IMG/VR virus record: IMGVR_UViG_3300045049_000056
Span: 1-64,000 of that record
DNA from: a virus
Taxonomy: Duplodnaviria; Heunggongvirae; Uroviricota; Caudoviricetes
Reading direction: 5' to 3' (one strand)
Length of the DNA: 64,000 nucleotides
Shown here: in pieces, positions 1 through 64,000 of the stretch
Layout of the letters: each line of letters begins with the position of its first letter
Numbering within the stretch: position 1 is the stretch's first letter
The notes under the pieces: model-generated
Database searches by the model: none
What the model saw: only the letters and a program-made list of their open reading frames with translations
Told to the model about the DNA's origin: nothing
Position numbers and translations under genes: made by a program

Positions 1-47
1 TAAAAGTGCATGACATCTTCAATCGTCTTGTCCACTTTAGCTCTCCG

Positions 48-254
48 TTAGTTGTTACGCAAATATCTAGCAGCTTGAATATAACTCTTCATTTGCACCG
101 GAAGATTCCAGCAAGCTTCAAAGCTGTATGTTACCCCATCTTGTACAATCTCGGAAGGCCAGTCTTTACCTAACGACACGATTTCGATGTAAGCGTACAA
201 CTCGCTTCCTTGTACGCTCAAAATTGTAATTTCATCCAGCGACATTTCAGCCAT
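48..254 (-). CDS. hypothetical protein (68 aa)
   Basis: Track ORF 48..314 starts at TTG. Internal ATG at 252-254 is preceded by GGAGGG 5 nt upstream, so it is the likely true start. Confidence 0.5.
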   Translation of the reverse strand: MAEMSLDEITILSVQGSELYAYIEIVSLGKDWPSEIVQDGVTYSFEACWNLPVQMKSYIQAARYLRNN

Positions 255-317
255 CCCGCCCTCCGTTGTATTGTTTGGTACATTGATTGTAGAGAGGAAA
301 TGGCTGTTAGTCAATGA

Positions 318-584
318 TTAATTTTGATTATTTTGAACACCTGAGCCCACAGCGGTTGCTCTTTCGTCGGCAAAGTAGTGCTTCGGGAAGCGCATCGCCT
401 TGATGTCGCGCAGCGCGTCGATGCAGCCACGGCAGTTGCACGGATGGTCTTCGGCGTCGTGGTCTTCCACGCCGGAACAGTCCACGTAACCGCACAGGGT
501 CTGTTGCATGTTGTGCACGCCGGGGATGTGGTACACGCCGCGTTCTTCGCCGGTGACTTCCACGGTGGTGTTGACGCGCGCCAT
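318..584 (-). CDS. Cys/His-rich putative zinc-binding protein (88 aa)
   Basis: ATG at 582-584 overlaps the stop of the upstream gene. Motif CGYVDC...HPCNCRGC suggests metal binding. No family recognised. Confidence 0.5.
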   Translation of the reverse strand: MARVNTTVEVTGEERGVYHIPGVHNMQQTLCGYVDCSGVEDHDAEDHPCNCRGCIDALRDIKAMRFPKHYFADERATAVGSGVQNNQN

Positions 585-1024
585 CACGCACCGCCTTCCT
601 GAACAACTGCGTCCGCAGCGGGTGTTCTGTCGGCGAGGAATGCCCCAGCTTCGCGCAGTGCGACAGCCATCGGGCCGTCTTTGTGTCGGTCCAGTTCGGC
701 GCGCAGTTCTTCGGGGCTGAGTACTGCCATTTCGTCCAGAACCTTTCTCAGCGCCTCACGCACTGACAGGCCGCCTGCGTTGGCAGCGGCTGCTTTATTA
801 CTCTCTGTTGGTGAGCACTCAGGTGCAGTCGCATTCGCGCCAGCGGGTGCACTATTAGTTTTGCTACTCTCGGCAACAAATTGCAGGATTTCTTTCAATT
901 TATCAGTCTTCTCCTGCTGAGAGTGTGCAAACACCGTACGCCCCATTTCACGATTATGCTTGGCAGCAGACTCAAGCGTCTGTGCAGCTTCTTCAATTGC
1001 TGCGATGTGTTGTTGTGTGAGCAT
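584..1024 (-). CDS. hypothetical protein (146 aa)
   Basis: Track ORF 584..1063. Internal ATG at 1022-1024 has a GGAGG RBS 6 nt upstream and starts MLTQQHIAAIEE. Confidence 0.55.
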   Translation of the reverse strand: MLTQQHIAAIEEAAQTLESAAKHNREMGRTVFAHSQQEKTDKLKEILQFVAESSKTNSAPAGANATAPECSPTESNKAAAANAGGLSVREALRKVLDEMAVLSPEELRAELDRHKDGPMAVALREAGAFLADRTPAADAVVQEGGA

Positions 1025-1025
1025 G

Positions 1026-1118
1026 TTATTCCTCCATCTTTGCAAGTTTGTAAAGAAGAACAAAGAATCCAGTACCTAATATAGTGACTGAACCAATTAA
1101 AGCAACTTGTGTGAGCAT
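1026..1118 (-). CDS. 30-aa hydrophobic micropeptide (MLTQVALIGSVTILGTGFFVLLYKLAKMEE)
   Basis: GGAGGA RBS 7 nt upstream of ATG. One predicted TM helix. Stop TAA lies 1 nt before the next ATG. The first 4 codons are duplicated by a 16-nt direct repeat. Confidence 0.35.
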   Translation of the reverse strand: MLTQVALIGSVTILGTGFFVLLYKLAKMEE

Positions 1119-1131
1119 GTTAGGGTTCCTC

Positions 1132-1383
1132 CTAGCGATATACGCCAAAATGTTGACGCACATATCCGGCTATCCATTCATCACTTGCTTCTTTTGCAGC
1201 GCCAGACAAAGTTTCGAGAAAATCTTGTTCATCTTTCACATGCTCAAGCACCACTTCCACAGCTTGGTGTCGAGCGTCACGATGTCCTAATTTGTAAATG
1301 AACTGTTCGGCAGGGGTCCAATTTTCATCGCGAATCTTGCACGGAATATTCATCAGGGATGCGTTGAGCTTGTCAATATTCAT
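1132..1383 (-). CDS. hypothetical protein (83 aa)
   Basis: Track ORF 1132..1395 (TTG). ATG at 1381-1383 follows a TGGAGAA RBS. Confidence 0.5.
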   Translation of the reverse strand: MNIDKLNASLMNIPCKIRDENWTPAEQFIYKLGHRDARHQAVEVVLEHVKDEQDFLETLSGAAKEASDEWIAGYVRQHFGVYR

Positions 1384-1384
1384 A

Positions 1385-1600
1385 TCATTCTCCAATTTCC
1401 TTCATAATACTCTCAGGAACACCCATCATCTCAAGAGCGTCACGATAAGCTTCCATTTGTGCACGATGCCACAATGCGGCTTCAACTGCATCTAAAGGAA
1501 ATGGAGCATTCTCCCATTTAGCCTCGTCTGCAACAGCTAAACGTTTTTCAATGATGCGAGTGCCATCAATCCAATATTTGGGGATCATATCTTTGTACAT
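1385..1600 (-). CDS. hypothetical protein (~71 aa)
   Basis: Track ORF 1385..1615. AGGAGG lies inside its 5' end, so the internal ATG (MYKDMIPKYW) is the likely start. Confidence 0.5.
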   Translation of the reverse strand: MYKDMIPKYWIDGTRIIEKRLAVADEAKWENAPFPLDAVEAALWHRAQMEAYRDALEMMGVPESIMKEIGE

Positions 1601-1611
1601 GTTATTCCTCC

Positions 1612-1944
1612 TCATTCATAAACCGTTCGTGCAGGAATCGCCTTCTCTTTGATGTAGCCGAAGCGCAGCAGCAGAGGAGTCCACAAGGAATCGGGTTGTG
1701 CCCATCCATCAAAGCGATCTTTGGAACGCAGCCACCATGAGTAGTTGAGTGCTACCATGTCCTCTAAAGTTTCGATAGTGTCTTGGTTGTCGTATCTTTG
1801 GAAAGCTACCCACTTACCGTCTTGCTGGCAGATTGTAACACCGCTGCTCTTGTAGAAGCCTTCGATGCGGAACTTTCCATCCTTTTGCAGAGTGACTGGG
1901 ATTCCTTCTTCAACCAGTTCTTCAATGAATTGTGGGATGCGCAT
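1612..1944 (-). CDS. hypothetical protein (110 aa)
   Basis: ATG-initiated ORF tightly packed in the leftward operon. Confidence 0.55.
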   Translation of the reverse strand: MRIPQFIEELVEEGIPVTLQKDGKFRIEGFYKSSGVTICQQDGKWVAFQRYDNQDTIETLEDMVALNYSWWLRSKDRFDGWAQPDSLWTPLLLRFGYIKEKAIPARTVYE

Positions 1945-1946
1945 GT

Positions 1947-2159
1947 TTAGTCCTCCAGCAGAGAGTTGATGTCAAAAGGGTCATCCTCAACACTACAGGC
2001 TTTCAGCGCCTTGACTAATTTCTTCGCAACATTTAACGTGAATTCGTAGTCTTGAGCACTATCATCGATAGCTATGATTAGGTTTTCTGCGGCTTCAAAA
2101 CCCCATGCAACAACCTGCTCAGCCAGTGCTTCTACATTAATTTCTGATGTGATTTGCAT
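1947..2159 (-). CDS. hypothetical acidic protein (70 aa)
   Basis: Track ORF 1947..2276 overlaps the upstream gene by 116 nt. Internal ATG at 2157-2159 has a GGAGAG RBS and directly follows the upstream TGA. Confidence 0.5.
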   Translation of the reverse strand: MQITSEINVEALAEQVVAWGFEAAENLIIAIDDSAQDYEFTLNVAKKLVKALKACSVEDDPFDINSLLED

Positions 2160-2160
2160 A

Positions 2161-2466
2161 TCACTCTCCAAATTTAGCTTTGAGGCGTTCGTATTCTGCA
2201 CGTTCGCGTTGTTCTTTGGTCTGCTTTGCAATATGTTCTGCCGATACGCGGGTTGAATATTCTTCATCAGTTTCAAGTCGTCGCTGGACGATTGTTACAC
2301 GAGCGTAAGTATCACCGTATTCGTATGTTGTGTCTATATCAAGTGTTGCATCAGGTCCGTATAGCCGAATCCACGTGTTCAGTGTCTCGACGACAACGGC
2401 TAACTTTTTACCATCAATCTCATCTTTCACGTCGGGTGTGCACTTTAGCACCACTTTTTTGTCCAT
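2161..2466 (-). CDS. hypothetical protein (101 aa)
   Basis: ORF with ATG start in the leftward early operon. Confidence 0.55.
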   Translation of the reverse strand: MDKKVVLKCTPDVKDEIDGKKLAVVVETLNTWIRLYGPDATLDIDTTYEYGDTYARVTIVQRRLETDEEYSTRVSAEHIAKQTKEQRERAEYERLKAKFGE

Positions 2467-2549
2467 GTTATTTCTCCTTGGTTGAATTCTTAAGAGTCTT
2501 CAGTTTATTCTTATGAATCTTAGCTGTCAAGCGTTTTCGTGAGCACAAA

Positions 2550-2578
2550 AAGAAAAAGCCCCAGCCGAAGCCGGGGCA
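2550..2578 (-). terminator. intrinsic terminator (8-bp GC stem, UUCG tetraloop, U-tract)
   Basis: Minus-strand RNA GCCCCGGC-UUCG-GCUGGGGC followed by UUUUUCU, just downstream of gene 2611..3282. Confidence 0.6.
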
Positions 2579-2610
2579 AACATGCATGGCACTGCATGAG
2601 GTGGAGGGTG

Positions 2611-3282
2611 TTACGTGATGGTTTGCAGCAGTTTAGCAAGCTTCAGGGCCAGTTGCATCGTAGCTTCGTCCACTTGCTCTTGCGTCACACCCGGACCCGG
2701 CACAACAGGTTGCATGAGGGTTGGCGATTCAGCAGCCGTCTTGCTCAGTTCGTCAAGGTAGCGCTTCATTGCGGCCTCGGAGCGCTTGTTCGTCTTCTTT
2801 TCATACTTGCGTTTGCCGGTAGTAGCTTCTTTCTCAGCAGCCGAACGTTTGATCGTAGCACCGTGAGGCTTGTCAGCAGAAGCTTTCTGTTCGTTCTGTG
2901 CAGGCTTCTTCGTTTCTTGGTCATGCAGGTCTTGCGCAAGCTGTTGAAGAGTTTCAGGCTTGTCCTGCTTGTCTTCATCTTTCTGAACAAGCACAAGATT
3001 GGCATCGTTCAGCTTGCGTGGAGTCTTGACAGACTTCGGGAAGCGCTGACGAACCAACACATCATGTTCAGGAATATTCGCATGCTTGGCATAAGCTTGT
3101 GCCAGCTTCATAGCCTGCGCGGGATCGAGATGTTCAGTGTGCATGTAAAAATCGTAGCCCACTTCGATGTCCTTGCCGTCCATGAAGGCTTTCAGACGAC
3201 CATTACCAGTTGCTTTGCTGTCCACGTCGAAGATAACAGGCGTGTTGGTCAGCGGGTAGATACGTGCGATAACCTGTTTCAT
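2611..3282 (-). CDS. hypothetical protein (223 aa) with Lys-rich central segment
   Basis: GGAG RBS before ATG at 3282. N-terminal ~100-aa domain, then a K/E/A-rich low-complexity centre. Confidence 0.6.
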   Translation of the reverse strand: MKQVIARIYPLTNTPVIFDVDSKATGNGRLKAFMDGKDIEVGYDFYMHTEHLDPAQAMKLAQAYAKHANIPEHDVLVRQRFPKSVKTPRKLNDANLVLVQKDEDKQDKPETLQQLAQDLHDQETKKPAQNEQKASADKPHGATIKRSAAEKEATTGKRKYEKKTNKRSEAAMKRYLDELSKTAAESPTLMQPVVPGPGVTQEQVDEATMQLALKLAKLLQTIT

Positions 3283-3472
3283 AGTGATGCTCCTATATAG
3301 TGTTTGATTTCGTTAGATATGTTTGACAACTTCGACAGTGCTGCATCTCTTGCTTGCCTTCGCTGTGTTGCTGTCGATGTGGTCACTTTATCGCGTTCTA
3401 AACCACACGTCAACAAAAATTTTCATGAATCAGACAATTCCTACTATCTTTCTGTTCTGAATCATGGTAGGC

Positions 3473-3484
3473 GTGAATTTTCAC
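3473..3484. repeat. perfect 12-bp palindrome GTGAATTTTCAC
   Basis: Read directly in the noncoding island. Confidence 0.6.
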
Positions 3485-3488
3485 CCAC

Positions 3489-3510
3489 CTACTGTGCATA
3501 TAGACAGTAG
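3489..3510. repeat. inverted repeat CTACTGT-N8-ACAGTAG
   Basis: 7-bp arms read directly. Confidence 0.6.
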
Positions 3511-3666
3511 TTCAATTGACGTTCAGATACATATGTCAGACGACTCTTACAACGCAGCGTGAGAATCTTTCAAATCTCACCAATATTTGCTGTACAGACT
3601 GAAAATATCGGCGTATCTTGAACACATTGTCACTGTAACGAGATTGTAATTCTTACGCTTTCTCTC

Positions 3667-3683
3667 TTATGTGCGGCACATAA
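3667..3683. repeat. perfect 17-bp palindrome TTATGTGCGGCACATAA, with TTATGTGA half-site repeated ~20 nt downstream
   Basis: 8-bp arms around a single central nt. Candidate operator or origin element. Confidence 0.6.
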
Positions 3684-3989
3684 CAGATCATTGTTATGTG
3701 AGCCCTATCAAACCTACTAGGTAGAGCACACAAAGATAGGCGTAGGATGGAATGTGGGTGAATAGTGTCGCCAAGCTTACAAACCCTCTGAATTGAGGGT
3801 AAGGGGAAGTATTGCCTGAAAGATGCAGCCTAAGAGGTAGCAGGGGAGAGCCATGCCCAAATTTGACGGACGAGGATTCCGAAGGGCGAAGCTTTGCCTG
3901 AACGGCTGGGGAAGGAGATGTAGAGGGGTGGTGCGCTAAAACGCACTTTTCAGAAGGCGTAATCTGGAAGAGTGCAGTAAGATGCACAA

Positions 3990-4033
3990 AACTGGGAAAA
4001 TGGAAGACACCCCTCGTTGATCCCAAGGGGTGC
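3990..4033 (-). terminator. putative intrinsic terminator after gene 4063..4734
   Basis: Minus RNA CACCCC-N13-GGGGUG hairpin followed by UCUUCCAUUUUCC. Confidence 0.4.
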
Positions 4034-4062
4034 ATGATTCTGGCTCGCTGACGAGTTTTTAC

Positions 4063-4734
4063 TTATGAAATCGGTCCAAAATCCAAATTGATTTCCTTGT
4101 GCCACTCATCAAACATTTCTACAGCACGCTTTGCGCTATCAAAAATGTCTTGCAAATCTTCGCGCAAGTCTTTGTGACCACGCTGACCTCCCGCAAGAGA
4201 TTTCTTCGTAAGATGTTGCAAGCACGGATCAGTGACGTTGAACGCTCGCAGCACATCATAAACGTCTACCCACACACCCGGCTTAATTTCGCGGTGGTAC
4301 TTGTTTTTAGCAAGCTTTTCCTCTTCTGGATCAGGCATGTACGTCTGGAAAATTGCAGTCTGCATTTCGTCACGTAGCTTCTGCACCTCCGCCATGTGGT
4401 CTACAGATTCATCTTTGACGATTTCAAAACGATTTTTTGCCCACGTCATCGTAACTTCCTTTAACACAAAGTCAGCACCTTCATACTCACCAACCGCAGT
4501 GTAAACGTTACCGTTGCGAAGAAATCCATCGGAACCTTCATCATCGACGCATCGCACGTTAAACGGATACTTAGGTTGATCTTCTACGACTTCAAACCTG
4601 CCTACTCGGTATTGGGAGTCGTTGCCCATATCATTAGTTATTTCATAAAAGTCGCCCCAGCTATCTAACACATCATATGTTTTACCGACTGTGATATTAC
4701 AGCAACTCTCAGCGTTTACACATTTAACTTTCAT
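4063..4734 (-). CDS. DUF550-like protein (dATP/dGTP diphosphohydrolase N-terminal family-like), 223 aa
   Basis: C-terminal segment VDVYDVLRAFNVTDPCLQHLTKKSLAGGQRGHKDLREDL resembles the prophage DUF550 signature. This is recalled from memory, not searched. Confidence 0.5.
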   Translation of the reverse strand: MKVKCVNAESCCNITVGKTYDVLDSWGDFYEITNDMGNDSQYRVGRFEVVEDQPKYPFNVRCVDDEGSDGFLRNGNVYTAVGEYEGADFVLKEVTMTWAKNRFEIVKDESVDHMAEVQKLRDEMQTAIFQTYMPDPEEEKLAKNKYHREIKPGVWVDVYDVLRAFNVTDPCLQHLTKKSLAGGQRGHKDLREDLQDIFDSAKRAVEMFDEWHKEINLDFGPIS

Positions 4735-4763
4735 ACACCCTCCAAATATTCATAAGAAGCTGT

Positions 4764-4793
4764 AGAATACCATCAGCCACCTCTACCTGTCAA
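4764..4793 (-). promoter_or_regulatory. leftward early promoter (TTGACA-N18-TATTCT)
   Basis: Minus strand -35 at 4793-4788 and -10 at 4769-4764, ~30 nt upstream of gene 4063..4734. Confidence 0.45.
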
Positions 4794-4828
4794 GCCCTGC
4801 ACACATAAGAATTGGTAAGAAAATTGTG

Positions 4829-4857
4829 TTGACACGGATGAAGGATGTGTGTAGTAT
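4829..4857 (+). promoter_or_regulatory. rightward early promoter, class A (TTGACACGGA-N-TAGTAT)
   Basis: TTGACA 4829-4834, 17-nt spacer, TAGTAT 4852-4857, ~30 nt before gene 4890. Confidence 0.6.
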
Positions 4858-4889
4858 GAGCCTCGTTGAACAAACTTAAGGAGGTTGCG

Positions 4890-5198
4890 ATGAAAGAGTA
4901 TCCTGTTGGCAGCGTGTGCGTGATCGTGCAAGGTAATGGGAAAATCTTAGAAGATTTTGTGGGGATGGAATGCGTTGTAGAGGAGGGTATATACTCACGC
5001 GATGGTACAACTCCATGCGGAGAGCGTGTAACTGTTGTAGGATATGTCGTGAGCGCGAGCGGTTATCCAAATGGTCTGTTGGTAGAGCATGTAAATCTTA
5101 AGCTCAAGAAGTTCCCCGGACAGCTTCAATCATGGCTTGCAGAGAAGATAGACAAGCTGACGCAGCCTAACCCAAACATTGTACTGGAGGAAGTATGA
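4890..5198 (+). CDS. hypothetical protein (102 aa)
   Basis: Track ORF starts at TTG 4866. AAGGAGG RBS then ATG at 4890. Confidence 0.6.
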   Translation: MKEYPVGSVCVIVQGNGKILEDFVGMECVVEEGIYSRDGTTPCGERVTVVGYVVSASGYPNGLLVEHVNLKLKKFPGQLQSWLAEKIDKLTQPNPNIVLEEV

Positions 5199-5440
5199 CC
5201 AAAGAAGACTTGCTAGGTTTTTGCTGGTGCAGAGACTTCTCTTACACTGACTTGATGGCTGTTGCAAAGCTAGACAATTCTCCTGACATTCCTACCGCAG
5301 AAGAATACTACGCCTATGTGCAGAAGGAAAACCGCATTATGATGGATACGTTCACTAAAGCATACGTAGACGACACCCGCACACCAGAAGAGAAAGCTCG
5401 TCAGGAGATGTCCATAACTTTTGAGGACTGCACGCGATGA
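5195..5440 (+). CDS. hypothetical protein (81 aa)
   Basis: GGAGGAAG RBS. ATGA overlap with the upstream gene. Confidence 0.55.
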   Translation: MTKEDLLGFCWCRDFSYTDLMAVAKLDNSPDIPTAEEYYAYVQKENRIMMDTFTKAYVDDTRTPEEKARQEMSITFEDCTR

Positions 5441-5685
5441 AACTTGAAATCAATCTTAACGAAACTGTAGAAGTTGTGCTGACCAAGGAAGGCGCTAAGA
5501 TTTATAATAGGCGTTATGATGATTTAAAGTTTGTTAAGAACTTTGACATCAAACAGTTCAAAGAAGGTGACACGCTTAGGACTCAGATTTGGAGTCTGAT
5601 GCAAGATTTTGGTCCACATATCCGTCTTGGGTGTACGCCACCTTTTGAAGGTCTTGTAATGACGATAGTAAAGGACATCTCATGA
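5437..5685 (+). CDS. hypothetical protein (82 aa)
   Basis: ATGA-coupled ORF. Confidence 0.55.
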   Translation: MKLEINLNETVEVVLTKEGAKIYNRRYDDLKFVKNFDIKQFKEGDTLRTQIWSLMQDFGPHIRLGCTPPFEGLVMTIVKDIS

Positions 5686-5951
5686 CACCCCTGAAACCAT
5701 GCAAAGTGGCCTGTGAAAACTGGTGGTGGAATCGTAAGCTGCAATTGTTTCTCAACGAGCGCTACGGTGTTAAATGGGGAATTCCCGGAGAGTTTAAACC
5801 TTTCAACACCCGTCGGCGTGGTGAGTTCTTGTTTATCGTGCAAAATCCTAACAATCTTACGTGGTGGTTCAATTGGGGCACGGAGCGGGATTTTGCCAAT
5901 GCAGACTTGCCAGAGTTCACAGCTAAGCAGCTTATTGAGGAGTTGTCTTGA
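5682..5951 (+). CDS. hypothetical Trp-rich protein (89 aa)
   Basis: ATGA-coupled ORF. Confidence 0.55.
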   Translation: MTPLKPCKVACENWWWNRKLQLFLNERYGVKWGIPGEFKPFNTRRRGEFLFIVQNPNNLTWWFNWGTERDFANADLPEFTAKQLIEELS

Positions 5952-6358
5952 GCACCGGCAACGCGCTTCTCCTCGCTCTCATGCTTGCCAGCAGCGCTCA
6001 AGCCAAGAACGCTGACGACATCTGCCTTCGTGCCATCACATACAAGGAAGCTGGCAATCAACCTACACGCGGTGTAGCTGCGGTGATTCAAACTGTGCGC
6101 AACAGAGCACGTAAGCGCAAGAAGAGTGTGTGCAGTGTTGTGAAAGAACCACACCAATTCTCTGCTTACAAGAAGGGTATGAATTTAAGAAGCGTAAGAA
6201 TTCCTAAAAAGTGGTTGCACAAGTTCTCAGAAGCTAGTAAGATGCGTCCTGTTGTAGCAAGTTGTGTAGAGTTTTATCACACGGTTGCTGTGAAGCCTGC
6301 ATGGAGCAAAGAGAGAAAGTTTGTTGGGAAGATTGCTTCGCATAAATTTTATTGTTAG
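5948..6358 (+). CDS. SleB-like cell-wall hydrolase (Hydrolase_2 family) with signal peptide
   Basis: Hydrophobic N-terminus ALLLALMLASSAQA. Motifs ICLRAITYKEAGNQP...GVAAVIQTVRNR...VV.EPHQFSAY...HKFY match the SleB domain consensus. Starts at TTG after GAGGAG. Confidence 0.6.
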   Translation: MSTGNALLLALMLASSAQAKNADDICLRAITYKEAGNQPTRGVAAVIQTVRNRARKRKKSVCSVVKEPHQFSAYKKGMNLRSVRIPKKWLHKFSEASKMRPVVASCVEFYHTVAVKPAWSKERKFVGKIASHKFYC

Positions 6359-6366
6359 GAGGGGTT

Positions 6367-6549
6367 ATGAAAGATTTAGTTTTGCTTATTTTTAGCACTA
6401 TGGTAGCAATGGTTGGTTATACGATTCACGGCAGCATTTTTTGGGCAGTTGTAGATTTTGTATTCTCGCCAATCGCAATCATCAAATGGCTTATTTGTCA
6501 CGAAATCACTTTTGCAATCATTCAACAGACGTTTGCGTTCTTGTTTTAG
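6367..6549 (+). CDS. small membrane protein (60 aa)
   Basis: AGGAGGGG RBS then ATG at 6367. Two hydrophobic segments. Confidence 0.5.
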   Translation: MKDLVLLIFSTMVAMVGYTIHGSIFWAVVDFVFSPIAIIKWLICHEITFAIIQQTFAFLF

Positions 6550-6557
6550 GAGAAACC

Positions 6558-6881
6558 ATGAGTGTTAATCACAGTTCGTTTTTGGGCATTGGTCGTCGGA
6601 TGTATAGCATTGCAGAAGTGGAAACATTTCTACTGGCGAAAACAAAACTTACTGAGGAAGATATTAAGGAAATTAGGAAGTGTTGTTACGAGGGTGAAGA
6701 GTATGTAGAAATTACCTGCCTAGATCACTACAATGAAGACGATTGGTTTGTTGGCTTTTCTGTAGGTAAGACACAAGAACCTAACAAGATTGAAGACTGC
6801 GTAGCAAGTGCAAAGAACGCTTGGGAAGAAATGTTTCCTAACGAACCTGCACGAGTTGTTTGGGCTGTTATTTATAGCTAA
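6558..6881 (+). CDS. hypothetical protein (107 aa)
   Basis: TAGGAGAAACC then ATG at 6558. The track ORF 6441.. is an upstream extension overlapping the previous gene. Confidence 0.55.
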   Translation: MSVNHSSFLGIGRRMYSIAEVETFLLAKTKLTEEDIKEIRKCCYEGEEYVEITCLDHYNEDDWFVGFSVGKTQEPNKIEDCVASAKNAWEEMFPNEPARVVWAVIYS

Positions 6882-6890
6882 GGAGAAAGC

Positions 6891-7172
6891 ATGAAAACTA
6901 TTTACGAGTTTTACTGGAATTGTGGCCGTATGGGTTCTGTCGAAGGTACATTCATTGCAGACAGTGAAGAAGTTGATAACGCTATTGGCAAGAGCCTCTA
7001 CTTTGGCGAGATTCTTGGAAAACACAGTGAAGTGTATGGCACTCTTGATGAGGGCGATATTGTGCTGAAAACTCAAGATCAAGGGTTCATCAAATTGTTT
7101 GAAGAAATCATGGGTGAAGGTTGGTATAGCGGTTACAACCCTCTGCACTACCTGCCGGAGGACGAAGAATGA
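6891..7172 (+). CDS. hypothetical protein (93 aa)
   Basis: AAGGAGAAAGC then ATG. Confidence 0.55.
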   Translation: MKTIYEFYWNCGRMGSVEGTFIADSEEVDNAIGKSLYFGEILGKHSEVYGTLDEGDIVLKTQDQGFIKLFEEIMGEGWYSGYNPLHYLPEDEE

Positions 7173-7393
7173 CAGCCATTTACGCAATTCTCGACACGGA
7201 AACTGAGCAGTTTGTCATGGTGGCATCTGGTAAAGTCGCTTGGCCATCCGAACGAGCAGCAAAATCCGCTTACACATGCCACATGGGGCCAAATTACTTT
7301 CACAAGGATCGTAAGAATTTTAACGAGCAAGAGCGCTACAAAATTGTTGAATTGACAGAAGCTTATTTTCGATTGGAGGGATTGGACAAATGA
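7169..7393 (+). CDS. hypothetical protein (74 aa)
   Basis: ATGA overlap. Confidence 0.5.
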   Translation: MTAIYAILDTETEQFVMVASGKVAWPSERAAKSAYTCHMGPNYFHKDRKNFNEQERYKIVELTEAYFRLEGLDK

Positions 7394-7695
7394 CACTGGA
7401 ACAACTGCAAGAATACGTAAAACAACATCTCGACAGCTACGGCGATGGGTTTATTGGTGAAGATGAACTACCAGAAGACTTCACACTTGTTGAAGATGAC
7501 GAGTGGACGCAAGATCATAAATATCAATATCACGTTGCTGTTTACAAGGATGATGACGGAAACTATTTCAGCATTCAAAACACCCGCTCTGGCAGCTATC
7601 ACACTGACTGGCACTATGGAGAACCATACATCAGTCAAGTCAAGCGTGTTGAGAAGGTTGTGACGAAAACTGTTGTGTCTTGGGAGGCTGTGTGA
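7390..7695 (+). CDS. hypothetical protein (101 aa)
   Basis: ATGA overlap. Confidence 0.5.
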   Translation: MTLEQLQEYVKQHLDSYGDGFIGEDELPEDFTLVEDDEWTQDHKYQYHVAVYKDDDGNYFSIQNTRSGSYHTDWHYGEPYISQVKRVEKVVTKTVVSWEAV

Positions 7696-8003
7696 AGAAA
7701 ACTGTCGCAGTAAAAATCGAGAAGCAATACGAAATTGAGCTTCGTCCAGAGGTCTGCACACAAGAGTTTGTTAGTGAGTTTGAGAGCTACATGTGGGAGC
7801 TTGACGGTGACACTCTTGAAGAGAAACTGAATAATCTGTCTGCGTACGTTGGTCGGCAGATTGCACAGTATGATATGGATTTTGTGGAAGGTGTTGGCTC
7901 TGTATCTAGCAAATTTTCTTTGAAGCTTAAGGAAGATGCTGGGCACAAGATTGCTGCTGTGTACCAAGAAGTCTATGATGATGTTGAGACGGAGGTGGAA
8001 TGA
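7692..8003 (+). CDS. hypothetical protein (~103 aa)
   Basis: GGGAGG then GTG at 7692 (MKKTVAVKIEK). The track gives TTG 7680. Confidence 0.5.
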   Translation: MKKTVAVKIEKQYEIELRPEVCTQEFVSEFESYMWELDGDTLEEKLNNLSAYVGRQIAQYDMDFVEGVGSVSSKFSLKLKEDAGHKIAAVYQEVYDDVETEVE

Positions 8004-8221
8004 AAATATTCGTATGGCAACAAGTGAAAAATTGTACAGATAATTGGCATTCAGAAGGTGGTGTAGTTGTTGTGGCAGAAAATCTAGCCCGTGCTAAAGA
8101 GATCGCTGCACAAAAAGGTTGTATTATCGATGACGGCGAATGGCCCGATATGGTGTCTACGCTGTATGATTTTGAGTACGAAGAGAGGATTTTTATTATG
8201 CCGAATGCTGGCTGCTGCTGA
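8000..8221 (+). CDS. hypothetical protein (73 aa)
   Basis: GGAGGTGGA then ATG with ATGA overlap. Confidence 0.5.
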   Translation: MKIFVWQQVKNCTDNWHSEGGVVVVAENLARAKEIAAQKGCIIDDGEWPDMVSTLYDFEYEERIFIMPNAGCC

Positions 8222-8231
8222 GGAGAGTTAG

Positions 8232-9257
8232 ATGATCGAAGTATTTGGCAAAGGGTCTGTTGCACGCCTCTTGAAGGACAGTGAATCTCCTTCTGGGCAT
8301 CGCCTGACTACAATGGAAATTGAAGTGAGCCGTATTGTATGGTGCGAATTCCTCACACATGGAATGCTTGCACGTAACGCTCATAGTTCCCGTGCCATCC
8401 CGTTTGATAAGATGGTTGAGCAGCTTAAGGGAAAGCCTGTGCGCTTTGGGCAGGCTAATAAGGGCATGCAGGATAAGGGTGAAGAGTTTGATGCACCTGT
8501 TAAGGGACACAAATATGAACCTCGTTTTTACACTGACGACGGACAAGAATGGCACACCCCTCAACAAGCATGGGAACTCGCAAAACGAGATGCTATTAAA
8601 TGGTCGCGACGGTTCTACGAAGCTGGCTACCACAAACAAGTGTACAATCGTCTGACAGAGCCGTTCCAGATGATTAAAGCTGTTGTGTCGGCTACAGAGT
8701 GGGACAACTACTATTGGCTTCGTGATGATGTTGCTGCTGATCCTACGTTGCACGATCTGGCGTCTACTATGCGCAAGGCCCACGAGCAGAGTGTTCCGCA
8801 ACTGTTGCAGCCGGGCGAGTGGCATTTGCCTTATATTGAAGATTCCCGTGACAGTAACGGAAATATCATATACTGGATTGATGGCGAAAATGGCGATCCG
8901 CATGTTCTTACGCTTGAAGAAGCTATCAAAGTATCCTCTGCACGTACTGGCGCAGTAAGCTTCCGCAACACTGATTACAATCTTGAGCGCTCTCTTGGTG
9001 TGTACGAGCGTCTTGTTGGTGATGATCGTAAGCATGCTAGTGCTATGCAACATCAGGCAACTCCGATGCAAGAGTCAAAAGGAAAAATGTTTATCGACGA
9101 TGTGGACCAATGGGTGAATCATCCGTACAGCCCTCTTACGTGGGAACCCGGTATCAGTCATGCAGATCGTGATGGCAACTTGTGGAGTGCTCAGTTCTGC
9201 GGCTGGATCATGCACCGTAAGCTTATTTCGGGTGAGAATTACAAAGCTGCAAAATAG
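8232..9257 (+). CDS. hypothetical protein (341 aa), no family recognised
   Basis: Long ORF with a GAGGAG-like RBS. Confidence 0.6.
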   Translation: MIEVFGKGSVARLLKDSESPSGHRLTTMEIEVSRIVWCEFLTHGMLARNAHSSRAIPFDKMVEQLKGKPVRFGQANKGMQDKGEEFDAPVKGHKYEPRFYTDDGQEWHTPQQAWELAKRDAIKWSRRFYEAGYHKQVYNRLTEPFQMIKAVVSATEWDNYYWLRDDVAADPTLHDLASTMRKAHEQSVPQLLQPGEWHLPYIEDSRDSNGNIIYWIDGENGDPHVLTLEEAIKVSSARTGAVSFRNTDYNLERSLGVYERLVGDDRKHASAMQHQATPMQESKGKMFIDDVDQWVNHPYSPLTWEPGISHADRDGNLWSAQFCGWIMHRKLISGENYKAAK

Positions 9258-9260
9258 TTG

Positions 9261-9290
9261 TTGACAAGCTTGCTCAACCTCTGCCATACT
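9261..9290 (+). promoter_or_regulatory. promoter, class B-like (TTGACAAGCTTGCT-N-CATACT)
   Basis: TTGACA 9261-9266, 18-nt spacer, CATACT 9285-9290, upstream of gene 9344. Confidence 0.4.
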
Positions 9291-9343
9291 ACGCCTGCGC
9301 TGAACAACAGCGCTTCTACAAACAACACAAGAAAGGTAATACA

Positions 9344-9676
9344 ATGAAGAAAATTATCTCCGCACTGGTCATGTCCCTGATGGCTTCGGCAGCATTTGCA
9401 CAAGCTGGCTATCCTGTCTCCGCTACGGCTGTTGCTACGGATGACGTGTCGGCTCCGTCTGTGCAAGCTGACGACGTTTCGTCCCCGTACATTGCTGCGA
9501 GTGTGGGAACGCCCAATTGCTGCGCGGTGTCTGTTTCGGCAAATGCTTTGGCAGGTCGTGTCTCGATTCCGCAAAAGGAAGACGACTCGGACAGCTTTGC
9601 AATGGCTGGCTTGGGCTTCGGCCTGTTTGGTTTGGTGGGCGTGAGCAAGCTGGCTCGTCGGAAGAAACAGAAGTAA
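9344..9676 (+). CDS. secreted protein with GlyGly-CTERM-like C-terminal anchor (110 aa)
   Basis: Signal peptide MKKIISALVMSLMASAAFA|QA. Internal DDVSxPS repeats. C-terminus AMAGLGFGLFGLVGVSKLARRKKQK is a Gly-rich hydrophobic helix with a basic tail. Confidence 0.6.
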   Translation: MKKIISALVMSLMASAAFAQAGYPVSATAVATDDVSAPSVQADDVSSPYIAASVGTPNCCAVSVSANALAGRVSIPQKEDDSDSFAMAGLGFGLFGLVGVSKLARRKKQK

Positions 9677-9684
9677 TTTGTAGA

Positions 9685-9708
9685 GGGGCGCCGAAAGGCG
9701 CTCTTTCG
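9685..9708 (+). terminator. putative terminator hairpin (GCGCC-GAAA-GGCGC) + UCUUUCG
   Basis: Directly after the stop of gene 9344..9676. Confidence 0.4.
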
Positions 9709-9727
9709 ATTAACTAAGGAGAGAGAA

Positions 9728-10069
9728 ATGAAACGTAGCATTGCACGGAAATGGGCTGCTGCACTAGCCAGTGGGGAGTACAAGCAAGGATTTGGTCAGC
9801 TTCGTAAAGGTGACAAATTTTGTGCACTTGGTACACTCTGTAATTTGCATGCACAAGAGCATCCTGAGGTTGCGGCAAAAGAGAAAGTAAAATCGCGCTA
9901 TCTTGGAGAAGAAACCATGTTGCCAACCCAAGTGGTGGAATGGGCAGGCATGAACTCTTCGGACGGTAAAATCAACTGGCGAGCGAGCATCATTGATCTG
10001 AATGACGAAGATAAAATGTCGTTTCCAGAGATTGCGAAAGTCATTAGAAACTGCTGGAAAGAACTGTAA
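9728..10069 (+). CDS. hypothetical protein (113 aa)
   Basis: AAGGAGAGAGAA then ATG. Confidence 0.55.
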   Translation: MKRSIARKWAAALASGEYKQGFGQLRKGDKFCALGTLCNLHAQEHPEVAAKEKVKSRYLGEETMLPTQVVEWAGMNSSDGKINWRASIIDLNDEDKMSFPEIAKVIRNCWKEL

Positions 10070-10083
10070 TTTAAGGAGAAATT

Positions 10084-10965
10084 ATGAACTATCAAATCAA
10101 CCCGAAATACATTAAATACGGCGCTGTAGGCGTTCTGGCGCTTATCCTCGCATCTTGTGCAAATCCATTCCACTCTGTACCTACCGGCTCCCGTGGTGTT
10201 GTCACTTCCTTTGGCAAGATTTCCGGTATTGAAGATGAGGGTCTTGTTGTTCTGCCTCCGTGGAAGAAACTCACCATTTTCAACATCCGTGCTGAGAAAG
10301 CTGACATTGAGAACGCGGAAGGTAGCACGAGCGATCAACAACCTGTCAAGGTGAGCATGACTGTGCGTTACAGCGTCGCTACCAACAAAGTTAGCGAAGT
10401 GTACGAGAAATATTCTCACGATGGCGATCTGTCAAGCTACGTTCAGACGGCCACACAAGAAGTGTTCAAGGCTGTTACGGCTCAATACTCTGCACCTGAT
10501 CTGATTATGCAGCGTGCCAAGGTTAGTGGTGATATTCGTAATCTGCTGGCCAAAAAGCTTGACATGTACGGTGCACAGGTTATCTCGATTGATATGCGTA
10601 GTTTCTCGTTCAGTCCCTCGTACATGGCAGCCATCAATGAGAAAGTTACGCAAGAGCAGCTTCGCCAAGGCGCTGAGAACAAGCTGAAAACTGTTGAGGC
10701 TGAGCAGAAGCAGAAAGTGGCAATTGCTGAGGCTGAAGCTAGTGCACAGAAGGTTCGTGCTGATGGACAGGCATATGCCACTACCAAGGCTGCACAGGCT
10801 GAAGCTGATAGCATCCGTGTGAAGGCACAAGCTCTTGCACAAAACAAGGATATGCTAGAACTGCGTCGTATCGAAGTAGAGCAAACTCGTGCAAGCCGTT
10901 GGGACGGTAAGCTTCCTACGTCGGTGTACGGTAGCGCACCTGTTCCGTTTATGAATGTAAAATGA
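10084..10965 (+). CDS. SPFH/Band-7 (prohibitin/HflK-like) domain lipoprotein (293 aa)
   Basis: Lipobox LILASC. Beta-rich SPFH-like core followed by a long Ala/Glu/Gln-rich coiled coil (QEQLRQGAENKLKTVEAEQKQKVAIAEAEA...), typical of HflK/C or YqiK. Confidence 0.55.
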   Translation: MNYQINPKYIKYGAVGVLALILASCANPFHSVPTGSRGVVTSFGKISGIEDEGLVVLPPWKKLTIFNIRAEKADIENAEGSTSDQQPVKVSMTVRYSVATNKVSEVYEKYSHDGDLSSYVQTATQEVFKAVTAQYSAPDLIMQRAKVSGDIRNLLAKKLDMYGAQVISIDMRSFSFSPSYMAAINEKVTQEQLRQGAENKLKTVEAEQKQKVAIAEAEASAQKVRADGQAYATTKAAQAEADSIRVKAQALAQNKDMLELRRIEVEQTRASRWDGKLPTSVYGSAPVPFMNVK

Positions 10966-11150
10966 TCCATTGGCCCGTTCTCCCTTTCAAGCCTACGCAC
11001 AAGGTTATTGTTGAGAACAATGAGCACGAATACAAAGCAGGGACGATTGTGCAGCATTTGTATTCAAGTGGCTTGACAGAATATGCTTGGTACACTGACG
11101 AAGAGGGTTGGATGCAGATTATGGATTCTACTGAATTGGAGGTGTTATGA
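10962..11150 (+). CDS. hypothetical protein (62 aa)
   Basis: ATGA-coupled to the SPFH gene. Confidence 0.5.
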   Translation: MIHWPVLPFKPTHKVIVENNEHEYKAGTIVQHLYSSGLTEYAWYTDEEGWMQIMDSTELEVL

Positions 11151-11374
11151 CTAATTTTCTTTTTGCGTTTATGGCGCTTACTGTAGTGTGGGGTATCATC
11201 GGTATGATTCGTGTTGATATTGTGTACAACCATCTAAAGCGACGAATCAAAGAGGTGTACTCTTCCAAAAACTGGCACAAGTATGAAATTGACATTCCCG
11301 GCACTTACAACTTGGCGCTGTGGGACTACCGCAAGTGGACGTACAAGCAATTCTTTCCAGAGGACGTGAAATGA
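11147..11374 (+). CDS. small membrane protein (75 aa)
   Basis: N-terminal TM helix FLFAFMALTVVWGIIGMI. Confidence 0.5.
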   Translation: MTNFLFAFMALTVVWGIIGMIRVDIVYNHLKRRIKEVYSSKNWHKYEIDIPGTYNLALWDYRKWTYKQFFPEDVK

Positions 11375-11550
11375 TATTTTTCTTACTGTTTTGGTTGGTT
11401 TCGGCAGGCTTGACATTGCTTATAATTGCTAAGATTGAGAAATGTATTACTTTGTTTGACGTAGGGATGTCGCTTCTGTGTGGTCCAATTGCAACTATTC
11501 CTGCGTTCTTTCAGTTTGGCCACGAGATCAACCTTTGGACAAAGAAATGA
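11371..11550 (+). CDS. small membrane protein (59 aa)
   Basis: ATG at 11371 (MIFFLLFWLVSAGLTLLII...). The track ORF 11320.. is an upstream extension. Confidence 0.45.
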   Translation: MIFFLLFWLVSAGLTLLIIAKIEKCITLFDVGMSLLCGPIATIPAFFQFGHEINLWTKK

Positions 11551-11720
11551 AAACAATCTTGTTAGCAATCTTAGGAGCGCTGCTCGGCTTTCTTGCTGGA
11601 GCGTTCTACAGTGTCAGCTTTGATATTTCAACATGGACTGAAAGCACTAGGTTCATGACGTTGCTGTTTATGTTCGGTGCCGGGTGTTTTGGCGTTGTTG
11701 TAGGGGAGTCAGTAGCATGA
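11547..11720 (+). CDS. small membrane protein (57 aa)
   Basis: ATGA overlap. Two hydrophobic helices. Confidence 0.45.
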   Translation: MKTILLAILGALLGFLAGAFYSVSFDISTWTESTRFMTLLFMFGAGCFGVVVGESVA

Positions 11721-11858
11721 AACAAACATTCTACGACCTAATCACATATCTTGAGCAGAACGAAGACAGCTTTCACTTCGATGGACAATTCGATATGGAA
11801 TCATTGGCTTCCGAGATTCTTGCTTTTGCTAGCGAGTTTGAGAAGCAATTTAATTAAG
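11718..11858 (+). CDS. small acidic protein (46 aa)
   Basis: ATGA overlap. Below the track's size cutoff. Fills the gap before 11867. Confidence 0.35.
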
Positions 11859-11866
11859 GAGAAATA

Positions 11867-12472
11867 ATGCCAACAGGATACACAGCGGTTCTGAACGAAC
11901 GCGACACCACGTTTCAAGAGTTCGCTTTACGTTGTGCGCGCGCATTCGGCGCACTGGTTCATATGCGCGACGACAAATTAGATGCAGAACTTCGTGAAGA
12001 TGTTGTAAGCCCGTTTTACGAAGAACGTTTGAAAGAGGCTAAGAGTAATCTTGCGACGTTTAGTATGTTGTCTGTCGATGTCGCACAGAAATTAATGTAT
12101 GATGAAAAGCTTGTACAGCATAAGCGTGCTCTAGAACGAATCGCTGAACTGAATGTTGTGAAGGGTCGCTACGAGCAAATGCGTCAAGAAGTGGAAGATT
12201 GGGTTGTTCCTACGAGCGAGCACAAGGCGCTTAAGAGTTTTATGTTGGACCAACTTGATATGTGCAAGTCTGATTACGACATTTCTTATTACGAAGAAAG
12301 TGCGAATGCTCCTGCATACCCCACAGAAGGTGAAGCGTTCAAGTGGCTTAATGAGCAAATCAAGAAGCATTCTTCTGATGTTGCGTACTATGGGAAACAG
12401 TACTCAGAAGAGGTTGAGCGTGTTAGCAAGCGTAACGAGTGGGTTAAACAGCTTCAGGAATCTTTGCAATGA
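11867..12472 (+). CDS. hypothetical protein (201 aa)
   Basis: AAGGAGAAATA then ATG. Confidence 0.6.
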   Translation: MPTGYTAVLNERDTTFQEFALRCARAFGALVHMRDDKLDAELREDVVSPFYEERLKEAKSNLATFSMLSVDVAQKLMYDEKLVQHKRALERIAELNVVKGRYEQMRQEVEDWVVPTSEHKALKSFMLDQLDMCKSDYDISYYEESANAPAYPTEGEAFKWLNEQIKKHSSDVAYYGKQYSEEVERVSKRNEWVKQLQESLQ

Positions 12473-12678
12473 GCATCACGGACAAGATTGAGCAACAATG
12501 GCTTAGCTACGTAGGCGAAACAGGACGAATGCCAAAGTATCTATTCTTAGGCTTCATTGATATGACCGACCTTGATAAGAAGCTAGGTATGGTGACGTTT
12601 AGATACAAAGAGATGGATGTTGTAGGCGTGGAGCGTGAGCGGCATGTGAGTGTTGGTGACAAGTATGCGGAGGTGTGA
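12469..12678 (+). CDS. hypothetical protein (69 aa)
   Basis: ATGA overlap. Confidence 0.5.
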   Translation: MSITDKIEQQWLSYVGETGRMPKYLFLGFIDMTDLDKKLGMVTFRYKEMDVVGVERERHVSVGDKYAEV

Positions 12679-12854
12679 TGAATCTTATTGATTTGCACGT
12701 TGTAGAAGTGATTGGCGAGCCTTACGAAGCTTATGGCAAATACTGGGTGAAAGTGCTGGCCAATGGAGAGGGCCATATTGCTCCGGGCACTGTCATGTGC
12801 AATTCGCTGGAAGATGCTCAGAAGGTGAAGCCGGGATATGTTTTTCAGGGGTGA
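12678..12854 (+). CDS. small protein (58 aa)
   Basis: GGAGGTG then ATG, overlapping the upstream TGA. Fills the gap before the primase. Confidence 0.4.
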   Translation: MNLIDLHVVEVIGEPYEAYGKYWVKVLANGEGHIAPGTVMCNSLEDAQKVKPGYVFQG

Positions 12855-12857
12855 GGG

Positions 12858-14582
12858 ATGGCAGAATTCGTCATTGGGAAAAATGCGTGCCCTTTTACAG
12901 GGTGCGGTTCCAGCGATGGCTTCCATTGGTACGGCGAAGGGAATGGGGGCTATTGCTACAGTTGTAACAAGAGCATTCTTTCCGATGAGCGTAAGGCAGA
13001 ATTAGGATTGGATGCTGAAGATGATTATGAGGAGGAAGTTGTGACTAGGGAGAAAATCACTCCAGAGGAAAACGAGCGCATCAAGGCCCGCACTGGCACT
13101 GATGGCAAGGGATATCGTGGTATCACTAAGGAGATTAACACTTTCTTTGGTGTACGTTATGAGTATGACGAAGCTACCGGCGAGCCAATTAAGCAATACG
13201 TGCCGACTACGATTAATGGGGAACTGTGTGGTTATCGCACACGCAAGTTTCCTAAAGACTTTTCGCACCCGATTGGTCAAGTTGGTAAAGAGTGTGATAT
13301 GGTGTTTCAGTTCCGCTTTAAGACGCACACCAAGACTTGTATTATCAGCGGTGGCGAGACTAAGGCTCTTAACACTTACCGCATGTTGTACGAGCATCAG
13401 GTTGCCCGTGGTAAGACGGATTACGAGACAGTAGCGGTTGTGTGCTCCACGTTGGGAGAAAGCGGGGCGCACAAACAAGTGCAGGCGCAATACGCATTTT
13501 TTGAGCAGTTCGACCGGGTTCTGGTTTGCATGGACCAAGATGAAGCGGGCATCAAAGCAACTGAAGAGATAGTTAAGGTTCTTCCCAAGGGTAAAGCTTG
13601 GGTTCTTAAGATGCGTTATAAAGACGCTGATGAATATGTTGAAAAGGGTAAGCAACAAGAATTCATCAACGACTACTACGCGGCTAAGAAGTATGTTCCA
13701 CACGGTGTGACAGCAAGTACGGATATTAGTGAGAAGATGCGAGAGTTCTTGATGAAGCCTCGCCTATCTTTCCCGCCTTATCTCCACAAACTCCAAAAGA
13801 AGCTGCGGGGAGGTTTGCCGGTTTGCATTTTCAATATTCTTAGTGCTTCAGGTACAGGCAAAAGTACCCACGTCGATGCTATGACACTGCATTGGATCAT
13901 GAACGAGAATAAGCTTGTAGGCATCGTTCCCATGGAAACTTGCGAAGGCGAGTACGGTGTAAACCTCTTATCTTCGTATGCTGAAGTTAAGATGAATCTT
14001 TTCGAGACAGTAGATGAGCGCTTGGCATTTATTGACAGGGAAGATACGAAAGCCTTGGAACGCGAACTCTTCTACAAGGAAGACGGCAACCCACGTTTCT
14101 ACATTCTTGATGCGGAGGCTGAAACTTTAAAGGATCGCGTCGAGTACCTTATCGTCAGCCTTGAGTGTAAGATTATTATCATTGATCCTATTCAAGACGT
14201 GTTCGACATGCTAGGTGAAGATGAACAAGCTAAGTTCATGGGATGGATGAAAGGTTGGATGAAGAAGGGCATTACCTTTGTCAACGTTAACCATTCCCGT
14301 AAGTCGGGACAAGGGCAGAAAGCTAACAGTAAAGGTGCAGACCTGTCAGAAGAGGATATGATGGGCCACAGCAGTATCTTCAAGAGTGGTGGCGTAAATC
14401 TAATTCTTATGCGAAACAAAGAAGCGGAAGATGAGGTTGAGAAGAATACCACGTTTATGAAGCTTACGAAGGCACGAGGAGTAGGTGACACAGGTATTGT
14501 TGGAAAGTATTACTACGAGATGGAAAAGCACAAGATTCATGACCTTGATGACTGGCTTACCGCTAACCCTCAGCATTTCTAA
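12858..14582 (+). CDS. T7 gp4-like bifunctional primase-helicase
   Basis: N-terminal zinc-binding domain CPFTGCGSSDG...YCYSC. TOPRIM-like region ISGGETKALN...CMDQDEAGIKATEEIVKVLPKGKAWV. Walker A SASGTGKST. Confidence 0.9.
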   Translation: MAEFVIGKNACPFTGCGSSDGFHWYGEGNGGYCYSCNKSILSDERKAELGLDAEDDYEEEVVTREKITPEENERIKARTGTDGKGYRGITKEINTFFGVRYEYDEATGEPIKQYVPTTINGELCGYRTRKFPKDFSHPIGQVGKECDMVFQFRFKTHTKTCIISGGETKALNTYRMLYEHQVARGKTDYETVAVVCSTLGESGAHKQVQAQYAFFEQFDRVLVCMDQDEAGIKATEEIVKVLPKGKAWVLKMRYKDADEYVEKGKQQEFINDYYAAKKYVPHGVTASTDISEKMREFLMKPRLSFPPYLHKLQKKLRGGLPVCIFNILSASGTGKSTHVDAMTLHWIMNENKLVGIVPMETCEGEYGVNLLSSYAEVKMNLFETVDERLAFIDREDTKALERELFYKEDGNPRFYILDAEAETLKDRVEYLIVSLECKIIIIDPIQDVFDMLGEDEQAKFMGWMKGWMKKGITFVNVNHSRKSGQGQKANSKGADLSEEDMMGHSSIFKSGGVNLILMRNKEAEDEVEKNTTFMKLTKARGVGDTGIVGKYYYEMEKHKIHDLDDWLTANPQHF

Positions 14583-14585
14583 GAT

Positions 14586-14614
14586 TTGACAAGATTGTTA
14601 TTCTGATGTATAAT
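14586..14614 (+). promoter_or_regulatory. consensus promoter, class B (TTGACAAGATTGTTA-N-TATAAT)
   Basis: TTGACA 14586-14591, 17-nt spacer, TATAAT 14609-14614. Perfect sigma70 consensus. Confidence 0.65.
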
Positions 14615-14636
14615 TAAAGCTTTAAGGAATAGTAAT

Positions 14637-14828
14637 ATGAGTTTTGATTATCAGAATAGTACTCTTGAAGAGTTGGCAGAGTACATTGAAACCGCAACGC
14701 CTCAAGTTATTTCCACCATGATTCGCTACTACGCCAACAAGGGTAATGTGGATATGGAGAATAAGATTCGTACGGCCCGTAAGATTGTTGTAAAACGTCG
14801 AGCACTGGCCCGATTGGAGGATATGTAA
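14637..14828 (+). CDS. hypothetical protein (63 aa)
   Basis: AAGGAATAGTAAT then ATG. Confidence 0.5.
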   Translation: MSFDYQNSTLEELAEYIETATPQVISTMIRYYANKGNVDMENKIRTARKIVVKRRALARLEDM

Positions 14829-15445
14829 TGTCGGGTAAGAGTGCAGATAAATACGGGCAGGACTGGCATGCGAATTTCGTATATGACCCATCCAGCGCAA
14901 GCGGAATCGTTTGGAAGGTTGATAAATTTCGCGGCAACAGTAAATCGCCATACGTTTTTAGAAAAGCTGGAGAACAGGCCGGGAACTTATCAAAGACAGG
15001 GTACTGGACGGTTTCTTTGTATCACGGCAATGGAAGGTCATTACCGTATCAGGTGCACAGAATCATCTACGAAATGCATCATGGACCTATTACAGATAAC
15101 ACGTTAGTAATTGACCACATTGACGGGTGCAAAACTAATAACTGCATTGAAAATTTAAGGCTGGTGAAGCGTAGTGATAATACTCGTAACACAGTCAAGT
15201 ATTCTAACAACTCTACAGGTGTTGTCGGAGTGTATCTGGATGGTAAGAGTGACAAGAACGGCAATGTGTATTGGTACTATAAGGCGGCTTGCATGAATTT
15301 AGATGGTGGTCAGTCAACTAAAGCGTTCTCTATCAATAAATACGGCGAACAGGAAGCCTTCCGTCTAGCCTGCGAATACCGCGCCAAGATGATTGCAGAG
15401 CTAAACGAACAAGGTGCGGGCTACACTGAACGCCACGGCACCTAA
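14828..15445 (+). CDS. free-standing HNH (HNH_3) + AP2-domain homing endonuclease
   Basis: VIDHIDGCKTNNCIENLRLVKRSDNTRN is an HNH_3 signature. STGVVGVYLD...YWYYKA...FRLACEYRAKMIAEL is an AP2-like DNA-binding domain. Confidence 0.8.
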   Translation: MSGKSADKYGQDWHANFVYDPSSASGIVWKVDKFRGNSKSPYVFRKAGEQAGNLSKTGYWTVSLYHGNGRSLPYQVHRIIYEMHHGPITDNTLVIDHIDGCKTNNCIENLRLVKRSDNTRNTVKYSNNSTGVVGVYLDGKSDKNGNVYWYYKAACMNLDGGQSTKAFSINKYGEQEAFRLACEYRAKMIAELNEQGAGYTERHGT

Positions 15446-15453
15446 AATTCTAG

Positions 15454-15482
15454 TTGACGAGCGGCACAAACTTCTGTATTCT
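15454..15482 (+). promoter_or_regulatory. promoter (TTGACG-N17-TATTCT)
   Basis: Upstream of gene 15514 with AAGGAGGAAAT RBS. Confidence 0.45.
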
Positions 15483-15513
15483 TGTGCCTGTTGAACAATA
15501 TTAAGGAGGAAAT

Positions 15514-16062
15514 ATGACGTTCAAGAAGATTAAAATCAAAGTGACCGATCCGCAGCACAGCAAGGAAATTCAAGAAGAACTGTTCAAGCTTGGCTACGAG
15601 TGGTTCTCTGGTGAACGTAAGATTCGTCACGACGATGCGGAAGTTCTGTACGCAGACGAAGACGGTTGTATCACTTATAGTTATTTGGACCACTTCGACA
15701 AAGTTCCTGAAAACGAGGAGCACTTTCTGTCGCCTGCTGGCCTTGTCACGAAAGACTACTACAAACAACCCATCACCTCGTGGAACAACATGCAGGATGC
15801 CAAAGCAGGACTTCAGGAGAAGATTAGTATTCCTGCACGATATGAGAACCCTCAGACAGACGAGGACAATATCGTGAAGCAAACTTTCGACAAGATGATT
15901 GATAATGTTTCTACACCAATCGGCCTAGTGCCAAAGAGCATTCACGACAGCAACCGTCTTCGTGACATTGTAGAAGCTATGCAGCGGTTTTCTTCCGCTA
16001 ACAAGCGTATCCCTGTCGAGTGGATTAGCGAGCTTCAATATCTTAACAATCTCGTGGAGTAG
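15514..16062 (+). CDS. hypothetical protein (182 aa)
   Basis: Strong RBS. Confidence 0.6.
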   Translation: MTFKKIKIKVTDPQHSKEIQEELFKLGYEWFSGERKIRHDDAEVLYADEDGCITYSYLDHFDKVPENEEHFLSPAGLVTKDYYKQPITSWNNMQDAKAGLQEKISIPARYENPQTDEDNIVKQTFDKMIDNVSTPIGLVPKSIHDSNRLRDIVEAMQRFSSANKRIPVEWISELQYLNNLVE

Positions 16063-16064
16063 AA

Positions 16065-16466
16065 ATGAAATTCTTCTTCAAATCTAAAGATGGTGGCCCT
16101 GAGTCCAACGTGACAGGGTATTGGCTGTTTGAGTCGAAACGCTTTGGCAGTATTGTTCTGCTGCGATTTGATCGAGGTAGCCGTGAAGCGTTTCACAACC
16201 ATGCGTTCAATGCTGTGTCGTGGGTGTTGAAAGGTCGTCTCACAGAGGATGTTAAGTCTGGCATCACTGTTACAGAGTTTAACGATATCCGACCATCGCT
16301 CAAGCCAATCTACACTGCACGGAACAGGATGCACAAAGTGCACGGAATGGAGGATCGTACGTGGGTGTTATCGTTCCGTGGCCCTTGGAATAAAACGTGG
16401 AAGGAATGGCTCCCTGCGGAAGACAGGGAGCTTACATTGACGAATGGAAGGAAGATTGTAGAATGA
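16065..16466 (+). CDS. hypothetical protein, possible cupin-like fold (133 aa)
   Basis: G-x5-HNH and HKVHG motifs weakly cupin-like. Confidence 0.5.
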   Translation: MKFFFKSKDGGPESNVTGYWLFESKRFGSIVLLRFDRGSREAFHNHAFNAVSWVLKGRLTEDVKSGITVTEFNDIRPSLKPIYTARNRMHKVHGMEDRTWVLSFRGPWNKTWKEWLPAEDRELTLTNGRKIVE

Positions 16467-16924
16467 AACTTACTAAGAAAGCTTTGCTGGCAGCTACACC
16501 GGTATTCCACCATAACTTCGACAGCGCTGCGGATGTCTTCAAGGAGTTTGAAGTGGGCGGCCTCAAAAGGTATTATTGGGGCGACGATGAAGACACCGCA
16601 AAGGATGCTGAACCGAAAAGGATCGATAAGCTTTGCAAGAAATACAAGATTCTTTATGCCGATTATACTGGCGGATACGAGGGTGACGCTTACGTGCTAG
16701 GATATGACACCGAAGAGAAGAAATTCTTTGAGGTGCACGGAAGTCATTGTTCTTGTTATGGTCTTGAGGACCAATGGGATGCGGAGTATTGCACCATTGA
16801 CGAGTTGAAAGAAATTGTCGAGCGGCGCTTCGTCGAAAAAGAGGAACACACTTGGATGCGCAAATATGCACACTCTAGTACACGTTTTGAAAACTGGCTT
16901 AAAAATGTTACGGAGGGTAAATAA
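16463..16924 (+). CDS. hypothetical protein (153 aa)
   Basis: ATGA overlap. The track ORF 16397.. is an upstream extension. Confidence 0.55.
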   Translation: MKLTKKALLAATPVFHHNFDSAADVFKEFEVGGLKRYYWGDDEDTAKDAEPKRIDKLCKKYKILYADYTGGYEGDAYVLGYDTEEKKFFEVHGSHCSCYGLEDQWDAEYCTIDELKEIVERRFVEKEEHTWMRKYAHSSTRFENWLKNVTEGK

Positions 16925-17343
16925 TGCGAGCAGCACTAATTCAACGACAGATTAAACTGAACTGCGACACTCTGACAGGTTTGTACGAAGAGTATTCCAA
17001 GCTGCGGACCGAGCGTAAGAAGTTTAACGAAGCAGCAGATGGGTTTGCACAACGCGCTTTAAATTCATCTGACGATGAAGAAGTTACATCGCTGTGCGCT
17101 GGAGAAAATGCTTGTCGTGAGCAAGCAACCGTCTACACGCCGTACATCGTGAAGTTTAAAAAGAAGATTGCCGCGCTGGAGGAAGTGCAGAAAGCTCTGA
17201 AGCATGAGTTGAAGTGTGCTCAATGTTGTGAGGCATTCTCGCCTTACAGCGGTGCAGAAACGTTTCAACAAAGCGGTCTGGTAAATATTAATGATTTTAG
17301 TATCACGTACAACTACGATCACTTGTTTTTGGAGCAAGAATAA
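16924..17343 (+). CDS. hypothetical Cys-rich protein (139 aa)
   Basis: Contains CAGENAC...KCAQCC. Confidence 0.5.
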   Translation: MRAALIQRQIKLNCDTLTGLYEEYSKLRTERKKFNEAADGFAQRALNSSDDEEVTSLCAGENACREQATVYTPYIVKFKKKIAALEEVQKALKHELKCAQCCEAFSPYSGAETFQQSGLVNINDFSITYNYDHLFLEQE

Positions 17344-17651
17344 TGTATTATTTCATGTTCAGCAGTGGCAGCTATTCAGATTACTCTGTTGGCGGTTTGT
17401 ACGTGTGCGATCATGAAGTTACTGAGAAAGAGTGGGGCGATTTCTATAACGCGTGGCAAGCTGAGTTGAATGGTCTTCGGGAATTATTGTATCAAAAACT
17501 GGGTTACTCTTACCATCATGTTCCGGGATATCGGAGCGATGAAACGTTTCTAGCTGTCGAAGAGTTTAAAAAGCATGACCCTGAAACACTTTTTCAAGTG
17601 ATGCACAACATGGTAGAAGTTCCTGTTACAGAAATGTGGAGGGATTGCTGA
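17343..17651 (+). CDS. hypothetical protein (102 aa)
   Basis: ATG start overlapping the upstream stop. Confidence 0.5.
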   Translation: MYYFMFSSGSYSDYSVGGLYVCDHEVTEKEWGDFYNAWQAELNGLRELLYQKLGYSYHHVPGYRSDETFLAVEEFKKHDPETLFQVMHNMVEVPVTEMWRDC

Positions 17652-17860
17652 TGGAAAAACTCTTGTGGGCAGTGTTGGCAGCAATGTTAATCTTTCTGGG
17701 GTTTGTCGCTTGGGATGATTATCATGCCGATAAGTATGAAATCCGTAAAGATGAGTGGTCGTGTACACAGCATAAAACGGTGCCGTCGTTTATGTTTGTT
17801 GGTAAGGTTATGGTGCCGACGAGTCGTCAGGAGTGTGTTGCTTATGAGAGGAAAATGTGA
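17651..17860 (+). CDS. small membrane protein (69 aa)
   Basis: GGAGGGATTGCTG then ATG. N-terminal TM. Confidence 0.5.
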   Translation: MEKLLWAVLAAMLIFLGFVAWDDYHADKYEIRKDEWSCTQHKTVPSFMFVGKVMVPTSRQECVAYERKM

Positions 17861-18105
17861 TGGCAAGCGTGAACATTTCTAAGTGGGACATTGCTCAGGC
17901 GTTTGGGTTGGAGTTTGTTGAAACGCAACGAGACAACAGCTATAACAAGTACTACATATACAAGATTCACGGAGTAAATGTGAGGGTTTCTGACGATAGT
18001 GCTTGGGATCAGGATATGGCCAATGAAGAAGCGGCTGAGCAAGTGCTTGATATGATTGCCAAGAATGCTCTAAGGGCTGAAGGATACGCAGTTCCGGTTA
18101 AATAA
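17857..18105 (+). CDS. hypothetical protein (82 aa)
   Basis: GAGAGGAAAA RBS. Confidence 0.5.
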   Translation: MMASVNISKWDIAQAFGLEFVETQRDNSYNKYYIYKIHGVNVRVSDDSAWDQDMANEEAAEQVLDMIAKNALRAEGYAVPVK

Positions 18106-18115
18106 GGGAGGTTGT

Positions 18116-20056
18116 GTGGGTGTATTTGCAGCAGACATTGAAACTTCGGGACTACTGGAGCAGATGCAGAAGCAGGCCAATCCGAGGCTGCACAACATCT
18201 GCGCAATCGACATTGATTCACCCCTGACGATTCTTATCGAAGGGCACGAGCGGGACAAGGTGCAGGCGTTCTTGGACGAGGGCCACACCCTCATTATGCA
18301 CAATGGCAAGCTGTTCGATATGGAAGCTCTTAAGCTTCTTGGCTACGATGTGTCCAAAGTAAACCTTATTGATTCTTTGCCGCTTAGCTGGTATCTTGAG
18401 CCAAATCGCATGAAGCACGGCTTGGCAGAGTATGGCGAAGAATTTGGCGTACCGAAGCCTGAGATTGAGGATTGGGAAAACCAAACACAGGAAGAGTATA
18501 ACCATCGTGTGACAGAAGACTGCAAGATTCAGAAGAAGTTGTGGCAACGTCAAGTGGCGAAGTTGAATGTGTTGTATGGTAAAGAGCCTGATGCACACAA
18601 GAAGATTATCGCCTACCTGATGCAGAAGATGGAGGAGTTTCGACAGCAGCAGGAAAACCGCTGGAAGCTGGATGTAGAGGGTGCCATCAAGTTGCAGGAA
18701 GAACTTGAAGCAGCGATTATTGAGAAGACAGAGGCACTTCGTCAGGTGATGCCGAAGGTTGCTGAGTATGTTGTACGGAAACGTCCTAGTGCACCGTTTA
18801 AGAAGAATGGCGAGCTTTCTGAGGCTGGTAAACGTTGGAAGGAAGTGACGGAAGCTGCAGGGTTGCCATTTGAGCACAAGGAAGATATCAAAGTCGTAAA
18901 GGAATGGAAGGAAGGTAACCCCGCTTCGCATACACAGATTAAAGCTTGGCTAGATTCATTGGGTTGGGAGCCAATCACCTTCAAGTTTGTTCGCGGTGAG
19001 AATGGTGAGCCTGACAGGAATATTCCTCAGATCAATCTTAAGGGCGGTGAGATTTGCCAGAGCGTGAAAGACTTGATTCCTAAGTGTGCAGGTATCGAGC
19101 ACATTGCAGGCTTGGGTATCCTCAACCACCGTGTCAGTGTTGTGAAGGGGTTCCTGCGGGATCATATTGATGGTGAAGTGACGGCACGAATGCAGGGATT
19201 GACGAACACGCTTCGTTGCCAACATCGCGAAATTGTTAATCTGCCAAGCTTGCGGGTTAAGTACGGCGAAGAATTGCGTGGGCTGCTAATGGCACGACCC
19301 GGTACAAAGTTGCTTGGTAGCGATCTTAGCAGCCTCGAAGACAGACTCAAACATCATTTCCAGTGGAAGCTTGATCCAGAGTACGTCAAATCGCAAATGA
19401 CGAAGGGCTTCGACCCGCACAACACAATTGCTGTGATTGCAGGGCTGATGTCGCAGGAAGATGCCGATTGGTATGCACACTACAAAAGCCTGCCGGACAG
19501 TGAACATACTGCGGAGAATGATAAGAAGTTTAAGAGGATTGATGAAATTCGTGCTGTTGGTAAGTCCACTAACTATGCATGTCAGTATGGGGCTGGTGTC
19601 GCCACGATTGCTAGAACAGCTAAAGTGAATCAATCAGTGGCGAAAAAGCTGCACGCTGCTTATCACAAGATGAATTGGTCCATTGCAAAGATTGCTAGTA
19701 TGATGGTTGTCAAGAAAACTGACTTCGGTGATTGGCAGATCAATCCTATCAATAAGATGTGGTATTCGTTACGTTCGGATAAGGATCGATTTTCTACACT
19801 GATTCAAGGTACGGGGGCATACATTCTCGACTTGTGGCTGTTCCACGCGGAGAGGCTTGCAAGGCAGCGAGGATTGAATTGGAAACTGTTGGGGCAGATG
19901 CACGACGAGCTTATCGCAGAGGTGCCGATTGGTGAAGAAGAGGTTTACCGTGCGCTTGTGGCAGATGCGATGACGAAAGTGAATGAGCAGTTGAAACTAA
20001 ACCGAGAGCTTGCGTGCGACATCAAATTCGGCGATAGGTATAGTGACATCCACTAA
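18116..20056 (+). CDS. family A (T7-like) DNA polymerase with 3'-5' exonuclease domain
   Basis: Exo I AADIETSG. Exo II MHNGKLFD. Motif A GSDLSSLEDR. Motif B RAVGKSTNYACQYG. Motif C QMHDEL. GTG start after AAGGGAGG. Confidence 0.9.
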   Translation: MGVFAADIETSGLLEQMQKQANPRLHNICAIDIDSPLTILIEGHERDKVQAFLDEGHTLIMHNGKLFDMEALKLLGYDVSKVNLIDSLPLSWYLEPNRMKHGLAEYGEEFGVPKPEIEDWENQTQEEYNHRVTEDCKIQKKLWQRQVAKLNVLYGKEPDAHKKIIAYLMQKMEEFRQQQENRWKLDVEGAIKLQEELEAAIIEKTEALRQVMPKVAEYVVRKRPSAPFKKNGELSEAGKRWKEVTEAAGLPFEHKEDIKVVKEWKEGNPASHTQIKAWLDSLGWEPITFKFVRGENGEPDRNIPQINLKGGEICQSVKDLIPKCAGIEHIAGLGILNHRVSVVKGFLRDHIDGEVTARMQGLTNTLRCQHREIVNLPSLRVKYGEELRGLLMARPGTKLLGSDLSSLEDRLKHHFQWKLDPEYVKSQMTKGFDPHNTIAVIAGLMSQEDADWYAHYKSLPDSEHTAENDKKFKRIDEIRAVGKSTNYACQYGAGVATIARTAKVNQSVAKKLHAAYHKMNWSIAKIASMMVVKKTDFGDWQINPINKMWYSLRSDKDRFSTLIQGTGAYILDLWLFHAERLARQRGLNWKLLGQMHDELIAEVPIGEEEVYRALVADAMTKVNEQLKLNRELACDIKFGDRYSDIH

Positions 20057-20057
20057 T

Positions 20058-20210
20058 ATGCAACTTAAAATCACCCTAACCCTAGACGACATCGACTCTG
20101 GATGCCTCACAGACGGCCAATACGTCTACACGAAGAGTTTCATCGAAAACAAGCTGCGAGAAATTGCGGATGGGCTTGAAGCGAGTATTGTGACAATGGA
20201 GATACAATGA
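20058..20210 (+). CDS. small protein (50 aa)
   Basis: ATG 2 nt after the polymerase stop. The track ORF 20010.. overlaps the polymerase. Confidence 0.4.
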   Translation: MQLKITLTLDDIDSGCLTDGQYVYTKSFIENKLREIADGLEASIVTMEIQ

Positions 20211-20512
20211 AAATGGCAATGCACGTTCGACATACGGTTCCATCGTGGCTCTACGAGAATGTTGACGATATTGTGCTCCGTGTGCACCAAGTCGAAGCAT
20301 TCATGCACAAGACCACATGGGTTGCCAATGATTTACAAGTCAATGTAACAAACAAGATGTTTGCTGATATTAAGATGGATAAGAAGTTTAGTCAGATGTA
20401 TCAGTTCTACGTGAAAGACCTTGATGCTGTGTACGAGGAAGAACACCCTAGCTTAAAAGGTAAGCAGTGGCTCAAGATTTCTAGGACGTTATTTATTGTG
20501 GAGGACAAATGA
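20207..20512 (+). CDS. hypothetical protein (101 aa)
   Basis: ATGA overlap. Confidence 0.5.
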   Translation: MKMAMHVRHTVPSWLYENVDDIVLRVHQVEAFMHKTTWVANDLQVNVTNKMFADIKMDKKFSQMYQFYVKDLDAVYEEEHPSLKGKQWLKISRTLFIVEDK

Positions 20513-20579
20513 CGGACTACGTTTGGAACGGAACTAAATGGCAACGTGTGCCTGAGAGGTATTTTACAGACAAGGAGGA

Positions 20580-20825
20580 ATGATGAAAGTTTATGTTGTG
20601 ACACGTTCCGGCGTTTATGATCGAGGATGCGGTGGTGTGTTTTCATCGTTCTACAACGCACAATGCGCTGCCAATCATTTTCTTGCAATGGAACCGGACA
20701 GGTATCATGACTACGCTATTAGTGAGTTTGAACTTGACAACTTGACCGATTTTGATCCTCTCGGTTGGGGATCGATGGAAGATGCTACGCATATTGTAAC
20801 AAGAATGCATAAGGAGAAAACATGA
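20580..20825 (+). CDS. hypothetical protein (81 aa)
   Basis: AAGGAGGAATG RBS. Confidence 0.5.
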   Translation: MMKVYVVTRSGVYDRGCGGVFSSFYNAQCAANHFLAMEPDRYHDYAISEFELDNLTDFDPLGWGSMEDATHIVTRMHKEKT

Positions 20826-21034
20826 AAGTTAAAGAGCTTATCGAAGCACTGAAGAAATTTGACGGCAATCTTGAAGTGTACGGCTATTGCGATCATGGGC
20901 AGAGTCCTGAGAAGGTATCTGGACCAAGCTACATTTACACCGATAGTACAGGCCATTGTCTGTGGGATGAGTGGACGAGTGATGGGTTTGATGCCGAAGA
21001 TATCGGTTACACCGTAACTGCTGTGATTCTGTGA
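20822..21034 (+). CDS. hypothetical protein (70 aa)
   Basis: ATGA overlap. Confidence 0.5.
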   Translation: MKVKELIEALKKFDGNLEVYGYCDHGQSPEKVSGPSYIYTDSTGHCLWDEWTSDGFDAEDIGYTVTAVIL

Positions 21035-21038
21035 GAAA

Positions 21039-21206
21039 ATGATGAATTGCCCAAATTGTAAACGTCCACAGGGGCACTACTCAAACATAGAGTATAAATG
21101 CCTTGACACGGGAAAGTTGGTTAATCAGGATTACTGGTTTTGCCACTTCGATGCTTACAAAGTTTATGATGACGAAGAAGATTATTCGCCACAAACCAAC
21201 TCGTGA
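21039..21206 (+). CDS. putative zinc-ribbon protein (55 aa; CPNC...C...C.H)
   Basis: ATG at 21039. Four Cys/His in ribbon spacing. Overlaps a TTGACACGG promoter-like site and the next ORF. Confidence 0.35.
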   Translation: MMNCPNCKRPQGHYSNIEYKCLDTGKLVNQDYWFCHFDAYKVYDDEEDYSPQTNS

Positions 21207-21558
21207 GCAGAAAGCGGCCACACACCCAGCTTCAGACGACGATTATGCCCGCCTCGCAGCAGTTGTCGTAGAAGCCATCACGCTTAAGCACAAGGATATC
21301 GTTCTTAAGGTGCCTTACTTCATCATATTTGATGAGGGATTCCCAAAAGGCATCCTCGTGAAGCGTGATGCGCAATACAATTGGTACAGGGCGAAAGTGT
21401 TCAAGCTCGCCGACTATTTGCACTCTAAAGGCCATATGCCAGCAGATGCAAAGGGAACAGTGAAGAGTATGCGCGTGGTGAACAACTTGTGGGGCGAGAT
21501 TGATAGGCTTCTTATGAATCCTGAAAATCTTGTTGACACGGAGATAGATTTAGGGTAG
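21166..21558 (+). CDS. hypothetical protein (130 aa)
   Basis: The track ORF 21103 starts on the TTG of a TTGACA hexamer. The first ATG is 21166. Weak RBS. Confidence 0.4.
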   Translation: MMTKKIIRHKPTREQKAATHPASDDDYARLAAVVVEAITLKHKDIVLKVPYFIIFDEGFPKGILVKRDAQYNWYRAKVFKLADYLHSKGHMPADAKGTVKSMRVVNNLWGEIDRLLMNPENLVDTEIDLG

Positions 21559-21561
21559 AAT
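21533..21561 (+). promoter_or_regulatory. promoter, class A (TTGACACGGA-N-TAGAAT)
   Basis: TTGACA 21533-21538, 17-nt spacer, TAGAAT 21556-21561. Gene 21588 follows. Confidence 0.6.
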
Positions 21562-21587
21562 GACGTTTCTGAAATTGAGGAGAAAAA

Positions 21588-21860
21588 ATGACTGAAGAAG
21601 ATGTAGCAAAGAAAAAGTGGAATGCGCAAGCAGACCAGTACAACCAGTGGGACGAACTCGGTAAGGATGAGAAAGACGAATTGATTGCAAAAGAAACGAC
21701 AGCTAAGCAACCTACCATGACCCTAGACGAAGTGCTGCAAGAAATCGCTCGTCTGCAATCTGTCATCGCTCGCTCTGAAGACGATGCGCTTGAGAGCCGT
21801 GAAGCGTTGCAGAAGATGTATGATTTGCGGGATAAGATGTCTGAGCTTGATAATGAATGA
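21588..21860 (+). CDS. hypothetical coiled-coil protein (90 aa)
   Basis: GAGGAGAAAAA then ATG. Confidence 0.55.
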   Translation: MTEEDVAKKKWNAQADQYNQWDELGKDEKDELIAKETTAKQPTMTLDEVLQEIARLQSVIARSEDDALESREALQKMYDLRDKMSELDNE

Positions 21861-21940
21861 GCTAGCCTACCAATGGATGATTATCAAGATCGGGTTTATT
21901 TTACTGTGGAGGGACATATGCGACCAGACGGGAGTGATTC

Positions 21941-22192
21941 TTGATCTTTTCAGAACCAAGTAAGAATTTCCACACTCGACGAATTAACTTTCGTGGCGTG
22001 GATTTAGATGTAGAGTTTCGATTCTACGAAGCCATTCCTGAATCATCTGACGAGCCACCTAGTCCTGAAGAGATTATTATCGAAGCTGTGTTTGTTGACG
22101 ATATTGAGATTAGTAATCTTCTTGGGATTAAGACGTTCAATGAGATTGAGCAAGAATTGTTGAAGATGTATGACAAAAAGGAGGATGTGTGA
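21941..22192 (+). CDS. hypothetical acidic protein (83 aa)
   Basis: TTG start after GGGAG. No in-frame ATG is available. Confidence 0.4.
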   Translation: MIFSEPSKNFHTRRINFRGVDLDVEFRFYEAIPESSDEPPSPEEIIIEAVFVDDIEISNLLGIKTFNEIEQELLKMYDKKEDV

Positions 22193-22491
22193 AGAAAGAG
22201 AAAAAGAGTTTGGCAACAGCAGTTGGTAACTTTGTATTGGGCCTTGTGGCAACAGGATTTAACGCATGGGCAGTCACGCTGTTATGGACTTGGTTCGCTG
22301 TAGCGACGTTTGGGCTTCCGGCGTTATCAATTGTTGCAGTGTTTGGTCTTGAGATTCTTCTGAAGACATTTGCATTCAACCCGTACACGTTTAAACCATC
22401 GGAGAAAGACTCTGCAACAGCATCTTGTGAACTGATTGGTGTGACGGCTTTTGCTCTGCTGGCAGGTTATCTGCTGCACCTGATGATGTGA
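22189..22491 (+). CDS. membrane protein (100 aa)
   Basis: AGGAGG then GTG. Three hydrophobic helices. Confidence 0.5.
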   Translation: MKKEKKSLATAVGNFVLGLVATGFNAWAVTLLWTWFAVATFGLPALSIVAVFGLEILLKTFAFNPYTFKPSEKDSATASCELIGVTAFALLAGYLLHLMM

Positions 22492-22498
22492 GGAATTG

Positions 22499-22702
22499 AT
22501 GATTATTTTCTATATCGTAAGCTGTCTGCTGTGCTTGGCACTCATTCTGTGCAACCTGCATTTTGCAGATAACAAGCTTAAAGGGTGGCAGATTGTTAGC
22601 ACGCTGGTTGTCTCGTTTATCCCGTTCGTGAATACGATGTTTATCATTCTTGTGCTGTTCGTAGCTGCGCGAATGGTTGCGGATGAGGGGAAGAAAACGT
22701 AG
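22499..22702 (+). CDS. small membrane protein (67 aa)
   Basis: GAGGAA then ATG at 22499. Two TM helices. Confidence 0.5.
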   Translation: MIIFYIVSCLLCLALILCNLHFADNKLKGWQIVSTLVVSFIPFVNTMFIILVLFVAARMVADEGKKT

Positions 22703-22769
22703 TCAGTGCGTTTCACTGACAAAGCCCGCGCTGGCTCTGCGCATAACATTTTAATCTAAAGGAAATTAT

Positions 22770-23792
22770 ATGTCGTTTAAACCACGTAATGATCGTCAAG
22801 CTAATACTGAAAACACCGAGCGTAAAGAGTTTGTGCCCATCGTGCCGGAAGATGGCCTGCAAGCAGTACAAGTCGGTATGCTGGTTGATCTTGGCAAGCA
22901 CAAGAAACATCCGAAGTTTGCGACTCAAAATGGCAAGCGTGAAAAGGATGAGAACGGTGATGACAAGATTCTGTGGCCTGTTGAGGGTAAAGACCTTGAG
23001 CAAAAGGTTGCTGTCTACATCGACCTGCTGACGCAACAGCACGACTACGAAGGTGAGATTGGCGTCCGCAACATCCGTCTGCCGCTGCACCAAGTTAATC
23101 GTGGAATGAGTGAAGGTGTTAACTTTACGACCGTTGCGCCGCGCGATCCTGATGGCAACTACATCAAAGGTAAACCGTGGTCGCTCGCTCCTGCAAGCCA
23201 ATGGAAGAAGATTGCCGACGCTACGAAGCAAGACAAAATCTTTGAAGCGGACTACAAGAATAAGGACCATAACAATATTGGTCTGCTGCTTGGCAAGCCC
23301 TTCATGATTAACGTCGAAGTGACGAAGACGGAGAAGGATGGCAAGACGTACGTGAATACGAAGCTCAAGTCTCCCGTACCTACGATGCGTGGCATGGCTG
23401 TGCCAGATGCTCTGCAAGCTGCTGTGTCGATCAACTTTGATGACACTGATCTTCTGGAAGTGAAAGAAGAACTTGGTGGTATTGCTAAGATCGATCTGCT
23501 GCGTATGGCTGACATCCGTAAGATTGTTCTGGCTGACGATTATCAAGGCAGCGAAATTCAGAAGGCAATTCGCGAGCGACACGATGAAGAAGACATCATC
23601 AAGTACGCCAAGGAAGTGTACGCGAAGATTGTTGAGAATGATCGCGATCTTAAAGAGATTCGTGAGAAGTTCCCGAACGGCAAGCCGCAAGAAGGGGAAG
23701 CTGCTCAAGAGACTAAGCCTGCTGCAAAGCAAGCAACTCCGAAGAAGCCCGCTCCTGCTGGCGACGACGCAGACTTCGACTGTCCTTTTTAG
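22770..23792 (+). CDS. putative ssDNA-binding protein (gp2.5-like) with acidic C-terminal tail ending in Phe
   Basis: Lies in the replication module upstream of the exonuclease. C-terminus ...AGDDADFDCPF resembles the SSB/gp2.5 acidic tail. The body was not recognised by motif. Confidence 0.45.
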   Translation: MSFKPRNDRQANTENTERKEFVPIVPEDGLQAVQVGMLVDLGKHKKHPKFATQNGKREKDENGDDKILWPVEGKDLEQKVAVYIDLLTQQHDYEGEIGVRNIRLPLHQVNRGMSEGVNFTTVAPRDPDGNYIKGKPWSLAPASQWKKIADATKQDKIFEADYKNKDHNNIGLLLGKPFMINVEVTKTEKDGKTYVNTKLKSPVPTMRGMAVPDALQAAVSINFDDTDLLEVKEELGGIAKIDLLRMADIRKIVLADDYQGSEIQKAIRERHDEEDIIKYAKEVYAKIVENDRDLKEIREKFPNGKPQEGEAAQETKPAAKQATPKKPAPAGDDADFDCPF

Positions 23793-23818
23793 TCTTAATT
23801 TGATGTAGCGTGATCTAC

Positions 23819-23850
23819 GCCCTGCTCCGCAAGGGGCGGGGCATTTTGTT
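23819..23850 (+). terminator. intrinsic terminator (10-bp stem, GCAA tetraloop, U-tract)
   Basis: GCCCUGCUCC-GCAA-GGGGCGGGGC then AUUUUGUUU, directly after gene 22770..23792. Confidence 0.6.
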
Positions 23851-23869
23851 TACCAAGGAGAGAAAACTA

Positions 23870-24640
23870 ATGCAGCATAAGAAAGAATTGGAACTAATCA
23901 AACAAGCAGCAGGCGGGTTCCTACCGAAGGGTGCATTTATTGCAGGCGGTGCTCTGACTAGCGCTTTCACCAGTGCGCCAATTAACGACGTTGATTTTTA
24001 TTTCAAGTCTGAGCAAGCATTCATCGAAGCTGTAGCTGACGCCTACGACAGCAATCTTTGGTGCCTTGCTGCGACAGATAGGGCTATCACTTTTGCAGAT
24101 CGTGACAAAGTTATCCAGCTTATGCATTTCGACTTCTTTGAGTCTGCTGAAGCTGTGTTCGATGCTTTTGACTATACTGTAGTCATGGCTGCATATGACA
24201 TCGACAAGGAAGATTTTGTTTTCCATGAGGATTTCTTCAAGCATGCTGCACAGCGTTTTCTCCGCTTCCACAGTGGTACGCGCTACCCTTATGGTTCACT
24301 GATGCGCTTGCTGAAGTATCAAGATCGTGGATATAAGATTGGTAAGAGTGACCTGCTTCGTATTGGCCTTGCTTGCCAACGTGTAGAGCTGAATTCTTGG
24401 GACGATTTAGCTAAGGCTATTGGTGGACAATATGGTGAGAAAGCCAATATTGAAGCTAAAGATACTCCGTTCAGCATTGATGCTGCGCTTGATCTTTTCA
24501 AAGATGCTGAGATTACTGTGGCTTCCGCAGCAGAAGAAATGCCAAACAACGCATATGATTTGCTGAAGAAAGTTGGAATCGATTATCCTGAGTGGGAAAA
24601 TGAAACTCGTCCGCATGGGCCGAAAGGATGGTGGGATTGA
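23870..24640 (+). CDS. putative Pol-beta-superfamily nucleotidyltransferase-like protein (256 aa)
   Basis: AAGGAGAG then ATG at 23870. The track ORF's GTG 23810 lies inside the terminator. Motif hGG-x13-DVDF fits the hG[GS]...[DE]h[DE]h NTase signature. Weak. Confidence 0.4.
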   Translation: MQHKKELELIKQAAGGFLPKGAFIAGGALTSAFTSAPINDVDFYFKSEQAFIEAVADAYDSNLWCLAATDRAITFADRDKVIQLMHFDFFESAEAVFDAFDYTVVMAAYDIDKEDFVFHEDFFKHAAQRFLRFHSGTRYPYGSLMRLLKYQDRGYKIGKSDLLRIGLACQRVELNSWDDLAKAIGGQYGEKANIEAKDTPFSIDAALDLFKDAEITVASAAEEMPNNAYDLLKKVGIDYPEWENETRPHGPKGWWD

Positions 24641-25596
24641 TGACAGAGCGACTGACTGTGATTGACGGCGACCTACTCGCCTATCGTTGCGCAGCAGCAA
24701 CGGAAAAGCGGAGCGTCATCGCAACACATAAAGAAAATCTTACCGAGCTTGAATTTGATACTGTAACATTGTTCAAGGAGTGGGCGGGGGATGAGGCCAA
24801 TCAGTACGACTTGAAGCCTGTACAAACGCCGGAGCCGATTGCCAATACGATCTATGCAATGAAGCAAATGTTGGACATGTTATTGCGCAAGACAAAATGT
24901 GACACGTACCATATCGTTGTCTCTGGACCCAGCAATAGTAACTTTCGTAAGCACCTCCCGCTTCCCACACAGTACAAGAACAACCGCGTGGATGTTAGCA
25001 AGCCTATCAATCTTGAGGAAGCTAAGCAGTATCTTGTAGAGAAGCACAACGCAGAAGTTGCTGTTGGTGAGGCAGATGATTTGATCGCGGCCTACAAGTA
25101 CCAAGGATATAAAGCAAAACAATACGTCGTATCATCTACAATCGATAAGGACGACAACGGCACTCCGGGTTGGCAATTCAACTGGTTGCACATGGAAGAA
25201 CCTGAGTTTGTAGATGGGCTTGGCAAGTTGTATATCACTGAGAAAGACGATGTGAAAGGGTACGGGAGGTTGTTCGTCTATTTTCAAATGTTGTTCGGTG
25301 ATCCTGCTGACTGCTACAAACCGTCTGAGATTGCTAAGAAGAAGTTTGGTGAGAAGGGTGCGTATAAACTTCTTAGCAAGTGCGAGACGGACAAACAAGC
25401 TGTGCAAGCCGTGGTTGACCAGTACAGAAAATGGTATCCTGAGCCCGTCTATTACACTGCGTGGGATGGCAGTAGACACAAGAAAGATTGGATGGAAATC
25501 TGGCAAATGTATGCTGACTGTGTGCACATGCGGCGATGGGATGGTGATAGGCTGGATGTGAAGAAATTGTGTGAACGATTGGAGATTGAGGTATGA
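24640..25596 (+). CDS. 5'-3' exonuclease / flap endonuclease (T7 gp6-like)
   Basis: N-terminal LTVIDGDLLAYR and GEADDLIAAY match FEN/5'-3' exonuclease motifs. Confidence 0.75.
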   Translation: MTERLTVIDGDLLAYRCAAATEKRSVIATHKENLTELEFDTVTLFKEWAGDEANQYDLKPVQTPEPIANTIYAMKQMLDMLLRKTKCDTYHIVVSGPSNSNFRKHLPLPTQYKNNRVDVSKPINLEEAKQYLVEKHNAEVAVGEADDLIAAYKYQGYKAKQYVVSSTIDKDDNGTPGWQFNWLHMEEPEFVDGLGKLYITEKDDVKGYGRLFVYFQMLFGDPADCYKPSEIAKKKFGEKGAYKLLSKCETDKQAVQAVVDQYRKWYPEPVYYTAWDGSRHKKDWMEIWQMYADCVHMRRWDGDRLDVKKLCERLEIEV

Positions 25597-25784
25597 AACA
25601 CTATGACATGTTAGAAATCAGCAAAGAGCAGTTTGAAAAACTACTGGACTTGCACGCAATCAAAGATACGTTCAGGTTCTACAAGGACAATCCTAACATT
25701 CTTATTGAAGATGACTATCCTGATCTTTCTAATAAGCGCTGGATTAAGTATTCTGGCATTGTGTTTGTGGTGAAGGATGAGTAA
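25593..25784 (+). CDS. hypothetical protein (63 aa)
   Basis: ATGA overlap. Confidence 0.5.
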   Translation: MKHYDMLEISKEQFEKLLDLHAIKDTFRFYKDNPNILIEDDYPDLSNKRWIKYSGIVFVVKDE

Positions 25785-26271
25785 AAAGCCCATCAACTTC
25801 TACGTATGGCTTCGCTCAGGGCTGCGCAAGCTCTCACGCCGATGGCCTGCCGTATACGAAGCCCTCGCCGCCGCAAAAGTGCCCTACCAAGGGGAGAACA
25901 AGCGCCGCCAGTGGAGTTACAAATGTGCAGAGTGTGCACAGCTATTTGACAGTAAATCCGTAGCCGTGGATCATAAGATTCCTGCTGGACAGTTGGCTTG
26001 TAAGGAGGATGTTGCAGGGTTTGTGGAACGGCTTTTCTGCGATGCTTCCGGTTTGCAAGTGTTGTGCCATGATTGCCACGACCTTAAGACGCACATGGAG
26101 AAGACTGGACTCTCTCTAGAAGACGCCAAGATCGATAAAGAAGTTATCCGTCTGTTGCGCAAAGAAAACAAAGCAGAAATGATTGCACTACTTCAGCAAC
26201 ATGGTGTAGAATGTAAAAATGCTGACCAAAGACGGGAAGCACTGACACGAATCTTAAAGGAGAAGATGTGA
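25777..26271 (+). CDS. HNH endonuclease (classical HNH motif)
   Basis: VDHKIP...LQVLCHDCHDLKT plus Cys pairs (CAEC). Confidence 0.7.
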   Translation: MSKKPINFYVWLRSGLRKLSRRWPAVYEALAAAKVPYQGENKRRQWSYKCAECAQLFDSKSVAVDHKIPAGQLACKEDVAGFVERLFCDASGLQVLCHDCHDLKTHMEKTGLSLEDAKIDKEVIRLLRKENKAEMIALLQQHGVECKNADQRREALTRILKEKM

Positions 26272-26465
26272 ACTTTGAATTTGAAAACCAGATTGGAAAT
26301 GTTGAAGGTGTTTCAACTTGGCGTAACCGAGATTCTGAGTGGGGTATAAACGTGCATGACGATAGAGATGAGCCTTGTGAGTTCTTTCACGAAGACATCC
26401 CAAAACTCATCGCCGTCCTACAACAAGCTTACGAATACATTCAGCAACAAAAGGAGAAAGCATGA
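26268..26465 (+). CDS. hypothetical protein (65 aa)
   Basis: AAAGGAGAAG then GTG. Confidence 0.45.
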   Translation: MNFEFENQIGNVEGVSTWRNRDSEWGINVHDDRDEPCEFFHEDIPKLIAVLQQAYEYIQQQKEKA

Positions 26466-27061
26466 AGCAAGATTCAAAGAAGATTGCATTGCCGCACAAA
26501 TTTCAGTTTAGGCACTGCCAGCACAGCAACTACACCCACACTGCGAAGATGAACGCAAATGGTGATTACGAGGTGAATTGGGCACGAGGTTGGGCAAATG
26601 TTATCGGGATTGTGCCGAACGTTGTGTTTGACAGTGATCTTGCAGCAGAACTGGTGAAAGCTGGCAGTTGGGTTGTTGTAGACGACAAGCCGAAGCAGGA
26701 GAACTCTGCGAGTTCATTGCCGGATGAATTCTACTTCCTCAACAGCCTTGGTGAACGTTTCAAAGCGGTTCGTGGGCAATCTTACTGGACGTTGACGCGT
26801 CAAGAAGACGGTCGAACACTTAGTGTCACGGACGATCAGGTTAAACACTCTCTCAAGACATCTTGGGAAATGATCACCAAGCTCGTTCTCACAGCCGAGC
26901 AACAGAGGCAAGTGAAAGAGTATAAAGAGCAAGTGGCACAGCTTGACAGCAGCATTAAGCTGAATGAGCAGGATATTGAGCATCGCAACAGGCTCATTGC
27001 CAATTACAAAGAGCGGCAAGAAACGCTTCGTAAGAAGATCGAGGAGATTGAGAATGCCTAA
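26462..27061 (+). CDS. hypothetical protein (199 aa) with C-terminal coiled coil
   Basis: ATGA overlap. Confidence 0.55.
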   Translation: MKQDSKKIALPHKFQFRHCQHSNYTHTAKMNANGDYEVNWARGWANVIGIVPNVVFDSDLAAELVKAGSWVVVDDKPKQENSASSLPDEFYFLNSLGERFKAVRGQSYWTLTRQEDGRTLSVTDDQVKHSLKTSWEMITKLVLTAEQQRQVKEYKEQVAQLDSSIKLNEQDIEHRNRLIANYKERQETLRKKIEEIENA

Positions 27062-27278
27062 ATGGGATTATCGAATTGCTGTGAATGTTGATGACGACTG
27101 TTACGATGTTATCGAATGTTATTACGACAATGATGGTGCGATTGAGGGTTGGTGCGCTGCATCTGTATCGGGCTGGGAACATAAAGAAGATATCAAATTT
27201 ACTCTTGAGAAGATGCTAAAGGCATTCGACAAAGAACCTGTTAAACTTGAAGACGAAGTTGCGAGGGAGTACGAATGA
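27055..27278 (+). CDS. hypothetical acidic protein (74 aa)
   Basis: ATG at 27055. The track ORF 26964.. is an upstream extension. Confidence 0.45.
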
Positions 27279-28234
27279 GCAAACAAGAGGCATATGTGGG
27301 CGACTGGAAGATTCTTGCCTGCAAACTGAAGAATGACCACCCTGATATGTCCCTCCGCGAGATTGCGCGACAGCTTAACAAGCCTTGGGCAACGGTTTGG
27401 GATCATATGAGCAAGTATCTCAAGTTCCGTGAAGTGGCTGTAGAACCAGCAGAAGGTGCTGTAGATAAGAGCGCTAAGATTCTTCTTCTTGATATCGAGT
27501 GTGCACCAACTCAAGCATTCGTGTGGGGCCGTTTCGATCAGACGGTAGCACAGAAACAAGTGATTAAAGAGGGCTACCTGCTGACGTACTCTGCAAAGTG
27601 GCTTGGTGAACCCACCATCTACAGCAATCGTATCTACGAAGCGGAGAACGATGAATGCCTTGTGCGTGAACTGGCAGAACTGATGGATGTTGCTGATCTG
27701 GTTGTCGCTCACAATGCTGAACGCTTCGACGTACCTCTCATCAAGACTCGTATGCTTGCTCTTGGGATGAACCCTCCAAGCCCTAGTAAGATCGTTGATA
27801 CGCTGCGAATGGCCAAGCGAGAGTTCCGCTTCCCGAGTAACAGCCTTGATAACATTGCTGCATATCTTGGCCTGTCTCGCAAGCAATCTCACAGCGGCTT
27901 TGAACTGTGGGTGAAGTGTATGCAGATGGATGACGAGGCTTTTGAAGAGATGCTGACGTACAACATTCAAGATGTGGTCGTGCTGGAAGAACTGTACATG
28001 AAGCTCCGTCCTTGGTACAAGACACATCCTAATGTTGCTCTGTACGGTCCTGCTGACAAGCCTCGTTGTGTGTGCTGTGGAAGTGACAAGCTTTCTAAGA
28101 TCGACAAGAAATATTATACGAACGTTTCGGAGTTTGATGTGTACAAGTGTGTTGATTGTGGTAAAATGAATCGTTCTCGTATGAACACTTCGGAGCATAC
28201 CAAACAAAACACTCTTACGAATGTGGGGAAATAA
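27275..28234 (+). CDS. DnaQ-like DEDDy 3'-5' exonuclease with N-terminal HTH and C-terminal zinc ribbon
   Basis: Exo I LLLDIECA. Exo II VAHNAERFDVP. Exo III YNIQDVVVLEELY. N-terminal LREIARQLNKPWATV is HTH-like. C-terminal CVCCGSDK...CVDCGK. Confidence 0.6.
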   Translation: MSKQEAYVGDWKILACKLKNDHPDMSLREIARQLNKPWATVWDHMSKYLKFREVAVEPAEGAVDKSAKILLLDIECAPTQAFVWGRFDQTVAQKQVIKEGYLLTYSAKWLGEPTIYSNRIYEAENDECLVRELAELMDVADLVVAHNAERFDVPLIKTRMLALGMNPPSPSKIVDTLRMAKREFRFPSNSLDNIAAYLGLSRKQSHSGFELWVKCMQMDDEAFEEMLTYNIQDVVVLEELYMKLRPWYKTHPNVALYGPADKPRCVCCGSDKLSKIDKKYYTNVSEFDVYKCVDCGKMNRSRMNTSEHTKQNTLTNVGK

Positions 28235-28236
28235 GA

Positions 28237-28449
28237 ATGGCCACAATTGACATTAGAGCTACAGACGAAAAAGTTGATAAGATTGTATTCTCAAGTGCTA
28301 CGTACGAGATTGCAAACAGCTTGGAGTTAGATTCTCGTGTTGTGATTCTAAAGAATGACGAGGATGATTACATGAACATCCAAAAAGCTGACGTACAAAA
28401 CCTCATCAAAGCTTTGCAGAAAGCTGTTGAGCTTGGGTGGACGAAATAA
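28237..28449 (+). CDS. hypothetical protein (70 aa)
   Basis: ORF with a plausible RBS. Confidence 0.5.
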   Translation: MATIDIRATDEKVDKIVFSSATYEIANSLELDSRVVILKNDEDDYMNIQKADVQNLIKALQKAVELGWTK

Positions 28450-28628
28450 TGGAAGAACGAGACTACAACGTCTGCATTGGTAAGATTCTTGCTGGCAAAC
28501 CTCTTAATGACGAAGAGGCAAACATGTTTGTCGATGTACTGCGAGAGTTTGAAAGTATGCTAGATGAGGGAGACCAAGAAGATTTTTATGGCACTGAAGG
28601 TTGGCACCATCGGATGGGCTGGGATTAA
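28449..28628 (+). CDS. hypothetical acidic protein (59 aa)
   Basis: ATG at 28449 overlapping the upstream stop. Confidence 0.45.
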   Translation: MEERDYNVCIGKILAGKPLNDEEANMFVDVLREFESMLDEGDQEDFYGTEGWHHRMGWD

Positions 28629-28637
28629 GGAGAAAGT

Positions 28638-29096
28638 ATGATTGAATTGAAAATTGAAAAAGTTGAGCAAGACGCCGATGTCCGGATGCCGGAATATTCC
28701 ACTGAAGGTGCAGCGTGCTTCGACATTAAAGCGTACATGCCGGGAGCTTCTGTTGTTGTAGATTCTACTGCGATTAACGGTGTTATCATTCCTACTGGCC
28801 TTAAGTTTGAAGTTCCTGAAGGTTATGCCATGATGATTTATTCCCGCAGTGGTCAAGGCTTTAACAGCAACACTCGTCTTAGCAATTGTGTGGGCGTTAT
28901 TGATGCTGACTACCGTGGTGAAGTTAAAGTGAAGCTTGTGTATGACGGTGGCAACAACACGCCAATTACCGTCAAGCACGGTGATAAGATTGCACAAGCG
29001 ATGCTGATTCCTGTACCTAAAGTCGAACTCAAACTGGTGAAAGACCTGAGCAAGACTAAGCGTGGCGCAAAAGGCTTTGGGAGTACTGGCGTATGA
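28638..29096 (+). CDS. dut: dUTPase
   Basis: AAGGAGAAAGT then ATG. Motifs AACFDIKA, SRSGQG, GVIDADYRGEVKV and a C-terminal Gly-rich motif 5. Confidence 0.85.
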   Translation: MIELKIEKVEQDADVRMPEYSTEGAACFDIKAYMPGASVVVDSTAINGVIIPTGLKFEVPEGYAMMIYSRSGQGFNSNTRLSNCVGVIDADYRGEVKVKLVYDGGNNTPITVKHGDKIAQAMLIPVPKVELKLVKDLSKTKRGAKGFGSTGV

Positions 29097-29716
29097 AAGT
29101 TATTTCCTGCTACGACCTCCTGCTTGCTGACCCTCTCAAGCACATGAACATCTTCGATCTTGTGCATCTAGACAACGCTGAAGTTGTGTACGACGTTCTA
29201 GAAACACTGGGTATGGATGTGGCGAAGCCAGTACATATTTATGCTGCACAGCACCGAACTCTTGCTGGCGATGTTAAAATTGGATACTTGTTCGCTGGCG
29301 AGCTAGATACATCGCGAAGTTTCCTCAAAGGGAAGTATGCGCATCCTGAAGACCTGTTAATTGCGGCCAGCATCCGTGATAAGAGCCTCTATGAGCACCT
29401 ACACGAAATGAGCACAACTTGTACAGCTTACGGTGGGGTGATGGCTCTAGATGATGGGATTCCACCACGGCCCAGCCCTGACGAAAGGTTCTCTCTGAAG
29501 AGTGCGAAGGCTTATGAGAAAGAGTATGTTTCTGAGGAGTCTAAGATTCTTGCAGAGATTACTCAGCTTGAGGATATTCTGTTTGATATTCGCGGTGAGC
29601 AATTTAATCCTGATGGATCGGTGAAGACGTTGGAAGAGTACACAACTCCGAAGCCTGCTGAAAAATTAAGAAAAAAATATAAGAAACGCAAAGGTAAAAG
29701 TGATGAGAGTGTTTGA
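29093..29716 (+). CDS. hypothetical protein (207 aa) with Lys-rich C-terminus
   Basis: ATGA overlap. Confidence 0.55.
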   Translation: MKVISCYDLLLADPLKHMNIFDLVHLDNAEVVYDVLETLGMDVAKPVHIYAAQHRTLAGDVKIGYLFAGELDTSRSFLKGKYAHPEDLLIAASIRDKSLYEHLHEMSTTCTAYGGVMALDDGIPPRPSPDERFSLKSAKAYEKEYVSEESKILAEITQLEDILFDIRGEQFNPDGSVKTLEEYTTPKPAEKLRKKYKKRKGKSDESV

Positions 29717-29867
29717 AACTTCTTGCTTGGACAACACGATTTGTGAGTACGCCTACAAGTTAGGATACACACATATTGATTTTGACGAAGCTCTGTATAA
29801 GATTGTTGAGTCCGAGATGTACGGGTATGATTGGATTGAAGAAGGGAGTGTTGATGGCGCAAATTAA
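29703..29867 (+). CDS. small protein (54 aa)
   Basis: ATG at 29703. Overlaps the nrdA start by 14 nt. Weak RBS. Confidence 0.3.
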   Translation: MRVFETSCLDNTICEYAYKLGYTHIDFDEALYKIVESEMYGYDWIEEGSVDGAN

Positions 29868-32088
29868 GACGGTGAAGAAGCGGAATGGTGAAGTTGTTCC
29901 GTTCGATCCTGAAAAACTAACGCATTGGGCCAAATGGGCCGGTGATATTGGTGTCGATTGGTTTGCCATTGTTGGCGAGGCTTACAAGAAGTGCCCCGAC
30001 GAATGCACTACGAATGACCTTCAGAACGCAATGATTCAAGCATGCATGGATTTTGAAGATACTCCGCACATGTTGATGGCTGGCCGTTTATTGATGGGCG
30101 ACGTGTACAAACAGGCATTTGGTGGGCACAATAAGATTCCTACAGTGCCTCAAATGGCAGTTGCCATGATGACACTTGGTCTGTGGGAAAACATGGATTA
30201 CACGATTGATGAGCTTGACGAGGCCGAAGCATTCATCAACCACGACCGTGATCTTAATAGTGTTTACTCCGTTGTGAATCAAATCACCACTAAGTATGCT
30301 ATCAAGGATATTGAGACTAATCGTGTGTTGGAGTCGCCTGCGTTCGTGTGGATGCGTATGGCTCTTGGCGTGTGCAAAGAGGAGCCTCGTGAAACTCGTA
30401 TGCAGAGTGTCAAAGAGTATTACGAAGACTTTGCAACTGGGCGCATCAATGCACCTACACCGAACATTAACAATCTTGGAACTCCTAAGCGAAGCTATGC
30501 TTCTTGCTGCGTGTACAAGAGCAATGATGAGCTAGGTAGCCTTGCTGCTGGCGATCACATCGCTACTATTATGACGGCTGCTAGTGCTGGTATTGGTGGT
30601 ATGCTGATGACTCGCAGCAAAGGTGATGGCGTTCGTAAGAATACTATTCGCCACGGTGGCAAGCTGCCGTACTACAATGCTCAAGCGAGTGCCGTGAATG
30701 CTAACCTGCAAGGTGGTCGTGGTGGTGCGGAGACGATGCACTTCAATGCTCTGGACCCGGAGACGCCGCTGATTCAACGCATGCGACACCCAACCACTGT
30801 TGCATCGAAGGCAGAACGCCGTCTTGATTACAGCTTTGGTTTCCATCCTTTGCTTGCAGAGAAAGCAGCAAAGAACGAACAATGGATGCACATCAGCTAC
30901 AAAGCCAATCCTGACCTGTGGGAAGCTGCGTACCGTGCAGACGGAAGCTTTGAGAAGATGTACACCGAGCATGAGAATAGCAGCAAGCGTAAGAAGTTTG
31001 TGAGTGCTCGTGCAGTTGTGCTAGAGCACCTTCGCATGCAGGAAGAGACTGGTAGGATGTATGAACACAACACGTATGAAATGAATCGCCATACGCCGTT
31101 TAAAGACCCGATCTACAGTAGCAATTTGTGTCAAGAAATTGGCCTGCCAACCCAAGGGTATAAGGATGTTACCGAGTTATATCGGATGGATGACGATGTG
31201 CAGGGTGAGATTGGTTTGTGCAATCTTGGTGCAATTGTCGCTGGACGTGTAACGCCTGAGATGTATGAGGAAGTGGCGTATCGCACGCTGAAGATGGTGG
31301 ACAATGTTATCAGTATCATGGATTATCCGTTCCCACACCTGAAGTACACTGCGCAGGCTCGTCGTTCAGCAGGCATCGGCATTACCAATCTTGCTCATGA
31401 TATGGCAATGAAGGGGCTTCGTTACGATGCGGCTGAAGGTAAGGCGTACATGCACCGGCTTGCGGAGATGCATTCTTACTGGCTCCACAAGGCTTCTGTA
31501 CGGCTGGCCAAGGAGCGTGGTAAGTGCGATTGGTTCCACAAGACGAAGTATGCAGATGGTTGGCTGCCTATTGACACGTATTGCAAACACATCGATAATG
31601 TGACGGATCAACCCTTACTGTGCGATTGGGAAGGGCTGCGCAAGGAGATTGCTGAACATGGCATGCGCAACAGTGTCCTTGAAGCGTATATGCCTGTTGA
31701 GTCGAGCAGTATTGCTGGTAACACGACTAATAGCATTTATCCTGTTCGTGAACTTGTTGTTGTTAAAACGAGCGGTACGAATAAGAATGTGTTTCTTGCA
31801 CCAGATTTGGAAGAGTTGAAAGGTGCCTATCAGCTTGCTTGGACTGTGCCGCGTAAAGATATTACGGAGATGTACGGCATCTTCCAGAAGTTCTGCGGAC
31901 AGGCAATCAGTGCTGACCACTATCGTGCTTTTGCTGAAGGTGAGATTCCGAAGATTAGTGCCACGGAGATGTTTGAAGATTGGTTGTACAGAATTACGTG
32001 CGGCCTTAAGAGTGGCTACTACTCGAATACGAAAGCTGGTTTGACGTTGGAAGAAAGTGAAGCAGAATGTGAGGCTTGCAAACTATGA
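29854..32088 (+). CDS. nrdA: class I ribonucleotide reductase alpha subunit
   Basis: GAAGGGAG then ATG at 29854 (track TTG 29776). N-terminal ATP-cone VKKRNGEVVPFDPEKL. The body, including NLCQEIGLP and a C-terminal Cys pair, is of NrdA type. Confidence 0.85.
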   Translation: MAQIKTVKKRNGEVVPFDPEKLTHWAKWAGDIGVDWFAIVGEAYKKCPDECTTNDLQNAMIQACMDFEDTPHMLMAGRLLMGDVYKQAFGGHNKIPTVPQMAVAMMTLGLWENMDYTIDELDEAEAFINHDRDLNSVYSVVNQITTKYAIKDIETNRVLESPAFVWMRMALGVCKEEPRETRMQSVKEYYEDFATGRINAPTPNINNLGTPKRSYASCCVYKSNDELGSLAAGDHIATIMTAASAGIGGMLMTRSKGDGVRKNTIRHGGKLPYYNAQASAVNANLQGGRGGAETMHFNALDPETPLIQRMRHPTTVASKAERRLDYSFGFHPLLAEKAAKNEQWMHISYKANPDLWEAAYRADGSFEKMYTEHENSSKRKKFVSARAVVLEHLRMQEETGRMYEHNTYEMNRHTPFKDPIYSSNLCQEIGLPTQGYKDVTELYRMDDDVQGEIGLCNLGAIVAGRVTPEMYEEVAYRTLKMVDNVISIMDYPFPHLKYTAQARRSAGIGITNLAHDMAMKGLRYDAAEGKAYMHRLAEMHSYWLHKASVRLAKERGKCDWFHKTKYADGWLPIDTYCKHIDNVTDQPLLCDWEGLRKEIAEHGMRNSVLEAYMPVESSSIAGNTTNSIYPVRELVVVKTSGTNKNVFLAPDLEELKGAYQLAWTVPRKDITEMYGIFQKFCGQAISADHYRAFAEGEIPKISATEMFEDWLYRITCGLKSGYYSNTKAGLTLEESEAECEACKL

Positions 32089-33176
32089 GTGTATTTAATC
32101 AAGAGAATAACGAGTGGAAGACAGGTAAATATTCTCTATTTCTTGGGCAGGCTCCGGGACTGTACGACAGCATTAACGTAACGCACCCAACCCTGTTTAA
32201 GAAGTACAAGGAGCAGAAGCAGGCTGACTGGAGCGAGGATGAAATCGATCTGGAGCAATCTCGTATCGACATGCTGACGTGCCCTCCTGAGAGTCGTGAA
32301 CTGATGCTGGAGAATCTTGCCCTTCAGTGGGAAGCTGACTCGATTGCTGCGCGAAGCATTGCACCTTTATTTGCACCCTTCGTCACCAACAGCGAGTACT
32401 GGGCTGCGCTGCTGAAGATTAGCGAGATTGAAGTGCTACACGCTCTGACGTACTCAGAGATTGTTCGTGTTTGCATGGCTAATCCTAACGAAATCTTTGA
32501 GCGCATCATGAAGAATGACGAGATGACTGGTCGTATGGATACAGTGTCTCGGGCATTCAGTAATCTCTCAGATGCGGGGGCTCGATACAAGCTTGGAGAG
32601 ATTGACGAGGATGTTGCGTATGGCGTAGTAATGAGTGCCCTTGTTGCTCTGTACTGCTTAGAGCGCCTTCAGTTCATGGTGTCGTTTGCCGCGACGTTCG
32701 GTGTTGTTGAGACAGGCTACTTCCAAGGAATCGGAAAGCTCGTTCAAAAGATTATGCAGGACGAAAGGTATATTCATGCTGAAGTAGGCAAGTACGCTAT
32801 CAAGACTGAGCTTGCAACAGAACGTGGACAAGAATGGTTCTACTACAACAAAGGTATTGTGTTCAATACGCTTAAAGAAGTTGTTCGTGCAGAGTATGAC
32901 TGGAATGGTCACTTACACAGCAGCGGTCGCAAAGTTCCCGGCTTCACGCATCAGCTTGGTGTTGATTGGATCGACTACAACGCGCAGGAAGTGTATGAAC
33001 TGTTTGGCTTTGAGCCACCACGCAAGATTGTTAAGAATCCTCTGAAGTACATGGAGAATTGGCTTGATCTGAACAAAACTCAGAATGCCAATCAAGAAGG
33101 CGATCAAGCTAACTATCGCCTGAATATTATTGTTGACGATCTTGGAGACAAGATCATTGAATGGAGCTATCGATGA
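32085..33176 (+). CDS. nrdB: class I ribonucleotide reductase beta subunit
   Basis: ATGA overlap with nrdA. Di-iron/tyrosyl-radical helices (EVLHALTYSE..., FMVSFAATF...E..H...). Confidence 0.8.
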   Translation: MSVFNQENNEWKTGKYSLFLGQAPGLYDSINVTHPTLFKKYKEQKQADWSEDEIDLEQSRIDMLTCPPESRELMLENLALQWEADSIAARSIAPLFAPFVTNSEYWAALLKISEIEVLHALTYSEIVRVCMANPNEIFERIMKNDEMTGRMDTVSRAFSNLSDAGARYKLGEIDEDVAYGVVMSALVALYCLERLQFMVSFAATFGVVETGYFQGIGKLVQKIMQDERYIHAEVGKYAIKTELATERGQEWFYYNKGIVFNTLKEVVRAEYDWNGHLHSSGRKVPGFTHQLGVDWIDYNAQEVYELFGFEPPRKIVKNPLKYMENWLDLNKTQNANQEGDQANYRLNIIVDDLGDKIIEWSYR

Positions 33177-33427
33177 GTGTGATTGTGTATAGTAAGAATA
33201 ACTGTCCTGAATGTGCTAAAGCGCTGGCATTGCTGGACGCTAAGGGTGTTGAGTACACTGCTGTGAAAGTTGAAGATACACCGGGGGCGCGGGAGTTTCT
33301 GATGGCTCGCGGACATCGGTCTGTGCCGCAGATTTATGTGAATGGTGAAGATGTGGCTTATGTAGGAGACTATAAGACCCTTGCAAAATTTACCGAGCAT
33401 GAGTTTGAAAGTCTGAAGAAAGAGTAA
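33173..33427 (+). CDS. nrdH: NrdH/glutaredoxin-like redoxin
   Basis: VIVYSKNNCPECAKA is a CPxC thioredoxin-fold motif. ATGA overlap with nrdB. Confidence 0.75.
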   Translation: MSVIVYSKNNCPECAKALALLDAKGVEYTAVKVEDTPGAREFLMARGHRSVPQIYVNGEDVAYVGDYKTLAKFTEHEFESLKKE

Positions 33428-33435
33428 GATTGTTG

Positions 33436-33464
33436 TTGACAGGAAGCGTACTCATCTGTAGAAT
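33436..33464 (+). promoter_or_regulatory. promoter (TTGACA-N17-TAGAAT)
   Basis: TTGACA 33436-33441, TAGAAT 33459-33464, upstream of gene 33511. Confidence 0.6.
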
Positions 33465-33510
33465 GCTTCCTTGTCGATTGAGACGCTAAACAAATTTAAG
33501 GAGAGTAACA

Positions 33511-33702
33511 GTGCAACGTAATGAAAATGAATCGTTTGAAGACTACAAAGTCCGTCGTGCAGCCGCCAACAAAGCTGTGAAGGCCCTAAAGCGTGGCGTG
33601 CCGTTTCATAACAGTGCTGAGCAGGGTACGTACATCAACTGGGACAAGCGTGAACTGAAAGCGCAACGGGCTGCTAAGCAGGCACAACGTAAAGGGAACT
33701 GA
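33511..33702 (+). CDS. hypothetical basic protein (63 aa)
   Basis: AAGGAGAG then GTG. Confidence 0.5.
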   Translation: MQRNENESFEDYKVRRAAANKAVKALKRGVPFHNSAEQGTYINWDKRELKAQRAAKQAQRKGN

Positions 33703-33704
33703 TA

Positions 33705-33869
33705 TGGAAGTGAAGATCACTCGTGCAGAACTTCACGCTGCACTCACACACTTCTACACTGAGTTTAAGGACCATCCTGAAAACTTTGAAGGCTATGGCA
33801 CCCCTGAAGAAGATGCTGAAGTTGTTACCAACGCTATTTTTGAATACATCAACAACCAAGGAGCTTAAC
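33705..33869 (+). CDS. small acidic protein (54 aa)
   Basis: ATG 2 nt after the upstream stop. Fills the gap. Below the track cutoff. Confidence 0.35.
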
Positions 33870-33870
33870 A

Positions 33871-34134
33871 ATGACTAATACCATCACCATCGGCAACGCA
33901 ACTATCAACTCGGATGACATGTACGAATTTCTGCAACGCAGCCGCACGATCCTTGAGAACATCGAACTAGAAAACGATTCCTTCAAAAACCTCGTCAAAG
34001 AGATTGTTGATGCGACCAAACTGGACAAGAAAGTAGTGTCCAAGTTTCTGAAGAGTCGCTACAAGTTCAAGACGAAGGAGATCGTTGCCGAAGCAGAAAC
34101 TCTGGATGCTCTGAGCAAAGCTGTTGATGAGTAA
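33871..34134 (+). CDS. hypothetical protein (87 aa)
   Basis: CAAGGAGCTTAACA then ATG. Confidence 0.5.
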   Translation: MTNTITIGNATINSDDMYEFLQRSRTILENIELENDSFKNLVKEIVDATKLDKKVVSKFLKSRYKFKTKEIVAEAETLDALSKAVDE

Positions 34135-34199
34135 TGCAACATTGTCACAAGATCATTTATGTGTTGTGTGAATCAGACGTGATAAACCACAAGTATTGC

Positions 34200-34227
34200 T
34201 TGACGTAACTAAGTTTGTAGGTATATG
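34200..34227 (+). promoter_or_regulatory. promoter (TTGACG-N16-TATATG) with ~115-nt leader
   Basis: Upstream of gene 34347. Confidence 0.4.
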
Positions 34228-34346
34228 CTTACAAACATGCTGATACGGAACAACACTCTCACACAGCAAATGATATAAGAGCCGAACGGTCAGCCTGCAA
34301 GGGCAAACAACTCTACCGAAGTCAAATTAAATTAAGGAAAGCTAAA

Positions 34347-34619
34347 ATGAACATCATCACCACCGCAAACGTCGTCATGACCCTGCTGCCGATCATCAGC
34401 GACACCGTTAAGAACGTTGAAGCTATCGTGGGTGCTGGCAACGGCGCACAGAAGAAAGAACTGGCCATCAGCCTCATCAAATCAATCTACAACGCTTCCA
34501 CTCCCCCCGTCCCGTTTGACACTCTGGTGGGTCATATCACCGAGGCAATTGCGGCTTTTGTCAGCTACTACAACAGCGTGCGTGCGTTCGCCCGTTCTGT
34601 CCAGCAAGCAGCAGCGTAA
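34347..34619 (+). CDS. hypothetical protein with hydrophobic N-terminus (90 aa)
   Basis: AAGGAAAGCTAAA then ATG. Last gene of the rightward block. Confidence 0.55.
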   Translation: MNIITTANVVMTLLPIISDTVKNVEAIVGAGNGAQKKELAISLIKSIYNASTPPVPFDTLVGHITEAIAAFVSYYNSVRAFARSVQQAAA

Positions 34620-34700
34620 ATAAAAATGCCCCAACACCAACAAGGTGAAGGGGCGAAGGAATGCACCTGATGGTGCAGCACTCTACCAAAGTGCTAAGGA

Positions 34701-34745
34701 AAGCGTGAATTACCGGATCAAGGGGTTCACGCTTTTATTTTATTG
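34701..34745. terminator. bidirectional terminator hairpin (8-bp stem AGCGUGAA/UUCACGCU) in the convergent zone
   Basis: Plus strand: hairpin then UUUUAUUUUAUU. Minus strand: same hairpin then UUUCCUU. Extra hairpins lie at 34640-34700. Confidence 0.55.
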
Positions 34746-34780
34746 TGCATCGCAATGAGATGTCAACCCCTTTGAGGTTG

Positions 34781-35239
34781 TCACGCATCATTTGAAAGGC
34801 CGTTTGTGGCGCTGTGCTCTCGCGCCCATTTAATGGCTCTTGCACGTACGTCATCATTAATTGACGGAGTAACATTTCCTCGTCCAACATCAGATGTGCT
34901 TTCAGCTTGCACGCTGACGGGTTCTTCTTTGGCTGGCTGTTCAGCGCTTGGCAAAGTCTGTTCGGCTTCTCGTACGGTGCTCGAGGGCAATCCAATGTGC
35001 TTGGTTGTCGCAACGGTGAAGCCCACATTGGCGATGGCAAGAACACCAATTGCAATATCAGCACAAGTCTGCATGTCAATCCCGAAGTCATACCCGAAAG
35101 CCTTTCCCAACTGAACAATGGCGAACAGCAATGCTGCAATGGCATTGGCTGACACTTGATGGAGTTTCCATGCCTTGGGATCAGAAACGCTCTTCCCAGC
35201 TTGGAACACTTCCCACAGAGCTTTCATCTTAGCTAACAT
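34781..35239 (-). CDS. putative holin with dual-start motif (MLAKMK...), two TM helices
   Basis: Two hydrophobic helices and a hydrophilic C-terminus. Met-Leu-Ala-Lys-Met-Lys dual start resembles lambda S. Overlaps the endolysin stop. Confidence 0.5.
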   Translation of the reverse strand: MLAKMKALWEVFQAGKSVSDPKAWKLHQVSANAIAALLFAIVQLGKAFGYDFGIDMQTCADIAIGVLAIANVGFTVATTKHIGLPSSTVREAEQTLPSAEQPAKEEPVSVQAESTSDVGRGNVTPSINDDVRARAIKWAREHSATNGLSNDA

Positions 35240-35642
35240 TATTCTTCCTTTTCAGTTCTGCGATGGTGTGGCCTGCCTCTTGCAAGTGGGCGTACTCCTT
35301 GAACGATGTCCAATCCCCTGCGTACTCCAAGCCAAGCTTCTTTCCAATCTCGCCACATTTAATAAACGTTTTAATGTCACTCCACTGAGCCTTGCCATTG
35401 ACTACGGGGCAGAAGTCGAATGCAATGTGGTAGTTGTGGAACGACTCTCCTCCACGGGCATTAGTCACCTTGGCCCCCGGAGCAGTGCGACCTTGCGCGT
35501 AGAGCGCGTCTTGCGATTCAATGTCTCGATAGGTGGATGTGATGATTACGTCAATGCCAGCCTCCTTGCACTTTTGAATGAACTCTAGACACTTCTCTTT
35601 CATGGAGGGTGTAAGGTCATCTACACTACGGCTGTTGATCAT
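35229..35642 (-). CDS. endolysin, L-alanyl-D-glutamate peptidase (M15 family, T5 Lys-like, 137 aa)
   Basis: Motif GESFHNYHIAFDF corresponds to SxHxxGxAxD of M15 peptidases. Same length as T5 endolysin. Confidence 0.7.
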   Translation of the reverse strand: MINSRSVDDLTPSMKEKCLEFIQKCKEAGIDVIITSTYRDIESQDALYAQGRTAPGAKVTNARGGESFHNYHIAFDFCPVVNGKAQWSDIKTFIKCGEIGKKLGLEYAGDWTSFKEYAHLQEAGHTIAELKRKNNVS

Positions 35643-35644
35643 GA

Positions 35645-35926
35645 TTACTCCCTTTGCTCAATCATCTTGTTAAGACGCTCATCGATACGATCTAGTCGGG
35701 CGTCAAGCTTCGTACCATAAGCTTCAAAAGATTTGTTAATGTCTTTGATAGCCTCTTTCAGTTCCGTACTAGAGGCGTACGTCTCCGCAACGTGAACACG
35801 GTATTGCGCAAGATCGTTTTCCACCTTCTCAGCCTTCTTCTTCGTCTCTGTCAAATTAGCCCACAACACGGCGCACAAAGCCCCTAACAGGGCTTGCACT
35901 GGCCCCAGCAGTAAGTTAAAATCCAT
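35645..35926 (-). CDS. i-spanin-like or class III holin-like protein (N-terminal TM + coiled coil, 94 aa)
   Basis: ATG at 35924-35926 (MDFNLLLGPVQALLGALCAVLW...) then coiled coil. The track ORF 35645..36073 has a 5' extension overlapping the upstream gene. Confidence 0.5.
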   Translation of the reverse strand: MDFNLLLGPVQALLGALCAVLWANLTETKKKAEKVENDLAQYRVHVAETYASSTELKEAIKDINKSFEAYGTKLDARLDRIDERLNKMIEQRE

Positions 35927-35927
35927 A

Positions 35928-36437
35928 TCAGTCTTTCGTAACAAGGTTAAGTGAGTAACCCTGTGAAAGGGCTTTGTGTACAACTTTTGCTGGTGTGGCT
36001 TTTGTTCCCAAATCGAGCGATGACAGTCTACGCATACAGATAGTAAGCTCTGCGCACTCCCAGTACTCATCACCGCCTACTGGGAGCAAGTCAAGGTAAC
36101 CTGCAATTGCCTCAAGTTTGCTATATTTCTGCTTGAGTTTGCTACGACCATAAGCTTCTTCTTCCTTGCTCATGGGTTTGTCATGAGTGTGTATATGGTA
36201 GAAGCCGTTGTTGAGGTATTTTGTAAGCGGATTAATTGTGACTTCGGGAACCACTGCTTCTAGAACGCAAGGCTCCCCATGCTCATCCTTAATTAAGACA
36301 CATACGTGCGAAAACTCGCTCTCGGTCGCCATGCGAACAATCTGACTTTCTATATCAGATATTGTTTCCCATTCTTGGTGACTCACAGCAATTATGTCAC
36401 CACTCTGACACGTCTTCTTAAACTCAGAATATTTCAT
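35928..36437 (-). CDS. hypothetical protein (169 aa), Cys/His-containing, possible peptidase
   Basis: ORF between the tail fibre gene and the lysis genes. Confidence 0.5.
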   Translation of the reverse strand: MKYSEFKKTCQSGDIIAVSHQEWETISDIESQIVRMATESEFSHVCVLIKDEHGEPCVLEAVVPEVTINPLTKYLNNGFYHIHTHDKPMSKEEEAYGRSKLKQKYSKLEAIAGYLDLLPVGGDEYWECAELTICMRRLSSLDLGTKATPAKVVHKALSQGYSLNLVTKD

Positions 36438-36451
36438 GGAACATCCTTATT

Positions 36452-37876
36452 TTAGATTTCTTCAATGTCCAACTTAGCGGCTTGATGATTAAAGTACGGA
36501 GTGTTCATCACAGGCGTGGTTGTCAACCTCCCGTACAATTGATGAACGTCCTCTAGCCGTGTATCACTGTTGTTTGGATAAAGGCTCAAAAATATAGGCG
36601 TGCGCGAGCCATTGCCCCACAATATGTCCCACATCTTAGCTCTGTCGGTCGGCCCAAGAGACGGAAGATTGATCTGCTGCTTGCGATGCCGAGGGCCAAC
36701 TTTAACAAGCATACCCCCGGCCTCAGTTCGTATCTGAGTGCTTGTGTCCACAAGTGTAAAAGTGGTTTCGCTCTGATCTGCACCAATAACAGGCTCCCAG
36801 TAATCCCCGATAATCAATCTGCCTGCTTCTACATAACCTTGAAGATTGTTGGTATCGGCAACATCAATAGCGACACCATAGCAGGAAATTCTAGGAATCC
36901 ACGCTCGCGCATATTTGCCACCGCCATACCCGTATGCACTAGATGCTTGTGCAGCAGTGAAGCCACTAAGCTTGACGGCTGGAGATGGGCAACACAGTAC
37001 GAAACCACTGTCATACGCATATGATTGCCAAGAATCTATATAACCGAGCGGACGAGTAAGTGCTGTAGAGGTCGTAGGGTAATAACTGGTAAGGCTGCCT
37101 TGTTCTACTTGAGCACCCCACGCCAGAATAGTGCCTGCTCCATCGCCAGCATAAGCTCCTGCCGCTGCTGCGGCTTTCATACCAACGTATGTTGTCGCTG
37201 CTGTCGAAATTGTTGCTACTGCGGTCACAGACACTCTGTACCAACCCGGCATATTTAGTGCAGGTTGAATCGAGACGACACTTGGTGTGCCATTTGTTAG
37301 TGCCACTGAACCGGAAACAAGATTAAAAATGGCGTATGTGGAGACACCAAATGCTGCGGATGGGAGTCCTACATATCCAAACGAAAGTGTTCCAGCTTTC
37401 AGGAATGTGGACACTGTGTATGTTGTACCGGCGACAAAGTTGATAGCCCACGATCTGATCTCATGGGCAGAATTTGCCGTAGTATCTTGCAGTGTTACAG
37501 CCGACGTACTGCCATCTGGTGCAGCTACCCCTGTTGTTGCTGTAACCGCTGTCCATGACCATCCACTGCTGTTGTCCATCTGCTGAGAATAGCCAACAAG
37601 GTTGGTTGTCTGGCCTTCCGTAGTAGCCCTTACGCGCATTGTTGCAGAGGGTGACCAATTTGTAAATCCAAAAACAGAGGCGCCAATAGTTTCTTGTTGT
37701 GGCCACGTCGCGCGGATCGAAAATTGATTACTCGAAGACCTGCATAAAGCAAACTTATCATCTGTCACGAGATTTGACACAGTTAAGGCGCCAAGAGTAG
37801 CGGACGAAGAAAGGGTTGCCCTATCTGCCGCGTTGTCGTAAATCACTCGTAGATTAGGCATACAACCCCTTTCCAT
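36452..37876 (-). CDS. tail fibre/receptor-binding protein (474 aa)
   Basis: Gly/Thr/Ser-rich beta-type sequence. Last structural gene. Has its own promoter. Confidence 0.6.
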   Translation of the reverse strand: MERGCMPNLRVIYDNAADRATLSSSATLGALTVSNLVTDDKFALCRSSSNQFSIRATWPQQETIGASVFGFTNWSPSATMRVRATTEGQTTNLVGYSQQMDNSSGWSWTAVTATTGVAAPDGSTSAVTLQDTTANSAHEIRSWAINFVAGTTYTVSTFLKAGTLSFGYVGLPSAAFGVSTYAIFNLVSGSVALTNGTPSVVSIQPALNMPGWYRVSVTAVATISTAATTYVGMKAAAAAGAYAGDGAGTILAWGAQVEQGSLTSYYPTTSTALTRPLGYIDSWQSYAYDSGFVLCCPSPAVKLSGFTAAQASSAYGYGGGKYARAWIPRISCYGVAIDVADTNNLQGYVEAGRLIIGDYWEPVIGADQSETTFTLVDTSTQIRTEAGGMLVKVGPRHRKQQINLPSLGPTDRAKMWDILWGNGSRTPIFLSLYPNNSDTRLEDVHQLYGRLTTTPVMNTPYFNHQAAKLDIEEI

Positions 37877-37895
37877 CTAAAGAATAACAAATAAG

Positions 37896-37924
37896 ATTTT
37901 AGCACGTAAAGATGTTATTGTCAA
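37896..37924 (-). promoter_or_regulatory. promoter (TTGACA-N17-TAAAAT) for the distal tail fibre gene
   Basis: Minus-strand -35 at 37924-37919 and -10 at 37901-37896. Confidence 0.55.
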
Positions 37925-37933
37925 AAAGCACAA

Positions 37934-38632
37934 TCACGTTGCTTGAGGCATTGGCATACCCCAATAAATTGCGCTTACAGAATTTGTATCAGCAGCGTTG
38001 GCAACTTGCTGCTTAAGCCATTGGGCATACAAAAAATTATTTTGACCCTGATTAACCATCGCAGTGTAAAACGCCTTCCAATCGTCCAAAGATTCAATCT
38101 GGATATAGGCGTTGTCCACTGTCTTCCACTTGCCTACCCACCCCGGAGGGAAAGCACCCATAAGGGCGATATAACCATTAACACCGTCTATATCACTACG
38201 ACTCAATGCATCACAGGCGATTTCTTTGCCCATATAAGGGAACGATGTAGTGTTAGCCACTAGCCTAGCATTGTTAATCTCAAAAATTTTAGTGGCTTTT
38301 GCTGTGTCAGTAGTGATGTCACCAGAATCTTCAGCAACATCCAAAATATTCTGACCTGCAAAGATGTCGTACTCTTTAATCAAGTCGTAAAAGCCTTTTG
38401 AGCTTGGGCCTTGGCGAGGGTCTGTTGTCAACGCATAAAATGGAACATTGACTTGATATTGCCAGAGAGGGTTAGTATTTTGTGCCCGCACATCTTGGCT
38501 AGCATAAAAGCCAACCAGCACTTCCCAACGAGGGGTAGCCTCTCCGGGCGCGCAAATGCCGTTGATACGCAGTATCCGGAAGTAGTTACCTTTTGCACCA
38601 TTAGGTGCGGTGTGATCCATTAGAATTGCCAT
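37934..38632 (-). CDS. tail protein (232 aa)
   Basis: Lies in the tail fibre cluster. Confidence 0.55.
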   Translation of the reverse strand: MAILMDHTAPNGAKGNYFRILRINGICAPGEATPRWEVLVGFYASQDVRAQNTNPLWQYQVNVPFYALTTDPRQGPSSKGFYDLIKEYDIFAGQNILDVAEDSGDITTDTAKATKIFEINNARLVANTTSFPYMGKEIACDALSRSDIDGVNGYIALMGAFPPGWVGKWKTVDNAYIQIESLDDWKAFYTAMVNQGQNNFLYAQWLKQQVANAADTNSVSAIYWGMPMPQAT

Positions 38633-38640
38633 AATTTTCC

Positions 38641-39777
38641 TTATTGATATGCCGTAGGCGGAGTGCCAGTGACGCTGCTTGGATTAAGTTGAGACACATC
38701 CACAGCAAGAACAAAATTGTTAGTCACCACCCCTGTTTGTGTATTGAATGTGCTGCCACCTGTTCTAGGGTCTTCTTGTATCTCATACAGTTTTGTGTAC
38801 AAAGTGGAACCTTTTCTTTGCACAAGGCCACGCATATCAGAGAAATATCCTATGTTCCCATTAACGTCCGGGGATGAGTAAGCAACCCAATTATCTTGTT
38901 CAAAGAACGGGATTGCTACTCCGGGTGTTCCTGAGAAATTCATTGAATAGCTTGCAGGAGTACCTGTATTAGAATATACAATGTTTTGGATTGCTGAAAT
39001 AGTTACGTTCTCTGCTGATGAATCATAGACAAGAGTTCCATCACTCGTGTAGTATTGTTCTCCATAGCTACCGCCGCCATTTATCGGGCCATCTAAAGCA
39101 AATACATGTAGTGTTGGAACTACATAAGGCACTCCCCGAGGTCTTACGATGGTGAGCGTGACTGTAATATCATAACCGCCCTGCGCGTTTACCCTCCCAG
39201 CTTCCACAAAAGATGTGCAAGAATACCATATATCTGCATTTGTTGAGTCTGGCAAGTTTACGACAATAAACCTATTAGATTGCGGTCTGGCGTTTAGGGT
39301 TGCCGTATGGTCATGTCGAACTATGACGTTATCTCCGTTACAGTACGAGTTTAATACTGGAGTTGCAGATGGCTGCAATGTCGTTACGTATTGAGGTACA
39401 GGATAATTGAAATCTGCTAGTTGATCGCCATCATCGTTATATAAAATAGTTCCGTACGTGTAGGTCTGATTCAATCTCTTAGCAAATACCACAAATTCTG
39501 TAGGTGCCGTCGAATTTAGATAAGGGCTCCCGCTGCTAACTTTAGTCCACACTAATTTTGCATGCCCAAGCCCGTCATCTGTAATTGCAATACTGAATTG
39601 CCCTCCGGACGAGACAGGAAGAATGTATATCGCACCTGCCGGAATCTGATTATAAACTTTACTTCCGGAAGGGGACGAATACTGTATGGTTAGTAGCTCT
39701 ATGAAGATTCCTGCCTTATTTGCTCCAGTCATTGCAACAGAGCCATTTGGGCGATAAGTTTCAATTCCAAGAGTCAT
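38641..39777 (-). CDS. tail fibre protein (378 aa)
   Basis: Ser/Thr/Gly/Asn-rich, beta-helix-like composition. Confidence 0.6.
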   Translation of the reverse strand: MTLGIETYRPNGSVAMTGANKAGIFIELLTIQYSSPSGSKVYNQIPAGAIYILPVSSGGQFSIAITDDGLGHAKLVWTKVSSGSPYLNSTAPTEFVVFAKRLNQTYTYGTILYNDDGDQLADFNYPVPQYVTTLQPSATPVLNSYCNGDNVIVRHDHTATLNARPQSNRFIVVNLPDSTNADIWYSCTSFVEAGRVNAQGGYDITVTLTIVRPRGVPYVVPTLHVFALDGPINGGGSYGEQYYTSDGTLVYDSSAENVTISAIQNIVYSNTGTPASYSMNFSGTPGVAIPFFEQDNWVAYSSPDVNGNIGYFSDMRGLVQRKGSTLYTKLYEIQEDPRTGGSTFNTQTGVVTNNFVLAVDVSQLNPSSVTGTPPTAYQ

Positions 39778-42623
39778 AAAGAAAGATTCCCAATCTTAAT
39801 ACGGATAGCACCTGTCGTATCATAAACTTTGATGGCACCATCGCTAATAACAACACGACCACCACCAGCACCTTTAGCACTGTCGAATGTGCCAATGTTA
39901 TTAGCGATGTCGTTAGCATTAGTCGCTGCACCAGTTACGTTACCGCCCGGACCAAGAGTTGCACCATTGGTTGCATTCAAATCACCTGTGTAAACACTCC
40001 TGTCTAGATCGCGAATCCACGCACCCCAAGACGTATCGGCGCAACCTCCGCTACGTTTCCATACTTCCGACGAGCTTACATACGCCCACTGTGTAGCGTA
40101 TCCACCAGAGTTATCGGTCCAAGGTTTAATAGTTTCTAGTGTACAATAGGTTGCAGACGTTGTAAGCCCAATAGAAGAACATTGCTTGAACTCTTTAACA
40201 TGCGCAACCGAGTATCCTGCTGGCGACGTATTAGTGGTCCGCGCGCCATCAACGACAGGCAAATATTGTACCCGCCCACCCCCTGCTCCATTCAATGTCC
40301 CATCTGAGCCTAAAGTCACTCCTGTGGCCATCGTCGCAGCCTTGGCAGCAAGAGCATTAATCAGCTTTTGTTTTTCATCGTAATACGTTGTCCAATTGCT
40401 ACGCCATGTCGAGCCAACAATGACAGTATCCTGCGTTGTGTCATTCCATGCAGGTGAGAGCGAAAGAAGATATGTTGAAAGATTTTGATGAGCGGTGTTG
40501 TATGCTGTGCGGCTAACACCAAGACCATCGGCCTGTGCAATCAATGTCGTCCATTCAGCATCTACTGTATTCCAGTTAAGAATTACCTGGGCTTTTTCGC
40601 CCCTAGACAGGATATTGTCGCTTGAAATATTCGACAACTGTGTAATTGCCGCATCTGCCGTTACCTTGGCTTCACGCGAACTTTGGAACCACTCAGAATA
40701 AACATCACCTTCTTGGATGATCAGTTCATCAATATGGAATTCGTCATTTACTGCGACCGTCCCATTATTGCAGTCGATATAAAGCCTTCCCTGACCTTCC
40801 ACGGTGCCACCCCAAGTCAGCCGCACCGTGTAGATTTGCCATGCTGTCGAAAGCGCGGGGCGAGCTACCCACACTGTTGAAGATGGTGCAGAGTTCCACT
40901 GAAGAGTAGGCAGGCTGAAACCGGACCCGTTCACCTTCTTCGCCTTGAAGGAAACTACGTACGTCTTATTCGGTTGCCAACCGCCTTGAACACCTCCGGT
41001 TTCTAGTTCGGTTCCGGTATAAAGCCCCCATGTGGTAGCACCCGTGGCGTCGGCCCGAATCCCAAACGCCTTTCCACCTGTGCGGCCCGTTACGTTCAAA
41101 AAGCTTGTTGAAATCGCGGCATTGTTATAGGCTGTGTAGCCGATTGGTCGATAATCCGTTGGAAGATTCTGAGTCTCAAAGCTGCTATTGTTAAGCAGAT
41201 TGTCACCTCCGATCACGACTTTCAACTTGTCCGCGTTAATGTTCGGGGCGTAGGAGTCAGCAAGTTGCTGTCCAACAGCGAGAATCACATTACCATTCCC
41301 ATCTTGCATACTGGCAGACTGCATAATGACATTGCCATTTACGTCAACAGAAAACTTACCATTCGCAGAACTAATCGTGCCACTTACATTCAGGTTGCCT
41401 GTATTTGTCGTAATAGCGCTAAGCGTGCCCACTTTAAGCGAAGACCAATAAGGAATCGACCAAGTAATCTTGTTTGTCGTAGGATCGTAGATACCATCTG
41501 ACTGATACATGTACTGACCAGATGTCAGCGTAGGAACTGTAGAAGACCACGTACCAACAATACCGCCATCGTTCGTTGCAGGAAGACTCGTCTTACCTGT
41601 TGTCTGTGCGGGAGCAGTTGTTGTTGTAGGAGTAGAGGAGGCACAATATGCCGCTACATAAGACGCACCAGCAGCCGCAGCCGCACCATTCGATCCAGAA
41701 TAGCCAACAGCGATGACGGCAGCAGTGGTCCAGTTAAAGCTTGTTTGCGTATTCGTTGCAGTGTCGGTAAGATATACCCTAGCAGCCCAAAGCGTCATGC
41801 CCTGAGAGGCGGACGTACCCGGTGTGGCAGACCAGCCAGAAGGAATCGTGCCAATTGCACCGCCATTCCATGTGTACGTAGATGTGCCGACAGGACCAGC
41901 AGGAATGCTTGCAGCCCATTGGTAGACGTTAATCGTTGCAGACTGCATACCAGCCGTACCAGCATTACCTTGAGGCCCCTGCGCACCATTTGTTGTCCAC
42001 GCTTGCACAGTAGACGACGTGTAGGTTACACTTGTGGTTGTAGCGCCGCCAGCAGCACTAATAGGCATAGCTGCTACATATAAGCTGAGTCCCGGTGTGC
42101 CCGGATTAGACGGAACTGTCACACTCCAATTATCGGAATCACTGTACGTACTATTTGTACTATTTGCCCAAGTGTAGACAGTCGAGCCAGTCGGCTTGGC
42201 AGGTGTAGTGACATTCCACTGATACAGATAAGCTATAGCGTGCTGATCCCCGGCAGGGCCTACTGTACCGGACGTGCCGTCAGAAACTTTAGTCACAGAG
42301 GTGCTTGCTGTGTAAGTTTGCCCGTTGCTTGTCACTGTGGCTGTAACGATTGCAGACGTTCCCGACATAGCATTGTAGGCAATAGTGGCCGTGTTGTCGT
42401 GGTTGTCCGTGATCGTTGCACCGTTCGCTGTAAAAGAAGCTGTGCCCGTGATACCCAGCAAGTGCGCTGTGAAAGTAATGTACGAAGGGGTTGTGACATT
42501 CGATGCGCTCACATGGAATGCTGGGTTATCTGATGTAATCAAGATTGTTGCGCTTTGAGGATTTGTACTCCTCGTTGCTGTCCCCAACAGAAGCACATCC
42601 CTATCGTTCATTACTGTTGCCAT
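39774..42623 (-). CDS. central tail fibre/host-specificity protein (949 aa)
   Basis: Large, Thr/Ser/Gly/Ala-rich, repetitive. Its position after the TMP and distal tail protein corresponds to lambda J. Confidence 0.65.
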   Translation of the reverse strand: MATVMNDRDVLLLGTATRSTNPQSATILITSDNPAFHVSASNVTTPSYITFTAHLLGITGTASFTANGATITDNHDNTATIAYNAMSGTSAIVTATVTSNGQTYTASTSVTKVSDGTSGTVGPAGDQHAIAYLYQWNVTTPAKPTGSTVYTWANSTNSTYSDSDNWSVTVPSNPGTPGLSLYVAAMPISAAGGATTTSVTYTSSTVQAWTTNGAQGPQGNAGTAGMQSATINVYQWAASIPAGPVGTSTYTWNGGAIGTIPSGWSATPGTSASQGMTLWAARVYLTDTATNTQTSFNWTTAAVIAVGYSGSNGAAAAAGASYVAAYCASSTPTTTTAPAQTTGKTSLPATNDGGIVGTWSSTVPTLTSGQYMYQSDGIYDPTTNKITWSIPYWSSLKVGTLSAITTNTGNLNVSGTISSANGKFSVDVNGNVIMQSASMQDGNGNVILAVGQQLADSYAPNINADKLKVVIGGDNLLNNSSFETQNLPTDYRPIGYTAYNNAAISTSFLNVTGRTGGKAFGIRADATGATTWGLYTGTELETGGVQGGWQPNKTYVVSFKAKKVNGSGFSLPTLQWNSAPSSTVWVARPALSTAWQIYTVRLTWGGTVEGQGRLYIDCNNGTVAVNDEFHIDELIIQEGDVYSEWFQSSREAKVTADAAITQLSNISSDNILSRGEKAQVILNWNTVDAEWTTLIAQADGLGVSRTAYNTAHQNLSTYLLSLSPAWNDTTQDTVIVGSTWRSNWTTYYDEKQKLINALAAKAATMATGVTLGSDGTLNGAGGGRVQYLPVVDGARTTNTSPAGYSVAHVKEFKQCSSIGLTTSATYCTLETIKPWTDNSGGYATQWAYVSSSEVWKRSGGCADTSWGAWIRDLDRSVYTGDLNATNGATLGPGGNVTGAATNANDIANNIGTFDSAKGAGGGRVVISDGAIKVYDTTGAIRIKIGNLSL

Positions 42624-42636
42624 TTTATTCCTTTAA

Positions 42637-44121
42637 TTATATTAGTACTTGGACTGTGATTGTGCCCTTAAACCAATTCGGAGAGAGAGAAACCACAACA
42701 CCACTCTTGCCAGCAGAGAGCCCATAACGATTGTGTGTCAATGTAACAGCACAGCCAAGAGAGAGCGAGTTTATGAGTTCTGGCGCTCCAACAAACTCAA
42801 ACACAGATCGAGGAGTGCTCCACATTGCTACACGACGATCTGCTTCAGCAGCAGCATCAGTTCTACGAAGCAGCATTGTGTCAACTTGAGGCGGGGCAGC
42901 GTTAAGCTTGTAATCTGCTTTTGCTGAAAGATTCGTTGACGTCGTAGTCAACCATTCTTGTGCGAACAATTTCTTATGTTCTTCTGGAATGTTCGTAAGC
43001 ATATTATCCTGCACAGTGTAGTTTTTGTCAAATCCCAACTTCACTGACGCTTTCACAAGAGGTCGATTAACAATCTTAAGGGGCCCCAACACAATCTGAT
43101 TCGGGCCGATTGCCACAGGCGTTCCACTGCCACTGATGTTCACTTGAATCAAGCGAAGCAGTCCTGTCCTAGATGTTACCAAGCGTGCGTCAACACTTTT
43201 TGCCAACTCTTGACATGTTGAAAGAACGTTGTCGCCGCTTTCAAGGTACACACCAACAGGTTGCGGGCACGACGTATCAAATGCAGAGAAGTTTGCAAGA
43301 TCAATATCCGCATCTGTATATCTTGTGGCAGACGTACCAAATCCAGTAGCCAAGCGCTTTACAATACCTGCAATCGTATTTACGTAAGTGCCGTTCTTGT
43401 CGCCTTGCACGGAACAAGTAATTGTACCTGCGGAGGCTTGATTAAGCTTGAACGTACCTGTAGAGACATCTTTCGTAATGGCTACAGGAACCCCGTTATC
43501 TCTTACTTCAAGAATATCTTCGATAGCACCATTATGTACTTGATATTGAAGCTGGGTAGGGTCGAGCAACTGAGGTGTAACATTGTGCACCTCGCCAAAT
43601 GTCAACTTAAGAAGATTATCTTTGTTTGTCGGATTTTTGTTCTGAGGGTCGACATCCTTAATCTTCGTCTCTGTCGATGGAGAATTCAATCGTTGCAGCT
43701 TGTCCAGAATTGTCAGCGTCAGAGTTTTTTCATCCTTGCTGTCAATCGTAGCTACAATACCGTTGAAGATCATCTGAAAGTCAGAACGCTTCCAGCTAGG
43801 ATCACCAATCCATGCAATAATCTGTCTGTTATCCCACACATCATCAAGCCAGCTATCCCGCTCCCCGTTGTTGTTAGCAATCTCAAGATCACCACCAGAC
43901 AATCCGCCTTCTCCTTCAATATCCAAACGTTCCGTATATTGTAAACCGGAAGTCAGGACAGGAGAGTATGCTTGGTTGGCAGGGATGTCTGTAGGAGACG
44001 TGATGTACGCCCCCGTAGAAAGATAGCGGGTAATTTCTTGCCCGCCACTTTTCACAGACACCTCAACCAACACAATACGAGGAGCGGCAGGGTTTTTCAG
44101 CCATGCCGCAAAGTCAATCAT
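42637..44121 (-). CDS. distal tail/baseplate-hub protein (494 aa)
   Basis: Immediately downstream of the TMP. AAAGGTA RBS. Confidence 0.6.
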   Translation of the reverse strand: MIDFAAWLKNPAAPRIVLVEVSVKSGGQEITRYLSTGAYITSPTDIPANQAYSPVLTSGLQYTERLDIEGEGGLSGGDLEIANNNGERDSWLDDVWDNRQIIAWIGDPSWKRSDFQMIFNGIVATIDSKDEKTLTLTILDKLQRLNSPSTETKIKDVDPQNKNPTNKDNLLKLTFGEVHNVTPQLLDPTQLQYQVHNGAIEDILEVRDNGVPVAITKDVSTGTFKLNQASAGTITCSVQGDKNGTYVNTIAGIVKRLATGFGTSATRYTDADIDLANFSAFDTSCPQPVGVYLESGDNVLSTCQELAKSVDARLVTSRTGLLRLIQVNISGSGTPVAIGPNQIVLGPLKIVNRPLVKASVKLGFDKNYTVQDNMLTNIPEEHKKLFAQEWLTTTSTNLSAKADYKLNAAPPQVDTMLLRRTDAAAEADRRVAMWSTPRSVFEFVGAPELINSLSLGCAVTLTHNRYGLSAGKSGVVVSLSPNWFKGTITVQVLI

Positions 44122-44124
44122 ATA

Positions 44125-47100
44125 TTACCTTTCTACAATTTTATAAGCCGAGCTAGTTTTTGTCGAAGACACAGCACTAGAAACACCATTGACCGTTTTC
44201 TCTGCTGCCTTATCCTGAGAGTCGTACACAGCACCAATAAGGTTATTATTCGCAGCTTGTGTTGTCTCAATGATAGTTGTGTTCAATGTGTTGACAGCTT
44301 TAACAACATCGGCATTAGAAGCAGCTTGAGTGCTAATCGTTGCCGTCACCGGAGCAATAGCTTGGGTTGTGCTCGTCGTACCAATCGGCTTGATTTCACC
44401 CTTGCCTTCGGGGCTATTAGCAATTGCGTTAGCGATATCTGTAAGCGACACACCTTCTTTGATCTTGCTCAGCCAGAAATCCATGCCTGCCTGATCGGAA
44501 TGACGATGAAGGATATCGTTGTACAATTTCTCGATTGCAGATTGAGCATTGCTTGCAGCCTGATTAGCAACCTTGTCACCCTCTGGAGTGCCCTTCAGAG
44601 CCTTGATAAGATTAGCAATAGCTTGCGAGACAGTAAGCAAACCGTCATTCACGTTGATAAGACCCTCAACTTGCTTATTCAGAGCATCCAGCGTAGCCTG
44701 TGCAACATCTACTTGCTTCTGACCCCAATCCGTCAATTTCTGTGCAACCGATTGAGCGTATTGGAAGTCTTTCTGATATTGCGAGCCAGACGCATTGGCT
44801 GTCTTAGAAGCTTCAAGGAATGCGCTATAAGCCGACGAGAACTGTTCTTGTGCATCCTTGTCACCGCCCTGTGCTTTTTGAGAGATAGTCTCAAATTGCG
44901 ACTTTGCTTCCAAATACTTCTGTTGCGGAGTAAGTGGTGACAAATCTCCCAACAAGCTGCCAGACGTAAGCTGCTTCAAAGTTTTCACAAAATCTTGCAT
45001 CTTGCTTTGTGTTTCTTTGATAGCATCTGACTCTCGCTTGTACGCATCAGTTAATGCGCTACGTGCGTCTTGTGCAAGCTTCTCTGTGTCATCAATAGTT
45101 TGAGCAAATGCAGGAGCAATGTTCATCAGTGCAGCAAACATCTTCGCGCCAGCTTCAGTGGTCAGATCAAGGCTATCCACAACTTGCTTGAATTGCTCTT
45201 TGGTTTTCACATAAGACAATCCAAGACCGTCCATCGCTGTGTTCACAGATTTAATGATCGGTAGGAGCTTTTCTTGGTCTGTGTAGATTGCATTGATGTA
45301 GCTCTTAACACCCTTCGTCAGATTATCAACAGAGCCAAACTGAGTAACCAATGCCTCAGAAGCAGCAATGGCAGCAACACCAGCAGGAATCGTCTTGCTC
45401 AGAGAGTCAAACACATCCTTCACTTGCTGAAGATCGTTAGCAACACGAACAACCGTCTCCATCAACCCTTCACCAATCTTTTGATACCGCTGAAGATCGG
45501 AGAAAGCGAATTGAGCCATTTGATCGCCAAGCTTGGAGAACACATTTTCCAGAGTCTTTTGAATCTCGTCTCCAGTCATGCCCTTCAGGCTGATGTTGCC
45601 AATGTCAACCACAAAGCTTTTCAGCTTCTCGTCAAAAGCATCAGCGTTCATTCCAAGACCTGTTGCAGCAGTCTTGAGGGTGTCTTGCATGTTCAGCACA
45701 ATCTTGGTAATCTGATCGTTAAACTCCGCACCAAGAGATTTGGTTTCTGTGTCATGATCATCTCCACGGAACCAACCACCACTTGTTGTTGTATTGGTGT
45801 ATTGATTCGCAGTGAGTCCAGACATTGCAATTTGTGCCAGCGAAGCAGACTTGACGTTCAAGCCAGTGTCATCCACGGTCTTCTTGCCGCCAAAGATAGC
45901 TGTTCCAACCTTGCCGAGAATGCCGCCAACAACGGGTACTTTGCTCAGGATATTGCCGATGCCAGAGACAGAATCATTCGCAGTGATGCCAGTGAGTCCA
46001 CTATTCTGCACAGCCAACGTGGCAAACTTCTCAATGCTGCCACTAAGCTTATTCAAAGCGTTCAGCATGTCGTTCTGCACAACAAGACCAAGGCCAGAAT
46101 TCTTCTCAGCGATTTTTAGCGAGTTGGCAATCGAGTCAGACTTTTGACCAACCAGTTTGACATCAACACCGTCAGTAATTGTCGGAGAGCCGAGAACAGT
46201 GCCAGTGCCTTGAATCTTTTGTTGATTCGCAGAAGACATTGGGCCGCTGCCTTTACCACCTGTGATAGCAACACCAAGACCTGCGACAAGGGCAGTCATT
46301 GCAGCCATACGAGCAAATGCTGTGTACGGATCACCTTCACCTTGTGTAAGGATGGCATTAACACCTTTGATGATAGACAGAGCAACTTCAGCCGTATGCA
46401 ACACTTGGGCTGCTTTAGCCATTGCCTGATAACCTGTGGAACCTTTGTCAAAGAACGTAGACGCAGCATTAGCCATGTCACCGTACATGCCAACTTGATT
46501 CTGTGCAGATTGAATGCGGATATCCTGAAGCTGTTTCTCTTTTTCAGTTTCAGAAAGCGACTTATTCTCACTGATAATGCGAGCTTTATCCAACAAGCTA
46601 ATCTGGTCGGCCTGTCCTTCAGCGAAAGCTTTGAACATCTTGCCAGCAGCTTCACCAGATGCACCGAAAGAGGCTTTCAGAGATTTCTCAATCTCGCTGC
46701 CAACATCTTTCCACATACGGATTTGTTCTGTTGCCACTTTCGTGAGGGCGGATGAGCGACCAAGGGCGTCGCTGTTCTGTTTATCGTTTGCTTCCTTCTG
46801 ACCAAGCACACCTTTCAGCTTAAGACGTTCAGCAATCTCTTTATCAATCTGGTCAATACGACGTTGATTGACAATGGTGTACATCGCATCCATATTCAGC
46901 AAGTCGTCCTTCTCAGCTTGCAGAGCATCAATCTTCGATTGCTCAACTTCACTTGCCATTTCTTTCTGACGAATACCCGCAGCTTTAACAGCGTCAGGGA
47001 GGCGATTGTAAGCATCCACTTGAGCTTGCACTTGAGCAGTTTGCTTCTCAATCTGCTTCATGATATTGTCTTGCTCTTTCTGCTGCTTAATCGCTTCTGC

Positions 47101-49707
47101 GGCAGAATTAACATCAGGGACAAGATCATTTTGTTTTTGCTTAAGAGCAATGTCGCTCATCAATCTGTCAAGCTGTTTCTGGATGTTGTATTTTTTACTT
47201 GCAGCATCATTCATCAGCCGGACATCTTTGGAATGAAAATCGTTGATGGCAGCAATAGCTTTTTCAAGATGCTCTTTTTCCAGAGCCATCTCTTTATCAA
47301 GCAACTCTTCCTTTTGATCTTGAGCATCCGTATCAGCAAGAAGGCCGTATTTGTTCTTGAAATCAATCAGCTTAATTTCGTTGTCTGTTGCGCGCTTCTG
47401 AACTTCGTACAGATCGTTCAGTCGATTCAGTTCTGCATCAAGACCCGACAAACCTTCAGTGTGAGGCTTAGGCTGTTTCTTTGAATAATAATCAGTGATG
47501 TCTTTGTTGCGCTTTGCAATAGCTTCATCCGTGTACATTGCGCTGGCTTTTTCAGCAGCTTCACGAACCTTTGCATCTTCAGAGAGCTTGTCACGAGCGA
47601 TAGCTTGCTTCGCCAACTCATCATTCACTTTCTGCTCAGCCAGAGCAATTTCTAGGGCAGACTGCTTAGATACTTGCCGCTGAACTGCAATCGTACGGGC
47701 AATAGCGTGCATACCGGCTGTCTGTTCTTGTTGCTCTTTACCTTTTTGTGCAGCTTCGGCGTCCTCGTTGTTCAGACGAACAGTGGCTTCGATAAGTTGA
47801 TTAACAAGCTTCAAACGGGTTGCAGCAAGTCCGGGGCTCATGCTCCCTTCAGGATTGCTCGCATCAAACTTACGGCCAAGGCGCTTGTTAGATTCTTCCA
47901 CCTCTTTGTCAAACTCAACCAAACGTGTTTTAAGGCGATCCACAATGGCAGCACTGGTATCTTTCTTGCCGATACCTAGCATGGTGTCCCAAGCTCCGGA
48001 AGCGGCTTCTTTGATGCCCATCCAGATTTGTTGAATAATCCCCAAGCTACCTTTCAACTTCTCAGCACGCTCTTGAAGTTTAGCTGCGTAAATCTCTTCA
48101 GCCATATTCATAGCTTCTTGAGCTTGACCCTCTTTCTCAAGCATGGAGATTTGTTCAAATTGGGATGCTGTGAGGAAGTGATACTGATCGTTCAGTTTCA
48201 GAATGTGTTGCGAAACTTGATCAGTGGAACGCTTCGTAGATGTAACAGCGGCGGTTGCAATCGACTCAAACTGCTTAATCATGTCGTCAGCAGACTTACC
48301 TGTGACGTGCGACATCTCAGCGATGGCAGGAGCAATAATTGCAATCTGTGTACCAGTGAAACGACCACTCTCTGCTAATTCACGAACAATCTTCTTGGCC
48401 TCACCCATGCTGCCAACGGCTTTACCAATATCGATAGCCATCTGATTCAGGTGACCACCAGTCATACCGGCGAAATCGCCTGTTTGCACAACAGCAGCGT
48501 TAAAGGCTTTAAGTTCGGCAGCACCTTTAAAGTAGGCCACTGTTAGCACAGCGATAGTCGCTACAACGCCAGCAATAGAGGCAGCGAACAGGCCAAAACT
48601 CATGCCAACAGCTTTTGCAGCTTCAGACATCTTCTCAAGCAAGCTTGGGAGGAAGTTGATACGCTCACCAAGAACGATAAGAGAGCCACCAAAGCGTTGA
48701 AACTGACCTTGGCTAAGTTCGTGGCCCAACACCATCAATTCACGAGCAGAGCCTGCTGTGAGTAGGTTGAAGCTCTCGTGTGGACCTTTTGTGTTGCGGA
48801 TAGTGTTTATGTAGCTGTTGATCTGTTTTTCAGTGTCAGAGCCAGCTTTCATCAGGCCAAGTTGTGCAGCTTGTGCACGCGTCAGTTCAGCTTGATAATC
48901 GCGCAGCTTCTGACCATGTAAGCCTGTAGCTTCTGCTTGGCGCTTCAGAGAATTGATGAAAGACTCAGCCGTCGATGCACGGGCTTGCTGTTCTTTCTGC
49001 TCAGCAGCTTCAGCAGCAGCAAGGCGCTCGGTTTCTTGGCGAAGTGCACGATTAGCGTCTGCAAGCTTCTTAGCGTCTTCAGCAGCCTTAGCCTTGGCTT
49101 GATTGGCATAGAACTTATCAGCATCAGCAGCAAGCTTCTTCTCAGATGCATAGTATTCGTCAGCAGCTTTGGTGAGGGCTTTCCACTCAGCTTCTTCTTG
49201 TTTCATCGCAGCCAGTTGTGCAGCATTGTCGCGCTTCTTATCAAAAGCAGCGTTCATGCGATTTGCCATCTCTTGTTGCTGAGCGTACCAAGCTTGTGCA
49301 GCGTCCATCTGTTGCTGCTGTTTAGCGCGAATGTCGTCACTTTCTTTTTGACGCATTGCTGCACGATCTGCTTGGCTCTGCTGGATGATTGCGGTAAGCT
49401 TGTCAGCAAGGGCCATACCGTCGAAGATTTCCTGCTGAGAAGCTTTGAAAGCTGCGAGGGTTTTATTGGCGTAAAACTCGTTGGCCTTCTCAGTCATCAT
49501 GTCGATGATTGCGTTGTAAGCAGACGCCGCCTGTTCGGCAGCATCCACTTGTGCTTTGGCGGATGCTTTAGCACCGTTGCCAATGTTAGATGTCTTTTTC
49601 TCAGCGTTCTCACCAGCTTTGGCAAGATCGTTGAGCGCTTTGGTTGTGTTTTCAATCCCTTCAGATTGCACTCGTACTGTAAGTGTACTAGCCTCAAGAC
49701 TCATCAT
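44125..49707 (-). CDS. tape measure protein (1860 aa)
   Basis: Very long, Ala/Gln/Lys/Glu-rich coiled coil with hydrophobic segments. Preceded by the G/GT pair. Confidence 0.9.
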   Translation of the reverse strand: MMSLEASTLTVRVQSEGIENTTKALNDLAKAGENAEKKTSNIGNGAKASAKAQVDAAEQAASAYNAIIDMMTEKANEFYANKTLAAFKASQQEIFDGMALADKLTAIIQQSQADRAAMRQKESDDIRAKQQQQMDAAQAWYAQQQEMANRMNAAFDKKRDNAAQLAAMKQEEAEWKALTKAADEYYASEKKLAADADKFYANQAKAKAAEDAKKLADANRALRQETERLAAAEAAEQKEQQARASTAESFINSLKRQAEATGLHGQKLRDYQAELTRAQAAQLGLMKAGSDTEKQINSYINTIRNTKGPHESFNLLTAGSARELMVLGHELSQGQFQRFGGSLIVLGERINFLPSLLEKMSEAAKAVGMSFGLFAASIAGVVATIAVLTVAYFKGAAELKAFNAAVVQTGDFAGMTGGHLNQMAIDIGKAVGSMGEAKKIVRELAESGRFTGTQIAIIAPAIAEMSHVTGKSADDMIKQFESIATAAVTSTKRSTDQVSQHILKLNDQYHFLTASQFEQISMLEKEGQAQEAMNMAEEIYAAKLQERAEKLKGSLGIIQQIWMGIKEAASGAWDTMLGIGKKDTSAAIVDRLKTRLVEFDKEVEESNKRLGRKFDASNPEGSMSPGLAATRLKLVNQLIEATVRLNNEDAEAAQKGKEQQEQTAGMHAIARTIAVQRQVSKQSALEIALAEQKVNDELAKQAIARDKLSEDAKVREAAEKASAMYTDEAIAKRNKDITDYYSKKQPKPHTEGLSGLDAELNRLNDLYEVQKRATDNEIKLIDFKNKYGLLADTDAQDQKEELLDKEMALEKEHLEKAIAAINDFHSKDVRLMNDAASKKYNIQKQLDRLMSDIALKQKQNDLVPDVNSAAEAIKQQKEQDNIMKQIEKQTAQVQAQVDAYNRLPDAVKAAGIRQKEMASEVEQSKIDALQAEKDDLLNMDAMYTIVNQRRIDQIDKEIAERLKLKGVLGQKEANDKQNSDALGRSSALTKVATEQIRMWKDVGSEIEKSLKASFGASGEAAGKMFKAFAEGQADQISLLDKARIISENKSLSETEKEKQLQDIRIQSAQNQVGMYGDMANAASTFFDKGSTGYQAMAKAAQVLHTAEVALSIIKGVNAILTQGEGDPYTAFARMAAMTALVAGLGVAITGGKGSGPMSSANQQKIQGTGTVLGSPTITDGVDVKLVGQKSDSIANSLKIAEKNSGLGLVVQNDMLNALNKLSGSIEKFATLAVQNSGLTGITANDSVSGIGNILSKVPVVGGILGKVGTAIFGGKKTVDDTGLNVKSASLAQIAMSGLTANQYTNTTTSGGWFRGDDHDTETKSLGAEFNDQITKIVLNMQDTLKTAATGLGMNADAFDEKLKSFVVDIGNISLKGMTGDEIQKTLENVFSKLGDQMAQFAFSDLQRYQKIGEGLMETVVRVANDLQQVKDVFDSLSKTIPAGVAAIAASEALVTQFGSVDNLTKGVKSYINAIYTDQEKLLPIIKSVNTAMDGLGLSYVKTKEQFKQVVDSLDLTTEAGAKMFAALMNIAPAFAQTIDDTEKLAQDARSALTDAYKRESDAIKETQSKMQDFVKTLKQLTSGSLLGDLSPLTPQQKYLEAKSQFETISQKAQGGDKDAQEQFSSAYSAFLEASKTANASGSQYQKDFQYAQSVAQKLTDWGQKQVDVAQATLDALNKQVEGLINVNDGLLTVSQAIANLIKALKGTPEGDKVANQAASNAQSAIEKLYNDILHRHSDQAGMDFWLSKIKEGVSLTDIANAIANSPEGKGEIKPIGTTSTTQAIAPVTATISTQAASNADVVKAVNTLNTTIIETTQAANNNLIGAVYDSQDKAAEKTVNGVSSAVSSTKTSSAYKIVER

Positions 49708-50198
49708 TGTCCCTTCTTAAAAAATTGCATCTGTTCTCTAATTCTCATCGCCACAGCGATTCCATCGACTTCTTCCGGGTCTTGTTCTGGTGCGTACGGT
49801 GCAGGACGTTTCGGGTCTGATGCTCTTGAATACTCTGTACAGTAAGCTTCCGACATCTTCTTAAGCAACTCTCTTTCCCACAAAGTTATCTCTAACTCGT
49901 TCTCTTCTCTAAATGCCTTAATCTCTTGCCAAGACAGGGGGACCAATCCCATACCTGTCTGAGTGGCCTGACCGCTCAAATAGAAATAGCCCAACAGATA
50001 CCCAAATGCAGACGGAATATCTGGCAGATGAATCTCTGTTGGGCCTTGAATCACTTCTCCGTCATCATCACGTTGCACAAGATTTACACCTTGAGCAAGT
50101 TCAAAACGGCTTTTAGTTGATTTTTCTGGAGTGGCGCCAAGCCATGCAAGCTGGCGCGCATAGAGAAGAAAGAGGTTGCTTAACGCTTCAAAAAATGT
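49704..50198 (-). CDS. T-frame extension of tail assembly chaperone (GT fusion via -1 frameshift)
   Basis: This frame is open from 50198 to the stop at 49704 overlapping the TMP start (ATGATGA). It is entered from G by a -1 slip at T TTT TTG. The track shows only 49704..50078 (TTG). Confidence 0.7.
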   Translation of the reverse strand, partial: TFFEALSNLFLLYARQLAWLGATPEKSTKSRFELAQGVNLVQRDDDGEVIQGPTEIHLPDIPSAFGYLLGYFYLSGQATQTGMGLVPLSWQEIKAFREENELEITLWERELLKKMSEAYCTEYSRASDPKRPAPYAPEQDPEEVDGIAVAMRIREQMQFFKKGQ

Positions 50199-50596
50199 TC
50201 AACACTCTGGACAGCTTTATTAACTTGCACTTTCACCCAGTCATAATGCGGGTCCAGATACAGCTTGCGGAAAGCTTCAGGATTATCAACCGGCTCACCG
50301 TTCAGCGTCATATTATCGACACGGACAGACAGGGCAGTGAGGAAATCAGCATTCTGTTCACGCAGTTCATCAGGGGTCGCTTCACGCTTACCACGTTTGT
50401 TGATCTTCTTCATCATAGCGTCAACAGCTTTTTGGTATTCGCGGCTTGCTTCACCTTTCACAGTCACTTGCACAGGTTTCGATTCCGGGTCTTCACCTTT
50501 TTCAACTGGCGCAAACAGCAGTTCACCAGTTGCAGGGTGCTCAAGTTGAACAACGGTTTCTTCAGTCAGAGCCAGCGAGTTAAGTTCAAAAGTCAT
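50180..50596 (-). CDS. tail assembly chaperone G (138 aa)
   Basis: Position and length match. The slippery site sits 3 codons before its stop. Confidence 0.75.
   Translation of the reverse strand: MTFELNSLALTEETVVQLEHPATGELLFAPVEKGEDPESKPVQVTVKGEASREYQKAVDAMMKKINKRGKREATPDELREQNADFLTALSVRVDNMTLNGEPVDNPEAFRKLYLDPHYDWVKVQVNKAVQSVEHFLKR
50189..50195 (-). promoter_or_regulatory. programmed -1 ribosomal frameshift slippery heptamer T TTT TTG
   Basis: Minus strand reads cat TTT TTG aag cgt taa. The -1 frame continues as F E A L S N... into the T ORF. Confidence 0.7.
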
Positions 50597-50697
50597 GGTA
50601 GAGTTCCTTTAAGTTTGTTATAATTGCTCTTGCGAGCGGGGTTTAGAGCTATTTTGCTCTTTGAAAAATCTTCTTCTAAACGCTCTAATATTTACTA

Positions 50698-50730
50698 GAA
50701 GGCTTAGAAGAAGAGAGGGCCGAAGCCCTC
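50698..50730 (-). terminator. intrinsic terminator/attenuator after major tail gene (GAGGGC-UUCG-GCCCUC + U-rich)
   Basis: Perfect 6-bp stem with UUCG tetraloop, followed by UCUUCUUCU on the minus strand. Confidence 0.55.
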
Positions 50731-50735
50731 GCGTA

Positions 50736-51197
50736 TTACGAGCCGGTAACAGTGATAACTGGGCTATCCAATTCCACGTCCACGTTCGATTGGAGGATGG
50801 CGTCAGCATTACCAATATTGGTCGGAACACCAGTCACGATGCCAGTGAAGTATTCCACGTCACCGAGAGCAGTCGGGTAAACAACTTTGAACGAAATCGA
50901 TGCGCGCGAGTTGAAAGCAGAGACAAGACCTGTGAAGTCAGCGCCTTTGTGGCGTGCCAGCGTCAGCGACATCGTGCCGTAGTCAACGGAACCAGCGCGC
51001 TTAACAACGGTAGCGGTGTCAACAGGGATGTGCTTCTGGACCGAAGTCTTACCACCAAATTGACCAATGTTGCTGACTTCAGAAACGAGCACCCAGCCAG
51101 TAACAGCCGTGTAGCCAGCCGAGTCAAACGTAGCAGGCAGAGTAGGCGAGAAATACAGTTTTGTGGTTGCGCTAGTAATAGCAGACGATTGAGCCAT
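50736..51197 (-). CDS. major tail (tube) protein (153 aa)
   Basis: Position upstream of G/GT. Beta-rich. Followed by a terminator. Confidence 0.7.
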   Translation of the reverse strand: MAQSSAITSATTKLYFSPTLPATFDSAGYTAVTGWVLVSEVSNIGQFGGKTSVQKHIPVDTATVVKRAGSVDYGTMSLTLARHKGADFTGLVSAFNSRASISFKVVYPTALGDVEYFTGIVTGVPTNIGNADAILQSNVDVELDSPVITVTGS

Positions 51198-51246
51198 TTT
51201 ATTTCCTTAATAATATATAAAATTAAAACTTGCAGGATATAAGAGA

Positions 51247-51639
51247 CTACATCTCCTGCCTATATTTAACCCTCACTGCACACCACAAGAATGCTGCATC
51301 AATCATCGCTTGACTTGCGTTCGGTGTTTGTTCAACAGAGAAAGTTTGGTACAACTCTTTTTGATCGAAAGGGAACAGTGCAATAATCTCATCAGAGAGA
51401 GTATCCAAGGCTTTCATGCCCTTTCCGTTTGGCGTGTAACAGTTAATTTGAAACACTCCATTTTTACGAATCCTAGAGCCATCTACTGTGGGGTTTGTAG
51501 TATCAGAGGCTAGGAACACTAGTTCAATCCAATTACCAGCAGAGGGCTTCGTAAACGGAACACCTTCAACTGCAATCGGGATATTCTTAACAGTGGCGTA
51601 CACGCGAAGGGCTTGCTCCACTTCTTGACGAATGTTCAT
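51247..51639 (-). CDS. tail terminator/completion protein (gpU-like, ~130 aa)
   Basis: Internal ATG (MNIRQEVEQ...) overlaps the upstream stop. The track ORF 51247..51708 extends 5'. Confidence 0.5.
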   Translation of the reverse strand: MNIRQEVEQALRVYATVKNIPIAVEGVPFTKPSAGNWIELVFLASDTTNPTVDGSRIRKNGVFQINCYTPNGKGMKALDTLSDEIIALFPFDQKELYQTFSVEQTPNASQAMIDAAFLWCAVRVKYRQEM

Positions 51640-52082
51640 CAAATAATCCCCTTCATGTTGTTGAAGCTCACATCTACAGGAGCGTAATATCTGCGCATAC
51701 CTGTCCAAGTCCAGCCGCTAACAGGGTCTTTACCAGCAGGCCAAGCGGCGTACTCAACTCGATATGCGTAGTTAAGATTGTTACTCAACGTAATGAATCC
51801 ATCTTTCTGATAGAAAGCGTTAGACTCCTTGACAACCATATCAATGCGAGCTAAGCTGTCACTACCGTTGCTAGTTGCACCTGTGATAGATGTGTCATAT
51901 GAATTCACAGCAGGGAACCAGTTGGCCACAAAATGCCCTGCAACATATGGACCATCACCTGTGTGTGGGGAATTGTTGACAATCTTGTAGAATAGCGTGT
52001 ACCCAACGAAGTTGATCTTTTGATTGACTTCCTTGTTCACACGCTCGATGTTTGATTTGAGAGAGTCCAGAAAACTTCCCAT
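51639..52082 (-). CDS. head-tail joining protein (147 aa)
   Basis: GGGAGGAGC then ATG. Has its own consensus promoter. Confidence 0.5.
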   Translation of the reverse strand: MGSFLDSLKSNIERVNKEVNQKINFVGYTLFYKIVNNSPHTGDGPYVAGHFVANWFPAVNSYDTSITGATSNGSDSLARIDMVVKESNAFYQKDGFITLSNNLNYAYRVEYAAWPAGKDPVSGWTWTGMRRYYAPVDVSFNNMKGII

Positions 52083-52102
52083 GCTCCTCCCTATAGATCA
52101 GA

Positions 52103-52131
52103 ATTATAGCACTGGCTAACATTCTTGTCAA
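52103..52131 (-). promoter_or_regulatory. consensus promoter, class B (TTGACAAGAATGTTA-N-TATAAT)
   Basis: Minus-strand -35 at 52131-52126, 17-nt spacer, -10 at 52108-52103. Confidence 0.6.
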
Positions 52132-52133
52132 TT

Positions 52134-52532
52134 TTACGGTTGCACAACATACGAACCTTCTAGTAAGGTTTCGGAGTAGTTTTTAGCTTTGACAGAAACA
52201 TCATACTGATAGAAACCTGCATCCATATTTTCAACCTTGAATGAAACAACACCCTTAATATCGGTGTTGATCTTCCCCTTGCTCGTGAGCACAACATCAT
52301 CATCTTTGGAAATCGTCAGGAAAATTGCCATTCCAGTTATATCAGCAGGAAGATTCGTTTTCATTTCAAAAACAGAGAAGATGTCTTGGTCAAAGTTGGA
52401 TAGGCTTTTTACAAGCTGCCGCTTCATAGCTCCAAGAGGCACAGCACGAAGCTGCACCCTTGGCTTAGCTGCAAATGTCACGTCATCTCTGCTCAAAGCT
52501 TCATTGATAACAATTACTTTGCACGAGTTCAT
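52134..52532 (-). CDS. hypothetical structural protein (132 aa), Ig-like beta composition
   Basis: ORF in the structural module. Confidence 0.5.
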   Translation of the reverse strand: MNSCKVIVINEALSRDDVTFAAKPRVQLRAVPLGAMKRQLVKSLSNFDQDIFSVFEMKTNLPADITGMAIFLTISKDDDVVLTSKGKINTDIKGVVSFKVENMDAGFYQYDVSVKAKNYSETLLEGSYVVQP

Positions 52533-53230
52533 TACTCCTCCGCAACATCAATGTACACAGTTCGTTCATCGGTGCGAGACGGTGTAGTAAGAGTCTTAAT
52601 CTTACATGCCACGGTTGCTGCGCTTCCAGCCGTACCGCCAGTAATGAACACAGTGACCTTGCTGCCATCCGAGAAACTTCCAACGCTACTTACACCATTC
52701 AGAGTGAACGTCACTTCGGAAATTTGGACAGACCCAATGTCATCTAACCAAGGAGTCCAATCGAAGGTAACATCAATCGTAGCATCAGGGTCTTTAGCCC
52801 CCCGTGGCTTTTTAGGATCAGTTAATGTCCACCACCTGCCGCCTGTAAACATCGGGCTAGTGGACTGAACAGTAATTGTTCTGGCTGTACTTGGTGTAAA
52901 CATTGGAATCGCCTGTGAAGTAGTTAAGTCTCCAGAAACAGTACTTTGTGAGATTAATAGTGCTGTGAATCTAACTCCGGAAGAGAGAGAACTCGCGCTT
53001 AACGTCGAGGCGGATGCCAGATTTGCTGTCAATTGGGCAGCAGGAGAACTTAACGCAGAGGTTAAAGCAGAAGCAGATAACAATATTGCGGACAGCTTAA
53101 TGCTTGTACTTATTACCGCTGTTACGCCGGATGTGGATGACAAAGAGCAAGAAAGAGACGCCGAGGAAGCGCTTGTGGCACTCCCCGACGAACCTACTGC
53201 ATCCATGCCTACTGCATTAAATGCTGGCAT
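52532..53230 (-). CDS. structural protein with ~110-aa Ser/Ala/Leu/Thr-rich low-complexity N-terminus (232 aa)
   Basis: AAGGAG RBS 6 nt before ATG at 53230, directly after the upstream TAA. The C-terminal half is a normal beta-rich domain. Confidence 0.55.
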   Translation of the reverse strand: MPAFNAVGMDAVGSSGSATSASSASLSCSLSSTSGVTAVISTSIKLSAILLSASALTSALSSPAAQLTANLASASTLSASSLSSGVRFTALLISQSTVSGDLTTSQAIPMFTPSTARTITVQSTSPMFTGGRWWTLTDPKKPRGAKDPDATIDVTFDWTPWLDDIGSVQISEVTFTLNGVSSVGSFSDGSKVTVFITGGTAGSAATVACKIKTLTTPSRTDERTVYIDVAEE

Positions 53231-53240
53231 GGTTTACTCC

Positions 53241-55856
53241 TTATACCCAAGTACCCGTACCGCTCGGCGCGATGAACTGACCACCACTCTGCGACTGGAT
53301 TTGGAAGTACAACGTACCTGTCGGGACACCCGTGAATTGGAGAATCTGTGTCCAAGTTTGTGCGTTATCACTCGACACGTACGCCTGAATCGTCGAACCT
53401 GTTCGGCGGAACTCCATCCAGTCGTTTTCTGCCGGAACTCGATTGGACACCAAGGTGCTGCCGCTACCGTAGTACATACCGTAACCTGCTGTACCTGCCA
53501 TCATGTTGCCCGAGTTGTAGCCGTAACCGTCGATAGTCTTCGTAGTTTTGAAGCCAATCATCGGCTTGGTATTTCCACTATTGAGCTGGGCAATCTTGAC
53601 GCGGATCGTACCATCACCAGACAGTCCAAGACCAGTGACACCACCCAGCGGACTATTGTCGTAACCAACACCTGCTGCGGTCTGATAGGAGTACGGTGCG
53701 ACGCTGGAGGTTTCCGTCATGCGCTGGAGAGTTGCGCCATTAAAGCGGATATCCTGTGTGCCGCTTGACGATGCGTTGACAACGTAAGTATTCGACGTTG
53801 CAGTGACACCAGTATTCACGCGGTCACGAACACTCAAGGTACGACCTGCACTGCTTGTAGAAGGCGTCAGACTAAAGGACCATGTACCATTCGCATTGAT
53901 GGTTGCTGCGATCTGCGTCCACACACCTGCTGTGTCATCACTCAAGCGATAATCGAGGTTTGCAGGCTGTACCGTAGTCCATGTACCGGACACGGTGAAC
54001 GGCGTACCAACTGTCTGCGTTGCAATCGTGTTGATCGATAGAGTTTCAGACGAAGCCGCAGATGCCGTGAAAGTAATACTTGTCGGATTAGTCAGGCTAC
54101 CATTGTTGGTTGTGCTGATCGTGATCGTGCCAGCAGCAGCGGCCGTATAAGTGAACGTGGCTGTCGGGCTGGCCGTTGTGAGCGAAACACTAGTCGGAGA
54201 GAACGTACCACCTGCACCGCCATCCGAAGGAGTTACAACGACTGTGCCTGTAATATTGGAGCCTACAGGCGATACACCGACAGTGAAGTTACTAGAAGCC
54301 ACACCCGCTGTACCTGTTGTCGGGCCAGTCAACGTAGTAGCTGTTGCTGTAGACGGAACGTTATTGCCGATGGATTGTGTCGTACTAACCATCTGATTGC
54401 CTGCCAAGTCACGCAAGCCGTTTGTTCCCGGTGCTGTGTACGTAAGCGTGCGAGCAGCTTCACCATAAACAAACGCAGGTGTAACAGAAACGTAGATGTA
54501 ATTACCTTGGACACGTACTCCAGTAGCAGTATGGCCCGTAAGCGTAAATGCCGAAGCAGCAGGAACATAGTTCGGATCAACAGGCTCAGATACCGACCAA
54601 GCAATTGTAGAGGCATCCGATGCGTACACAATTGCAGCACGAGTTACAGGGGCAGTTGTGTCAACGCCCTGCGACAACATTGCTTGAGGAATCACCGATG
54701 CCATATTGGAGCCTAGCAAACGTGCACCAGCGGCATTGTAATGGAGGTTGTCACCCATCATATAGCCGGACAACCCCGGAGTATAAGCACAACGGGGGAA
54801 TTCTGCTGCAACAGTACGATGAGCATTGTCAACAGATTGATAACCCGGATGTCCAGAGGTATCAGCTACGTTTTCAGCTACAAGACCTCCAATAACAAAC
54901 CAAGCATTGGACGCAGTAGGCACACGGGTACGAATGGCTTGGATAAGAGTCTTCATCGCGCCGGTGTAATTCAGTTGCAGGTTTGAGCCATAGTAATCTG
55001 CGTCACCTTCGCCCTGATGCCATGCGATTCCAACAACACGCGATGCCGGATAAATCTTCTGTGCGGCTGTAACAGCGAGAGTGGCTTGATTGATAGCATT
55101 GTCGAGCAGAACGCTACCTGTTGCGCCAAGAGCTACGCCGCTGCCTGCGGTGCCGTCTCCGGGGAACCATTCTCGTGTGTCTGCAAACAGTTTAGTTGCA
55201 CTACGTGCGGCAGGAACCAGAAGAACTTTACGATTGCTTGGGCACATACCCGCATACGTGCGGCCGAGCCAAGAGCCGGGACCAAGACCCGCACCATTGC
55301 CCATTGTTGGCAAAGACACTTGTGCGAAATAATGACGTAGAGGATCAACAGCTTGCGTAATCTTCTGATACGTAGTCGCATCATTCGGGTAGCTACCGAA
55401 CATGTAGACTCGGGAATCTGCGAGGTCGAGCAACGGAGTGTTAACGTCCATGCCAACCATGTTCGATTGACCAAGCAAAAGAATAATGTCAAAGCCGGGA
55501 TCGTACGGATTAATCAACCCCATATTCAACAGTGCAGCAGGGGCACTATTAAACACTGTCGGCGTACCTGCAATGAAATTGACGGCATTACCGTTATTGG
55601 AGCTATTAATAATCTTCGTGCACGTAATAACTGTTGTGCTCGTAATCGTGAAGAAAGCACTTTGCCAATTACCAGCACCGTCATCTACGATGAACGGAAC
55701 ATTGATATCGCCAACAGCAATTTCATTAGCACTAATGGCTTGTGCGAGAGTTCGGCAGCCTGTCAAAGCTGCGCCCATAGTAATTGTAGCGTTCACAGAC
55801 AGAGTTGTAGAACTCATGCTGGACGCTGTAACCTTTAAGCGATCTGCAAATTTCAT
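53241..55856 (-). CDS. large structural protein with SASA/SGNH (sialate O-acetylesterase-like) esterase domain, Ig-like repeats and C-terminal lectin-like region (871 aa)
   Basis: FDIILLLGQSNMVGM is the GQSN hallmark of SASA/DUF303 esterases. Thr/Ser/Gly-rich tandem beta-repeats follow. AGGTGA RBS. Confidence 0.65.
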   Translation of the reverse strand: MKFADRLKVTASSMSSTTLSVNATITMGAALTGCRTLAQAISANEIAVGDINVPFIVDDGAGNWQSAFFTITSTTVITCTKIINSSNNGNAVNFIAGTPTVFNSAPAALLNMGLINPYDPGFDIILLLGQSNMVGMDVNTPLLDLADSRVYMFGSYPNDATTYQKITQAVDPLRHYFAQVSLPTMGNGAGLGPGSWLGRTYAGMCPSNRKVLLVPAARSATKLFADTREWFPGDGTAGSGVALGATGSVLLDNAINQATLAVTAAQKIYPASRVVGIAWHQGEGDADYYGSNLQLNYTGAMKTLIQAIRTRVPTASNAWFVIGGLVAENVADTSGHPGYQSVDNAHRTVAAEFPRCAYTPGLSGYMMGDNLHYNAAGARLLGSNMASVIPQAMLSQGVDTTAPVTRAAIVYASDASTIAWSVSEPVDPNYVPAASAFTLTGHTATGVRVQGNYIYVSVTPAFVYGEAARTLTYTAPGTNGLRDLAGNQMVSTTQSIGNNVPSTATATTLTGPTTGTAGVASSNFTVGVSPVGSNITGTVVVTPSDGGAGGTFSPTSVSLTTASPTATFTYTAAAAGTITISTTNNGSLTNPTSITFTASAASSETLSINTIATQTVGTPFTVSGTWTTVQPANLDYRLSDDTAGVWTQIAATINANGTWSFSLTPSTSSAGRTLSVRDRVNTGVTATSNTYVVNASSSGTQDIRFNGATLQRMTETSSVAPYSYQTAAGVGYDNSPLGGVTGLGLSGDGTIRVKIAQLNSGNTKPMIGFKTTKTIDGYGYNSGNMMAGTAGYGMYYGSGSTLVSNRVPAENDWMEFRRTGSTIQAYVSSDNAQTWTQILQFTGVPTGTLYFQIQSQSGGQFIAPSGTGTWV

Positions 55857-55866
55857 GCATCACCTA

Positions 55867-56310
55867 TTAGTTATCAATTTGAATCGACAGTGCGGCAGCC
55901 GAGAACGAAGGGGCGGCATCACCGCTGTTAACAGTTTTCGGAGTAGCCAGCGCACCGTACTCCCACTCATTACCTCCAGATGCAGCATCAAAGATGCCCA
56001 GTCCAACAATATTGCCCCAGTTAGCTGTAGGTGCAGGGAACGTAATAGAGTTGTTGTTCGACGTTGTTCCAGATGTTCCGTTAGATGCCACTGTTGTACC
56101 TGCGCCCTGCGTGCCAGCCCAATTGGCCATAGAGGATGTAACAGCCACGCGAGCGTAAGAGCCTCCAGACACTTCAACACGAGCACTACCTGCATCGTTG
56201 TCCGCAGTGGTAAACAGTGCAACATACAGAGTAGTAGGCGGTACGAACGATTGCCCACGGAAGAGAAAATCAATAAGTTTGTTTTCCAAATAATCCGACA
56301 TCGATGCCAT
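55867..56310 (-). CDS. hypothetical structural protein (147 aa)
   Basis: ORF in the head-tail region. Confidence 0.5.
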   Translation of the reverse strand: MASMSDYLENKLIDFLFRGQSFVPPTTLYVALFTTADNDAGSARVEVSGGSYARVAVTSSMANWAGTQGAGTTVASNGTSGTTSNNNSITFPAPTANWGNIVGLGIFDAASGGNEWEYGALATPKTVNSGDAAPSFSAAALSIQIDN

Positions 56311-56334
56311 TATTATTTCCTTTAAATTGTTGTG

Positions 56335-56730
56335 TTATTCACGAATATACAATTCGTATAAAATGCAATTTTCTTGTGCCAACGACGGATTTAATTGCTT
56401 CACCGTTACGATCTTGTAAGTCTTGTCACCAATCTTCAGGAAATCTCTGTTGGCGTTCAAGTGCGGCAATGCAATTCCGACTTCAGTTTTCTGAGGAGGT
56501 TGCACATAAACTTGCTTGTCCCCTGTCTGGACTAGTGTATTGTTCTGAGTGCCTTCGCCCTCATTCTTACGGACGTAATCAAACACCATAATGTTGACTG
56601 GGTAGTCTTGGTACGTAACTACGTTCTCAGATGTGGCAGGATCGTACTCTTCGCTAACAGACACAGTGATAAAACCAGATGTACCGAAGCGAGACATCAT
56701 TGTTGCTACTGTGCGGTCAAGTTGGTTCAT
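56335..56730 (-). CDS. head-tail connector/adaptor candidate (131 aa)
   Basis: Position after the major capsid gene. Confidence 0.45.
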   Translation of the reverse strand: MNQLDRTVATMMSRFGTSGFITVSVSEEYDPATSENVVTYQDYPVNIMVFDYVRKNEGEGTQNNTLVQTGDKQVYVQPPQKTEVGIALPHLNANRDFLKIGDKTYKIVTVKQLNPSLAQENCILYELYIRE

Positions 56731-57124
56731 TTATAATCGACCACCCTTCTGCACCGTACCAGAAGCGATAACGATGCCAATTCTTTTCAAACTTGACGAT
56801 GGGGCTTTGTGTTCCGTCACCGCTATACGGAATAGGGCTAATCTCAGACATACTTGGGTCTTTGACCATCATTGTCAGGTACTCTTTATACTGTTGGAAT
56901 ACCTGATTTCCATAAACCTCAATCACACCCATTCGCTGTTGAGAGTCGAATGCCAGTTGCGCCAAGATATAGTTCCCACACAAAATAGCGGCAGAGCGGA
57001 GGTTACCACCTTTATCAGCAAAGGCTTTTTCATAAACTTCGTCAGGTAAGATTGGAATATCGCGAGTATCCCCACAACGCATGCGAAGCAAGCCTACAGG
57101 GGAGTTAATATCAATAATTGGCAT
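56717..57124 (-). CDS. head completion candidate (135 aa)
   Basis: AAAGGAG then ATG, directly after the post-capsid terminator. Confidence 0.45.
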   Translation of the reverse strand: MPIIDINSPVGLLRMRCGDTRDIPILPDEVYEKAFADKGGNLRSAAILCGNYILAQLAFDSQQRMGVIEVYGNQVFQQYKEYLTMMVKDPSMSEISPIPYSGDGTQSPIVKFEKNWHRYRFWYGAEGWSIINEPT

Positions 57125-57139
57125 TCTTGCTCCTTTAGT

Positions 57140-57172
57140 ATTCTTAACAAAACGCCCTCCGAAGAAGGCGCT
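57140..57172 (-). terminator. intrinsic terminator after major capsid gene (stem + UUCG loop + UUUUGUU)
   Basis: Minus RNA GCGCCUUC-UUCG-GAGGGCG then UUUUGUU. Confidence 0.6.
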
Positions 57173-57187
57173 TCAGTCAAAACACTA

Positions 57188-58219
57188 TCAGTTCGAAGAG
57201 AACACGCGAATGACAGCTTGGGGGCGAAGCAAGGCGCTGATATGATTGCTCTCAGTTTCCAGCTCAATCTTCGTACCATTTTGGGCAGCTTGCTCAAATG
57301 CGTACATTTTTTCGCCCTGAGTATTCACCAGACCAAAACGTTCTGCCGGTGCGAAGTACGTCTTGAACATATCGCTGCCAGTCGGAACAGCGACACCTTC
57401 AGCCGGAGTGACAATCTTCTGGCCGTTGTACGAGTCGCGGACTTCGCGGAAGGTGACGCCACCAAACGTAAACTCACGGCCGTTAGGCATAACCGAGCCA
57501 CCGGCAGCAAGACGGCCACGAGTCGGGTCCATACCTGCGTTAGCAACGTAGAACTGGTATGCAGCCTTAACACTTGGATGGATAATCAGCTTGTTGAAGA
57601 ATGCGGTATCGCACGGGATGATAATACCTGTGAAAATACCATTGCCGCCCATACCGTCATGAACAGCTTGAATGACGAGTTCAATTTGCGAAAGAACGTC
57701 GGTAGTCGAAGTACCGAGCACGAAGTCCACTTGCTTGCGGGTCACGCCGAATTCAGCGTTCCAGTCTTGCACAACCGTACCGTTCGGAGCATACGCCGTA
57801 CCTTGGAACAGGGCTTGTGCACGAGCGGCGTTCAGCGTCCAGTCGTGGTTCTGGCGGATACGGACCAGCTTGCGGGTACGCACGGCGTCCAGTTGTTCAA
57901 CTTCGTCAAAGTTGTCATACGCCGATTTGTTTTGCAGGTCTTTAGGCGAGATATAGTCGTCCAGCGGAAAGTGCGGCACAGCAAAGGTGTGCAGCTTACG
58001 GCTACCTTCTTTGCTCACAACATTCTTGTCACCACGAACACGGTCGACCAGCAGTGCACCGTCAACAGTGGTTTCTTCGAACATCACGGTATCCGAGGCA
58101 ACGCCTTCTTCCGAGAAGATACCAAGTTGGTTGAACGTGCCGTACTGAATAGGAATATTCCGTACTGCTGCGGTCAGGTCAACTACTTCAAAATTATTAA
58201 GTGGGCTACGAATCAGCAT
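57188..58219 (-). CDS. major capsid protein (lambda gpE-like, 343 aa)
   Basis: Lies after the scaffold and decoration genes. Typical size. Followed by a strong terminator. Confidence 0.8.
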   Translation of the reverse strand: MLIRSPLNNFEVVDLTAAVRNIPIQYGTFNQLGIFSEEGVASDTVMFEETTVDGALLVDRVRGDKNVVSKEGSRKLHTFAVPHFPLDDYISPKDLQNKSAYDNFDEVEQLDAVRTRKLVRIRQNHDWTLNAARAQALFQGTAYAPNGTVVQDWNAEFGVTRKQVDFVLGTSTTDVLSQIELVIQAVHDGMGGNGIFTGIIIPCDTAFFNKLIIHPSVKAAYQFYVANAGMDPTRGRLAAGGSVMPNGREFTFGGVTFREVRDSYNGQKIVTPAEGVAVPTGSDMFKTYFAPAERFGLVNTQGEKMYAFEQAAQNGTKIELETESNHISALLRPQAVIRVFSSN

Positions 58220-58241
58220 TTTGTTTCCTTTGTTTCAGATA

Positions 58242-58658
58242 TTAGATAGTGGTCAGAACGTCGATGCCGACAGCGCCAAGTTGTGCGTAAGCTGCTTGAG
58301 TCAGGGCGCCCGCAGTAACGCTTGCACCAAAAGTCAGCGAGTTTGCCGACACAGCAGCCGGTCCGCGATACATCACCAAGAACGTCGTGTCCGTGGTTGC
58401 AGCCATAGCGGTAGGCATCGGCTTACCAGCGCTATTACCGACCACGACAGCAGCCGCCACTTGCGAGCCATCATTAGCCGAAGCTTCGCAAACTTTCCAT
58501 TTGCCAGTGGCAGTAACTTGACCCAGCACAGTGCCGATAGCGATAGTCGCAGCAGGACCATTCACCACGACAGTCTTTTTGCAGTAAGCCCAATCCGGGG
58601 CGTATTCGTGTTTGACTACATTGGAGTAGTGTTGATTTTCAGTTGCGATAACAGGCAT
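58242..58658 (-). CDS. head decoration protein (gpD-like, 138 aa)
   Basis: Small Ala/Gly/Val/Thr-rich beta protein between the scaffold and capsid genes. Confidence 0.6.
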   Translation of the reverse strand: MPVIATENQHYSNVVKHEYAPDWAYCKKTVVVNGPAATIAIGTVLGQVTATGKWKVCEASANDGSQVAAAVVVGNSAGKPMPTAMAATTDTTFLVMYRGPAAVSANSLTFGASVTAGALTQAAYAQLGAVGIDVLTTI

Positions 58659-58685
58659 TTTATTTCCTTTGATTCTAAGATTAGA

Positions 58686-59207
58686 TTATTTAGCGTTTTT
58701 AGGCGCGTACTCTGCTTCAAGTTTGGCTGCAAGGCGCGTAACCATGTCAGCTTCAGCAGGCGTCTCAACAACCGCATCAACACCCTGCTCAACGAACTGT
58801 TCCGACTTCGCTTCCGTAGCCATGTTAGCCGACAGAGTGCCAACCATTGCCTCAAAAACTTTATCGTCCAGCCCTTCAAATGCTGTCAGCAATTCGACAG
58901 CTTTTGCATCGCCAACGACTTCTTGCAGCTTCGTCAGACGCGCATTCGTTTTTTCTTTAGCAGCCTCAGCAACTGCATCAGCTTTTTCTTTTTCTACAGC
59001 AGCCAGAGCAGCTTCAGCAGCTTGCAGCTTTTCAGTTGTTTGTGCCAGCGTTTCCGAAACCTGAGCAAAGCTCGACTTCAGTTCAGCCAGTTCAGCAGCG
59101 ATTGCCTCAACATTCGGCACTTCGGCCTGATTTGCTTCTACGATTTCGGTTGTCATTTCGACGCTAACCCCTTCTTGTTTAAAAAATTTCTGTAGGCTTT
59201 TCAGCAT
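58686..59207 (-). CDS. scaffolding protein (173 aa)
   Basis: Ala/Glu/Lys-rich coiled coil between the protease and capsid genes. Confidence 0.65.
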   Translation of the reverse strand: MLKSLQKFFKQEGVSVEMTTEIVEANQAEVPNVEAIAAELAELKSSFAQVSETLAQTTEKLQAAEAALAAVEKEKADAVAEAAKEKTNARLTKLQEVVGDAKAVELLTAFEGLDDKVFEAMVGTLSANMATEAKSEQFVEQGVDAVVETPAEADMVTRLAAKLEAEYAPKNAK

Positions 59208-60049
59208 TACTTTGCTCCTTTAGTCTGTTCGGCAAGATAAGCCGAGAACTGATTGTGATCCATTACTTTATTAACCAACCCTGCCTCCAAAGCAGCTTCC
59301 GCATGAAACATCTTCGCATCCATTGCGAGAATTGTGTCCACGTCAATTCCCGTGTAATTGCTGACATGTTGGGCGAATTGATTTCCTAGCCGAGTGACTT
59401 CATCTTGAATTTCAGCCAAGAACTCTTTAGAGAAACTGCCATCTTCTGCGAAAGGCGTCTTGCCCGGTGTGCTGGAGATATAAATTGGTTTTAGGCCAGC
59501 TTGTTCAAATGCTTTAGAACGGTCCAAAAGTGCCACCACGCAGCCAACACTCCCTGTGCTCGCGTCAGGATGAATAACCACTTCATCGGCAGCCACGTTA
59601 AGGGCAAGAGACGCGGACGCAGAGATTGTGTCGATATACGCGTACCATTTGACACCGGCTTGGTCGCACATTGCACGAAGATCGTTTGCAGTGGAAAAGC
59701 AATGCGATGCTTGACCACCGGGACTCGAATGCATAGTGATGAGTGTCGTGATACCATCATCGATAAGCGCTTGCGCTTGAGCTAGAATACCTTCATAGCT
59801 GCAACCACTAACCTCTCCACACGCACCAACAACGGGACGATAAGTGAGCGCCCCATCAATATCAATCTGACCAATTTTGTCAAGACGTTGAGGTGCAGGT
59901 TGATCTGCTTTTTGAGCGTCTACTTTGACAGAGAAGCTTGCGGAATTACGATAGTTGATATATTCGAGGATAGCGGTAGCTGCCTCTGCTTGGATTAAAT
60001 GCGGGACGTTATACAAACTCTCCGCGAATCTAAAAAGGCTATGTGCCAT
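59207..60049 (-). CDS. prohead protease (S49/ClpP-like, lambda gpC-like)
   Basis: ITMHSSPGGQ and the wider architecture are typical of S49/SppA-type prohead proteases. Lies after the portal. Confidence 0.7.
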   Translation of the reverse strand: MAHSLFRFAESLYNVPHLIQAEAATAILEYINYRNSASFSVKVDAQKADQPAPQRLDKIGQIDIDGALTYRPVVGACGEVSGCSYEGILAQAQALIDDGITTLITMHSSPGGQASHCFSTANDLRAMCDQAGVKWYAYIDTISASASLALNVAADEVVIHPDASTGSVGCVVALLDRSKAFEQAGLKPIYISSTPGKTPFAEDGSFSKEFLAEIQDEVTRLGNQFAQHVSNYTGIDVDTILAMDAKMFHAEAALEAGLVNKVMDHNQFSAYLAEQTKGAK

Positions 60050-60051
60050 CT

Positions 60052-61545
60052 CTATCCTTTATTGTCGTTGTTGTTTGCCGACCTATCTTGGCCACTCGAC
60101 TTACCACCAATCTTTGAAGTGCCATCACCAGTGGTTCCGGGAGCCATACCTTCACCAGAATTAGAAGTATTCGTCGTCAAAGCTTTTTCATCAACAGGTT
60201 CATCATCAGGACGTGGGCGAGCGCCTGCGGCTTTACGAACGATATTCATAATCTCGCGATCACGTTCAATCAGACCTGTCGAAGCTGTACGCTGCAAGAA
60301 TTTCGACAATTCCTCAAGCGAAACAGAACTAATATCAGACGGAACAAATTTCGGCATCACCTCGTCAGTCCAGCCGTTTAGCTTATAAATCGAAGGAATC
60401 AAGTCGCTGTTAAGTACGCTTGCAATCTCATTCAACCTGTGGCTCATCGCAAGAGCTAGCACGTTCGTATCGCCATCGCTAAGGGAAAAACTGCCGGGAT
60501 TTGTACCTGCTTTGAGGATATCCACTGCAAGAGCAGAAAGAATCTCATCTTGATAGCGTCGAATAACTGTGTCGATGTTAGCCCCGTTCATACCTTTCTT
60601 TTCCATAAGAGAGATATCGAACATATCTTTCTTAGATTCAGGATCAATGAACGTAGGAAAAACGATGCAATCCGCAGTGCCATTCTTGATATTCGTGCCA
60701 ATTTGTTTGGCAGACTCATATACAGCTTTTTGTCCGTCGTCAGCATCTTCCGACATGAACGCAGCAGGGATACGAATCAAGGGGATGCCTGTAGCCTCCT
60801 TAGCAATGCCAAGAATTTCCGTGTCCTTTAGCATTGACATCTGCTTCCAACTGAGATACACCCCCTTCAAGATAGAATGCCCCATCGGGTTTCCACGGGT
60901 AGCATCAGCAGAGAACAGCAAGAATTTTTCACGAGGGATGCGAATCAAACCGTTCTTATCCGCCGCTGAGAGGTATAGATAGCTGTTTTGTAGACTGGAG
61001 ATACCTTGGTAGACAGCAAGCAAATCGCGCCCATCTTCAGAAAACTCCCAACGAGCGATAGACTCTTGAGGGCGTGGTGCAATTTTCTTCAAGCCAATGA
61101 TGCCGTCGTTGTAGCGCGAGCCATTCTTACGAAGCCTGCGGCGGAAGACTTTTTCCTGCACACTGTAGCCGTAAGGAAGATATTCGATAACATCAGCAAT
61201 GAAATCGTCCCATGTGTTTTCCATATCGGTCATCATAGACTCGATAATCTTAGCTCGTTGGGTTTCTTGGTCAGACGCTCCTACAGGGGCTTCCACATGC
61301 CATTTGACACGAGACAGCAGCATTTTGTAGGCGTTTAATGCGGATGCAATGATTGCCGTGTTCCGCATCTCGTTGATAGTGCGGAAGAATCTTGGAAATT
61401 GGAATGCGGGATTTAGCTCCTCGTAGATGTGCCCATTAGACACTCGCAAGGCTGTAAACCCGACTTCTCCGAGGCTTACGCGGGGAATTACCGCACCATC
61501 ATCGGCAGCAAGAGCCGACTTATTTTCAGGCTTCTTTTTTGCCAT
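60052..61545 (-). CDS. portal protein (497 aa)
   Basis: Lies between the terminase and protease genes. Size is typical for a lambda-B-type portal. Confidence 0.75.
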   Translation of the reverse strand: MAKKKPENKSALAADDGAVIPRVSLGEVGFTALRVSNGHIYEELNPAFQFPRFFRTINEMRNTAIIASALNAYKMLLSRVKWHVEAPVGASDQETQRAKIIESMMTDMENTWDDFIADVIEYLPYGYSVQEKVFRRRLRKNGSRYNDGIIGLKKIAPRPQESIARWEFSEDGRDLLAVYQGISSLQNSYLYLSAADKNGLIRIPREKFLLFSADATRGNPMGHSILKGVYLSWKQMSMLKDTEILGIAKEATGIPLIRIPAAFMSEDADDGQKAVYESAKQIGTNIKNGTADCIVFPTFIDPESKKDMFDISLMEKKGMNGANIDTVIRRYQDEILSALAVDILKAGTNPGSFSLSDGDTNVLALAMSHRLNEIASVLNSDLIPSIYKLNGWTDEVMPKFVPSDISSVSLEELSKFLQRTASTGLIERDREIMNIVRKAAGARPRPDDEPVDEKALTTNTSNSGEGMAPGTTGDGTSKIGGKSSGQDRSANNNDNKG

Positions 61546-61572
61546 TAGTGCTCCTTTTATTTACTGAAACGG

Positions 61573-61601
61573 ATAATAACATGAGGTAACAATCTTGTCA
61601 A
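61573..61601 (-). promoter_or_regulatory. promoter, class B (TTGACAAGATTGTTA-N-TATTAT)
   Basis: Minus-strand -35 at 61601-61596, 17-nt spacer, -10 at 61578-61573, upstream of the portal gene. Confidence 0.55.
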
Positions 61602-61629
61602 TTATTGTGCTGCTACCCGTTTTATTGTG

Positions 61630-62991
61630 TTATACTGTGGGGATTGGGGAAGGTTTAGAAGTGACGGGGATGGAGAAGGACGGAAGGGTGTTATTTTTCA
61701 TAACTGCTTTCGCTGCTGTTCCGGTTGCATCGAACATGTCGTCCTTTTGATTCCTATTACCGTCAATGTAGTCTTCTAGCTCGTTGAACCACATTTCGTT
61801 CCAATCACCTTTAACCACTCGTACCCATCCAGCTTCCGCGAGGGAAAGGAAAGGTTGCATCCTTGCCAACTTACCTGTGTGGCCACTGACCGTCTCAGAG
61901 CGAACATCAACACCCTTCTCAACTAAAGTTTTTACGAAGAATGCTGCGGCCTGCGCCCCAGAAGCGCCGGGGTCTTTAGGGATTGTCACTGGAACTTTTG
62001 TTCCAAATTCGTACAAATCCTTTTTAGAGCACTCTGCAATAGCTTCTAGAACCCCGTGCGTTAGCTGACGGTATCGCTCTACGTGCTCAACATAATAGAA
62101 ACCATCCACACCTTTAGATATGCGAACAGAAGCGGTCCAGTCAGGATTAGGGTTGCTTTCAGACTTAAGAGTGCTTGCCAAGTCCATGCCACGATGTCTG
62201 GAATGTACTCGTGCAGGGACAGCATCAACAATCTCACACCAGTCACGCTTGAAGTAGCCCGAAGACTCTTCTTTAGCAAACCAAGAGCCAAGCAACAGAC
62301 GTTCACGCTCAACACGTTTAAGGTTCTCAAGACGAGCAACGTAGCCCGGATTGAGCACTTTCATGCGGGGATTGTCCTTGATCGTTGCACTGATAAAGGT
62401 GTAGGATTGAGGACGTACGCCGGGGTATTGTTCGATGAGTTCTTCTTTGGTGTCAGCAAACACCATCGTGCCGTTGTAGGAAGCGTAATAACGCTCAACG
62501 CCAGAGCGTTCAGGGATTGGAATGCCTGTTTCTTGATCCAGATACCAACTCACAAAAGGCATCAAGTGGCTGTCACGACGTGGGTTACAGGTTGCAATCA
62601 GTTGATGCGGACCTTTTGCCTGAGAACGAATACGAGATTCAAGATATCGAATCTGGATGTCTGTGTGGTTCTGTGCTTCGTCAAATACAACAAGGGAGAA
62701 CTGACCACCATCATAGTTGGTGATGTCACGGTCTGCACCACAAACCTTAAACTGCACTTGCGCGCCGCTTGGGAACGTGGCAGTCATCTGAGGGTGCGTT
62801 TTAAACTGCGCACCAAACTGACGCCACATCTTCTCGGCTTCTTGGTAAAGACCGCCTGCTTGAGATAGCTGCGTGGAAGTTTCGCGGATAAACACCGCAC
62901 GGAAATTTGGATCGTCCTTGTACTTAAGGACTTTGAGTAATGCCTGATGGCTCTTACCGCATCCCGCTCCCTTTGTGTTCGGACAATCTCG
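61630..62991 (-). CDS. terminase large subunit, 3' exon (5' exon beyond window end)
   Basis: The track ORF (GTG 62895) continues open upstream through Walker A NTKGAGCGKS to an in-frame UAG at 62992-62994 only 7 codons before it. No start codon lies between. Walker B LVVFDEAQ. A nuclease domain is present. Confidence 0.75.
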   Translation of the reverse strand, partial: RDCPNTKGAGCGKSHQALLKVLKYKDDPNFRAVFIRETSTQLSQAGGLYQEAEKMWRQFGAQFKTHPQMTATFPSGAQVQFKVCGADRDITNYDGGQFSLVVFDEAQNHTDIQIRYLESRIRSQAKGPHQLIATCNPRRDSHLMPFVSWYLDQETGIPIPERSGVERYYASYNGTMVFADTKEELIEQYPGVRPQSYTFISATIKDNPRMKVLNPGYVARLENLKRVERERLLLGSWFAKEESSGYFKRDWCEIVDAVPARVHSRHRGMDLASTLKSESNPNPDWTASVRISKGVDGFYYVEHVERYRQLTHGVLEAIAECSKKDLYEFGTKVPVTIPKDPGASGAQAAAFFVKTLVEKGVDVRSETVSGHTGKLARMQPFLSLAEAGWVRVVKGDWNEMWFNELEDYIDGNRNQKDDMFDATGTAAKAVMKNNTLPSFSIPVTSKPSPIPTV

Positions 62992-64000
62992 CTAGTTATT
63001 GTCCCGCTTATCGCAGCACTACATCGCTGTAGTGTTCAGACTATATCTTCATCCTTTCGGAGTCTCCCGTTTCGGATCGCTTGATCCTACGCTTCTCAGC
63101 TAGTCGTTGCACCTTCCCACATGGGCTTGGCTCAGGATTGTCTCAGTGAGAGTTCCCCTGAATTAGAGAGATTTTTATCGGAGGCAGAGTTGTTTACCAC
63201 CGAAGATCACATAATCGCTTGTGCAATCTAGAAACCGCTTGTGTGTCGGGCTGTCAGGCCCGAGCACCACTTTATTTTTCTTAGTCATTTACTCCTCTAT
63301 CATGTTATCGGCAATACCGTGGTGTTCTCCGTATTCAACTCCCAACCTCTTTAACTCTTCAAGTTTGCTATTTCTCCACTCTTGAGCAAGGGCGGTTGCC
63401 TCTTCTAAGCTTCTCGTACCGAAGCCCCACGATTTACTAATCCGCTTCTTACTGATAGGGTCATTGTATCTGGCGATTACCCTGTTACCCTTGCTTTTGT
63501 CGTACCTAACAATAATACCATTGATACCTGATGTATTATTCTTCTGCAAGGAATGATTTCGTGCCTGTTGTTCATCAGTTTCCCAACGAATATTGCCCGG
63601 CTTATAACCTTCTTTATTATCAATTCTTCCCACAGACCATTTTCCAGTGGGTTTGGGGCCAATCTCGTTATAGAATGCGAGAAAATCGTCCTCAAACTCT
63701 TTGCAAACTGTAATGCCACGGCTCGTGTAATGTTCGTAATCGGGATGATTTGGATTAGTGCAACGAGAAAGCATATTTGCGTAGTGGCGATATTCAACTG
63801 ACCCACTCATACCGTGCGTTGTAAATTTCTTAGACATCTCTTCGTTCTTTAAACACCCGCACGAACGATGTTTTCCAGACCTCAAATCATACGATCTAGA
63901 CTCTGTAGTATTTCCACAGGAACACTGACAAACCCACAACACTACATTTTTATAATTTTTGTAGTGTGAAGTTGCGGTAAGTCGTCCAAAAGTCACACCC
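62992..64000 (-). mobile_element. group I self-splicing intron (3' part) in the terminase gene, carrying an HNH homing endonuclease ORF
   Basis: Minus RNA carries R-like UGCAACGACUAG (63111-63101) and S-like AAGAUAUAGUCUG (63049-63039) core elements, candidate P/Q-like segments, a P9-like hairpin CACUAC-AGCGAU-GUAGUG, and a terminal G (of UAG) at the exon junction. Confidence 0.65.
63289..63996 (-). CDS. intron-encoded HNH (HNH_3) + AP2-domain homing endonuclease (N-terminus may extend past window)
   Basis: GKWSVGRIDNKEGYKPGNIRWETDEQQARN is an HNH_3 signature. N-terminal Cys cluster CQCSCG...CGC. GINGIIVRYDKSKGNRVIARYN is AP2-like. The track start is GTG at the window edge. Confidence 0.75.
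   Translation of the reverse strand: MTFGRLTATSHYKNYKNVVLWVCQCSCGNTTESRSYDLRSGKHRSCGCLKNEEMSKKFTTHGMSGSVEYRHYANMLSRCTNPNHPDYEHYTSRGITVCKEFEDDFLAFYNEIGPKPTGKWSVGRIDNKEGYKPGNIRWETDEQQARNHSLQKNNTSGINGIIVRYDKSKGNRVIARYNDPISKKRISKSWGFGTRSLEEATALAQEWRNSKLEELKRLGVEYGEHHGIADNMIEE

Follow-up and report, generated by a model that had tools for sequence, protein, structure and literature searches.

A probable structured-RNA gene and a putative control region in a conserved noncoding island of an uncultured tailed phage

A conserved island beside pB

What does a phage keep in 780 bases between two genes if no conserved reading frame occupies them? In the window, by which we mean the whole stretch of 64,000 nucleotides analyzed here, positions 3283–4062 form such a gap, flanked by the two minus-strand genes pB (2611–3282) and pA (4063–4734). 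The earlier note had described this gap as a noncoding island, and comparison with relatives bears this out: a stretch of 720–840 nt without conserved ORF is kept beside pB in about 20 distinct related uncultured phages, and in five IMG/VR relatives the gap measures 765–800 nt. The pB homologs next to these islands are 40–78% identical. Since so many distinct contigs share the gap and the majority of its motifs, their conservation is beyond chance. The earlier note had called the gap the only long noncoding stretch; elsewhere in the window, a crude ORF map, which is not a gene call, leaves positions 35643–35927 uncovered.

The further islands were gathered via pattern scans and pB homologs, and each of them adjoins pB. 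Nearly all matches of a 14-mer scan of IMG/VR were due to chance; L014 and L041, both partial but true copies, were recovered with nhmmer. For the four most distant islands, the covariance model R1 introduced below gives E-values of 0.2–8, which are not significant, and their assignment is based on nhmmer and visual inspection. Among GenBank phages, neither a match to the island DNA nor a pB homolog was found; judged by DNA polymerase, the nearest cultured relatives are phiEcoM-GJ1-like phages (53% identity). A metagenome protein scan gave no match, and a metagenome DNA-pattern scan returned two Pseudomonas-like contigs that are unrelated. The scan of bacterial and archaeal genomes delivered at least 120 chance matches, and since none had nhmmer support among the matches listed, it offers no clue to the host. 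A literature search returned nothing on this RNA.

The earlier note had treated the island as a single unit. We consider it reasonably likely that it consists instead of two parts with different jobs, control DNA in the left half (3283–3625) and an RNA gene in the right half (about 3626–3950), while the last ~60 nt of the gap are part of the pA 3′ end (Table 1). The hairpin CACCCC-N13-GGGGTG (4008–4032), which is present as described, is reassigned from the island to the 3′ module of the pA gene. Relatives carry a duplicate of this hairpin module behind a pA paralog; within this window a second copy is absent. Otherwise, the motifs, the hairpins and the long ORF given in the earlier note were confirmed, with the exception of one supposedly perfect palindrome discussed below.

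Table 1. Features of the island and its borders, in window coordinates (a dot marks features without assigned strand).
Feature	Position	Strand	Basis or remark
pB Shine-Dalgarno AGGAG (CTCCT on plus)	3290–3294	−	8 nt before pB start codon; invariant alignment block
Predicted stem-loop at pB mRNA 5′ end, arms TCGACAG/CTGTCGA (plus)	3332–3377	−	inverted repeat I2; conserved in relatives
Predicted pB sigma70-type promoter TTGACG-17-TAAAGT	3385–3413	−	promoter scan; predicted start near 3378
Inverted repeat GTGAA-TT-TTCAC in conserved block A.C.TG.TA.G.GTGA...T.CAC	3473–3484	.	candidate protein-binding site
LexA-type SOS box TACTGT-GCATATAG-ACAGTA	3489–3510	.	sequence; single copy in window
Putative inverted repeat GTGAGA-N10-TCTCAC	3559–3580	.	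just upstream of RNA promoter; from alignment
Predicted RNA-gene promoter, -35 TGTACA, 17-nt spacer, -10 TATCTT	3591–3619	+	predicted start near 3626
Predicted structured-RNA transcript, about 325 nt	3626–3950	+	both ends from promoter, terminator and conservation
Pyrimidine-rich 5′ segment TGTAATTCTTACGC...CTTATGTGCGG	3644–3676	+	conserved sequence in alignments
Hairpin P0, CACATAAC-AGATCATT-GTTATGTG	3677–3700	+	inverted repeats I4 and I6
Hairpin P1, CCTA-TCAAACCTAC-TAGG	3704–3721	+	CCTATC/GATAGG in relatives
Conserved single-stranded motif GGCGTAGGATG	3739–3749	+	GTAnnATG family-wide
Core domain	3783–3905	+	match to covariance model R1 (33.9 bits and E 1.3e-7 in cmsearch)
P3, CCCTC-TGAATT-GAGGG	3784–3799	+	core-domain helix
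P3b	3803–3817	+	core-domain helix
P4	3824–3842	+	core-domain helix
P5	3843–3858	+	core-domain helix
Linker AAATTTG	3859–3865	+	core domain
P6	3867–3881	+	core-domain helix
P7	3885–3898	+	core-domain helix
Hairpin P8, GTGCG-CTAAAA-CGCAC then TTTT	3931–3950	+	likely intrinsic terminator of the RNA
Terminator-like pA hairpin, conserved loop TTGGGATCAACGA, T-rich run after	4007–4033	−	module also found behind a pA paralog in relatives
Hairpin GGCTCG-CTGA-CGAGTT then TTTTT	4042–4061	+	abuts pA stop codon; possible second stop for the RNA

The left half: two divergent promoters and a LexA-type box

Conservation suggests that the left half serves as a control region common to two divergent promoters. 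The earlier note had proposed an operator cluster as one candidate for the island, which fits the left half, where, besides these promoters, a leader hairpin of pB, a LexA-type box and GTGA..TCAC repeats can be discerned, but not the right half, which we read as an RNA gene. On the pB side, the promoter pattern TTGAC-N16-18-TAnnnT is kept in 17 of 18 relatives. From this minus-strand promoter the pB mRNA would start, and its first bases would fold into a stem-loop that probably stabilizes the message. Many relatives carry a CCGTCGA arm in this stem; the resulting A-C on the plus strand corresponds to G-U on the minus strand, the strand of the pB leader. In the relative L150 the two arms have changed together to the compensatory pair TCGACAA/TTGTCGA.

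Between the promoters lie the candidate sites for host LexA and for another regulator. The repeat GTGAATTTTCAC (3473–3484) had been taken for a perfect palindrome, which it is not, as it comprises 5-bp arms around TT; GTGA-N4-TCAC or a one-base variant of it is found in 14 of 18 islands. Where the window has the repeat at 3559–3580, relatives carry AATTCTCAC..GTGAGAATT, and this repeat may represent a second site for the factor binding the first.

The inverted repeat CTACTGT-N8-ACAGTAG, also listed in the earlier note, resembles an SOS box: 17 of 20 positions match the E. coli LexA consensus, and TACTGTGCATATAGACAGTA at 3490–3509 combines CTGT-N8-ACAG with the AT-rich spacer of the LexA type of Gamma- and Betaproteobacteria. 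In 11 of 18 islands CTGT-N8-ACAG stands at the corresponding position, and it is missing in the most distant ones. As the bare core is found once in the window, with 1.3 occurrences expected by chance, the weight of the box rests on its flanks and its conservation. It neither overlaps nor closely follows a promoter; being situated ~80 bp upstream of the -35 element of either predicted promoter, it could not block either of them directly. LexA-controlled phage switches, in which an SOS box precedes antirepressor or lysis-control genes, likewise have a near-consensus TACTGT-N8-ACAGTA in a phage control region. They differ from the present case in that the box here overlaps neither predicted promoter and LexA binding is a prediction, and in that this phage looks lytic, with polymerase, primase-helicase and ribonucleotide reductase. 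No integrase was seen among the large genes checked.

The right half: a probable structured-RNA gene

We regard it as probable that the right half is a structured RNA gene on the plus strand. A structured noncoding RNA was among the candidates of the earlier note and is retained for this half, where the helices covary, the G-U pairs are specific to one strand, a conserved promoter of its own precedes the RNA, and about half of the members have a terminator; it is not retained for the left half, read as control DNA. The promoter pattern T[GT]TACA-N17-TAnnnT, with a spacing of exactly 17 nt, is present in 13 of 18 islands and in variant form in L004 and L150, as judged from sequence. Such a conserved and correctly spaced promoter on the RNA strand is expected of an independent RNA gene, although by consensus it is weak (8 of 12 matches) and below the threshold of the promoter scan. 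At the other end, a hairpin with T-run occupies the place homologous to P8 in 8 of 18 islands, the window included, the rest lacking either the hairpin or the U-run. The arms at this position differ among members (GTGCG/CGCAC, CACGTT/AACGTG, TACGTTT/AAACGTG). The transcript may also read on to about 4061, where relatives have other hairpins followed by TTTTT. From these signals we infer that the RNA is made and where exactly its two ends lie.

Both hairpins that the earlier note had placed in this half, here P3 and P8, are present. So is the palindrome TTATGTGCGGCACATAA at 3667–3683 with its repeated half-site; it has 8-bp arms around one base, and a third half-site, GTTATGTG, follows at 3693–3700. 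P0 and this palindrome are mutually competing in this phage and in the relative L011, and other relatives have different hairpins there. For the pyrimidine-rich 5′ segment, inspection by eye revealed no conserved pairing partner, the downstream purine tracts included. Further downstream, the RNA follows a repeated plan: a variable hairpin, then RRGGGS, a loop of 7–8 nt and SYCY, which together form a short G-rich helix. Two copies can be recognized directly as the module repeat D1 (3803–3820 and 3885–3902), and in L142 the first placement of R1 was shifted, with two hairpins aligned onto other model helices, which we count with the evidence for repeated units.

R1 was seeded from six relatives forming one well-aligned subgroup. 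It finds nine non-seed members, the window included, all on the expected strand and with E-values from 3e-9 to 8e-4. Within the alignment, 88.9% of the cells pair, compared with 76.5% in shuffled alignments (none of 500 shuffles reached the observed value) and 40–54% with partners slid, although the shuffle test is inflated, as the alignment was fitted to the R1 structure and the sequences are related. Half of the pairs (15 of 30) change on both sides, against 8.6 in shuffles and 3–7 if slid, and the covariation score of 0.398 exceeds both controls (0.20 shuffled, at most 0.105 slid). Thus the compensatory changes expected of a structured RNA are found. The same alignment holds 294 Watson-Crick cells, 66 G-U and 4 A-C, and this imbalance of G-U over A-C fixes the plus strand as the RNA strand. 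When helices were mapped by hand among 17–19 sequences, P3, P4 and P6 showed 13, 16 and 14 distinct arm pairs, with almost all positions pairing. P3b, P5 and P7 show one-sided changes only or weak pairing (74–94% of cells).

Folding of the single sequence favors neither strand (z of -2.8 on both), and since the hairpin arms cannot be aligned by sequence, the consensus that RNAalifold derived from MAFFT alignments was poor. A long-range pairing of 3444–3488 with 3725–3772 (repeats I1 and I3) was rejected, as it is not conserved and its z is about 0 in 14 relatives. The purine skew claimed for this region is real: positions 3700–4000 comprise 64% purine on the plus strand, while the mean over the window is 51% (sd 5%). 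The skew is not unique, since values of 64–65% are also attained in coding sequence near 18.4 kb and 21.4 kb. Both the GC skew and the purine skew of the right half match those of the sense strand of genes elsewhere in the genome, in agreement with the plus strand as the RNA strand.

The right half matches no family of Rfam 15. The Rfam search suggested by the earlier note gave no match for the island at gathering score among its 4227 models, and at E-values up to 10 the island reached chance-level matches of 11–17 bits compared with gathering scores of 38–75. Ten related loci likewise had no match in Rfam 15. Conservation and predicted folding point to a folded RNA family of about 325 bases that is not yet catalogued. 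The sole Rfam match in the window is a group I intron at 63017–63234, and ARAGORN detected no tRNA or tmRNA gene in the window.

Among known systems, stand-alone RNA genes of bacteria and phages (6S, CsrB, phage sRNAs) are alike in being intergenic, oriented against their neighbors, driven by their own sigma70 promoter and without ORF; a hairpin and U-run also end many members of the present family. In contrast to them, the family lacks sequence or structure match to any catalogued one and is larger than typical base-pairing sRNAs. With the sponge RNAs CsrB and RsmZ it shares a length of a few hundred nucleotides, many hairpins and repeated purine-rich motifs, and its repeated units suggest that several copies of one protein could be bound. 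However, the conserved motif here is RRGGGS on the 5′ side of a short helix, and no Rfam Csr/Rsm model matches. A CsrA sponge was rejected, as GGA occurs in none of 19 P3 loops, 4 of 18 P4 loops and 8 of 17 P6 loops; the motif GTAGGATG becomes GTAACATG, GTAGTATG or GTAATATG in relatives. A ToxI-like antitoxin of a type III toxin-antitoxin system, which would consist of direct repeats of about 34–36 nt in tandem beside a gene for a toxin endoribonuclease, was rejected as well: Tandem Repeats Finder detected no such array, only two degenerate two-copy repeats being present, and PHROG and Pfam reveal no toxin endoribonuclease family among the flanking proteins. GOLLD, ROOL and HEARO/omega resemble the RNA as long conserved multi-helix RNAs in phage DNA, yet GOLLD and ROOL are much larger, none of these families is matched in Rfam, and neither tRNAs nor IscB/TnpB genes were observed flanking the island. 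One might speculate that the self-complementary AAATTT linker allows self-association. As for pB, a weak similarity to ribosomal protein bS21 (E 0.32) was rejected by profile comparison (probability 0.3%), and the protein belongs to no Pfam family and to no recognizable RNA-binding family.

Alternative readings and possible role

Could the island be explained without a functional RNA? A decaying or unrecognized protein-coding gene is hardly credible. The 113-aa minus-strand ORF (3694–4035) exists as the earlier note stated, and its ATG lies 28 nt past pA, on the strand of the operon. Stop-free minus-strand runs of 55–100 codons occur in most relatives; in some contigs gene callers place short genes in the island. 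However, long stop-free runs are expected for a pyrimidine-rich strand, the ORFs of relatives are fragmented and differ in frame, length and start, and tblastn of the 113-aa product gave a single match of 40 aa over the conserved pA-tail hairpin, with none in PHROG or Pfam. The 28-aa basic peptide, the other possible gene, lacks its ATG in relatives. Neither ORF is conserved. Very improbable, too, is a DNA-only cluster of operators or cruciforms across the whole island. It suits the left half, with its sequence-conserved inverted repeats and LexA-type box between two promoters, and in the right half CCTATCAGAA..TAGG and AAATTTG are conserved as sequence and not as pairs. Nevertheless, the arms of the right half vary freely and still pair (13–16 variants per helix), which is the opposite of a protein-binding palindrome, and G-U pairs without A-C counterpart point to one strand of one polarity. 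We also find it quite improbable that the region insulates minus-strand transcription, with the C-rich untranslated tail of pA acting as a Rho loading site that stops read-through before the pB promoter and the plus-strand RNA as by-product. Position and orientation would be right, as the region lies directly between the pA terminator hairpin and the pB promoter on the operon strand, and minus-sense 3700–4000 contains 33% C and 18% G (C/G of 1.85 over 300 nt). But conserved hairpins are not required for Rho loading, the helices covary and the 66 G-U pairs would be C-A mismatches in a minus-strand RNA, the conserved plus-strand promoter with its fixed spacing would have no role, and an intrinsic pA terminator already exists.

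A transcript-primed replication origin seems unlikely, but has more to recommend it. ColE1 RNA II and the promoter-dependent origins of T4 and T7 are its models: the G-rich plus-strand RNA would persist as an R-loop on the C-rich template, stabilized by G clusters on the displaced strand, and prime a Pol I-type polymerase. Such a polymerase and a primase-helicase are encoded by the phage, and the orientation of the genes and the sign of the GC skew both change about 1 kb away from the island. Downstream of the conserved promoter, G and purines are in strong excess on the non-template strand for about 300 nt (12 GGG versus 3 CCC in 3700–4000), with conserved G-run clusters after P7 such as GGAGGGATGGG, or GGAGGGCGGGTGGG in L142. 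Covariation is compatible with an origin as well, because ColE1 RNA II is itself a folded RNA; it is likewise promoter-driven, several hundred nucleotides long, G-rich opposite a C-rich template and placed in a noncoding control region. On the other hand, the GC-skew check proposed in the earlier note did not single out the island, since skew merely follows gene orientation. Neither iterons and tandem repeats nor a marked AT-rich unwinding element accompany the G-rich part, the GC content of the island being 37–56% with no direct-repeat family beyond two degenerate pairs. Half of the members end in a terminator-like hairpin, an R-loop would not need the repeated plan of hairpin and G-rich helix, and no promoter for an antisense regulator stands out. 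Unlike ColE1 RNA II, the RNA is found in a phage and not a plasmid, has a terminator-like end, and lacks an identifiable RNA I-like antisense partner, RNase H site or origin features in the island.

Returning to an RNA gene beside control DNA, a course of events can be envisioned, whose role for the RNA we infer from its architecture. The plus-strand promoter would fire away from pB, and the right half would be transcribed antisense to its neighbors up to the P8 hairpin and UUUU. The product would comprise the pyrimidine-rich 5′ segment, followed by hairpins strung on conserved purine-rich linkers in three to four units, each combining a freely changing hairpin of kept pairing with an RRGGGS-loop-SYCY helix. 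Made early by host RNA polymerase, it could serve in trans as a decoy or scaffold with multiple sites: every G-rich unit would capture one molecule of one and the same protein, from host or phage, with the variable hairpins as spacers between them. This decoy or scaffold mechanism is rather doubtful. It is possible, if somewhat doubtful, that the family represents a new class of modular phage RNAs, whose three or four units capture and withhold several molecules of a host protein soon after infection (a defence component, a factor associated with the ribosome or a global RNA-binding regulator, for example) and whose expression is tied to the SOS state of the host via the LexA-type box, or else that the RNA is the primer or R-loop of a new type of origin.

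To our knowledge, few folded RNAs of several hundred nucleotides have been described in phages. Several RNAs characterized in recent years play a part in the conflict of phages with their hosts. The anatomy of the RNA described here is unusually clear, with its own promoter, covarying helices and repeated units. Its gene always adjoins the same conserved gene pB; in the present phage, which otherwise looks lytic, it also lies beside what looks like an SOS box. The covariance model allows more members to be mined from metagenomes. Should the RNA act as a decoy or as an origin primer, it would represent a new mechanism for early phage takeover, in a lineage without cultured representative.

A conserved non-coding island

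The island (3283-4062) lies between the minus-strand genes pB (2611..3282) and pA (4063..4734) of a phage genome: the window encodes a Pol I-type DNA polymerase (53% identity to polymerases of phiEcoM-GJ1-like phages), a primase-helicase, thymidylate synthase, ribonucleotide reductase, portal and terminase. A self-splicing group I intron seems to divide the terminase gene, since an intron-flanking ORF (61630..62895) matches the terminase large subunit. Genes run leftward to ~4.7 kb, rightward to 33 kb and leftward beyond. Another non-coding spacer may lie in the leftward late block, where a crude ORF map leaves 285 nt (35643-35927) without an ORF of at least 45 aa.

The observation in the earlier note was real, and its coordinates and sequences needed small corrections only. 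Conservation is what raises the island above chance. Five IMG/VR contigs with pB homologs 72-77% identical keep the gap in this position, at a length of 765-800 nt, and wider searching (pB alignment, a DNA pattern and pB homologs from a large protein collection) led to ~20 distinct islands, in which the gap and most of its motifs recur. Even where pB is only 40-49% identical, 720-840 nt lacking any conserved ORF lie upstream of it; in one lineage (contigs L144 and L146) an extra gene is inserted between pB and the RNA part. GenBank phages gave neither a DNA match to the island nor a pB homolog, and among the matches listed in bacterial genome and metagenome scans no island copy was found beyond this phage lineage.

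The island is not protein-coding, and a hidden gene in its right half is unlikely. The 113-aa minus-strand ORF, described before as low-complexity antisense-type sequence, gave one tblastn match only, of 40 aa, which coincides with the conserved hairpin next to pA, and ORFs in the gap of relatives differ in frame and length. The 28-aa basic peptide once thought possible on the plus strand lacks its ATG in relatives. No island ORF matched a PHROG or Pfam family, and the minus strand's long stretches without a stop codon follow from its pyrimidine-rich composition.

Features of the island and other elements of the window, with second copies in related loci (L numbers)
Feature	Position	Strand	Remark
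pB sigma70-type promoter TTGACG-17-TAAAGT	3413-3385	-	promoter scan; predicted start ~3378
pB mRNA leader stem-loop, CTGTCGA + TCGACAG	3377-3371 with 3338-3332	-	inverted repeat I2; directly after predicted start
Inverted repeat GTGAA-TT-TTCAC	3473-3484		end of invariant block
LexA-type box TACTGT-GCATATAG-ACAGTA	3490-3509		
Second inverted repeat GTGAGA..TCTCAC	3559-3580		
Predicted RNA promoter, TGTACA (-35) and TATCTT (-10)	3591-3596; 3614-3619	+	predicted start ~3626
Pyrimidine-rich 5' segment	3644-3676	+	conserved sequence
Helix P0	3677-3700	+	
Helix P1	3704-3721	+	
Motif GGCGTAGGATG	3739-3749	+	
Repeat unit P3 + P3b	3784-3817	+	
Repeat unit P4 + P5	3824-3858	+	
Repeat unit P6 + P7	3867-3898	+	
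Helix P8	3931-3946	+	followed by TTTT
CACCCC..GGGGTG hairpin	4007-4033	-	terminator score; directly after pA
Second hairpin + T-run	4042-4061	+	abuts pA stop codon
Back-to-back sigma70-like promoters	4793-4764; 4829-4857	-; +	sign change of gene orientation and GC skew
Group I intron	63017-63234	-	Rfam RF00028, 85.7 bits; between ORFs 61630..62895 and 63289..63996
Second copies of the island's last ~60 nt	L003 6909-7039; L103 3618-3701; L004 8068-8158; L005 7829-7957; L001 6842-6893; L011 6432-6502		

A probable structured RNA of the plus strand

The right half of the island probably encodes a structured plus-strand RNA. MAFFT with RNAalifold was uninformative here, since sequence alignment fails on the hairpin arms. 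Read side by side, the islands have hairpins at equivalent positions with differing arms; among 17-19 sequences, P3, P4 and P6 comprise 13, 16 and 14 distinct arm pairs, and nearly all positions pair.

Arm pairs of the three variable helices
Helix	Arm pairs
P3	CCCTC/GAGGG, CCGTG/CACGG, CTCAC/GTGGG, ACCCG/CGGGT, TAGCCC/GGGCTA
P4	ACCTGT/ACGGGT, ACAGC/GCTGT, CTACGCT/AGCGTGG, CCGCTA/TAGTGG, CCACTG/CAGTGG, CCACG/CGTGG, AACGC/GCGTT
P6	CGGA/TCCG, CGGCC/GGCTG, CGGCT/AGCTG, ACGGCC/GGTTGT, GCAGCC/GGTTGC, GCAACC/GGTTGC, CCTGT/ACAGG, GCAGGC/GCCTGC

As an independent check, one MAFFT-tractable subgroup was aligned, six helices were entered, and the resulting covariance model, R1, was searched against all loci. 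It recovered all seeds and, in the expected place and orientation, nine non-seed members, one of them the window copy at 3783-3905 (33.9 bits, E 1.3e-7), and, with filters off, correctly placed the related locus L142 (E 9e-5); in the four most distant islands its best or near-best match lay at the right place, at non-significant scores. In an alignment of related sequences fitted to the structure, 88.9% of cells form standard pairs, against 76.5% after shuffling (0 of 500 reach the observed value) and 40-54% after sliding; 15 of 30 pairs are changed on both sides (shuffled 8.6, slid 3-7), and the covariation score is 0.398 (shuffled 0.20, slid at most 0.105). The compensatory changes sit in P3, P4 and P6; P3b and P5 vary between G-C and G-U only, and P7 is weak (74% paired). 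The paired cells comprise 294 Watson-Crick, 66 G-U and 4 A-C combinations, and the plus strand is indicated because the 66 G-U pairs would be mismatches on the opposite one. The plus-strand excess of G and purines points the same way, as it agrees with the bias that the genome's other genes show on their sense strand. Folding energy of the single sequence (z -2.8 on both strands) does not discriminate. The purine skew noticed earlier is strong (64% purine in 3700-4000, 12 GGG vs 3 CCC) but equalled in some coding regions. The suggested structured ncRNA is supported by covariation and strand census for the right half, not for the whole island.

The predicted RNA promoter, noticed in the alignments as T[GT]TACA, exactly 17 nt of varying sequence, and TAnnnT, keeps this strict pattern in 13 of 18 islands, with variants in L004 (TTGTGC-17-TATATT) and L150 (GTGACA-17-TAACCT); the window's copy, with 8/12 consensus matches, falls slightly below the promoter-scan threshold. 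Downstream, the RNA has three to four copies of one plan, in which a variable hairpin is followed by 2-3 purines, then GGGS, a loop of 7-8 nt and finally SYCY. This repetition is indicated by D1 (GGGGAAGTATTGCCTGAA and GGCGAAGCTTTGCCTGAA), a direct repeat whose copies lie 82 nt apart, and by two L142 hairpins that R1 initially aligned to other model helices. In P8 the G-rich helix takes a longer form. A hairpin with U-run stands at its place in 8/18 islands, with covarying arms, and thus an RNA of ~325 nt is predicted; RNAs without this U-run may run on to the second hairpin with T-run, at the pA stop codon (4042-4061).

The three TTATGTG-type half-sites at window positions 3667-3700 can pair in two ways that exclude each other, as hairpin 3667-3683 or as hairpin 3677-3700, an arrangement confined to this phage and L011 and therefore no family feature. 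After P7, L142 carries the run GGAGGGCGGGTGGG (~1820-1860, minus strand of the locus), a possible G-quadruplex; in most relatives this position has less pronounced clusters of G runs (GGAGGGATGGG). A palindrome like that of the P1 region, ACTATCAGAACTG(A/T)TAGG, also occurs upstream of Rhs/YD-repeat-like genes in two GC-rich, Pseudomonas-like metagenome contigs (L139 ~2185-2230, L140 ~1750-1798), and looks unrelated because the rest of the RNA is missing there.

The CACCCC..GGGGTG hairpin, formerly counted as part of the island, has to be reassigned to a 3' module of the pA gene family, since in relatives such a hairpin, the sequence beyond it and the last pA-type codons are found again after a pA paralog, at a distance of 3-4 kb. 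Its loop TTGGGATCAACGA (minus strand) is conserved. The second copies comprise CCTCGTTGATCCCAAGG, then a hairpin and T-run, with differing stems and the loop sequence kept; this window has no second copy of the module.

The left half and gene pB

An operator cluster, another of the earlier proposals, fits the left half (3283-3625) only, with its conserved promoters, inverted repeats and LexA-type box. The geometry of the pB promoter (TTGAC-N16-18-TAnnnT) is present in 17/18 islands. In many relatives the leader stem has CCGTCGA facing TCGACAG, which is A-C on the plus and G-U on the minus strand, and L150 shows a compensatory TCGACAA/TTGTCGA; thus, the hairpin forms in the minus-strand mRNA. 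Stem-loops at the 5' terminus can protect mRNAs, and by analogy this one probably protects the pB message. The supposed perfect palindrome GTGAATTTTCAC is in fact the imperfect GTGAA-TT-TTCAC. The LexA-type box agrees at 17/20 positions with the E. coli LexA box consensus, and ~80 bp separate it from either promoter's -35 element. Its core keeps its position in 11/18 islands and is absent from the most distant ones; chance alone would yield a bare CTGT-N8-ACAG about once per 64 kb. It is a candidate site rather than an operator whose target is established.

In the protein pB, residues 1-85 at the N-terminus form a small beta barrel, assigned with confidence; after it come a long linker rich in Lys and Glu and, at the C-terminus, conserved helices. 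Structural matches of the barrel are generic and SH3-like, and pB has no Pfam or other family match; weak similarity to bS21 was lost in profile comparison. As a neighbour, pB thus offered no hint about the RNA. Downstream of pB the neighbourhood is variable, with an HNH/I-HmuI-like endonuclease gene overlapping its 3' end in some relatives (L142 3189-4301, L143 1228-2340) and an Rnl1-type RNA ligase gene following it in another (L150 3315-4358).

What the RNA might do

No Rfam 15 family matched this RNA, whether the window, ten relatives or, at permissive thresholds, the island itself was scanned. A CsrB- or RsmZ-like sponge was rejected by its defining test, as loop GGA is not conserved; repeat searches of the island ruled out a ToxI-like array, and tRNA and tmRNA were ruled out as well.

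For the right half, whose helices covary, a purely DNA-level element is unlikely. A transcript-primed replication origin is a doubtful reading: it would fit the clustering of G on the non-template DNA, the phage's own Pol I-type polymerase and the nearby orientation switch, yet iterons and an unwinding element are absent from the island and the repeated RNA units would be left without explanation. That the C-rich minus strand serves, as a side effect, as a Rho loading site is quite improbable. Repeated G-rich units with variable spacer hairpins are best fitted, if tentatively, by an RNA that would bind several copies of one protein.

Host polymerase might produce such a decoy or scaffold RNA at an early stage, using control DNA that it has in common with pB. 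In every case pB adjoins the island and is transcribed opposite to the RNA; a functional link between the two is possible. The RNA is a good, testable candidate, not a solved case.

Follow-up and report, generated by a model that had tools for sequence, protein, structure and literature searches.

The DNA analysed here, referred to as the window, is a 64-kb stretch of the approximately 88-kb genome of a virulent, tailed phage represented solely in metagenomes; about 24 kb of the genome lie outside it. The early block encodes a T7-type primase-helicase, a DNA polymerase, a ribonucleotide reductase and a dUTPase. No RNA polymerase or sigma factor gene was found among the annotated ORFs of the window (64 of ~88 kb covered), and the early block contains no unannotated ORF of polymerase size. 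With canonical hexamers and no such gene among these ORFs, the promoters listed in Table 1 do not constitute a phage-polymerase or phage-sigma class. Using -35 TTGACA, -10 TATAAT and a spacer of 17 ± 1 bp as sigma70 criteria, nine near-perfect matches (≥11/12) were found in the window, compared to 0.8 ± 1.05 expected from first-order Markov simulations. All nine have the orientation of the local gene block, and most of them are located in intergenic DNA, which makes up 5.8% of the window. Because of this excess and the uniform co-orientation with genes, the sites are very probably real promoters. Promoters number about a dozen per 64 kb. The sites named in a preliminary description, which had sorted them into two classes (A and B) with conserved extensions beyond the hexamers, are all present with hexamers and spacers as given there, and a Shine-Dalgarno sequence with start codon lies 20–60 nt downstream of each class A and class B site. 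The overall interpretation offered in that description is partly supported.

Table 1. Predicted promoters and associated features of the 64-kb window (match: identity to the -35 and -10 consensus hexamers).
Feature	Position	Strand	Anatomy	Match	Context
Leftward partner of 4829	4764..4793	-	TTGACA-N18-TATTCT		heads minus-strand block 4734 to 48
Class A promoter	4829..4857	+	TTGACA-CGGA...-TAGTAT	10/12	heads early small-ORF block
Promoter	9261..9290	+	TTGACA-AGCTTGCTC..TGc-CATACT, 18-nt spacer, extended -10	10/12	
Class B promoter	14586..14614	+	TTGACA-AGATTGTTA...-TATAAT, 17-nt spacer	12/12	
Inserted cassette	14637..15445	+	63-aa ORF and HNH_3/AP2 homing endonuclease		predicted driver: 14586 promoter
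Hairpin promoter	15454..15503	+	TTGACG-N17-TATTCT, inverted-repeat arms GGCACAA/TTGTGCC enclosing -10		
Rejected class A site	21103..21112	+	TTGACACGGG, one mismatch to class A 10-mer		inside ORF
Class A promoter	21533..21561	+	TTGACA-CGGA...-TAGAAT	11/12	heads gene 21588-21860
Early-type promoter (33436)	33426..33464	+	TTGACA-N17-TAGAAT	11/12	
Late-block promoter	37896..37924	-	TTGACA-ATAACA..TGc-TAAAAT, extended -10	11/12	upstream of tail-protein gene
Class B promoter	52103..52131	-	TTGACA-AGAATGTTA...-TGc-TATAAT, extended -10	12/12	
Class B promoter	61573..61601	-	TTGACA-AGATTGTTA...-TGt-TATTAT, extended -10	11/12	portal gene downstream

The class B 15-mer (TTGACAAGAWTGTTA) is found exactly at 14586 on the plus strand and at 52117–52131 and 61587–61601 on the minus strand. 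Its gene contexts agree with those described before: the portal gene for 61601, the Neck1/tail-completion, tail-terminator and major-tail genes for 52131, and the primase-helicase and HNH genes around 14586, where the promoter lies directly 3' of the primase-helicase stop codon and is predicted to drive the 63-aa ORF and the homing endonuclease. After the hexamer, nine contiguous bases are common to two of these promoters and the third matches in eight of nine. Sharing of this extent has an estimated chance probability of ~4e-6 per pair, or ~3.5e-4 across 91 promoter pairs (arithmetic estimate); the class B similarity exceeds chance. The promoters at 14586 and 61601 have as many as 17 identical nucleotides, although the 14586 position carries differing promoters in relatives. 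The shared blocks comprise 15–17 nt only and their flanks are dissimilar.

In related metagenomic phages, orthologs of the class B promoters keep only TTGACA followed by AGA(+A/T), plus the TGn extended -10 in the structural-gene promoters. AGA is invariant in 4/4 portal and 6/6 neck/tail promoter orthologs. The whole 52131 promoter including its leader is kept in L145, L152, L146 and L148–L153, with AGA and TGCTATAAT invariant; in L152 hardly any base differs, whereas the neighbouring tail protein (1860 aa) is only 48% identical. The 61601 orthologs (L001–L003) read TTGACAAGA(A/T)TCTTAC..TGgTACTAT. At the 14586 position, the version of L129 is identical, while in L130 and L128 the HNH gene is a different one and its promoter reads TTGACAAGAAGGTGG.... 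Beyond AGA(W), the bases vary at the 14586 position (AGGTGGTCTTAC or TTCAATAAG in the orthologs) and in the neck/tail orthologs (TAGTGCACC) and are partly kept at the portal promoter ((A/T)TCTTAC). Of the extended class B motif proposed earlier, AGA(W) is therefore retained, whereas the full 15-mer is not conserved, its TGTTA tail differing among relatives and being limited to this lineage.

AGA follows TTGACA in 17 of the 79 different promoter-like sites from the window and its relatives, compared to 13 of 407 TTGACA sequences without a -10 (7-fold enrichment), and a TGn -10 is found in 11 of the 17 AGA promoter-like sites versus 16 of 62 others; these counts include related sequences, and with ~6–10 promoter positions being independent the sample is effectively small. 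TG at -15/-14 is present in 52131, 61601, 37924 and 9261, where it is kept in orthologs, and absent at 14586, 4829 and 21533. Promoters of the TTGACAAGA type precede portal genes, neck/tail genes and HNH homing-endonuclease cassettes, the latter at two places, downstream of the helicase gene (window, L129, L130, L128) and before a split terminase ORF (L002). The 37924 ortholog in L148–L153 is of the same type.

Class A consists of two copies, TTGACACGGA being found exactly at 4829 and 21533. The former, facing right, forms a divergent pair with the leftward promoter 4764..4793; the latter shares sequence with the 3' end of the preceding ORF. In the L142 ortholog of 4829, AAAATTGTtGTTGACA and the -10 region are kept and AAGC follows the hexamer. 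The 21533 orthologs, assigned through their location behind the DNA polymerase gene and a common 5' leader, have CGAG (L125), AAGC (L141), AACG (L142), AAGA (L140) or GGAC (L138) after the hexamer. With CGGA replaced in every ortholog, and a 4-nt match of this kind after TTGACA expected 0.3–0.4 times among ~91 promoter pairs, class A does not hold as a class with a conserved extension; the sharing of CGGA is consistent with chance. The class A 10-mer (≤1 mismatch) has 10 matches in comparison to 4.5 ± 2.2, a number reached in 2 of 100 shuffles, and outside the hexamers the two promoters are identical at 22 of 46 positions (13 ± 3.7 over all promoter pairs). The -35 motif reported to stand alone at 21104 is present as well, starting at 21103, but is located inside an ORF with CAGGAT (3/6) as the best -10 candidate and was rejected as a promoter. 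Early promoters have in common an A-rich tract upstream of the -35 (about -46 to -38) and a TAGAAT-G -10. TAAGA is found 11 nt upstream of the -35 in 5 of 84 promoter-like sites, the background figure being ~0.4 in 409 sites for any single position.

The 9261 promoter, previously regarded as a degenerate class B site, has three mismatches to that motif, and AGA, ACC, GCC or TCC follows the hexamer in its orthologs; it is not a member of class B. Its leader hairpin is conserved, and the gene that it heads (9344–9676) codes for a small secreted protein. A third promoter design, missed by the preliminary description, is suggested by the predicted folds at 15454 and 33436, where the promoters lie inside hairpins. 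The 33436 hairpin (GACAGGAAGC...GCTTCCTTGTC) encloses the -10 (dG -18.1 kcal/mol, z -3.2), and the 15454 hairpin is preserved in orthologs through covarying changes. No stable stem-loop was found at the class A and B promoters (fold z-scores -0.7 to +0.8).

The most probable reading (roughly 0.6) is that these are strong host sigma70-dependent promoters, the shared extra bases of which have three different origins. They would subdivide the phage's transcription units; neither an RNA polymerase nor a sigma gene is seen in the window. The first origin would be RNA polymerase contact elements, namely the TGn extended -10 in structural-gene promoters and, in early promoters, a UP-like, A-rich tract that ends with TG directly 5' of the -35 together with the TAGAAT-G -10. 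The TGn extended -10 is contacted by sigma region 3.0, and TG at -15/-14 as well as the A-rich tract resemble E. coli-type extended -10/UP-element promoters. Classical extended -10 promoters usually carry weak -35 elements; unlike these, the TGn promoters of the window have both elements at consensus. As second origin, the -35 is prolonged on its 3' side, TTGACA-AGA-(A/T); this short extension, conserved in orthologous promoters of related phages, defines a real promoter subtype of portal genes, neck/tail genes and homing-endonuclease cassettes. AGA would be located at -29 to -27, which to our knowledge is not a described polymerase contact element, and no report of a TTGACA-AGA extension was found in the literature; the reader of AGA may be the polymerase itself, DNA shape or another factor. 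The promoter-like anatomy of the sites, their enrichment, orientation and conservation pattern are observed; promoter activity, timing and this reader we infer. The third origin would be lineage-specific sequence without conservation, namely the TGTTA of class B and the CGGA of class A. Several points speak against this explanation. Perfect consensus promoters preceding late genes do not account for the timing of these genes unless they are repressed or delayed, and polymerase contacts offer no explanation for the 17 nt shared exactly by 14586 and 61601, a length beyond chance. The AGA statistics have a small effective sample, and a gene for a polymerase, sigma factor or regulator may be encoded in the ~24 kb beyond the window.

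The TGTTA tail of class B coincides with part of AAGATTGTT, the most frequent 9-mer in the window (16 copies in both orientations, mostly within genes), and is not promoter-specific, since this word is spread genome-wide inside genes. Dinucleotide shuffles gave 0.8 copies and synonymous-codon shuffles 6.8 ± 1.6. Among 17,382 in-frame codon triplets, AAG-ATT-GTT comes 2nd and its reverse complement, AAC-AAT-CTT, 21st. Other 9–10-mers reach similar z-scores under the codon null, and the related words AAGATTGCT, AAGATTGAT and AAGATTGGT are likewise common, as the preferred Lys-Ile-Gxx codons would lead one to expect.

Such words bear on the proposal that the extensions are binding sites of a regulator. 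A box next to the -35 (AAGAWT[G/C]TT, candidate TTGACAAGATTGTTA), overlapping the upstream spacer in late-gene and homing-endonuclease promoters, would then serve as operator for a phage or host DNA-binding protein that represses or times otherwise constitutive consensus promoters; AAGATTGTT, located immediately 5' of the -35 in the promoter at 33426..33464 and scattered in genes, would provide further binding sites. The invariance of AGA(W) in portal and neck/tail orthologs, the 17-nt identity described above and the enrichment of AAGATTGTT at the DNA level are in line with an operator, as is a perfect 9-bp palindrome, AAGA(A/T)TCTT, found in relatives within two promoters, that of the portal gene (L001–L003) and that of the HNH gene before the terminase ORF (L002:688). 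However, the arms of this palindrome are just 4 bp long and it is imperfect (AAGAWTGTT) in the window, and AGA(W) alone survives in the other promoters at the 14586 position. The intragenic copies of AAGATTGTT are not conserved in position in relatives, the codon-level behavior of this word is matched by others, and the promoter box type does not co-vary with the genome-wide word between relatives. Pfam identified no DNA-binding domain in 30 early proteins and PHROGs no regulator (64 of ~88 kb covered), so that the regulator proposed earlier has no candidate. A regulator site at the promoters is possible, but the operator in this form seems doubtful. T4 middle promoters, in which a MotA box centred at -30 is combined with a sigma70 -10 and sigma is appropriated by AsiA and MotA, were considered as a likeness, their temporal class being set by bases near -30 that are read by a phage factor together with the host polymerase. 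In T4 the MotA box takes the place of the -35 hexamer, whereas here TTGACA is perfect and is followed on its 3' side by the additional bases; the window proteins examined (PHROGs; Pfam on 30 early proteins) did not yield a homologue of MotA or AsiA.

The post-helicase cassette is found in the window and in L129, while other HNH genes are present instead in L130, L128 and L138. L135 is without it, and there the helicase stop codon adjoins a 15454-type promoter. The module 14583–15453 (promoter, 63-aa ORF and HNH gene) lies between two -35 regions whose left flanks resemble each other (TTCTAAGATTTGACA, TTCTAGTTGACG), promoters thereby flanking a cassette inserted, deleted or replaced among close relatives. 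Promoter-early stem-loops (PeSLs) of the T4-like phages RB49, phi1, PST and nt-1 are repeated near-perfect sigma70 promoters with AT-rich sequence upstream and a Shine-Dalgarno sequence and start codon downstream; the stem-loop is often placed between the two hexamers or over the -10, and PeSLs are tied to the insertion or replacement of small cassettes (PMC2839356, PMC4122927). The hairpin-embedded promoters at 15454 and 33436 and the bracketed HNH cassette are similar to this, and we infer recombination at the window promoters. The likeness does not extend to the stems of 15454 and 33436, which are without the G-run/C-run consensus or a U-tract, to the class A and B promoters, which have no stem-loop, or to numbers, PeSLs occurring in dozens clustered in hyperplastic regions. 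It is unlikely that the shared blocks stem from common descent or gene conversion of mobile promoter cassettes instead of selection on the extra bases, with -35 regions as recombination joints for cassette insertion and swapping, as proposed for PeSLs. The bracketed module, the PeSL design of 15454 and 33436 (PMC2839356) and the restriction of TGTTA to this lineage would agree with such an origin, but the blocks are short with dissimilar flanks, the promoters sharing them have no stem-loop, and AGA is kept over deep divergence, as in L152; this deep conservation favors selection over mere recent copying. Pure coincidence, with extensions meaningless beyond the hexamers, is highly improbable: it suits the unconserved CGGA match of class A, but for class B it is refuted by the nine contiguous shared bases, the conservation of AGA in orthologs and its enrichment at promoter-like sites.

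The reading as host sigma70-dependent promoters has a counterpart in the Pseudomonas phage PAK_P3 (Nankokuvirus), which uses the host polymerase only and for which 75 transcription start sites were mapped by ONT-cappable-seq, 79% of them sigma70-like and structural units included (PMC10914365). The phage studied here is similar in its predicted reliance on the host polymerase and in having many near-consensus promoters across replication and structural modules, the latter distantly homologous to that of PAK_P3 (portal ~40% identical). It differs in that there is no nucleotide similarity, that its promoters are predicted from sequence and that its replication module resembles phiEcoM-GJ1-type phages (DNA polymerase 53% identical).

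In T4, late or middle promoters precede homing-endonuclease genes (I-TevI, seg genes). Promoters of the TTGACAAGA type are likewise located directly before HNH genes, but are of the sigma70 consensus type, unlike gp55-type late promoters. The distribution of AGA fits a late/homing-endonuclease promoter type, and the comparison of orthologs supports the view that a class-B-like promoter subtype exists throughout this phage family.

The 64-kb phage-like window is organized in three transcription blocks (see table). In the early and replication block, genes are present for a T7-type primase-helicase, an HNH endonuclease, a DNA polymerase (53% identical to the phiEcoM-GJ1 counterpart), exonucleases, a dUTPase and both ribonucleotide reductase subunits. 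Products of the late, structural block are a split large terminase, portal (approximately 40% identical to those of Pseudomonas KPP10/PAK_P3-like and Otagovirus-like phages), protease, decoration and major head proteins, neck, tail terminator, major tail and tail proteins. A megablast search with 7 kb of the window found no match among GenBank phages, and relatives were therefore traced via proteins. Exact copies of the portal and capsid proteins are encoded on one 88,355-bp JGI/IMG contig and the IMG/VR relatives are 88-92 kb in size, so that the window covers about 70% of the genome of an uncultured phage. No RNA polymerase or sigma factor gene was found among the annotated ORFs of the window. 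Two ORFs might encode dNMP-modifying enzymes and hint at modified DNA: a 341-aa ORF (8232-9257 (+)), which matches a PHROG 'thymidylate synthase' family (E 1e-73) and no Pfam family, and a 207-aa ORF (29093-29716 (+)) with a weak match to another thymidylate-synthase PHROG. Midway through the head-neck module, at 53241-55856 (-), an 871-aa protein is encoded that contains a SASA (sialate O-acetylesterase-like) domain and has no PHROG match.

Transcription blocks, promoters located within hairpins and sites of the most frequent 9-mer (L numbers denote related metagenomic phage sequences from IMG/VR)
Feature	Position	Strand
Minus-strand small ORFs	4734 down to 48	-
Early and replication block	4890-34619	+
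Structural block	64000 down to 34781	-
Hairpin promoters, window	15454-15503, 33436-33478	+
Hairpin promoters, relatives	L125:8286, L126:3169, L127:3185, L128:6282, L130:7591, L134:2180, L135:2369, L141:8630, L142:8026	
AAGATTGTT sites	5850, 11552, 14591, 14781, 23520, 23625, 29799, 30469, 33024, 33426, 36842, 42541, 43069, 48385, 51774, 61588	both

At least 11 of the 12 bases of TTGACA and TATAAT are matched at nine sites of the window, compared to 0.8 +/- 1.05 expected from Markov simulations, and all nine are oriented like the local genes. About a dozen plausible promoters are present once the weaker intergenic sites 4829, 4793, 2530, 9261 and 15454 are counted (promoters are named by the first position of the -35 hexamer). 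Judged by their sequence, these sites are real and most probably ordinary host-type promoters. In the use of such sigma70-like promoters the phage would resemble PAK_P3, for which 75 start sites were mapped, 79% of them sigma70-like (PMC10914365). The promoter annotated near the portal gene of PAK_P3 was considered as a counterpart and discarded, since it is antisense and not comparable. The sites listed in the preliminary description all exist as described, apart from a third class A site, TTGACACGGG, which starts one base off, at 21103, is intragenic and lacks a -10 hexamer.

Promoter-like sequences were also observed within genes. Matches of 11/12 at 43003-43031 (-) and 31571-31599 (+) are each co-oriented with the surrounding gene. 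The former, in a 494-aa tail gene upstream of a 949-aa gene, is kept in L145, L146 and L148-L153, possibly by coding constraint alone; the latter is located in the large ribonucleotide reductase gene and starts TTGACACGTA. Antisense TTGACA sites (10/12) are found at 59925 (+) in the protease gene and at 46868 (+) in the 1860-aa tail gene. In PAK_P3, a distant relative, antisense RNAs are made across structural genes. Between the convergent blocks, an 11/12 site (TTGACA-N18-TAAAAT, within 34622-34766 (-)), kept in L147-L153, is followed by a 111-nt stretch of four hairpins (-46.5 kcal/mol, z -6.0) ending in a terminator-like stem and U-run. This stretch, for which Rfam gave no significant match, is either a small RNA gene or a set of stacked bidirectional terminators.

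The promoters had been divided into two classes with conserved extensions, class A (4829 (+) and 21533 (+), TTGACA-CGGA) and class B (14586 (+), 52131 (-) and 61601 (-)). As a solid class, class A could not be upheld. Among the approximately 91 promoter pairs, chance predicts about 0.3 with a shared 4-mer behind the hexamer, and the enrichment of the class A 10-mer is marginal (10 sites with up to one mismatch, 4.5 expected; 2 of 100 shuffles reach 10). Outside the hexamers 4829 and 21533 are identical at 22 of 46 positions (background 13 +/- 3.7), which is no better than, for example, 15454 and 33436. Orthologs of 21533, recognized by a location behind the DNA polymerase gene and by the shared GACGTTTC leader, read CGAG (L125), AAGC (L141), AACG (L142), AAGA (L140) and GGAC (L138) after the hexamer, and the 4829 ortholog in L142 reads AAGC; CGGA is thus replaced in the orthologs of both promoters and not conserved. 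The early promoters have in common an A-rich tract that immediately precedes the -35 hexamer and ends in TG (gTAAGAaaattgTG, gTAAGAttgtTG, TGAAAATCTTG) and, as a second feature, a TA(G)AAT-G -10; by both, 33436 groups with 4829 and 21533. TAAGA is present 11 nt upstream of the -35 hexamer at 5 of 84 promoter-like sites; in the background, a given position has it at about 0.4 of 409 sites.

For class B, the shared sequence is statistically solid, as two promoters have nine contiguous bases after TTGACA in common and the third matches eight of them. Scanning IMG/VR for the exact class B 15-mer gave at least 119 unrelated single matches, which is about chance level for such a collection and therefore uninformative. 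Orthologous promoters were located from neighbouring genes, without use of the motif, in relatives retrieved via three proteins: the portal for L001-L003, the DNA polymerase for L125-L143 and the 1860-aa tail protein for L145-L153. At the portal promoter (61601), the window reads TTGACAAGATTGTTACC..TGtTATTAT and the L001-L003 relatives TTGACAAGA(A/T)TCTTAC..TGgTACTAT. At the neck/tail promoter (52131), TTGACAAGA is followed by ATGTTAGCC, TTGTTGCTC or TAGTGCACC, and TGCTATAAT is always present; in L152, promoter and leader are almost unchanged next to a tail protein of just 48% identity. At the position behind the primase-helicase gene (14586), L129 does not differ from the window, TTGACAAGAAGGTGGT(C/T)TTAC is present in L130-L132, L128 and L133, and L134 carries TTGACAAGATTCAATAAG. 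These readings confine the conserved part to TTGACA followed by AGA(+A/T), plus a TGn extended -10 in the structural-gene promoters, whereas the TGTTA tail of the proposed extension is lineage-specific. In the window and its relatives, AGA follows TTGACA at 17 of 79 distinct promoter-like sites compared to 13 of 407 TTGACA sequences lacking a -10, and TGn is found at 11 of the 17 sites with AGA compared to 16 of 62. Related sequences are among these counts, which derive from about 6-10 independent promoter positions.

Site 9261, regarded as a degenerate member of class B, does not belong there: in its orthologs the hexamer is followed by AGA, ACC, GCC and TCC, although cTGcCATACT and a hairpin in the leader (9291-9343 (+) in the window) are retained. 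This hairpin, ahead of a gene for a small secreted protein (9344-9676), is kept in L125, L128, L132 and L141, with both arms changed between the window and L132 (GCGCTG...CAGCGC) and L128 (TGTGCT...AGCACA); ACAAGAAAGG ahead of the start codon is also conserved.

The 14586 promoter heads an inserted cassette of a 63-aa ORF and an HNH_3/AP2 endonuclease gene (14583-15453). In L135, a promoter of the 15454 type directly follows the helicase stop codon, so that the cassette is absent. A different HNH gene is located behind a TTGACAAGA promoter in L130 and L128, and a NUMOD4/HNH_3 gene behind TTGACAATA in L138. A further TTGACAAGATTCTTA...TATAAT promoter is present in L002, where it precedes an HNH gene located ahead of the terminase ORF; the product of this HNH gene belongs to the same PHROG family as that of window ORF 63289-63996. 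Taken together with the orthologs, these contexts indicate that TTGACAAGA promoters serve portal and neck/tail genes, sometimes a tail fibre gene (L148-L153), and homing endonucleases. Homing-endonuclease genes of this kind are transcribed from middle or late promoters in T4, and by this analogy a late-type class would fit the TTGACAAGA promoters. The two classes survive only in redefined form, CGGA and TGTTA not being conserved: an early type with an UP-like tract and a TAGAAT-G -10, and a late/homing-endonuclease type with TTGACA-AGA(W), usually with TGn.

The site behind the helicase gene is a hotspot for homing-endonuclease cassettes, with differing HNH genes, each under its own consensus promoter, and none in L135. 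On either side of the cassette of the window lies a -35 region, and the left flanks of these two regions are similar. A 393-bp gap free of ORFs adjoins the large-terminase ORF (61630-62895 (-)) and contains, at 63017-63234 (-), a group I intron (Rfam RF00028, 85.7 bits, E 2e-20). The terminase ORF looks like a second exon, since it matches profile positions 200-617 of 642 only. An HNH endonuclease ORF (63289-63996 (-), phrog_374) is located just upstream. L002 shares this layout: an HNH gene with a separate TTGACAAGA promoter is followed, after a gap of some 320 nt, by a terminase ORF that matches positions 174-618. Sequence past the end of the window, where a class B promoter might likewise precede the HNH gene, was sought with a 40-mer from that end, which had no match in the viral and metagenome collections, and with exact-protein look-ups, which yielded just an 11-kb contig or nothing.

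A third design, missed in the two-class list, is represented by 15454 and 33436, in which the -10 hexamer lies in the loop of a hairpin. In 15454 (TTGACG-N17-TATTCT), the arms GGCACAA...TTGTGCC flank the -10. Its orthologs have a hairpin at the same place in ten cases, with nine different arm sequences that stay complementary. MAFFT with RNAalifold left the arms out of register, and a covariance-model alignment of seven orthologs was used; in this alignment, which is fitted to the structure and thus favours the hairpin, 93.5% of cells pair, with compensatory changes in four of seven pairs. The covariation score of 0.42 (0.19 in shuffles) was reached by none of 500 shuffles, and slid controls paired at just 21-53%. 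The same design in 33436 has a dG of -18.1 kcal/mol (z -3.2), while no fold of this kind was found in class A and B promoters. No U-tract follows the hairpins, which may stop or process read-through transcripts. Both promoters match the design of the PeSL cassettes known from T4-like phages: sigma70 promoters that are close to perfect, whose stem-loops overlap the -10 or lie between the two hexamers, and which are linked to cassette shuffling (PMC2839356, PMC4122927).

The class B tail is not specific to promoters. No 9-mer is more frequent in the window than AAGATTGTT (16 sites; 0.8 +/- 0.8 in dinucleotide shuffles), which is intragenic at 13 of the 16 sites, seven times sense and six times antisense. 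All seven sense copies encode Lys-Ile-Val in preferred codons, 6.8 +/- 1.6 sites are expected under a synonymous-codon shuffle, and the sister words AAGATTG(C/A/G)T are common as well; coding bias thus accounts for much of the surplus. In frame, AAG-ATT-GTT ranks second of 17,382 codon triplets (7 observed, 0.62 expected), and its reverse complement AAC-AAT-CTT (Asn-Asn-Leu in the antisense cases) ranks 21st (4 observed, 0.24 expected). AAGATTGTT is also the top 9-mer in the close relatives L125 and L142, not in distant ones; the position of intragenic copies is poorly conserved in relatives, and the codon null gives comparable z-scores for other words. The moderate DNA-level surplus left after coding bias is not regarded as evidence for an operator. 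A promoter-independent role as a Chi site, uptake sequence, nick site or late promoter was considered and not assigned, given the occurrence on both strands relative to genes, the unconserved position and the preferred Lys-Ile-Val codons that account for much of the word. Other over-represented 9-10-mers (TGCTGTGTAC, GCCGATTGG, GGAATATTCC, TGCACGGAA) are intragenic, have no conserved flanks and were treated as multiple-testing noise.

From the sequence patterns, a regulator that reads the AGA box is possible, if improbable. In one form, with odds of roughly one in eight, the AAGAW box would be the recognition element of a putative phage-encoded transcription factor, located just 3' of the -35 in late and homing-endonuclease promoters and about 11 nt 5' of it in early ones. 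By way of this factor, host RNA polymerase would be directed from one temporal class to another while the -35 element stays in place, and the AAGATTGTT surplus would represent further sites. Pfam revealed no DNA-binding domain in 30 small early proteins, and PHROGs gave no regulator either; the genome is about 24 kb longer than the window. Intergenic DNA shows no enrichment of AAGAWT over genes, no co-variation between promoter box type and genome-wide word was seen across relatives (on very small counts), and a full-text literature search for TTGACAAGA gave nothing relevant.

Read from a single genome, 'extended motifs' can be mostly lineage noise and codon-driven words. If the host-promoter reading is true, this lineage adds to the large virulent phages whose entire programme depends on host RNA polymerase and about a dozen consensus promoters; this would help annotation and offer strong promoters for use elsewhere, but would come as no surprise. 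The one point of further interest is the conserved TTGACA-AGA(W) plus TGn subtype before structural and homing-endonuclease genes. If a factor reads it, it would provide a simple handle on late-gene timing, which is poorly understood even in PAK_P3-like phages.

What the first reader, a model, noticed from the sequence alone, without database searches (positions are those of the whole stretch)
9261..9708. Self-contained cassette (own promoter and terminator) for a secreted repeat protein with a GlyGly-CTERM-like sorting tail
The protein has a Sec signal peptide and DDVSxPS repeats. Its C-terminus AMAGLGFGLFGLVGVSKLARRKKQK is a Gly-rich segment, a hydrophobic helix and a basic tail, the architecture of GlyGly-CTERM (rhombosortase) or PEP-CTERM-type sorting signals. 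A phage carrying a substrate for a host sorting system would be unusual. It may be a moron for superinfection exclusion or cell-surface modification, and it would hint at a Vibrio/Shewanella/Aeromonas-type host.
Basis: inference. Interest (0 to 1): 0.55.

Follow-up and report, generated by a model that had tools for sequence, protein, structure and literature searches.

The report
Phage membrane protein with sorting-like tail
An uncultivated phage carries a small self-contained gene for an exported, membrane-anchored repeat protein whose glycine-rich tail is almost unchanged across related phages; the tail looks like a bacterial sorting signal but matches none of the known ones.

Summary
ORF 9344-9676 (+) encodes a 110-aa protein with a Sec-type signal peptide, an acidic, disordered VSAP/DDVSxP repeat region, and the tail AMAGLGFGLFGLVGVSKLARRKKQK. 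It lies between a sigma-70-type promoter (9261-9290) and a hairpin terminator (9683-9706). Promoter, a 5'-UTR hairpin, Shine-Dalgarno site and terminator are all conserved, the hairpins with compensatory changes, in 16-19 distinct relatives.

The family is phage-only. About 35-40 proteins were found, all on metagenomic contigs of up to 92 kb from a clade distantly related to FelixO1/PAK_P1-type myoviruses. None was found in 185,579 species genomes or 50,697 cultured phages.

No member matches GlyGly-CTERM. PEP-CTERM scores 7 bits and there is no PEP or GG motif. The tail occurs on no other protein family, once per phage, and no sorting enzyme is in the window. The host is unknown.

The closest curated relative is the orphan WGxxGxxG family. 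31 of 33 members hit it below cutoff, and hhalign gives 88% over 18 columns without the DWGW signature.

The tail is the most conserved part (87-91% identity against 51% for the ectodomain), with synonymous variation, so it is specifically recognised.

Best reading: an early-expressed bitopic inner-membrane protein with a sequence-specific glycine-zipper helix. Its role is unknown, possibly exclusion or envelope modification.

The parts
9261..9290 (+). Sigma-70-type promoter: -35 TTGACA (9261-9266), 18-nt spacer, extended -10 TG (9282-9283), -10 CATACT (9285-9290).
   Evidence: 10 of 12 consensus matches, TG present. TTGAC and -10 positions 2 and 6 are invariant in 16 distinct relatives, with a 17-18 nt spacer.
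9297..9313 (+). 5'-terminal stem-loop of the predicted transcript: GCGCUG-AACAA-CAGCGC. It starts 5-7 nt after the -10, at about +1. Inferred role: mRNA stabiliser.
   Evidence: Fold of -10 to -11.9 kcal/mol. A hairpin sits at the same place in all 16 relatives, with different stem sequences: GCACUG/CAGUGC, UGUGCU/AGCACA, CGCUCA/GGGCG. No Rfam match.
9330..9336 (+). Shine-Dalgarno site AGAAAGG, 7 nt before the ATG.
   Evidence: Sequence. AAAGG is conserved in all relatives.
9344..9676 (+). CDS, 110 aa including the stop codon. The product is a precursor of a small bitopic membrane protein.
   Evidence: 33 homologues at 49-67% identity. The exhaustive HMM search finds only this family.
9344..9400 (+). 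Signal peptide, residues 1-19 (MKKIISALVMSLMASAAFA|Q). The alternative cleavage site is after AQA21.
   Evidence: n/h/c regions read from the sequence. A17, F18, A19 and Q20 are (nearly) invariant. AF2 helix at 2-16.
9401..9595 (+). Periplasmic segment, residues 20-84. It is acidic (net about -6), rich in Ser/Ala/Val/Pro, has two DDVS[AS]P repeats, a CC pair (C59, C60) and DDSDS next to the membrane. Predicted disordered.
   Evidence: pLDDT < 50 and no secondary structure for residues 22-80. Length varies 55-89 aa and mean pairwise identity is 51% across the family. The CC pair is absent in distant members.
9596..9673 (+). C-terminal tail, residues 85-110: FAMAGLGFGLFGLVGVS (Gly-rich hydrophobic helix, FGxxGxxG) followed by KLARRKKQK (basic cluster).
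   Evidence: AF2 helix at 84-107. 87% (TM) and 91% (basic cluster) mean pairwise identity. Invariant A88-L94 with 2-4 synonymous codons per position. FG and VS covary at positions 95/96.
9683..9712 (+). Intrinsic-terminator-like hairpin: 10-bp stem 9683-9692 / 9697-9706 with a GAAA tetraloop, then a weak U-tract.
   Evidence: -17 kcal/mol, z = -3.6. Conserved in 19 relatives, with 3 of 6 consensus pairs showing double changes and loops of GAAA, UUCG or UUUC.

Best explanation
The cassette is an insulated, host-RNA-polymerase-driven (hence probably early and strongly expressed) transcription unit. It belongs to a clade of uncultivated myoviruses of about 88-92 kb, distantly related to FelixO1/PAK_P1-type phages.

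Inferred pathway: the product is exported by Sec, the signal peptide is removed after AFA, and the protein stays in the inner membrane as a type-I (N-out, C-in) bitopic protein. A 55-89-residue acidic, disordered, repeat-variable chain (VSAP/DVSxP motifs) lies in the periplasm. It is held by a short glycine-zipper helix (MAGLGFGLFGLVG) and a KxxxRRKK stop-transfer tail.

The helix is nearly invariant under protein-level selection, so it is not a passive anchor. It is inferred to pack against a specific partner in the membrane, either itself or a host membrane protein.

The most likely biological role (inference, not tested) is remodelling or guarding the envelope of the infected cell, for example superinfection exclusion or interference with a host membrane complex.

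It is not a GlyGly-CTERM or PEP-CTERM protein.
For: - Gene and cassette are real and conserved.
- Phage context: portal, major capsid, family-A DNA polymerase, primase-helicase and RNR. Nearest cultured phages are 44-47% identical.
- Syntenic position after a thymidylate-synthase gene and before the primase-helicase in relatives.
- Topology: signal peptide plus a single C-terminal helix, with 6 of the last 9 residues basic. AF2 gives helices at 2-16 and 84-107 and a disordered middle.
- Tail identity is 87-91% against 51% for the ectodomain. Synonymous codons occur at invariant residues.
- Family restricted to phage contigs. Only 8 representatives among 1.84 billion proteins. None in 185,579 genomes or in cultured phages.
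- It is the only ORF in the window with this architecture.
- No multi-pass protease-like ORF in the window.
- No match to any curated sorting-signal model above cutoff.
Against: - No experiment, and no SignalP or TMHMM tool. Retention of the tail versus its removal cannot be told from sequence.
- The hydrophobic stretch is short (about 17 residues) and has five Gly. By the Hessa scale recalled from memory it is only marginally hydrophobic. That is more typical of cleaved sorting signals than of permanent anchors.
- The tail has the full tripartite layout of sorting signals and weakly resembles WGxxGxxG, PVV-CTERM, MYXO-CTERM and LPXTG models in their TM and basic parts.
- The proposed role has no homology support. 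PADLOC, PHROGs, Pfam and PDB all returned nothing.
Confidence: 0.5

Rival explanations
1. The tail is a genuine C-terminal sorting signal of a not-yet-characterised class, a (G-L-x)n type related to the orphan WGxxGxxG-CTERM domain. A host intramembrane enzyme cleaves it near S-[LF]-A-M-A|G and releases or re-anchors the acidic repeat domain on the cell surface. Alternatively the phage protein jams that enzyme.
For: - Tripartite layout at the extreme C-terminus: a conserved boundary motif [AS]MAG, a short Gly-rich helix and an RRKK cluster.
- The tail is the best-conserved part.
- 31 of 33 members hit NF041742 WGxxGxxG_fam, best E = 9.9e-6.
- Bona fide WGxxGxxG proteins have the same overall build: signal peptide ending ASAQ, a low-complexity region, an acidic patch, then the (GLx)n helix and basic residues.
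- hhalign gives 88% probability, E = 2.9e-6.
- Haft 2023 (bioRxiv 10.1101/2023.06.07.544157) regards WGxxGxxG-CTERM as a possible orphan sorting signal.
Against: - All NF041742 scores are below the 35-bit cutoff (17.3 bits for this protein). The domain model NF038039 is not hit.
- The hhalign match is 18 columns of Gly/Leu-rich helix plus basic residues and omits the defining DWGW motif. Such low-complexity similarity can be convergent.
- The tail is on a single protein family, one copy per phage, and on no bacterial protein detectable at E <= 1e-3 in 1.84 billion representatives.
- No sorting enzyme is known even for WGxxGxxG-CTERM.
- Named WGxxGxxG proteins found here come from cyanobacteria, Deinococcus, Paenibacillus and one Paracoccus. 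Most of these are not the kind of host suggested for this phage.
Confidence: 0.2
2. One reading: the protein is a substrate of a host rhombosortase (GlyGly-CTERM) or exosortase (PEP-CTERM), which would imply a Vibrio/Shewanella/Aeromonas-type host.
For: - Generic architecture only.
- The Pfam PEP-CTERM model aligns weakly to the hydrophobic part: 7.2 bits, E = 7.7, model positions 7-21.
- The nearest primase-helicase is from Aeromonas phages, at 46.6% identity.
Against: - No TIGR03501 or TIGR02595 hit in any of 33 members at E <= 10.
- No GG doublet and no P-E-P motif in any member.
- The major capsid protein is nearest to Pseudomonas, Limnohabitans and Curvibacter phages.
- Tail-protein searches gave no host signal.
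Confidence: 0.04
3. The tail is a passive single-pass anchor with no sequence-specific recognition. All the function resides in the periplasmic repeat chain, for example as an O-glycosylated mucin-like layer: its S-A-P motifs resemble the Ser-Ala-Pro core of the PglL acceptor WPAAASAP.
For: - The positive-inside rule is satisfied and there is one helix.
- The VS[AS]P motif recurs 2-7 times in every member, including distant ones.
- The PglL minimal motif WPAAASAP, with a favourable Pro at +2, is described in PMC4850263.
Against: - A passive anchor should tolerate hydrophobic substitutions. Instead A88-G-L-G-F-G-L94 is invariant despite synonymous change, while the ectodomain is the least conserved and most length-variable part.
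- The glycosylation idea rests on a three-residue resemblance only.
Confidence: 0.12
4. A chance ORF, or a non-coding regulatory region between the thymidylate-synthase-like gene and the next gene.
For: None beyond its small size and low-complexity composition.
Against: - 33 or more homologues share conserved ends and start/stop positions.
- The synonymous versus non-synonymous pattern indicates coding selection.
- A Shine-Dalgarno site is conserved.
Confidence: 0.01

Closest known systems
WGxxGxxG family proteins (NCBIfam NF041742), carrying the WGxxGxxG-CTERM domain (NF038039), an orphan putative sorting signal (Haft 2023, bioRxiv 10.1101/2023.06.07.544157)
   Same: - Small (70-115 aa) proteins with a signal peptide ending A-x-A-Q, a low-complexity linker and an acidic patch.
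- The C-terminal helix has Gly every third residue and is followed by basic residues.
- 31 of 33 members give weak NF041742 hits. hhalign gives 88% over the helix and basic part.
   Different: - No Trp and no DWGW signature. The tail starts AMAGLGF, with 2-residue Gly spacing before the FGxxGxxG stretch.
- G96 is Ser in about a third of members.
- All scores are below the curated cutoff.
- This family is encoded only by phages of (presumably) Proteobacteria. The named WGxxGxxG proteins retrieved here are chromosomal genes, mostly of cyanobacteria, Deinococcus and Paenibacillus.
GlyGly-CTERM / rhombosortase and PEP-CTERM / exosortase sorting signals
   Same: A C-terminal hydrophobic helix followed by an Arg/Lys cluster, on a Sec-exported protein.
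   Different: - Signature motifs (GG-S, P-E-P) are absent and the HMMs are not matched.
- It is not one of many paralogous substrates.
- No cognate enzyme could be examined.
Phage-encoded small membrane proteins in autonomous cassettes ('morons', superinfection-exclusion proteins such as T4 Imm/Sp or HK97 gp15) - comparison from general knowledge
   Same: - A small membrane protein with its own promoter and terminator.
- Higher G+C than its surroundings: 55% against 47%, with GC3 of 58%.
- It lies in a variable early region among many small ORFs.
   Different: - No sequence similarity to any of them. There is no PHROG, Pfam or PADLOC hit.
- The topology differs: a cleaved signal peptide with a C-terminal anchor.
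- Its relatives appear to be virulent phages, so it is not a prophage-expressed moron in the strict sense.
Inovirus major coat protein pVIII (Pfam PF19199)
   Same: A signal peptide, an acidic periplasmic N-terminus, a helix rich in small residues, and a basic C-terminus. There is a weak Pfam hit (E = 0.66).
   Different: - The hit covers only the signal-peptide region and is far below the cutoff.
- The ectodomain is much longer and disordered.
- The gene sits in a tailed-phage early region, which has no need for a DNA-coating coat protein.

Membership tests
GlyGly-CTERM (TIGR03501; rhombosortase substrates) | Match to the TIGR03501 HMM at or above cutoff. | tested here: not met
   No hit at E <= 10 for the window protein or any of 33 family members.
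GlyGly-CTERM (TIGR03501; rhombosortase substrates) | Gly-Gly signature immediately before the hydrophobic helix. | tested here: not met
   The boundary motif is S-[LF]-A-M-A-G-L-G-F. There is no adjacent GG in any close member.
GlyGly-CTERM (TIGR03501; rhombosortase substrates) | A rhombosortase in the same genome or host, and several substrates per genome. | tested here: inconclusive
   The host is unknown. There is no multi-pass protease-like ORF in the 64-kb window. Only one ORF in the window has such a tail. About 24 kb of the phage genome was not seen.
PEP-CTERM (TIGR02595 / PF07589; exosortase substrates) | Pro-Glu-Pro motif and an HMM score at or above cutoff. | tested here: not met
   PF07589 scores 7.2 bits against a 20.7 cutoff and aligns only model positions 7-21, the helix. 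No TIGR02595 hit. No P-E-P motif in the sequence.
WGxxGxxG family (NF041742) / WGxxGxxG-CTERM (NF038039) | HMM score at or above the curated cutoff (35 bits for NF041742). | tested here: not met
   17.3 bits, E = 0.0054 for this protein. 31 of 33 members hit it, best E = 9.9e-6, all below cutoff. NF038039 is not hit.
WGxxGxxG family (NF041742) / WGxxGxxG-CTERM (NF038039) | D-W-G-W-L-G-x-x-G signature with (near-)invariant Trp residues. | tested here: not met
   Bona fide members have invariant F-D-W-G-W-L-G-L-L-G. Here the sequence is AMAGLGFGLFGLVG, with no Trp. hhalign aligns only the 18 columns downstream of the signature.
WGxxGxxG family (NF041742) / WGxxGxxG-CTERM (NF038039) | Small protein built as signal peptide, low-complexity linker, then C-terminal Gly-periodic helix and basic residues. 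| tested here: met
Prokaryotic tripartite C-terminal sorting signal (generic, as defined by Haft) | A signature motif, a TM helix and a basic cluster at the extreme C-terminus. | tested here: met
   [AS]MAG, then LGFGL[FV][GS]L[VM]G[VLI], then K-x-x-R-R-K-K, followed by 0-10 further residues.
Prokaryotic tripartite C-terminal sorting signal (generic, as defined by Haft) | The same tail is found on several otherwise unrelated proteins. | tested here: not met
   - The exhaustive profile search of 1.84 billion representatives finds only this small-protein family, plus one spurious repeat adhesin.
- The genome scans gave only chance-level pattern matches, none confirmed.
- There is one copy per phage.
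- Caveat: tails of less than about 37 bits similarity would be missed.
Prokaryotic tripartite C-terminal sorting signal (generic, as defined by Haft) | Co-occurrence with, and cleavage by, a dedicated sorting enzyme. | not testable with these tools
   Host unidentified and no experiment possible.
Moron (autonomous transcription unit in a phage genome) | Own promoter and terminator, and deviant base composition. | tested here: met
   Promoter and terminator are conserved with covariation. G+C is 55% against 47% for the window, and GC3 is 58% against 42-54% for neighbouring genes.
Moron (autonomous transcription unit in a phage genome) | Present or absent between otherwise related phages, and expressed from a prophage. 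| tested here: inconclusive
   Absent from all 50,697 cultured phages, including the nearest relatives, but present in every examined member of its own clade at the same position. No lysogeny function was seen. No relative lies in bacterial genomes, which suggests a virulent lifestyle.

The most novel reading that the evidence does not exclude
A clade of virulent phages encodes a mimic, either a substrate or a competitive blocker, of an uncharacterised host intramembrane sorting pathway. That pathway would recognise (G-L-x)n C-terminal signals of the orphan WGxxGxxG-CTERM type. The phage protein would then be the first genetic handle on that pathway, and the first case of a phage hijacking a C-terminal sorting system to display or shed an acidic, possibly O-glycosylated, repeat chain on the infected cell.
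Probability: 0.15. Interest if true: 0.75.

Novelty: new variant of a known kind. Interest (0 to 1): 0.38.

Why it matters
If the tail is only a specific membrane-interaction helix, this is one more unannotated family of small phage membrane proteins. It would still be a well-defined, strongly expressed early cassette and a good candidate for exclusion or host-takeover assays.

If the tail is processed, it would show that phages can feed proteins into bacterial C-terminal sorting machinery. It would also give a tractable substrate for the orphan WGxxGxxG-like class, for which no enzyme is known.

The conserved promoter, 5' hairpin, Shine-Dalgarno site and terminator layout is also a compact natural expression cassette.

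Tried and rejected
Searches that found nothing:
- Nucleotide and tblastn searches of cultured phages for the cassette and the protein: no match.
- Exact look-up of the window protein's contig: not on record.
- PHROGs, PADLOC, PDB sequences and Rfam: nothing.
- Literature search for the sample accessions: nothing.
- Literature search for phage-borne rhombosortase or exosortase substrates: no precedent found.

Searches that were uninformative for technical reasons:
- Tail-only word-index protein search. The third returned only one 52-aa fragment and did not even re-find the family, so it says nothing about modularity.
- Tail-only scan of metagenome contigs. 452 pattern matches but only one was confirmed, and that was another family member, L034. 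The tblastn confirmation evidently fails on this Gly/Leu-rich tail, so this test is also weak.
- The genome-collection scans have a related limit. They exclude family relatives, but tail sharing on unrelated proteins would probably not have been confirmed. The numbers of raw pattern matches are about what chance gives (my estimate is about 70 for the 9-residue pattern).

Host inference:
- The major capsid protein, primase-helicase and two tail proteins gave only hits below 47% identity, to phages of unrelated hosts.
- No tRNA genes in the window.

Rejected leads:
- P0037, a 3586-aa adhesin hit: rejected as a low-complexity artefact, matching through GLTGLGFDLG...DDVQVAGASA repeats.
- The CC pair as a MYXO-CTERM-like invariant Cys: rejected. 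It lies about 25 residues before the helix and is missing in distant members.
- pVIII-like coat protein: rejected (and genomic context).
- ORF 2539-3300, with three hydrophobic segments, as a possible CPBP or rhomboid enzyme: no Pfam hit.
Full report
**1. What is in the sequence**

The window is a tailed-phage genome fragment. It has a Mu-type portal, an E-type major capsid protein, a family-A DNA polymerase, a primase-helicase, a class I RNR and a 1860-aa tape-measure-sized ORF. Its nearest cultured relatives are only 44-47% identical in the capsid and primase-helicase proteins. They include Pseudomonas phages of the PAK_P1/KPP10 type and phages of Limnohabitans, Curvibacter and Aeromonas. 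There is no nucleotide-level match in 50,697 phage records.

It has four parts:
- MKKIISALVMSLMASAAFA|QA is a typical SPase-I signal peptide. This was read by rule, as no predictor was available.
- Residues 20-84 are acidic and rich in Ser/Ala/Val/Pro. They hold two DDVS[AS]P copies, a CC pair, and DDSDS next to the membrane.
- Residues 85-101 (FAMAGLGFGLFGLVGVS) are a short Gly-rich hydrophobic stretch.
- KLARRKKQK ends the protein.

AlphaFold2 with the family alignment gives helices only at 2-16 and 84-107. Confidence is below 50 for residues 22-80, which fits a disordered ectodomain.

**2. The cassette**

The elements are:
- A -35 TTGACA (9261-9266), an 18-nt spacer with TG, and a -10 CATACT (9285-9290) precede the gene.
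- A GCGCUG-AACAA-CAGCGC hairpin (9297-9313) starts at about the predicted +1.
- AGAAAGG lies 7 nt before the ATG.
- A 10-bp GAAA-loop hairpin (9683-9706; -17 kcal/mol, z = -3.6) follows the stop codon.

The promoter scan alone is not above chance in this region, so I relied on comparison with relatives:
- In 16 distinct upstream regions, TTGAC and positions 2 and 6 of the -10 are invariant and the spacer is 17-18 nt.
- A hairpin always begins 5-7 nt after the -10, although its stem sequence differs.
- In 19 distinct downstream regions the terminator hairpin is kept with compensatory changes and with GAAA, UUCG or UUUC loops.

The unit is therefore a conserved, insulated transcription unit. The 5'-terminal hairpin plus the 3' hairpin suggest a stable monocistronic mRNA. 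This is an inference from the established role of 5' stem-loops in protecting E. coli mRNAs.

The gene's G+C is 55%, against 47% for the window.

**3. The family**

- The word-indexed search found 33 homologues at 49-67% identity. All are unnamed and lie on metagenomic or viral contigs, many of 40-92 kb.
- IMG/VR gave 24 loci.
- An exhaustive HMMER profile search of 1.84 billion representative proteins found only 8 representatives at E <= 1e-3.
  - These include four more distant small proteins of the same build (P0035, P0036, P0038, P0039). The two looked up (P0036, P0038) lie in phage-like contexts.
  - One hit is a spurious repeat adhesin.
- Two scans of 185,579 species genomes found no relative.
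- The gene always sits after a thymidylate-synthase gene and before the small-ORF/primase-helicase region. It is often followed by a DUF8296 gene.

Across the family:
- The ectodomain varies in length (55-89 aa) and sequence (51% mean identity), with 2-7 VS[AS]P motifs and 0-2 CC pairs.
- The helix is 87% identical and the basic cluster 91% identical.
- A88-G-L-G-F-G-L94, K102, R105 and R106 are invariant in the codon comparison of 19 distinct tail sequences. They are encoded by up to four different codons per position, so selection acts on the protein.
- Positions 95/96 are either FG or VS, never mixed.

**4. Is the tail a known sorting signal?**

NCBIfam results:
- There is no hit to GlyGly-CTERM (TIGR03501) or PEP-CTERM (TIGR02595) for any of the 33 members, even at E <= 10.
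- The only recurrent hit is NF041742 'WGxxGxxG family protein', in 31 of 33 members. The best E is 9.9e-6, and the window protein scores 17.3 bits against a cutoff of 35.
- Scattered sub-threshold hits to LPXTG_anchor, PVV-CTERM, MYXO-CTERM and LAVTG align only to the helix and basic parts of those models.

Pfam PEP-CTERM scores 7.2 bits against 20.7, again on the helix only. No member has a GG doublet before the helix or a P-E-P motif.

Haft's 2023 preprint describes WGxxGxxG-CTERM as a broadly distributed possible orphan sorting signal with no known enzyme.

I retrieved bona fide WGxxGxxG proteins and aligned 17 of them. Their build is strikingly parallel:
- a signal peptide ending ASAQ;
- a low-complexity linker;
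- an acidic patch;
- DWGWLGLLGLLGLAGL followed by basic residues.

Profile-profile comparison gives 88% probability (E = 2.9e-6). However, it covers only 18 columns (GLFGLVGVSKLARRKKQK against GLLGLIGLAGLRSKDRER), and the defining DWGW motif is not aligned.

The phage tail therefore works like, or at least looks like, that class. It fails the membership criteria, and similarity in Gly/Leu-rich helices may be convergent.

**5. Other hallmarks of a sorting system**

- The tail is on a single family.
- It is the only ORF in the window with a signal peptide and a C-terminal helix plus basic cluster.
- No real gene in the window has four or more hydrophobic segments. The candidates tested have no rhomboid, CPBP or exosortase domain.
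- The host could not be identified, so the presence of a host enzyme is untestable here.
- The tail-only searches were technically insensitive and are not counted as evidence.

**6. Interpretation**

What is shown: a conserved, autonomously transcribed gene for an exported protein. Its C-terminal Gly-zipper helix and basic cluster are under strong protein-level constraint, while its periplasmic chain evolves by repeat gain, repeat loss and substitution.

What is inferred: after signal-peptide removal the protein is a type-I inner-membrane protein. Its helix engages a specific partner, either through self-association via GxxxG/GxxG faces or by binding a host membrane protein. It therefore probably acts on the envelope of the infected cell, for example in exclusion or interference with a membrane complex. 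I give this about 0.5.

The main rival (about 0.2) is that the tail really is a cleaved sorting signal of an uncharacterised WGxxGxxG-like class. Three points keep this open:
- the hydrophobic stretch is short and marginal;
- the boundary motif is conserved;
- the protein has the same build as WGxxGxxG proteins.

The specific GlyGly-CTERM/PEP-CTERM reading is essentially excluded (about 0.04).

A passive anchor carrying a functional ectodomain (about 0.12) is disfavoured by the conservation pattern. That ectodomain might be O-glycosylated, since its S-A-P motifs resemble the PglL acceptor core WPAAASAP (PMC4850263).

**7. Novelty and verdict**

The family is unannotated: it has no Pfam, PHROG, NCBIfam, PADLOC or PDB match. 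It is phage-restricted and carries a sorting-signal-like tail that belongs to no curated class. I found no report of a phage-encoded substrate of a C-terminal sorting system.

It is best filed as a new variant of known kinds, namely small phage membrane proteins in autonomous cassettes and tripartite CTERM-like tails. Interest is moderate. The anatomy is clean and testable, but the function is unknown and the exciting reading is unproven.

Noticed in passing
window 8232-9257 (+): The upstream 341-aa gene matches PHROG 85 (thymidylate synthase, E = 1.4e-73) but no Pfam family. At the same position the relative L002 has a canonical 215-aa ThyX (PF02511). This looks like a non-orthologous or highly divergent replacement.
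   Followed up: partly
window 10084-10965 (+): A phage-encoded SPFH/Band-7 protein (Pfam E = 2e-30; PHROG 200 'lipoprotein'). Its N-terminus has a lipobox-like LILASC. It is absent at this position in relatives L002 and L003, so it is a second envelope-directed accessory gene next to the cassette.
   Followed up: partly
window 9728-10069 (+); L002 4419-4760; L031 3881-4222; L034 2662-3003: A 113-aa DUF8296 / phrog_18067 gene (MKRSIARKWA...) follows the cassette, directly or one gene further on, in several relatives. It may be a functional partner or may simply be syntenic.
   Followed up: no
window 11147-11720 (+): Three overlapping small ORFs (75, 76 and 80 aa), each with one or two hydrophobic segments and no family match. 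This is a cluster of small membrane proteins downstream of the cassette.
   Followed up: partly
window 14586-14614 (+): A perfect sigma-70 consensus promoter (TTGACA-17-TATAAT) just after the primase-helicase gene. The phage seems to use several host-type promoters.
   Followed up: no
Relatives L003, L009, L011, L018, L027 (between the stop codon and the terminator); 3' ends of the CDS in many relatives: Some relatives carry an extra small hairpin (for example UAAUGCUCUUACGAGCAUG) between the stop codon and the terminator. Many extend the protein beyond RRKKQK by 4-10 variable residues (GTETL, ADKKPGL, AVKEPGL, SKSTESI, SAKSEGIGGA). The 3' end of the gene is an indel hotspot, while TAATTTGTAG after the stop codon is conserved.
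   Followed up: partly
Family alignment A1, residues 95/96 of the window protein: Strict two-state covariation in the helix, F-G (12 distinct sequences) or V-S (7), never mixed. This suggests a packing constraint on one helix face.
   Followed up: partly
window 53241-55856 (-): An 870-aa protein among the structural genes has a SASA (sialate O-acetylesterase-type) domain. Its only cultured-phage relatives are Arthrobacter and Glutamicibacter phage minor tail proteins, at about 30% identity. It may be a receptor-modifying tail enzyme.
   Followed up: partly
window 39774-42623 (-): Residues about 626-789 of a 949-aa tail-region protein resemble Enterococcus phage tail fibre / 'glycerophosphoryl diester phosphodiesterase' segments at 36-38% identity. 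This is a mosaic tail-fibre module shared across very distant hosts.
   Followed up: no
L001 487-1473: In one relative the gene directly downstream of the cassette is a 328-aa DUF2076 protein instead of DUF8296. The region downstream of the cassette is plastic.
   Followed up: no
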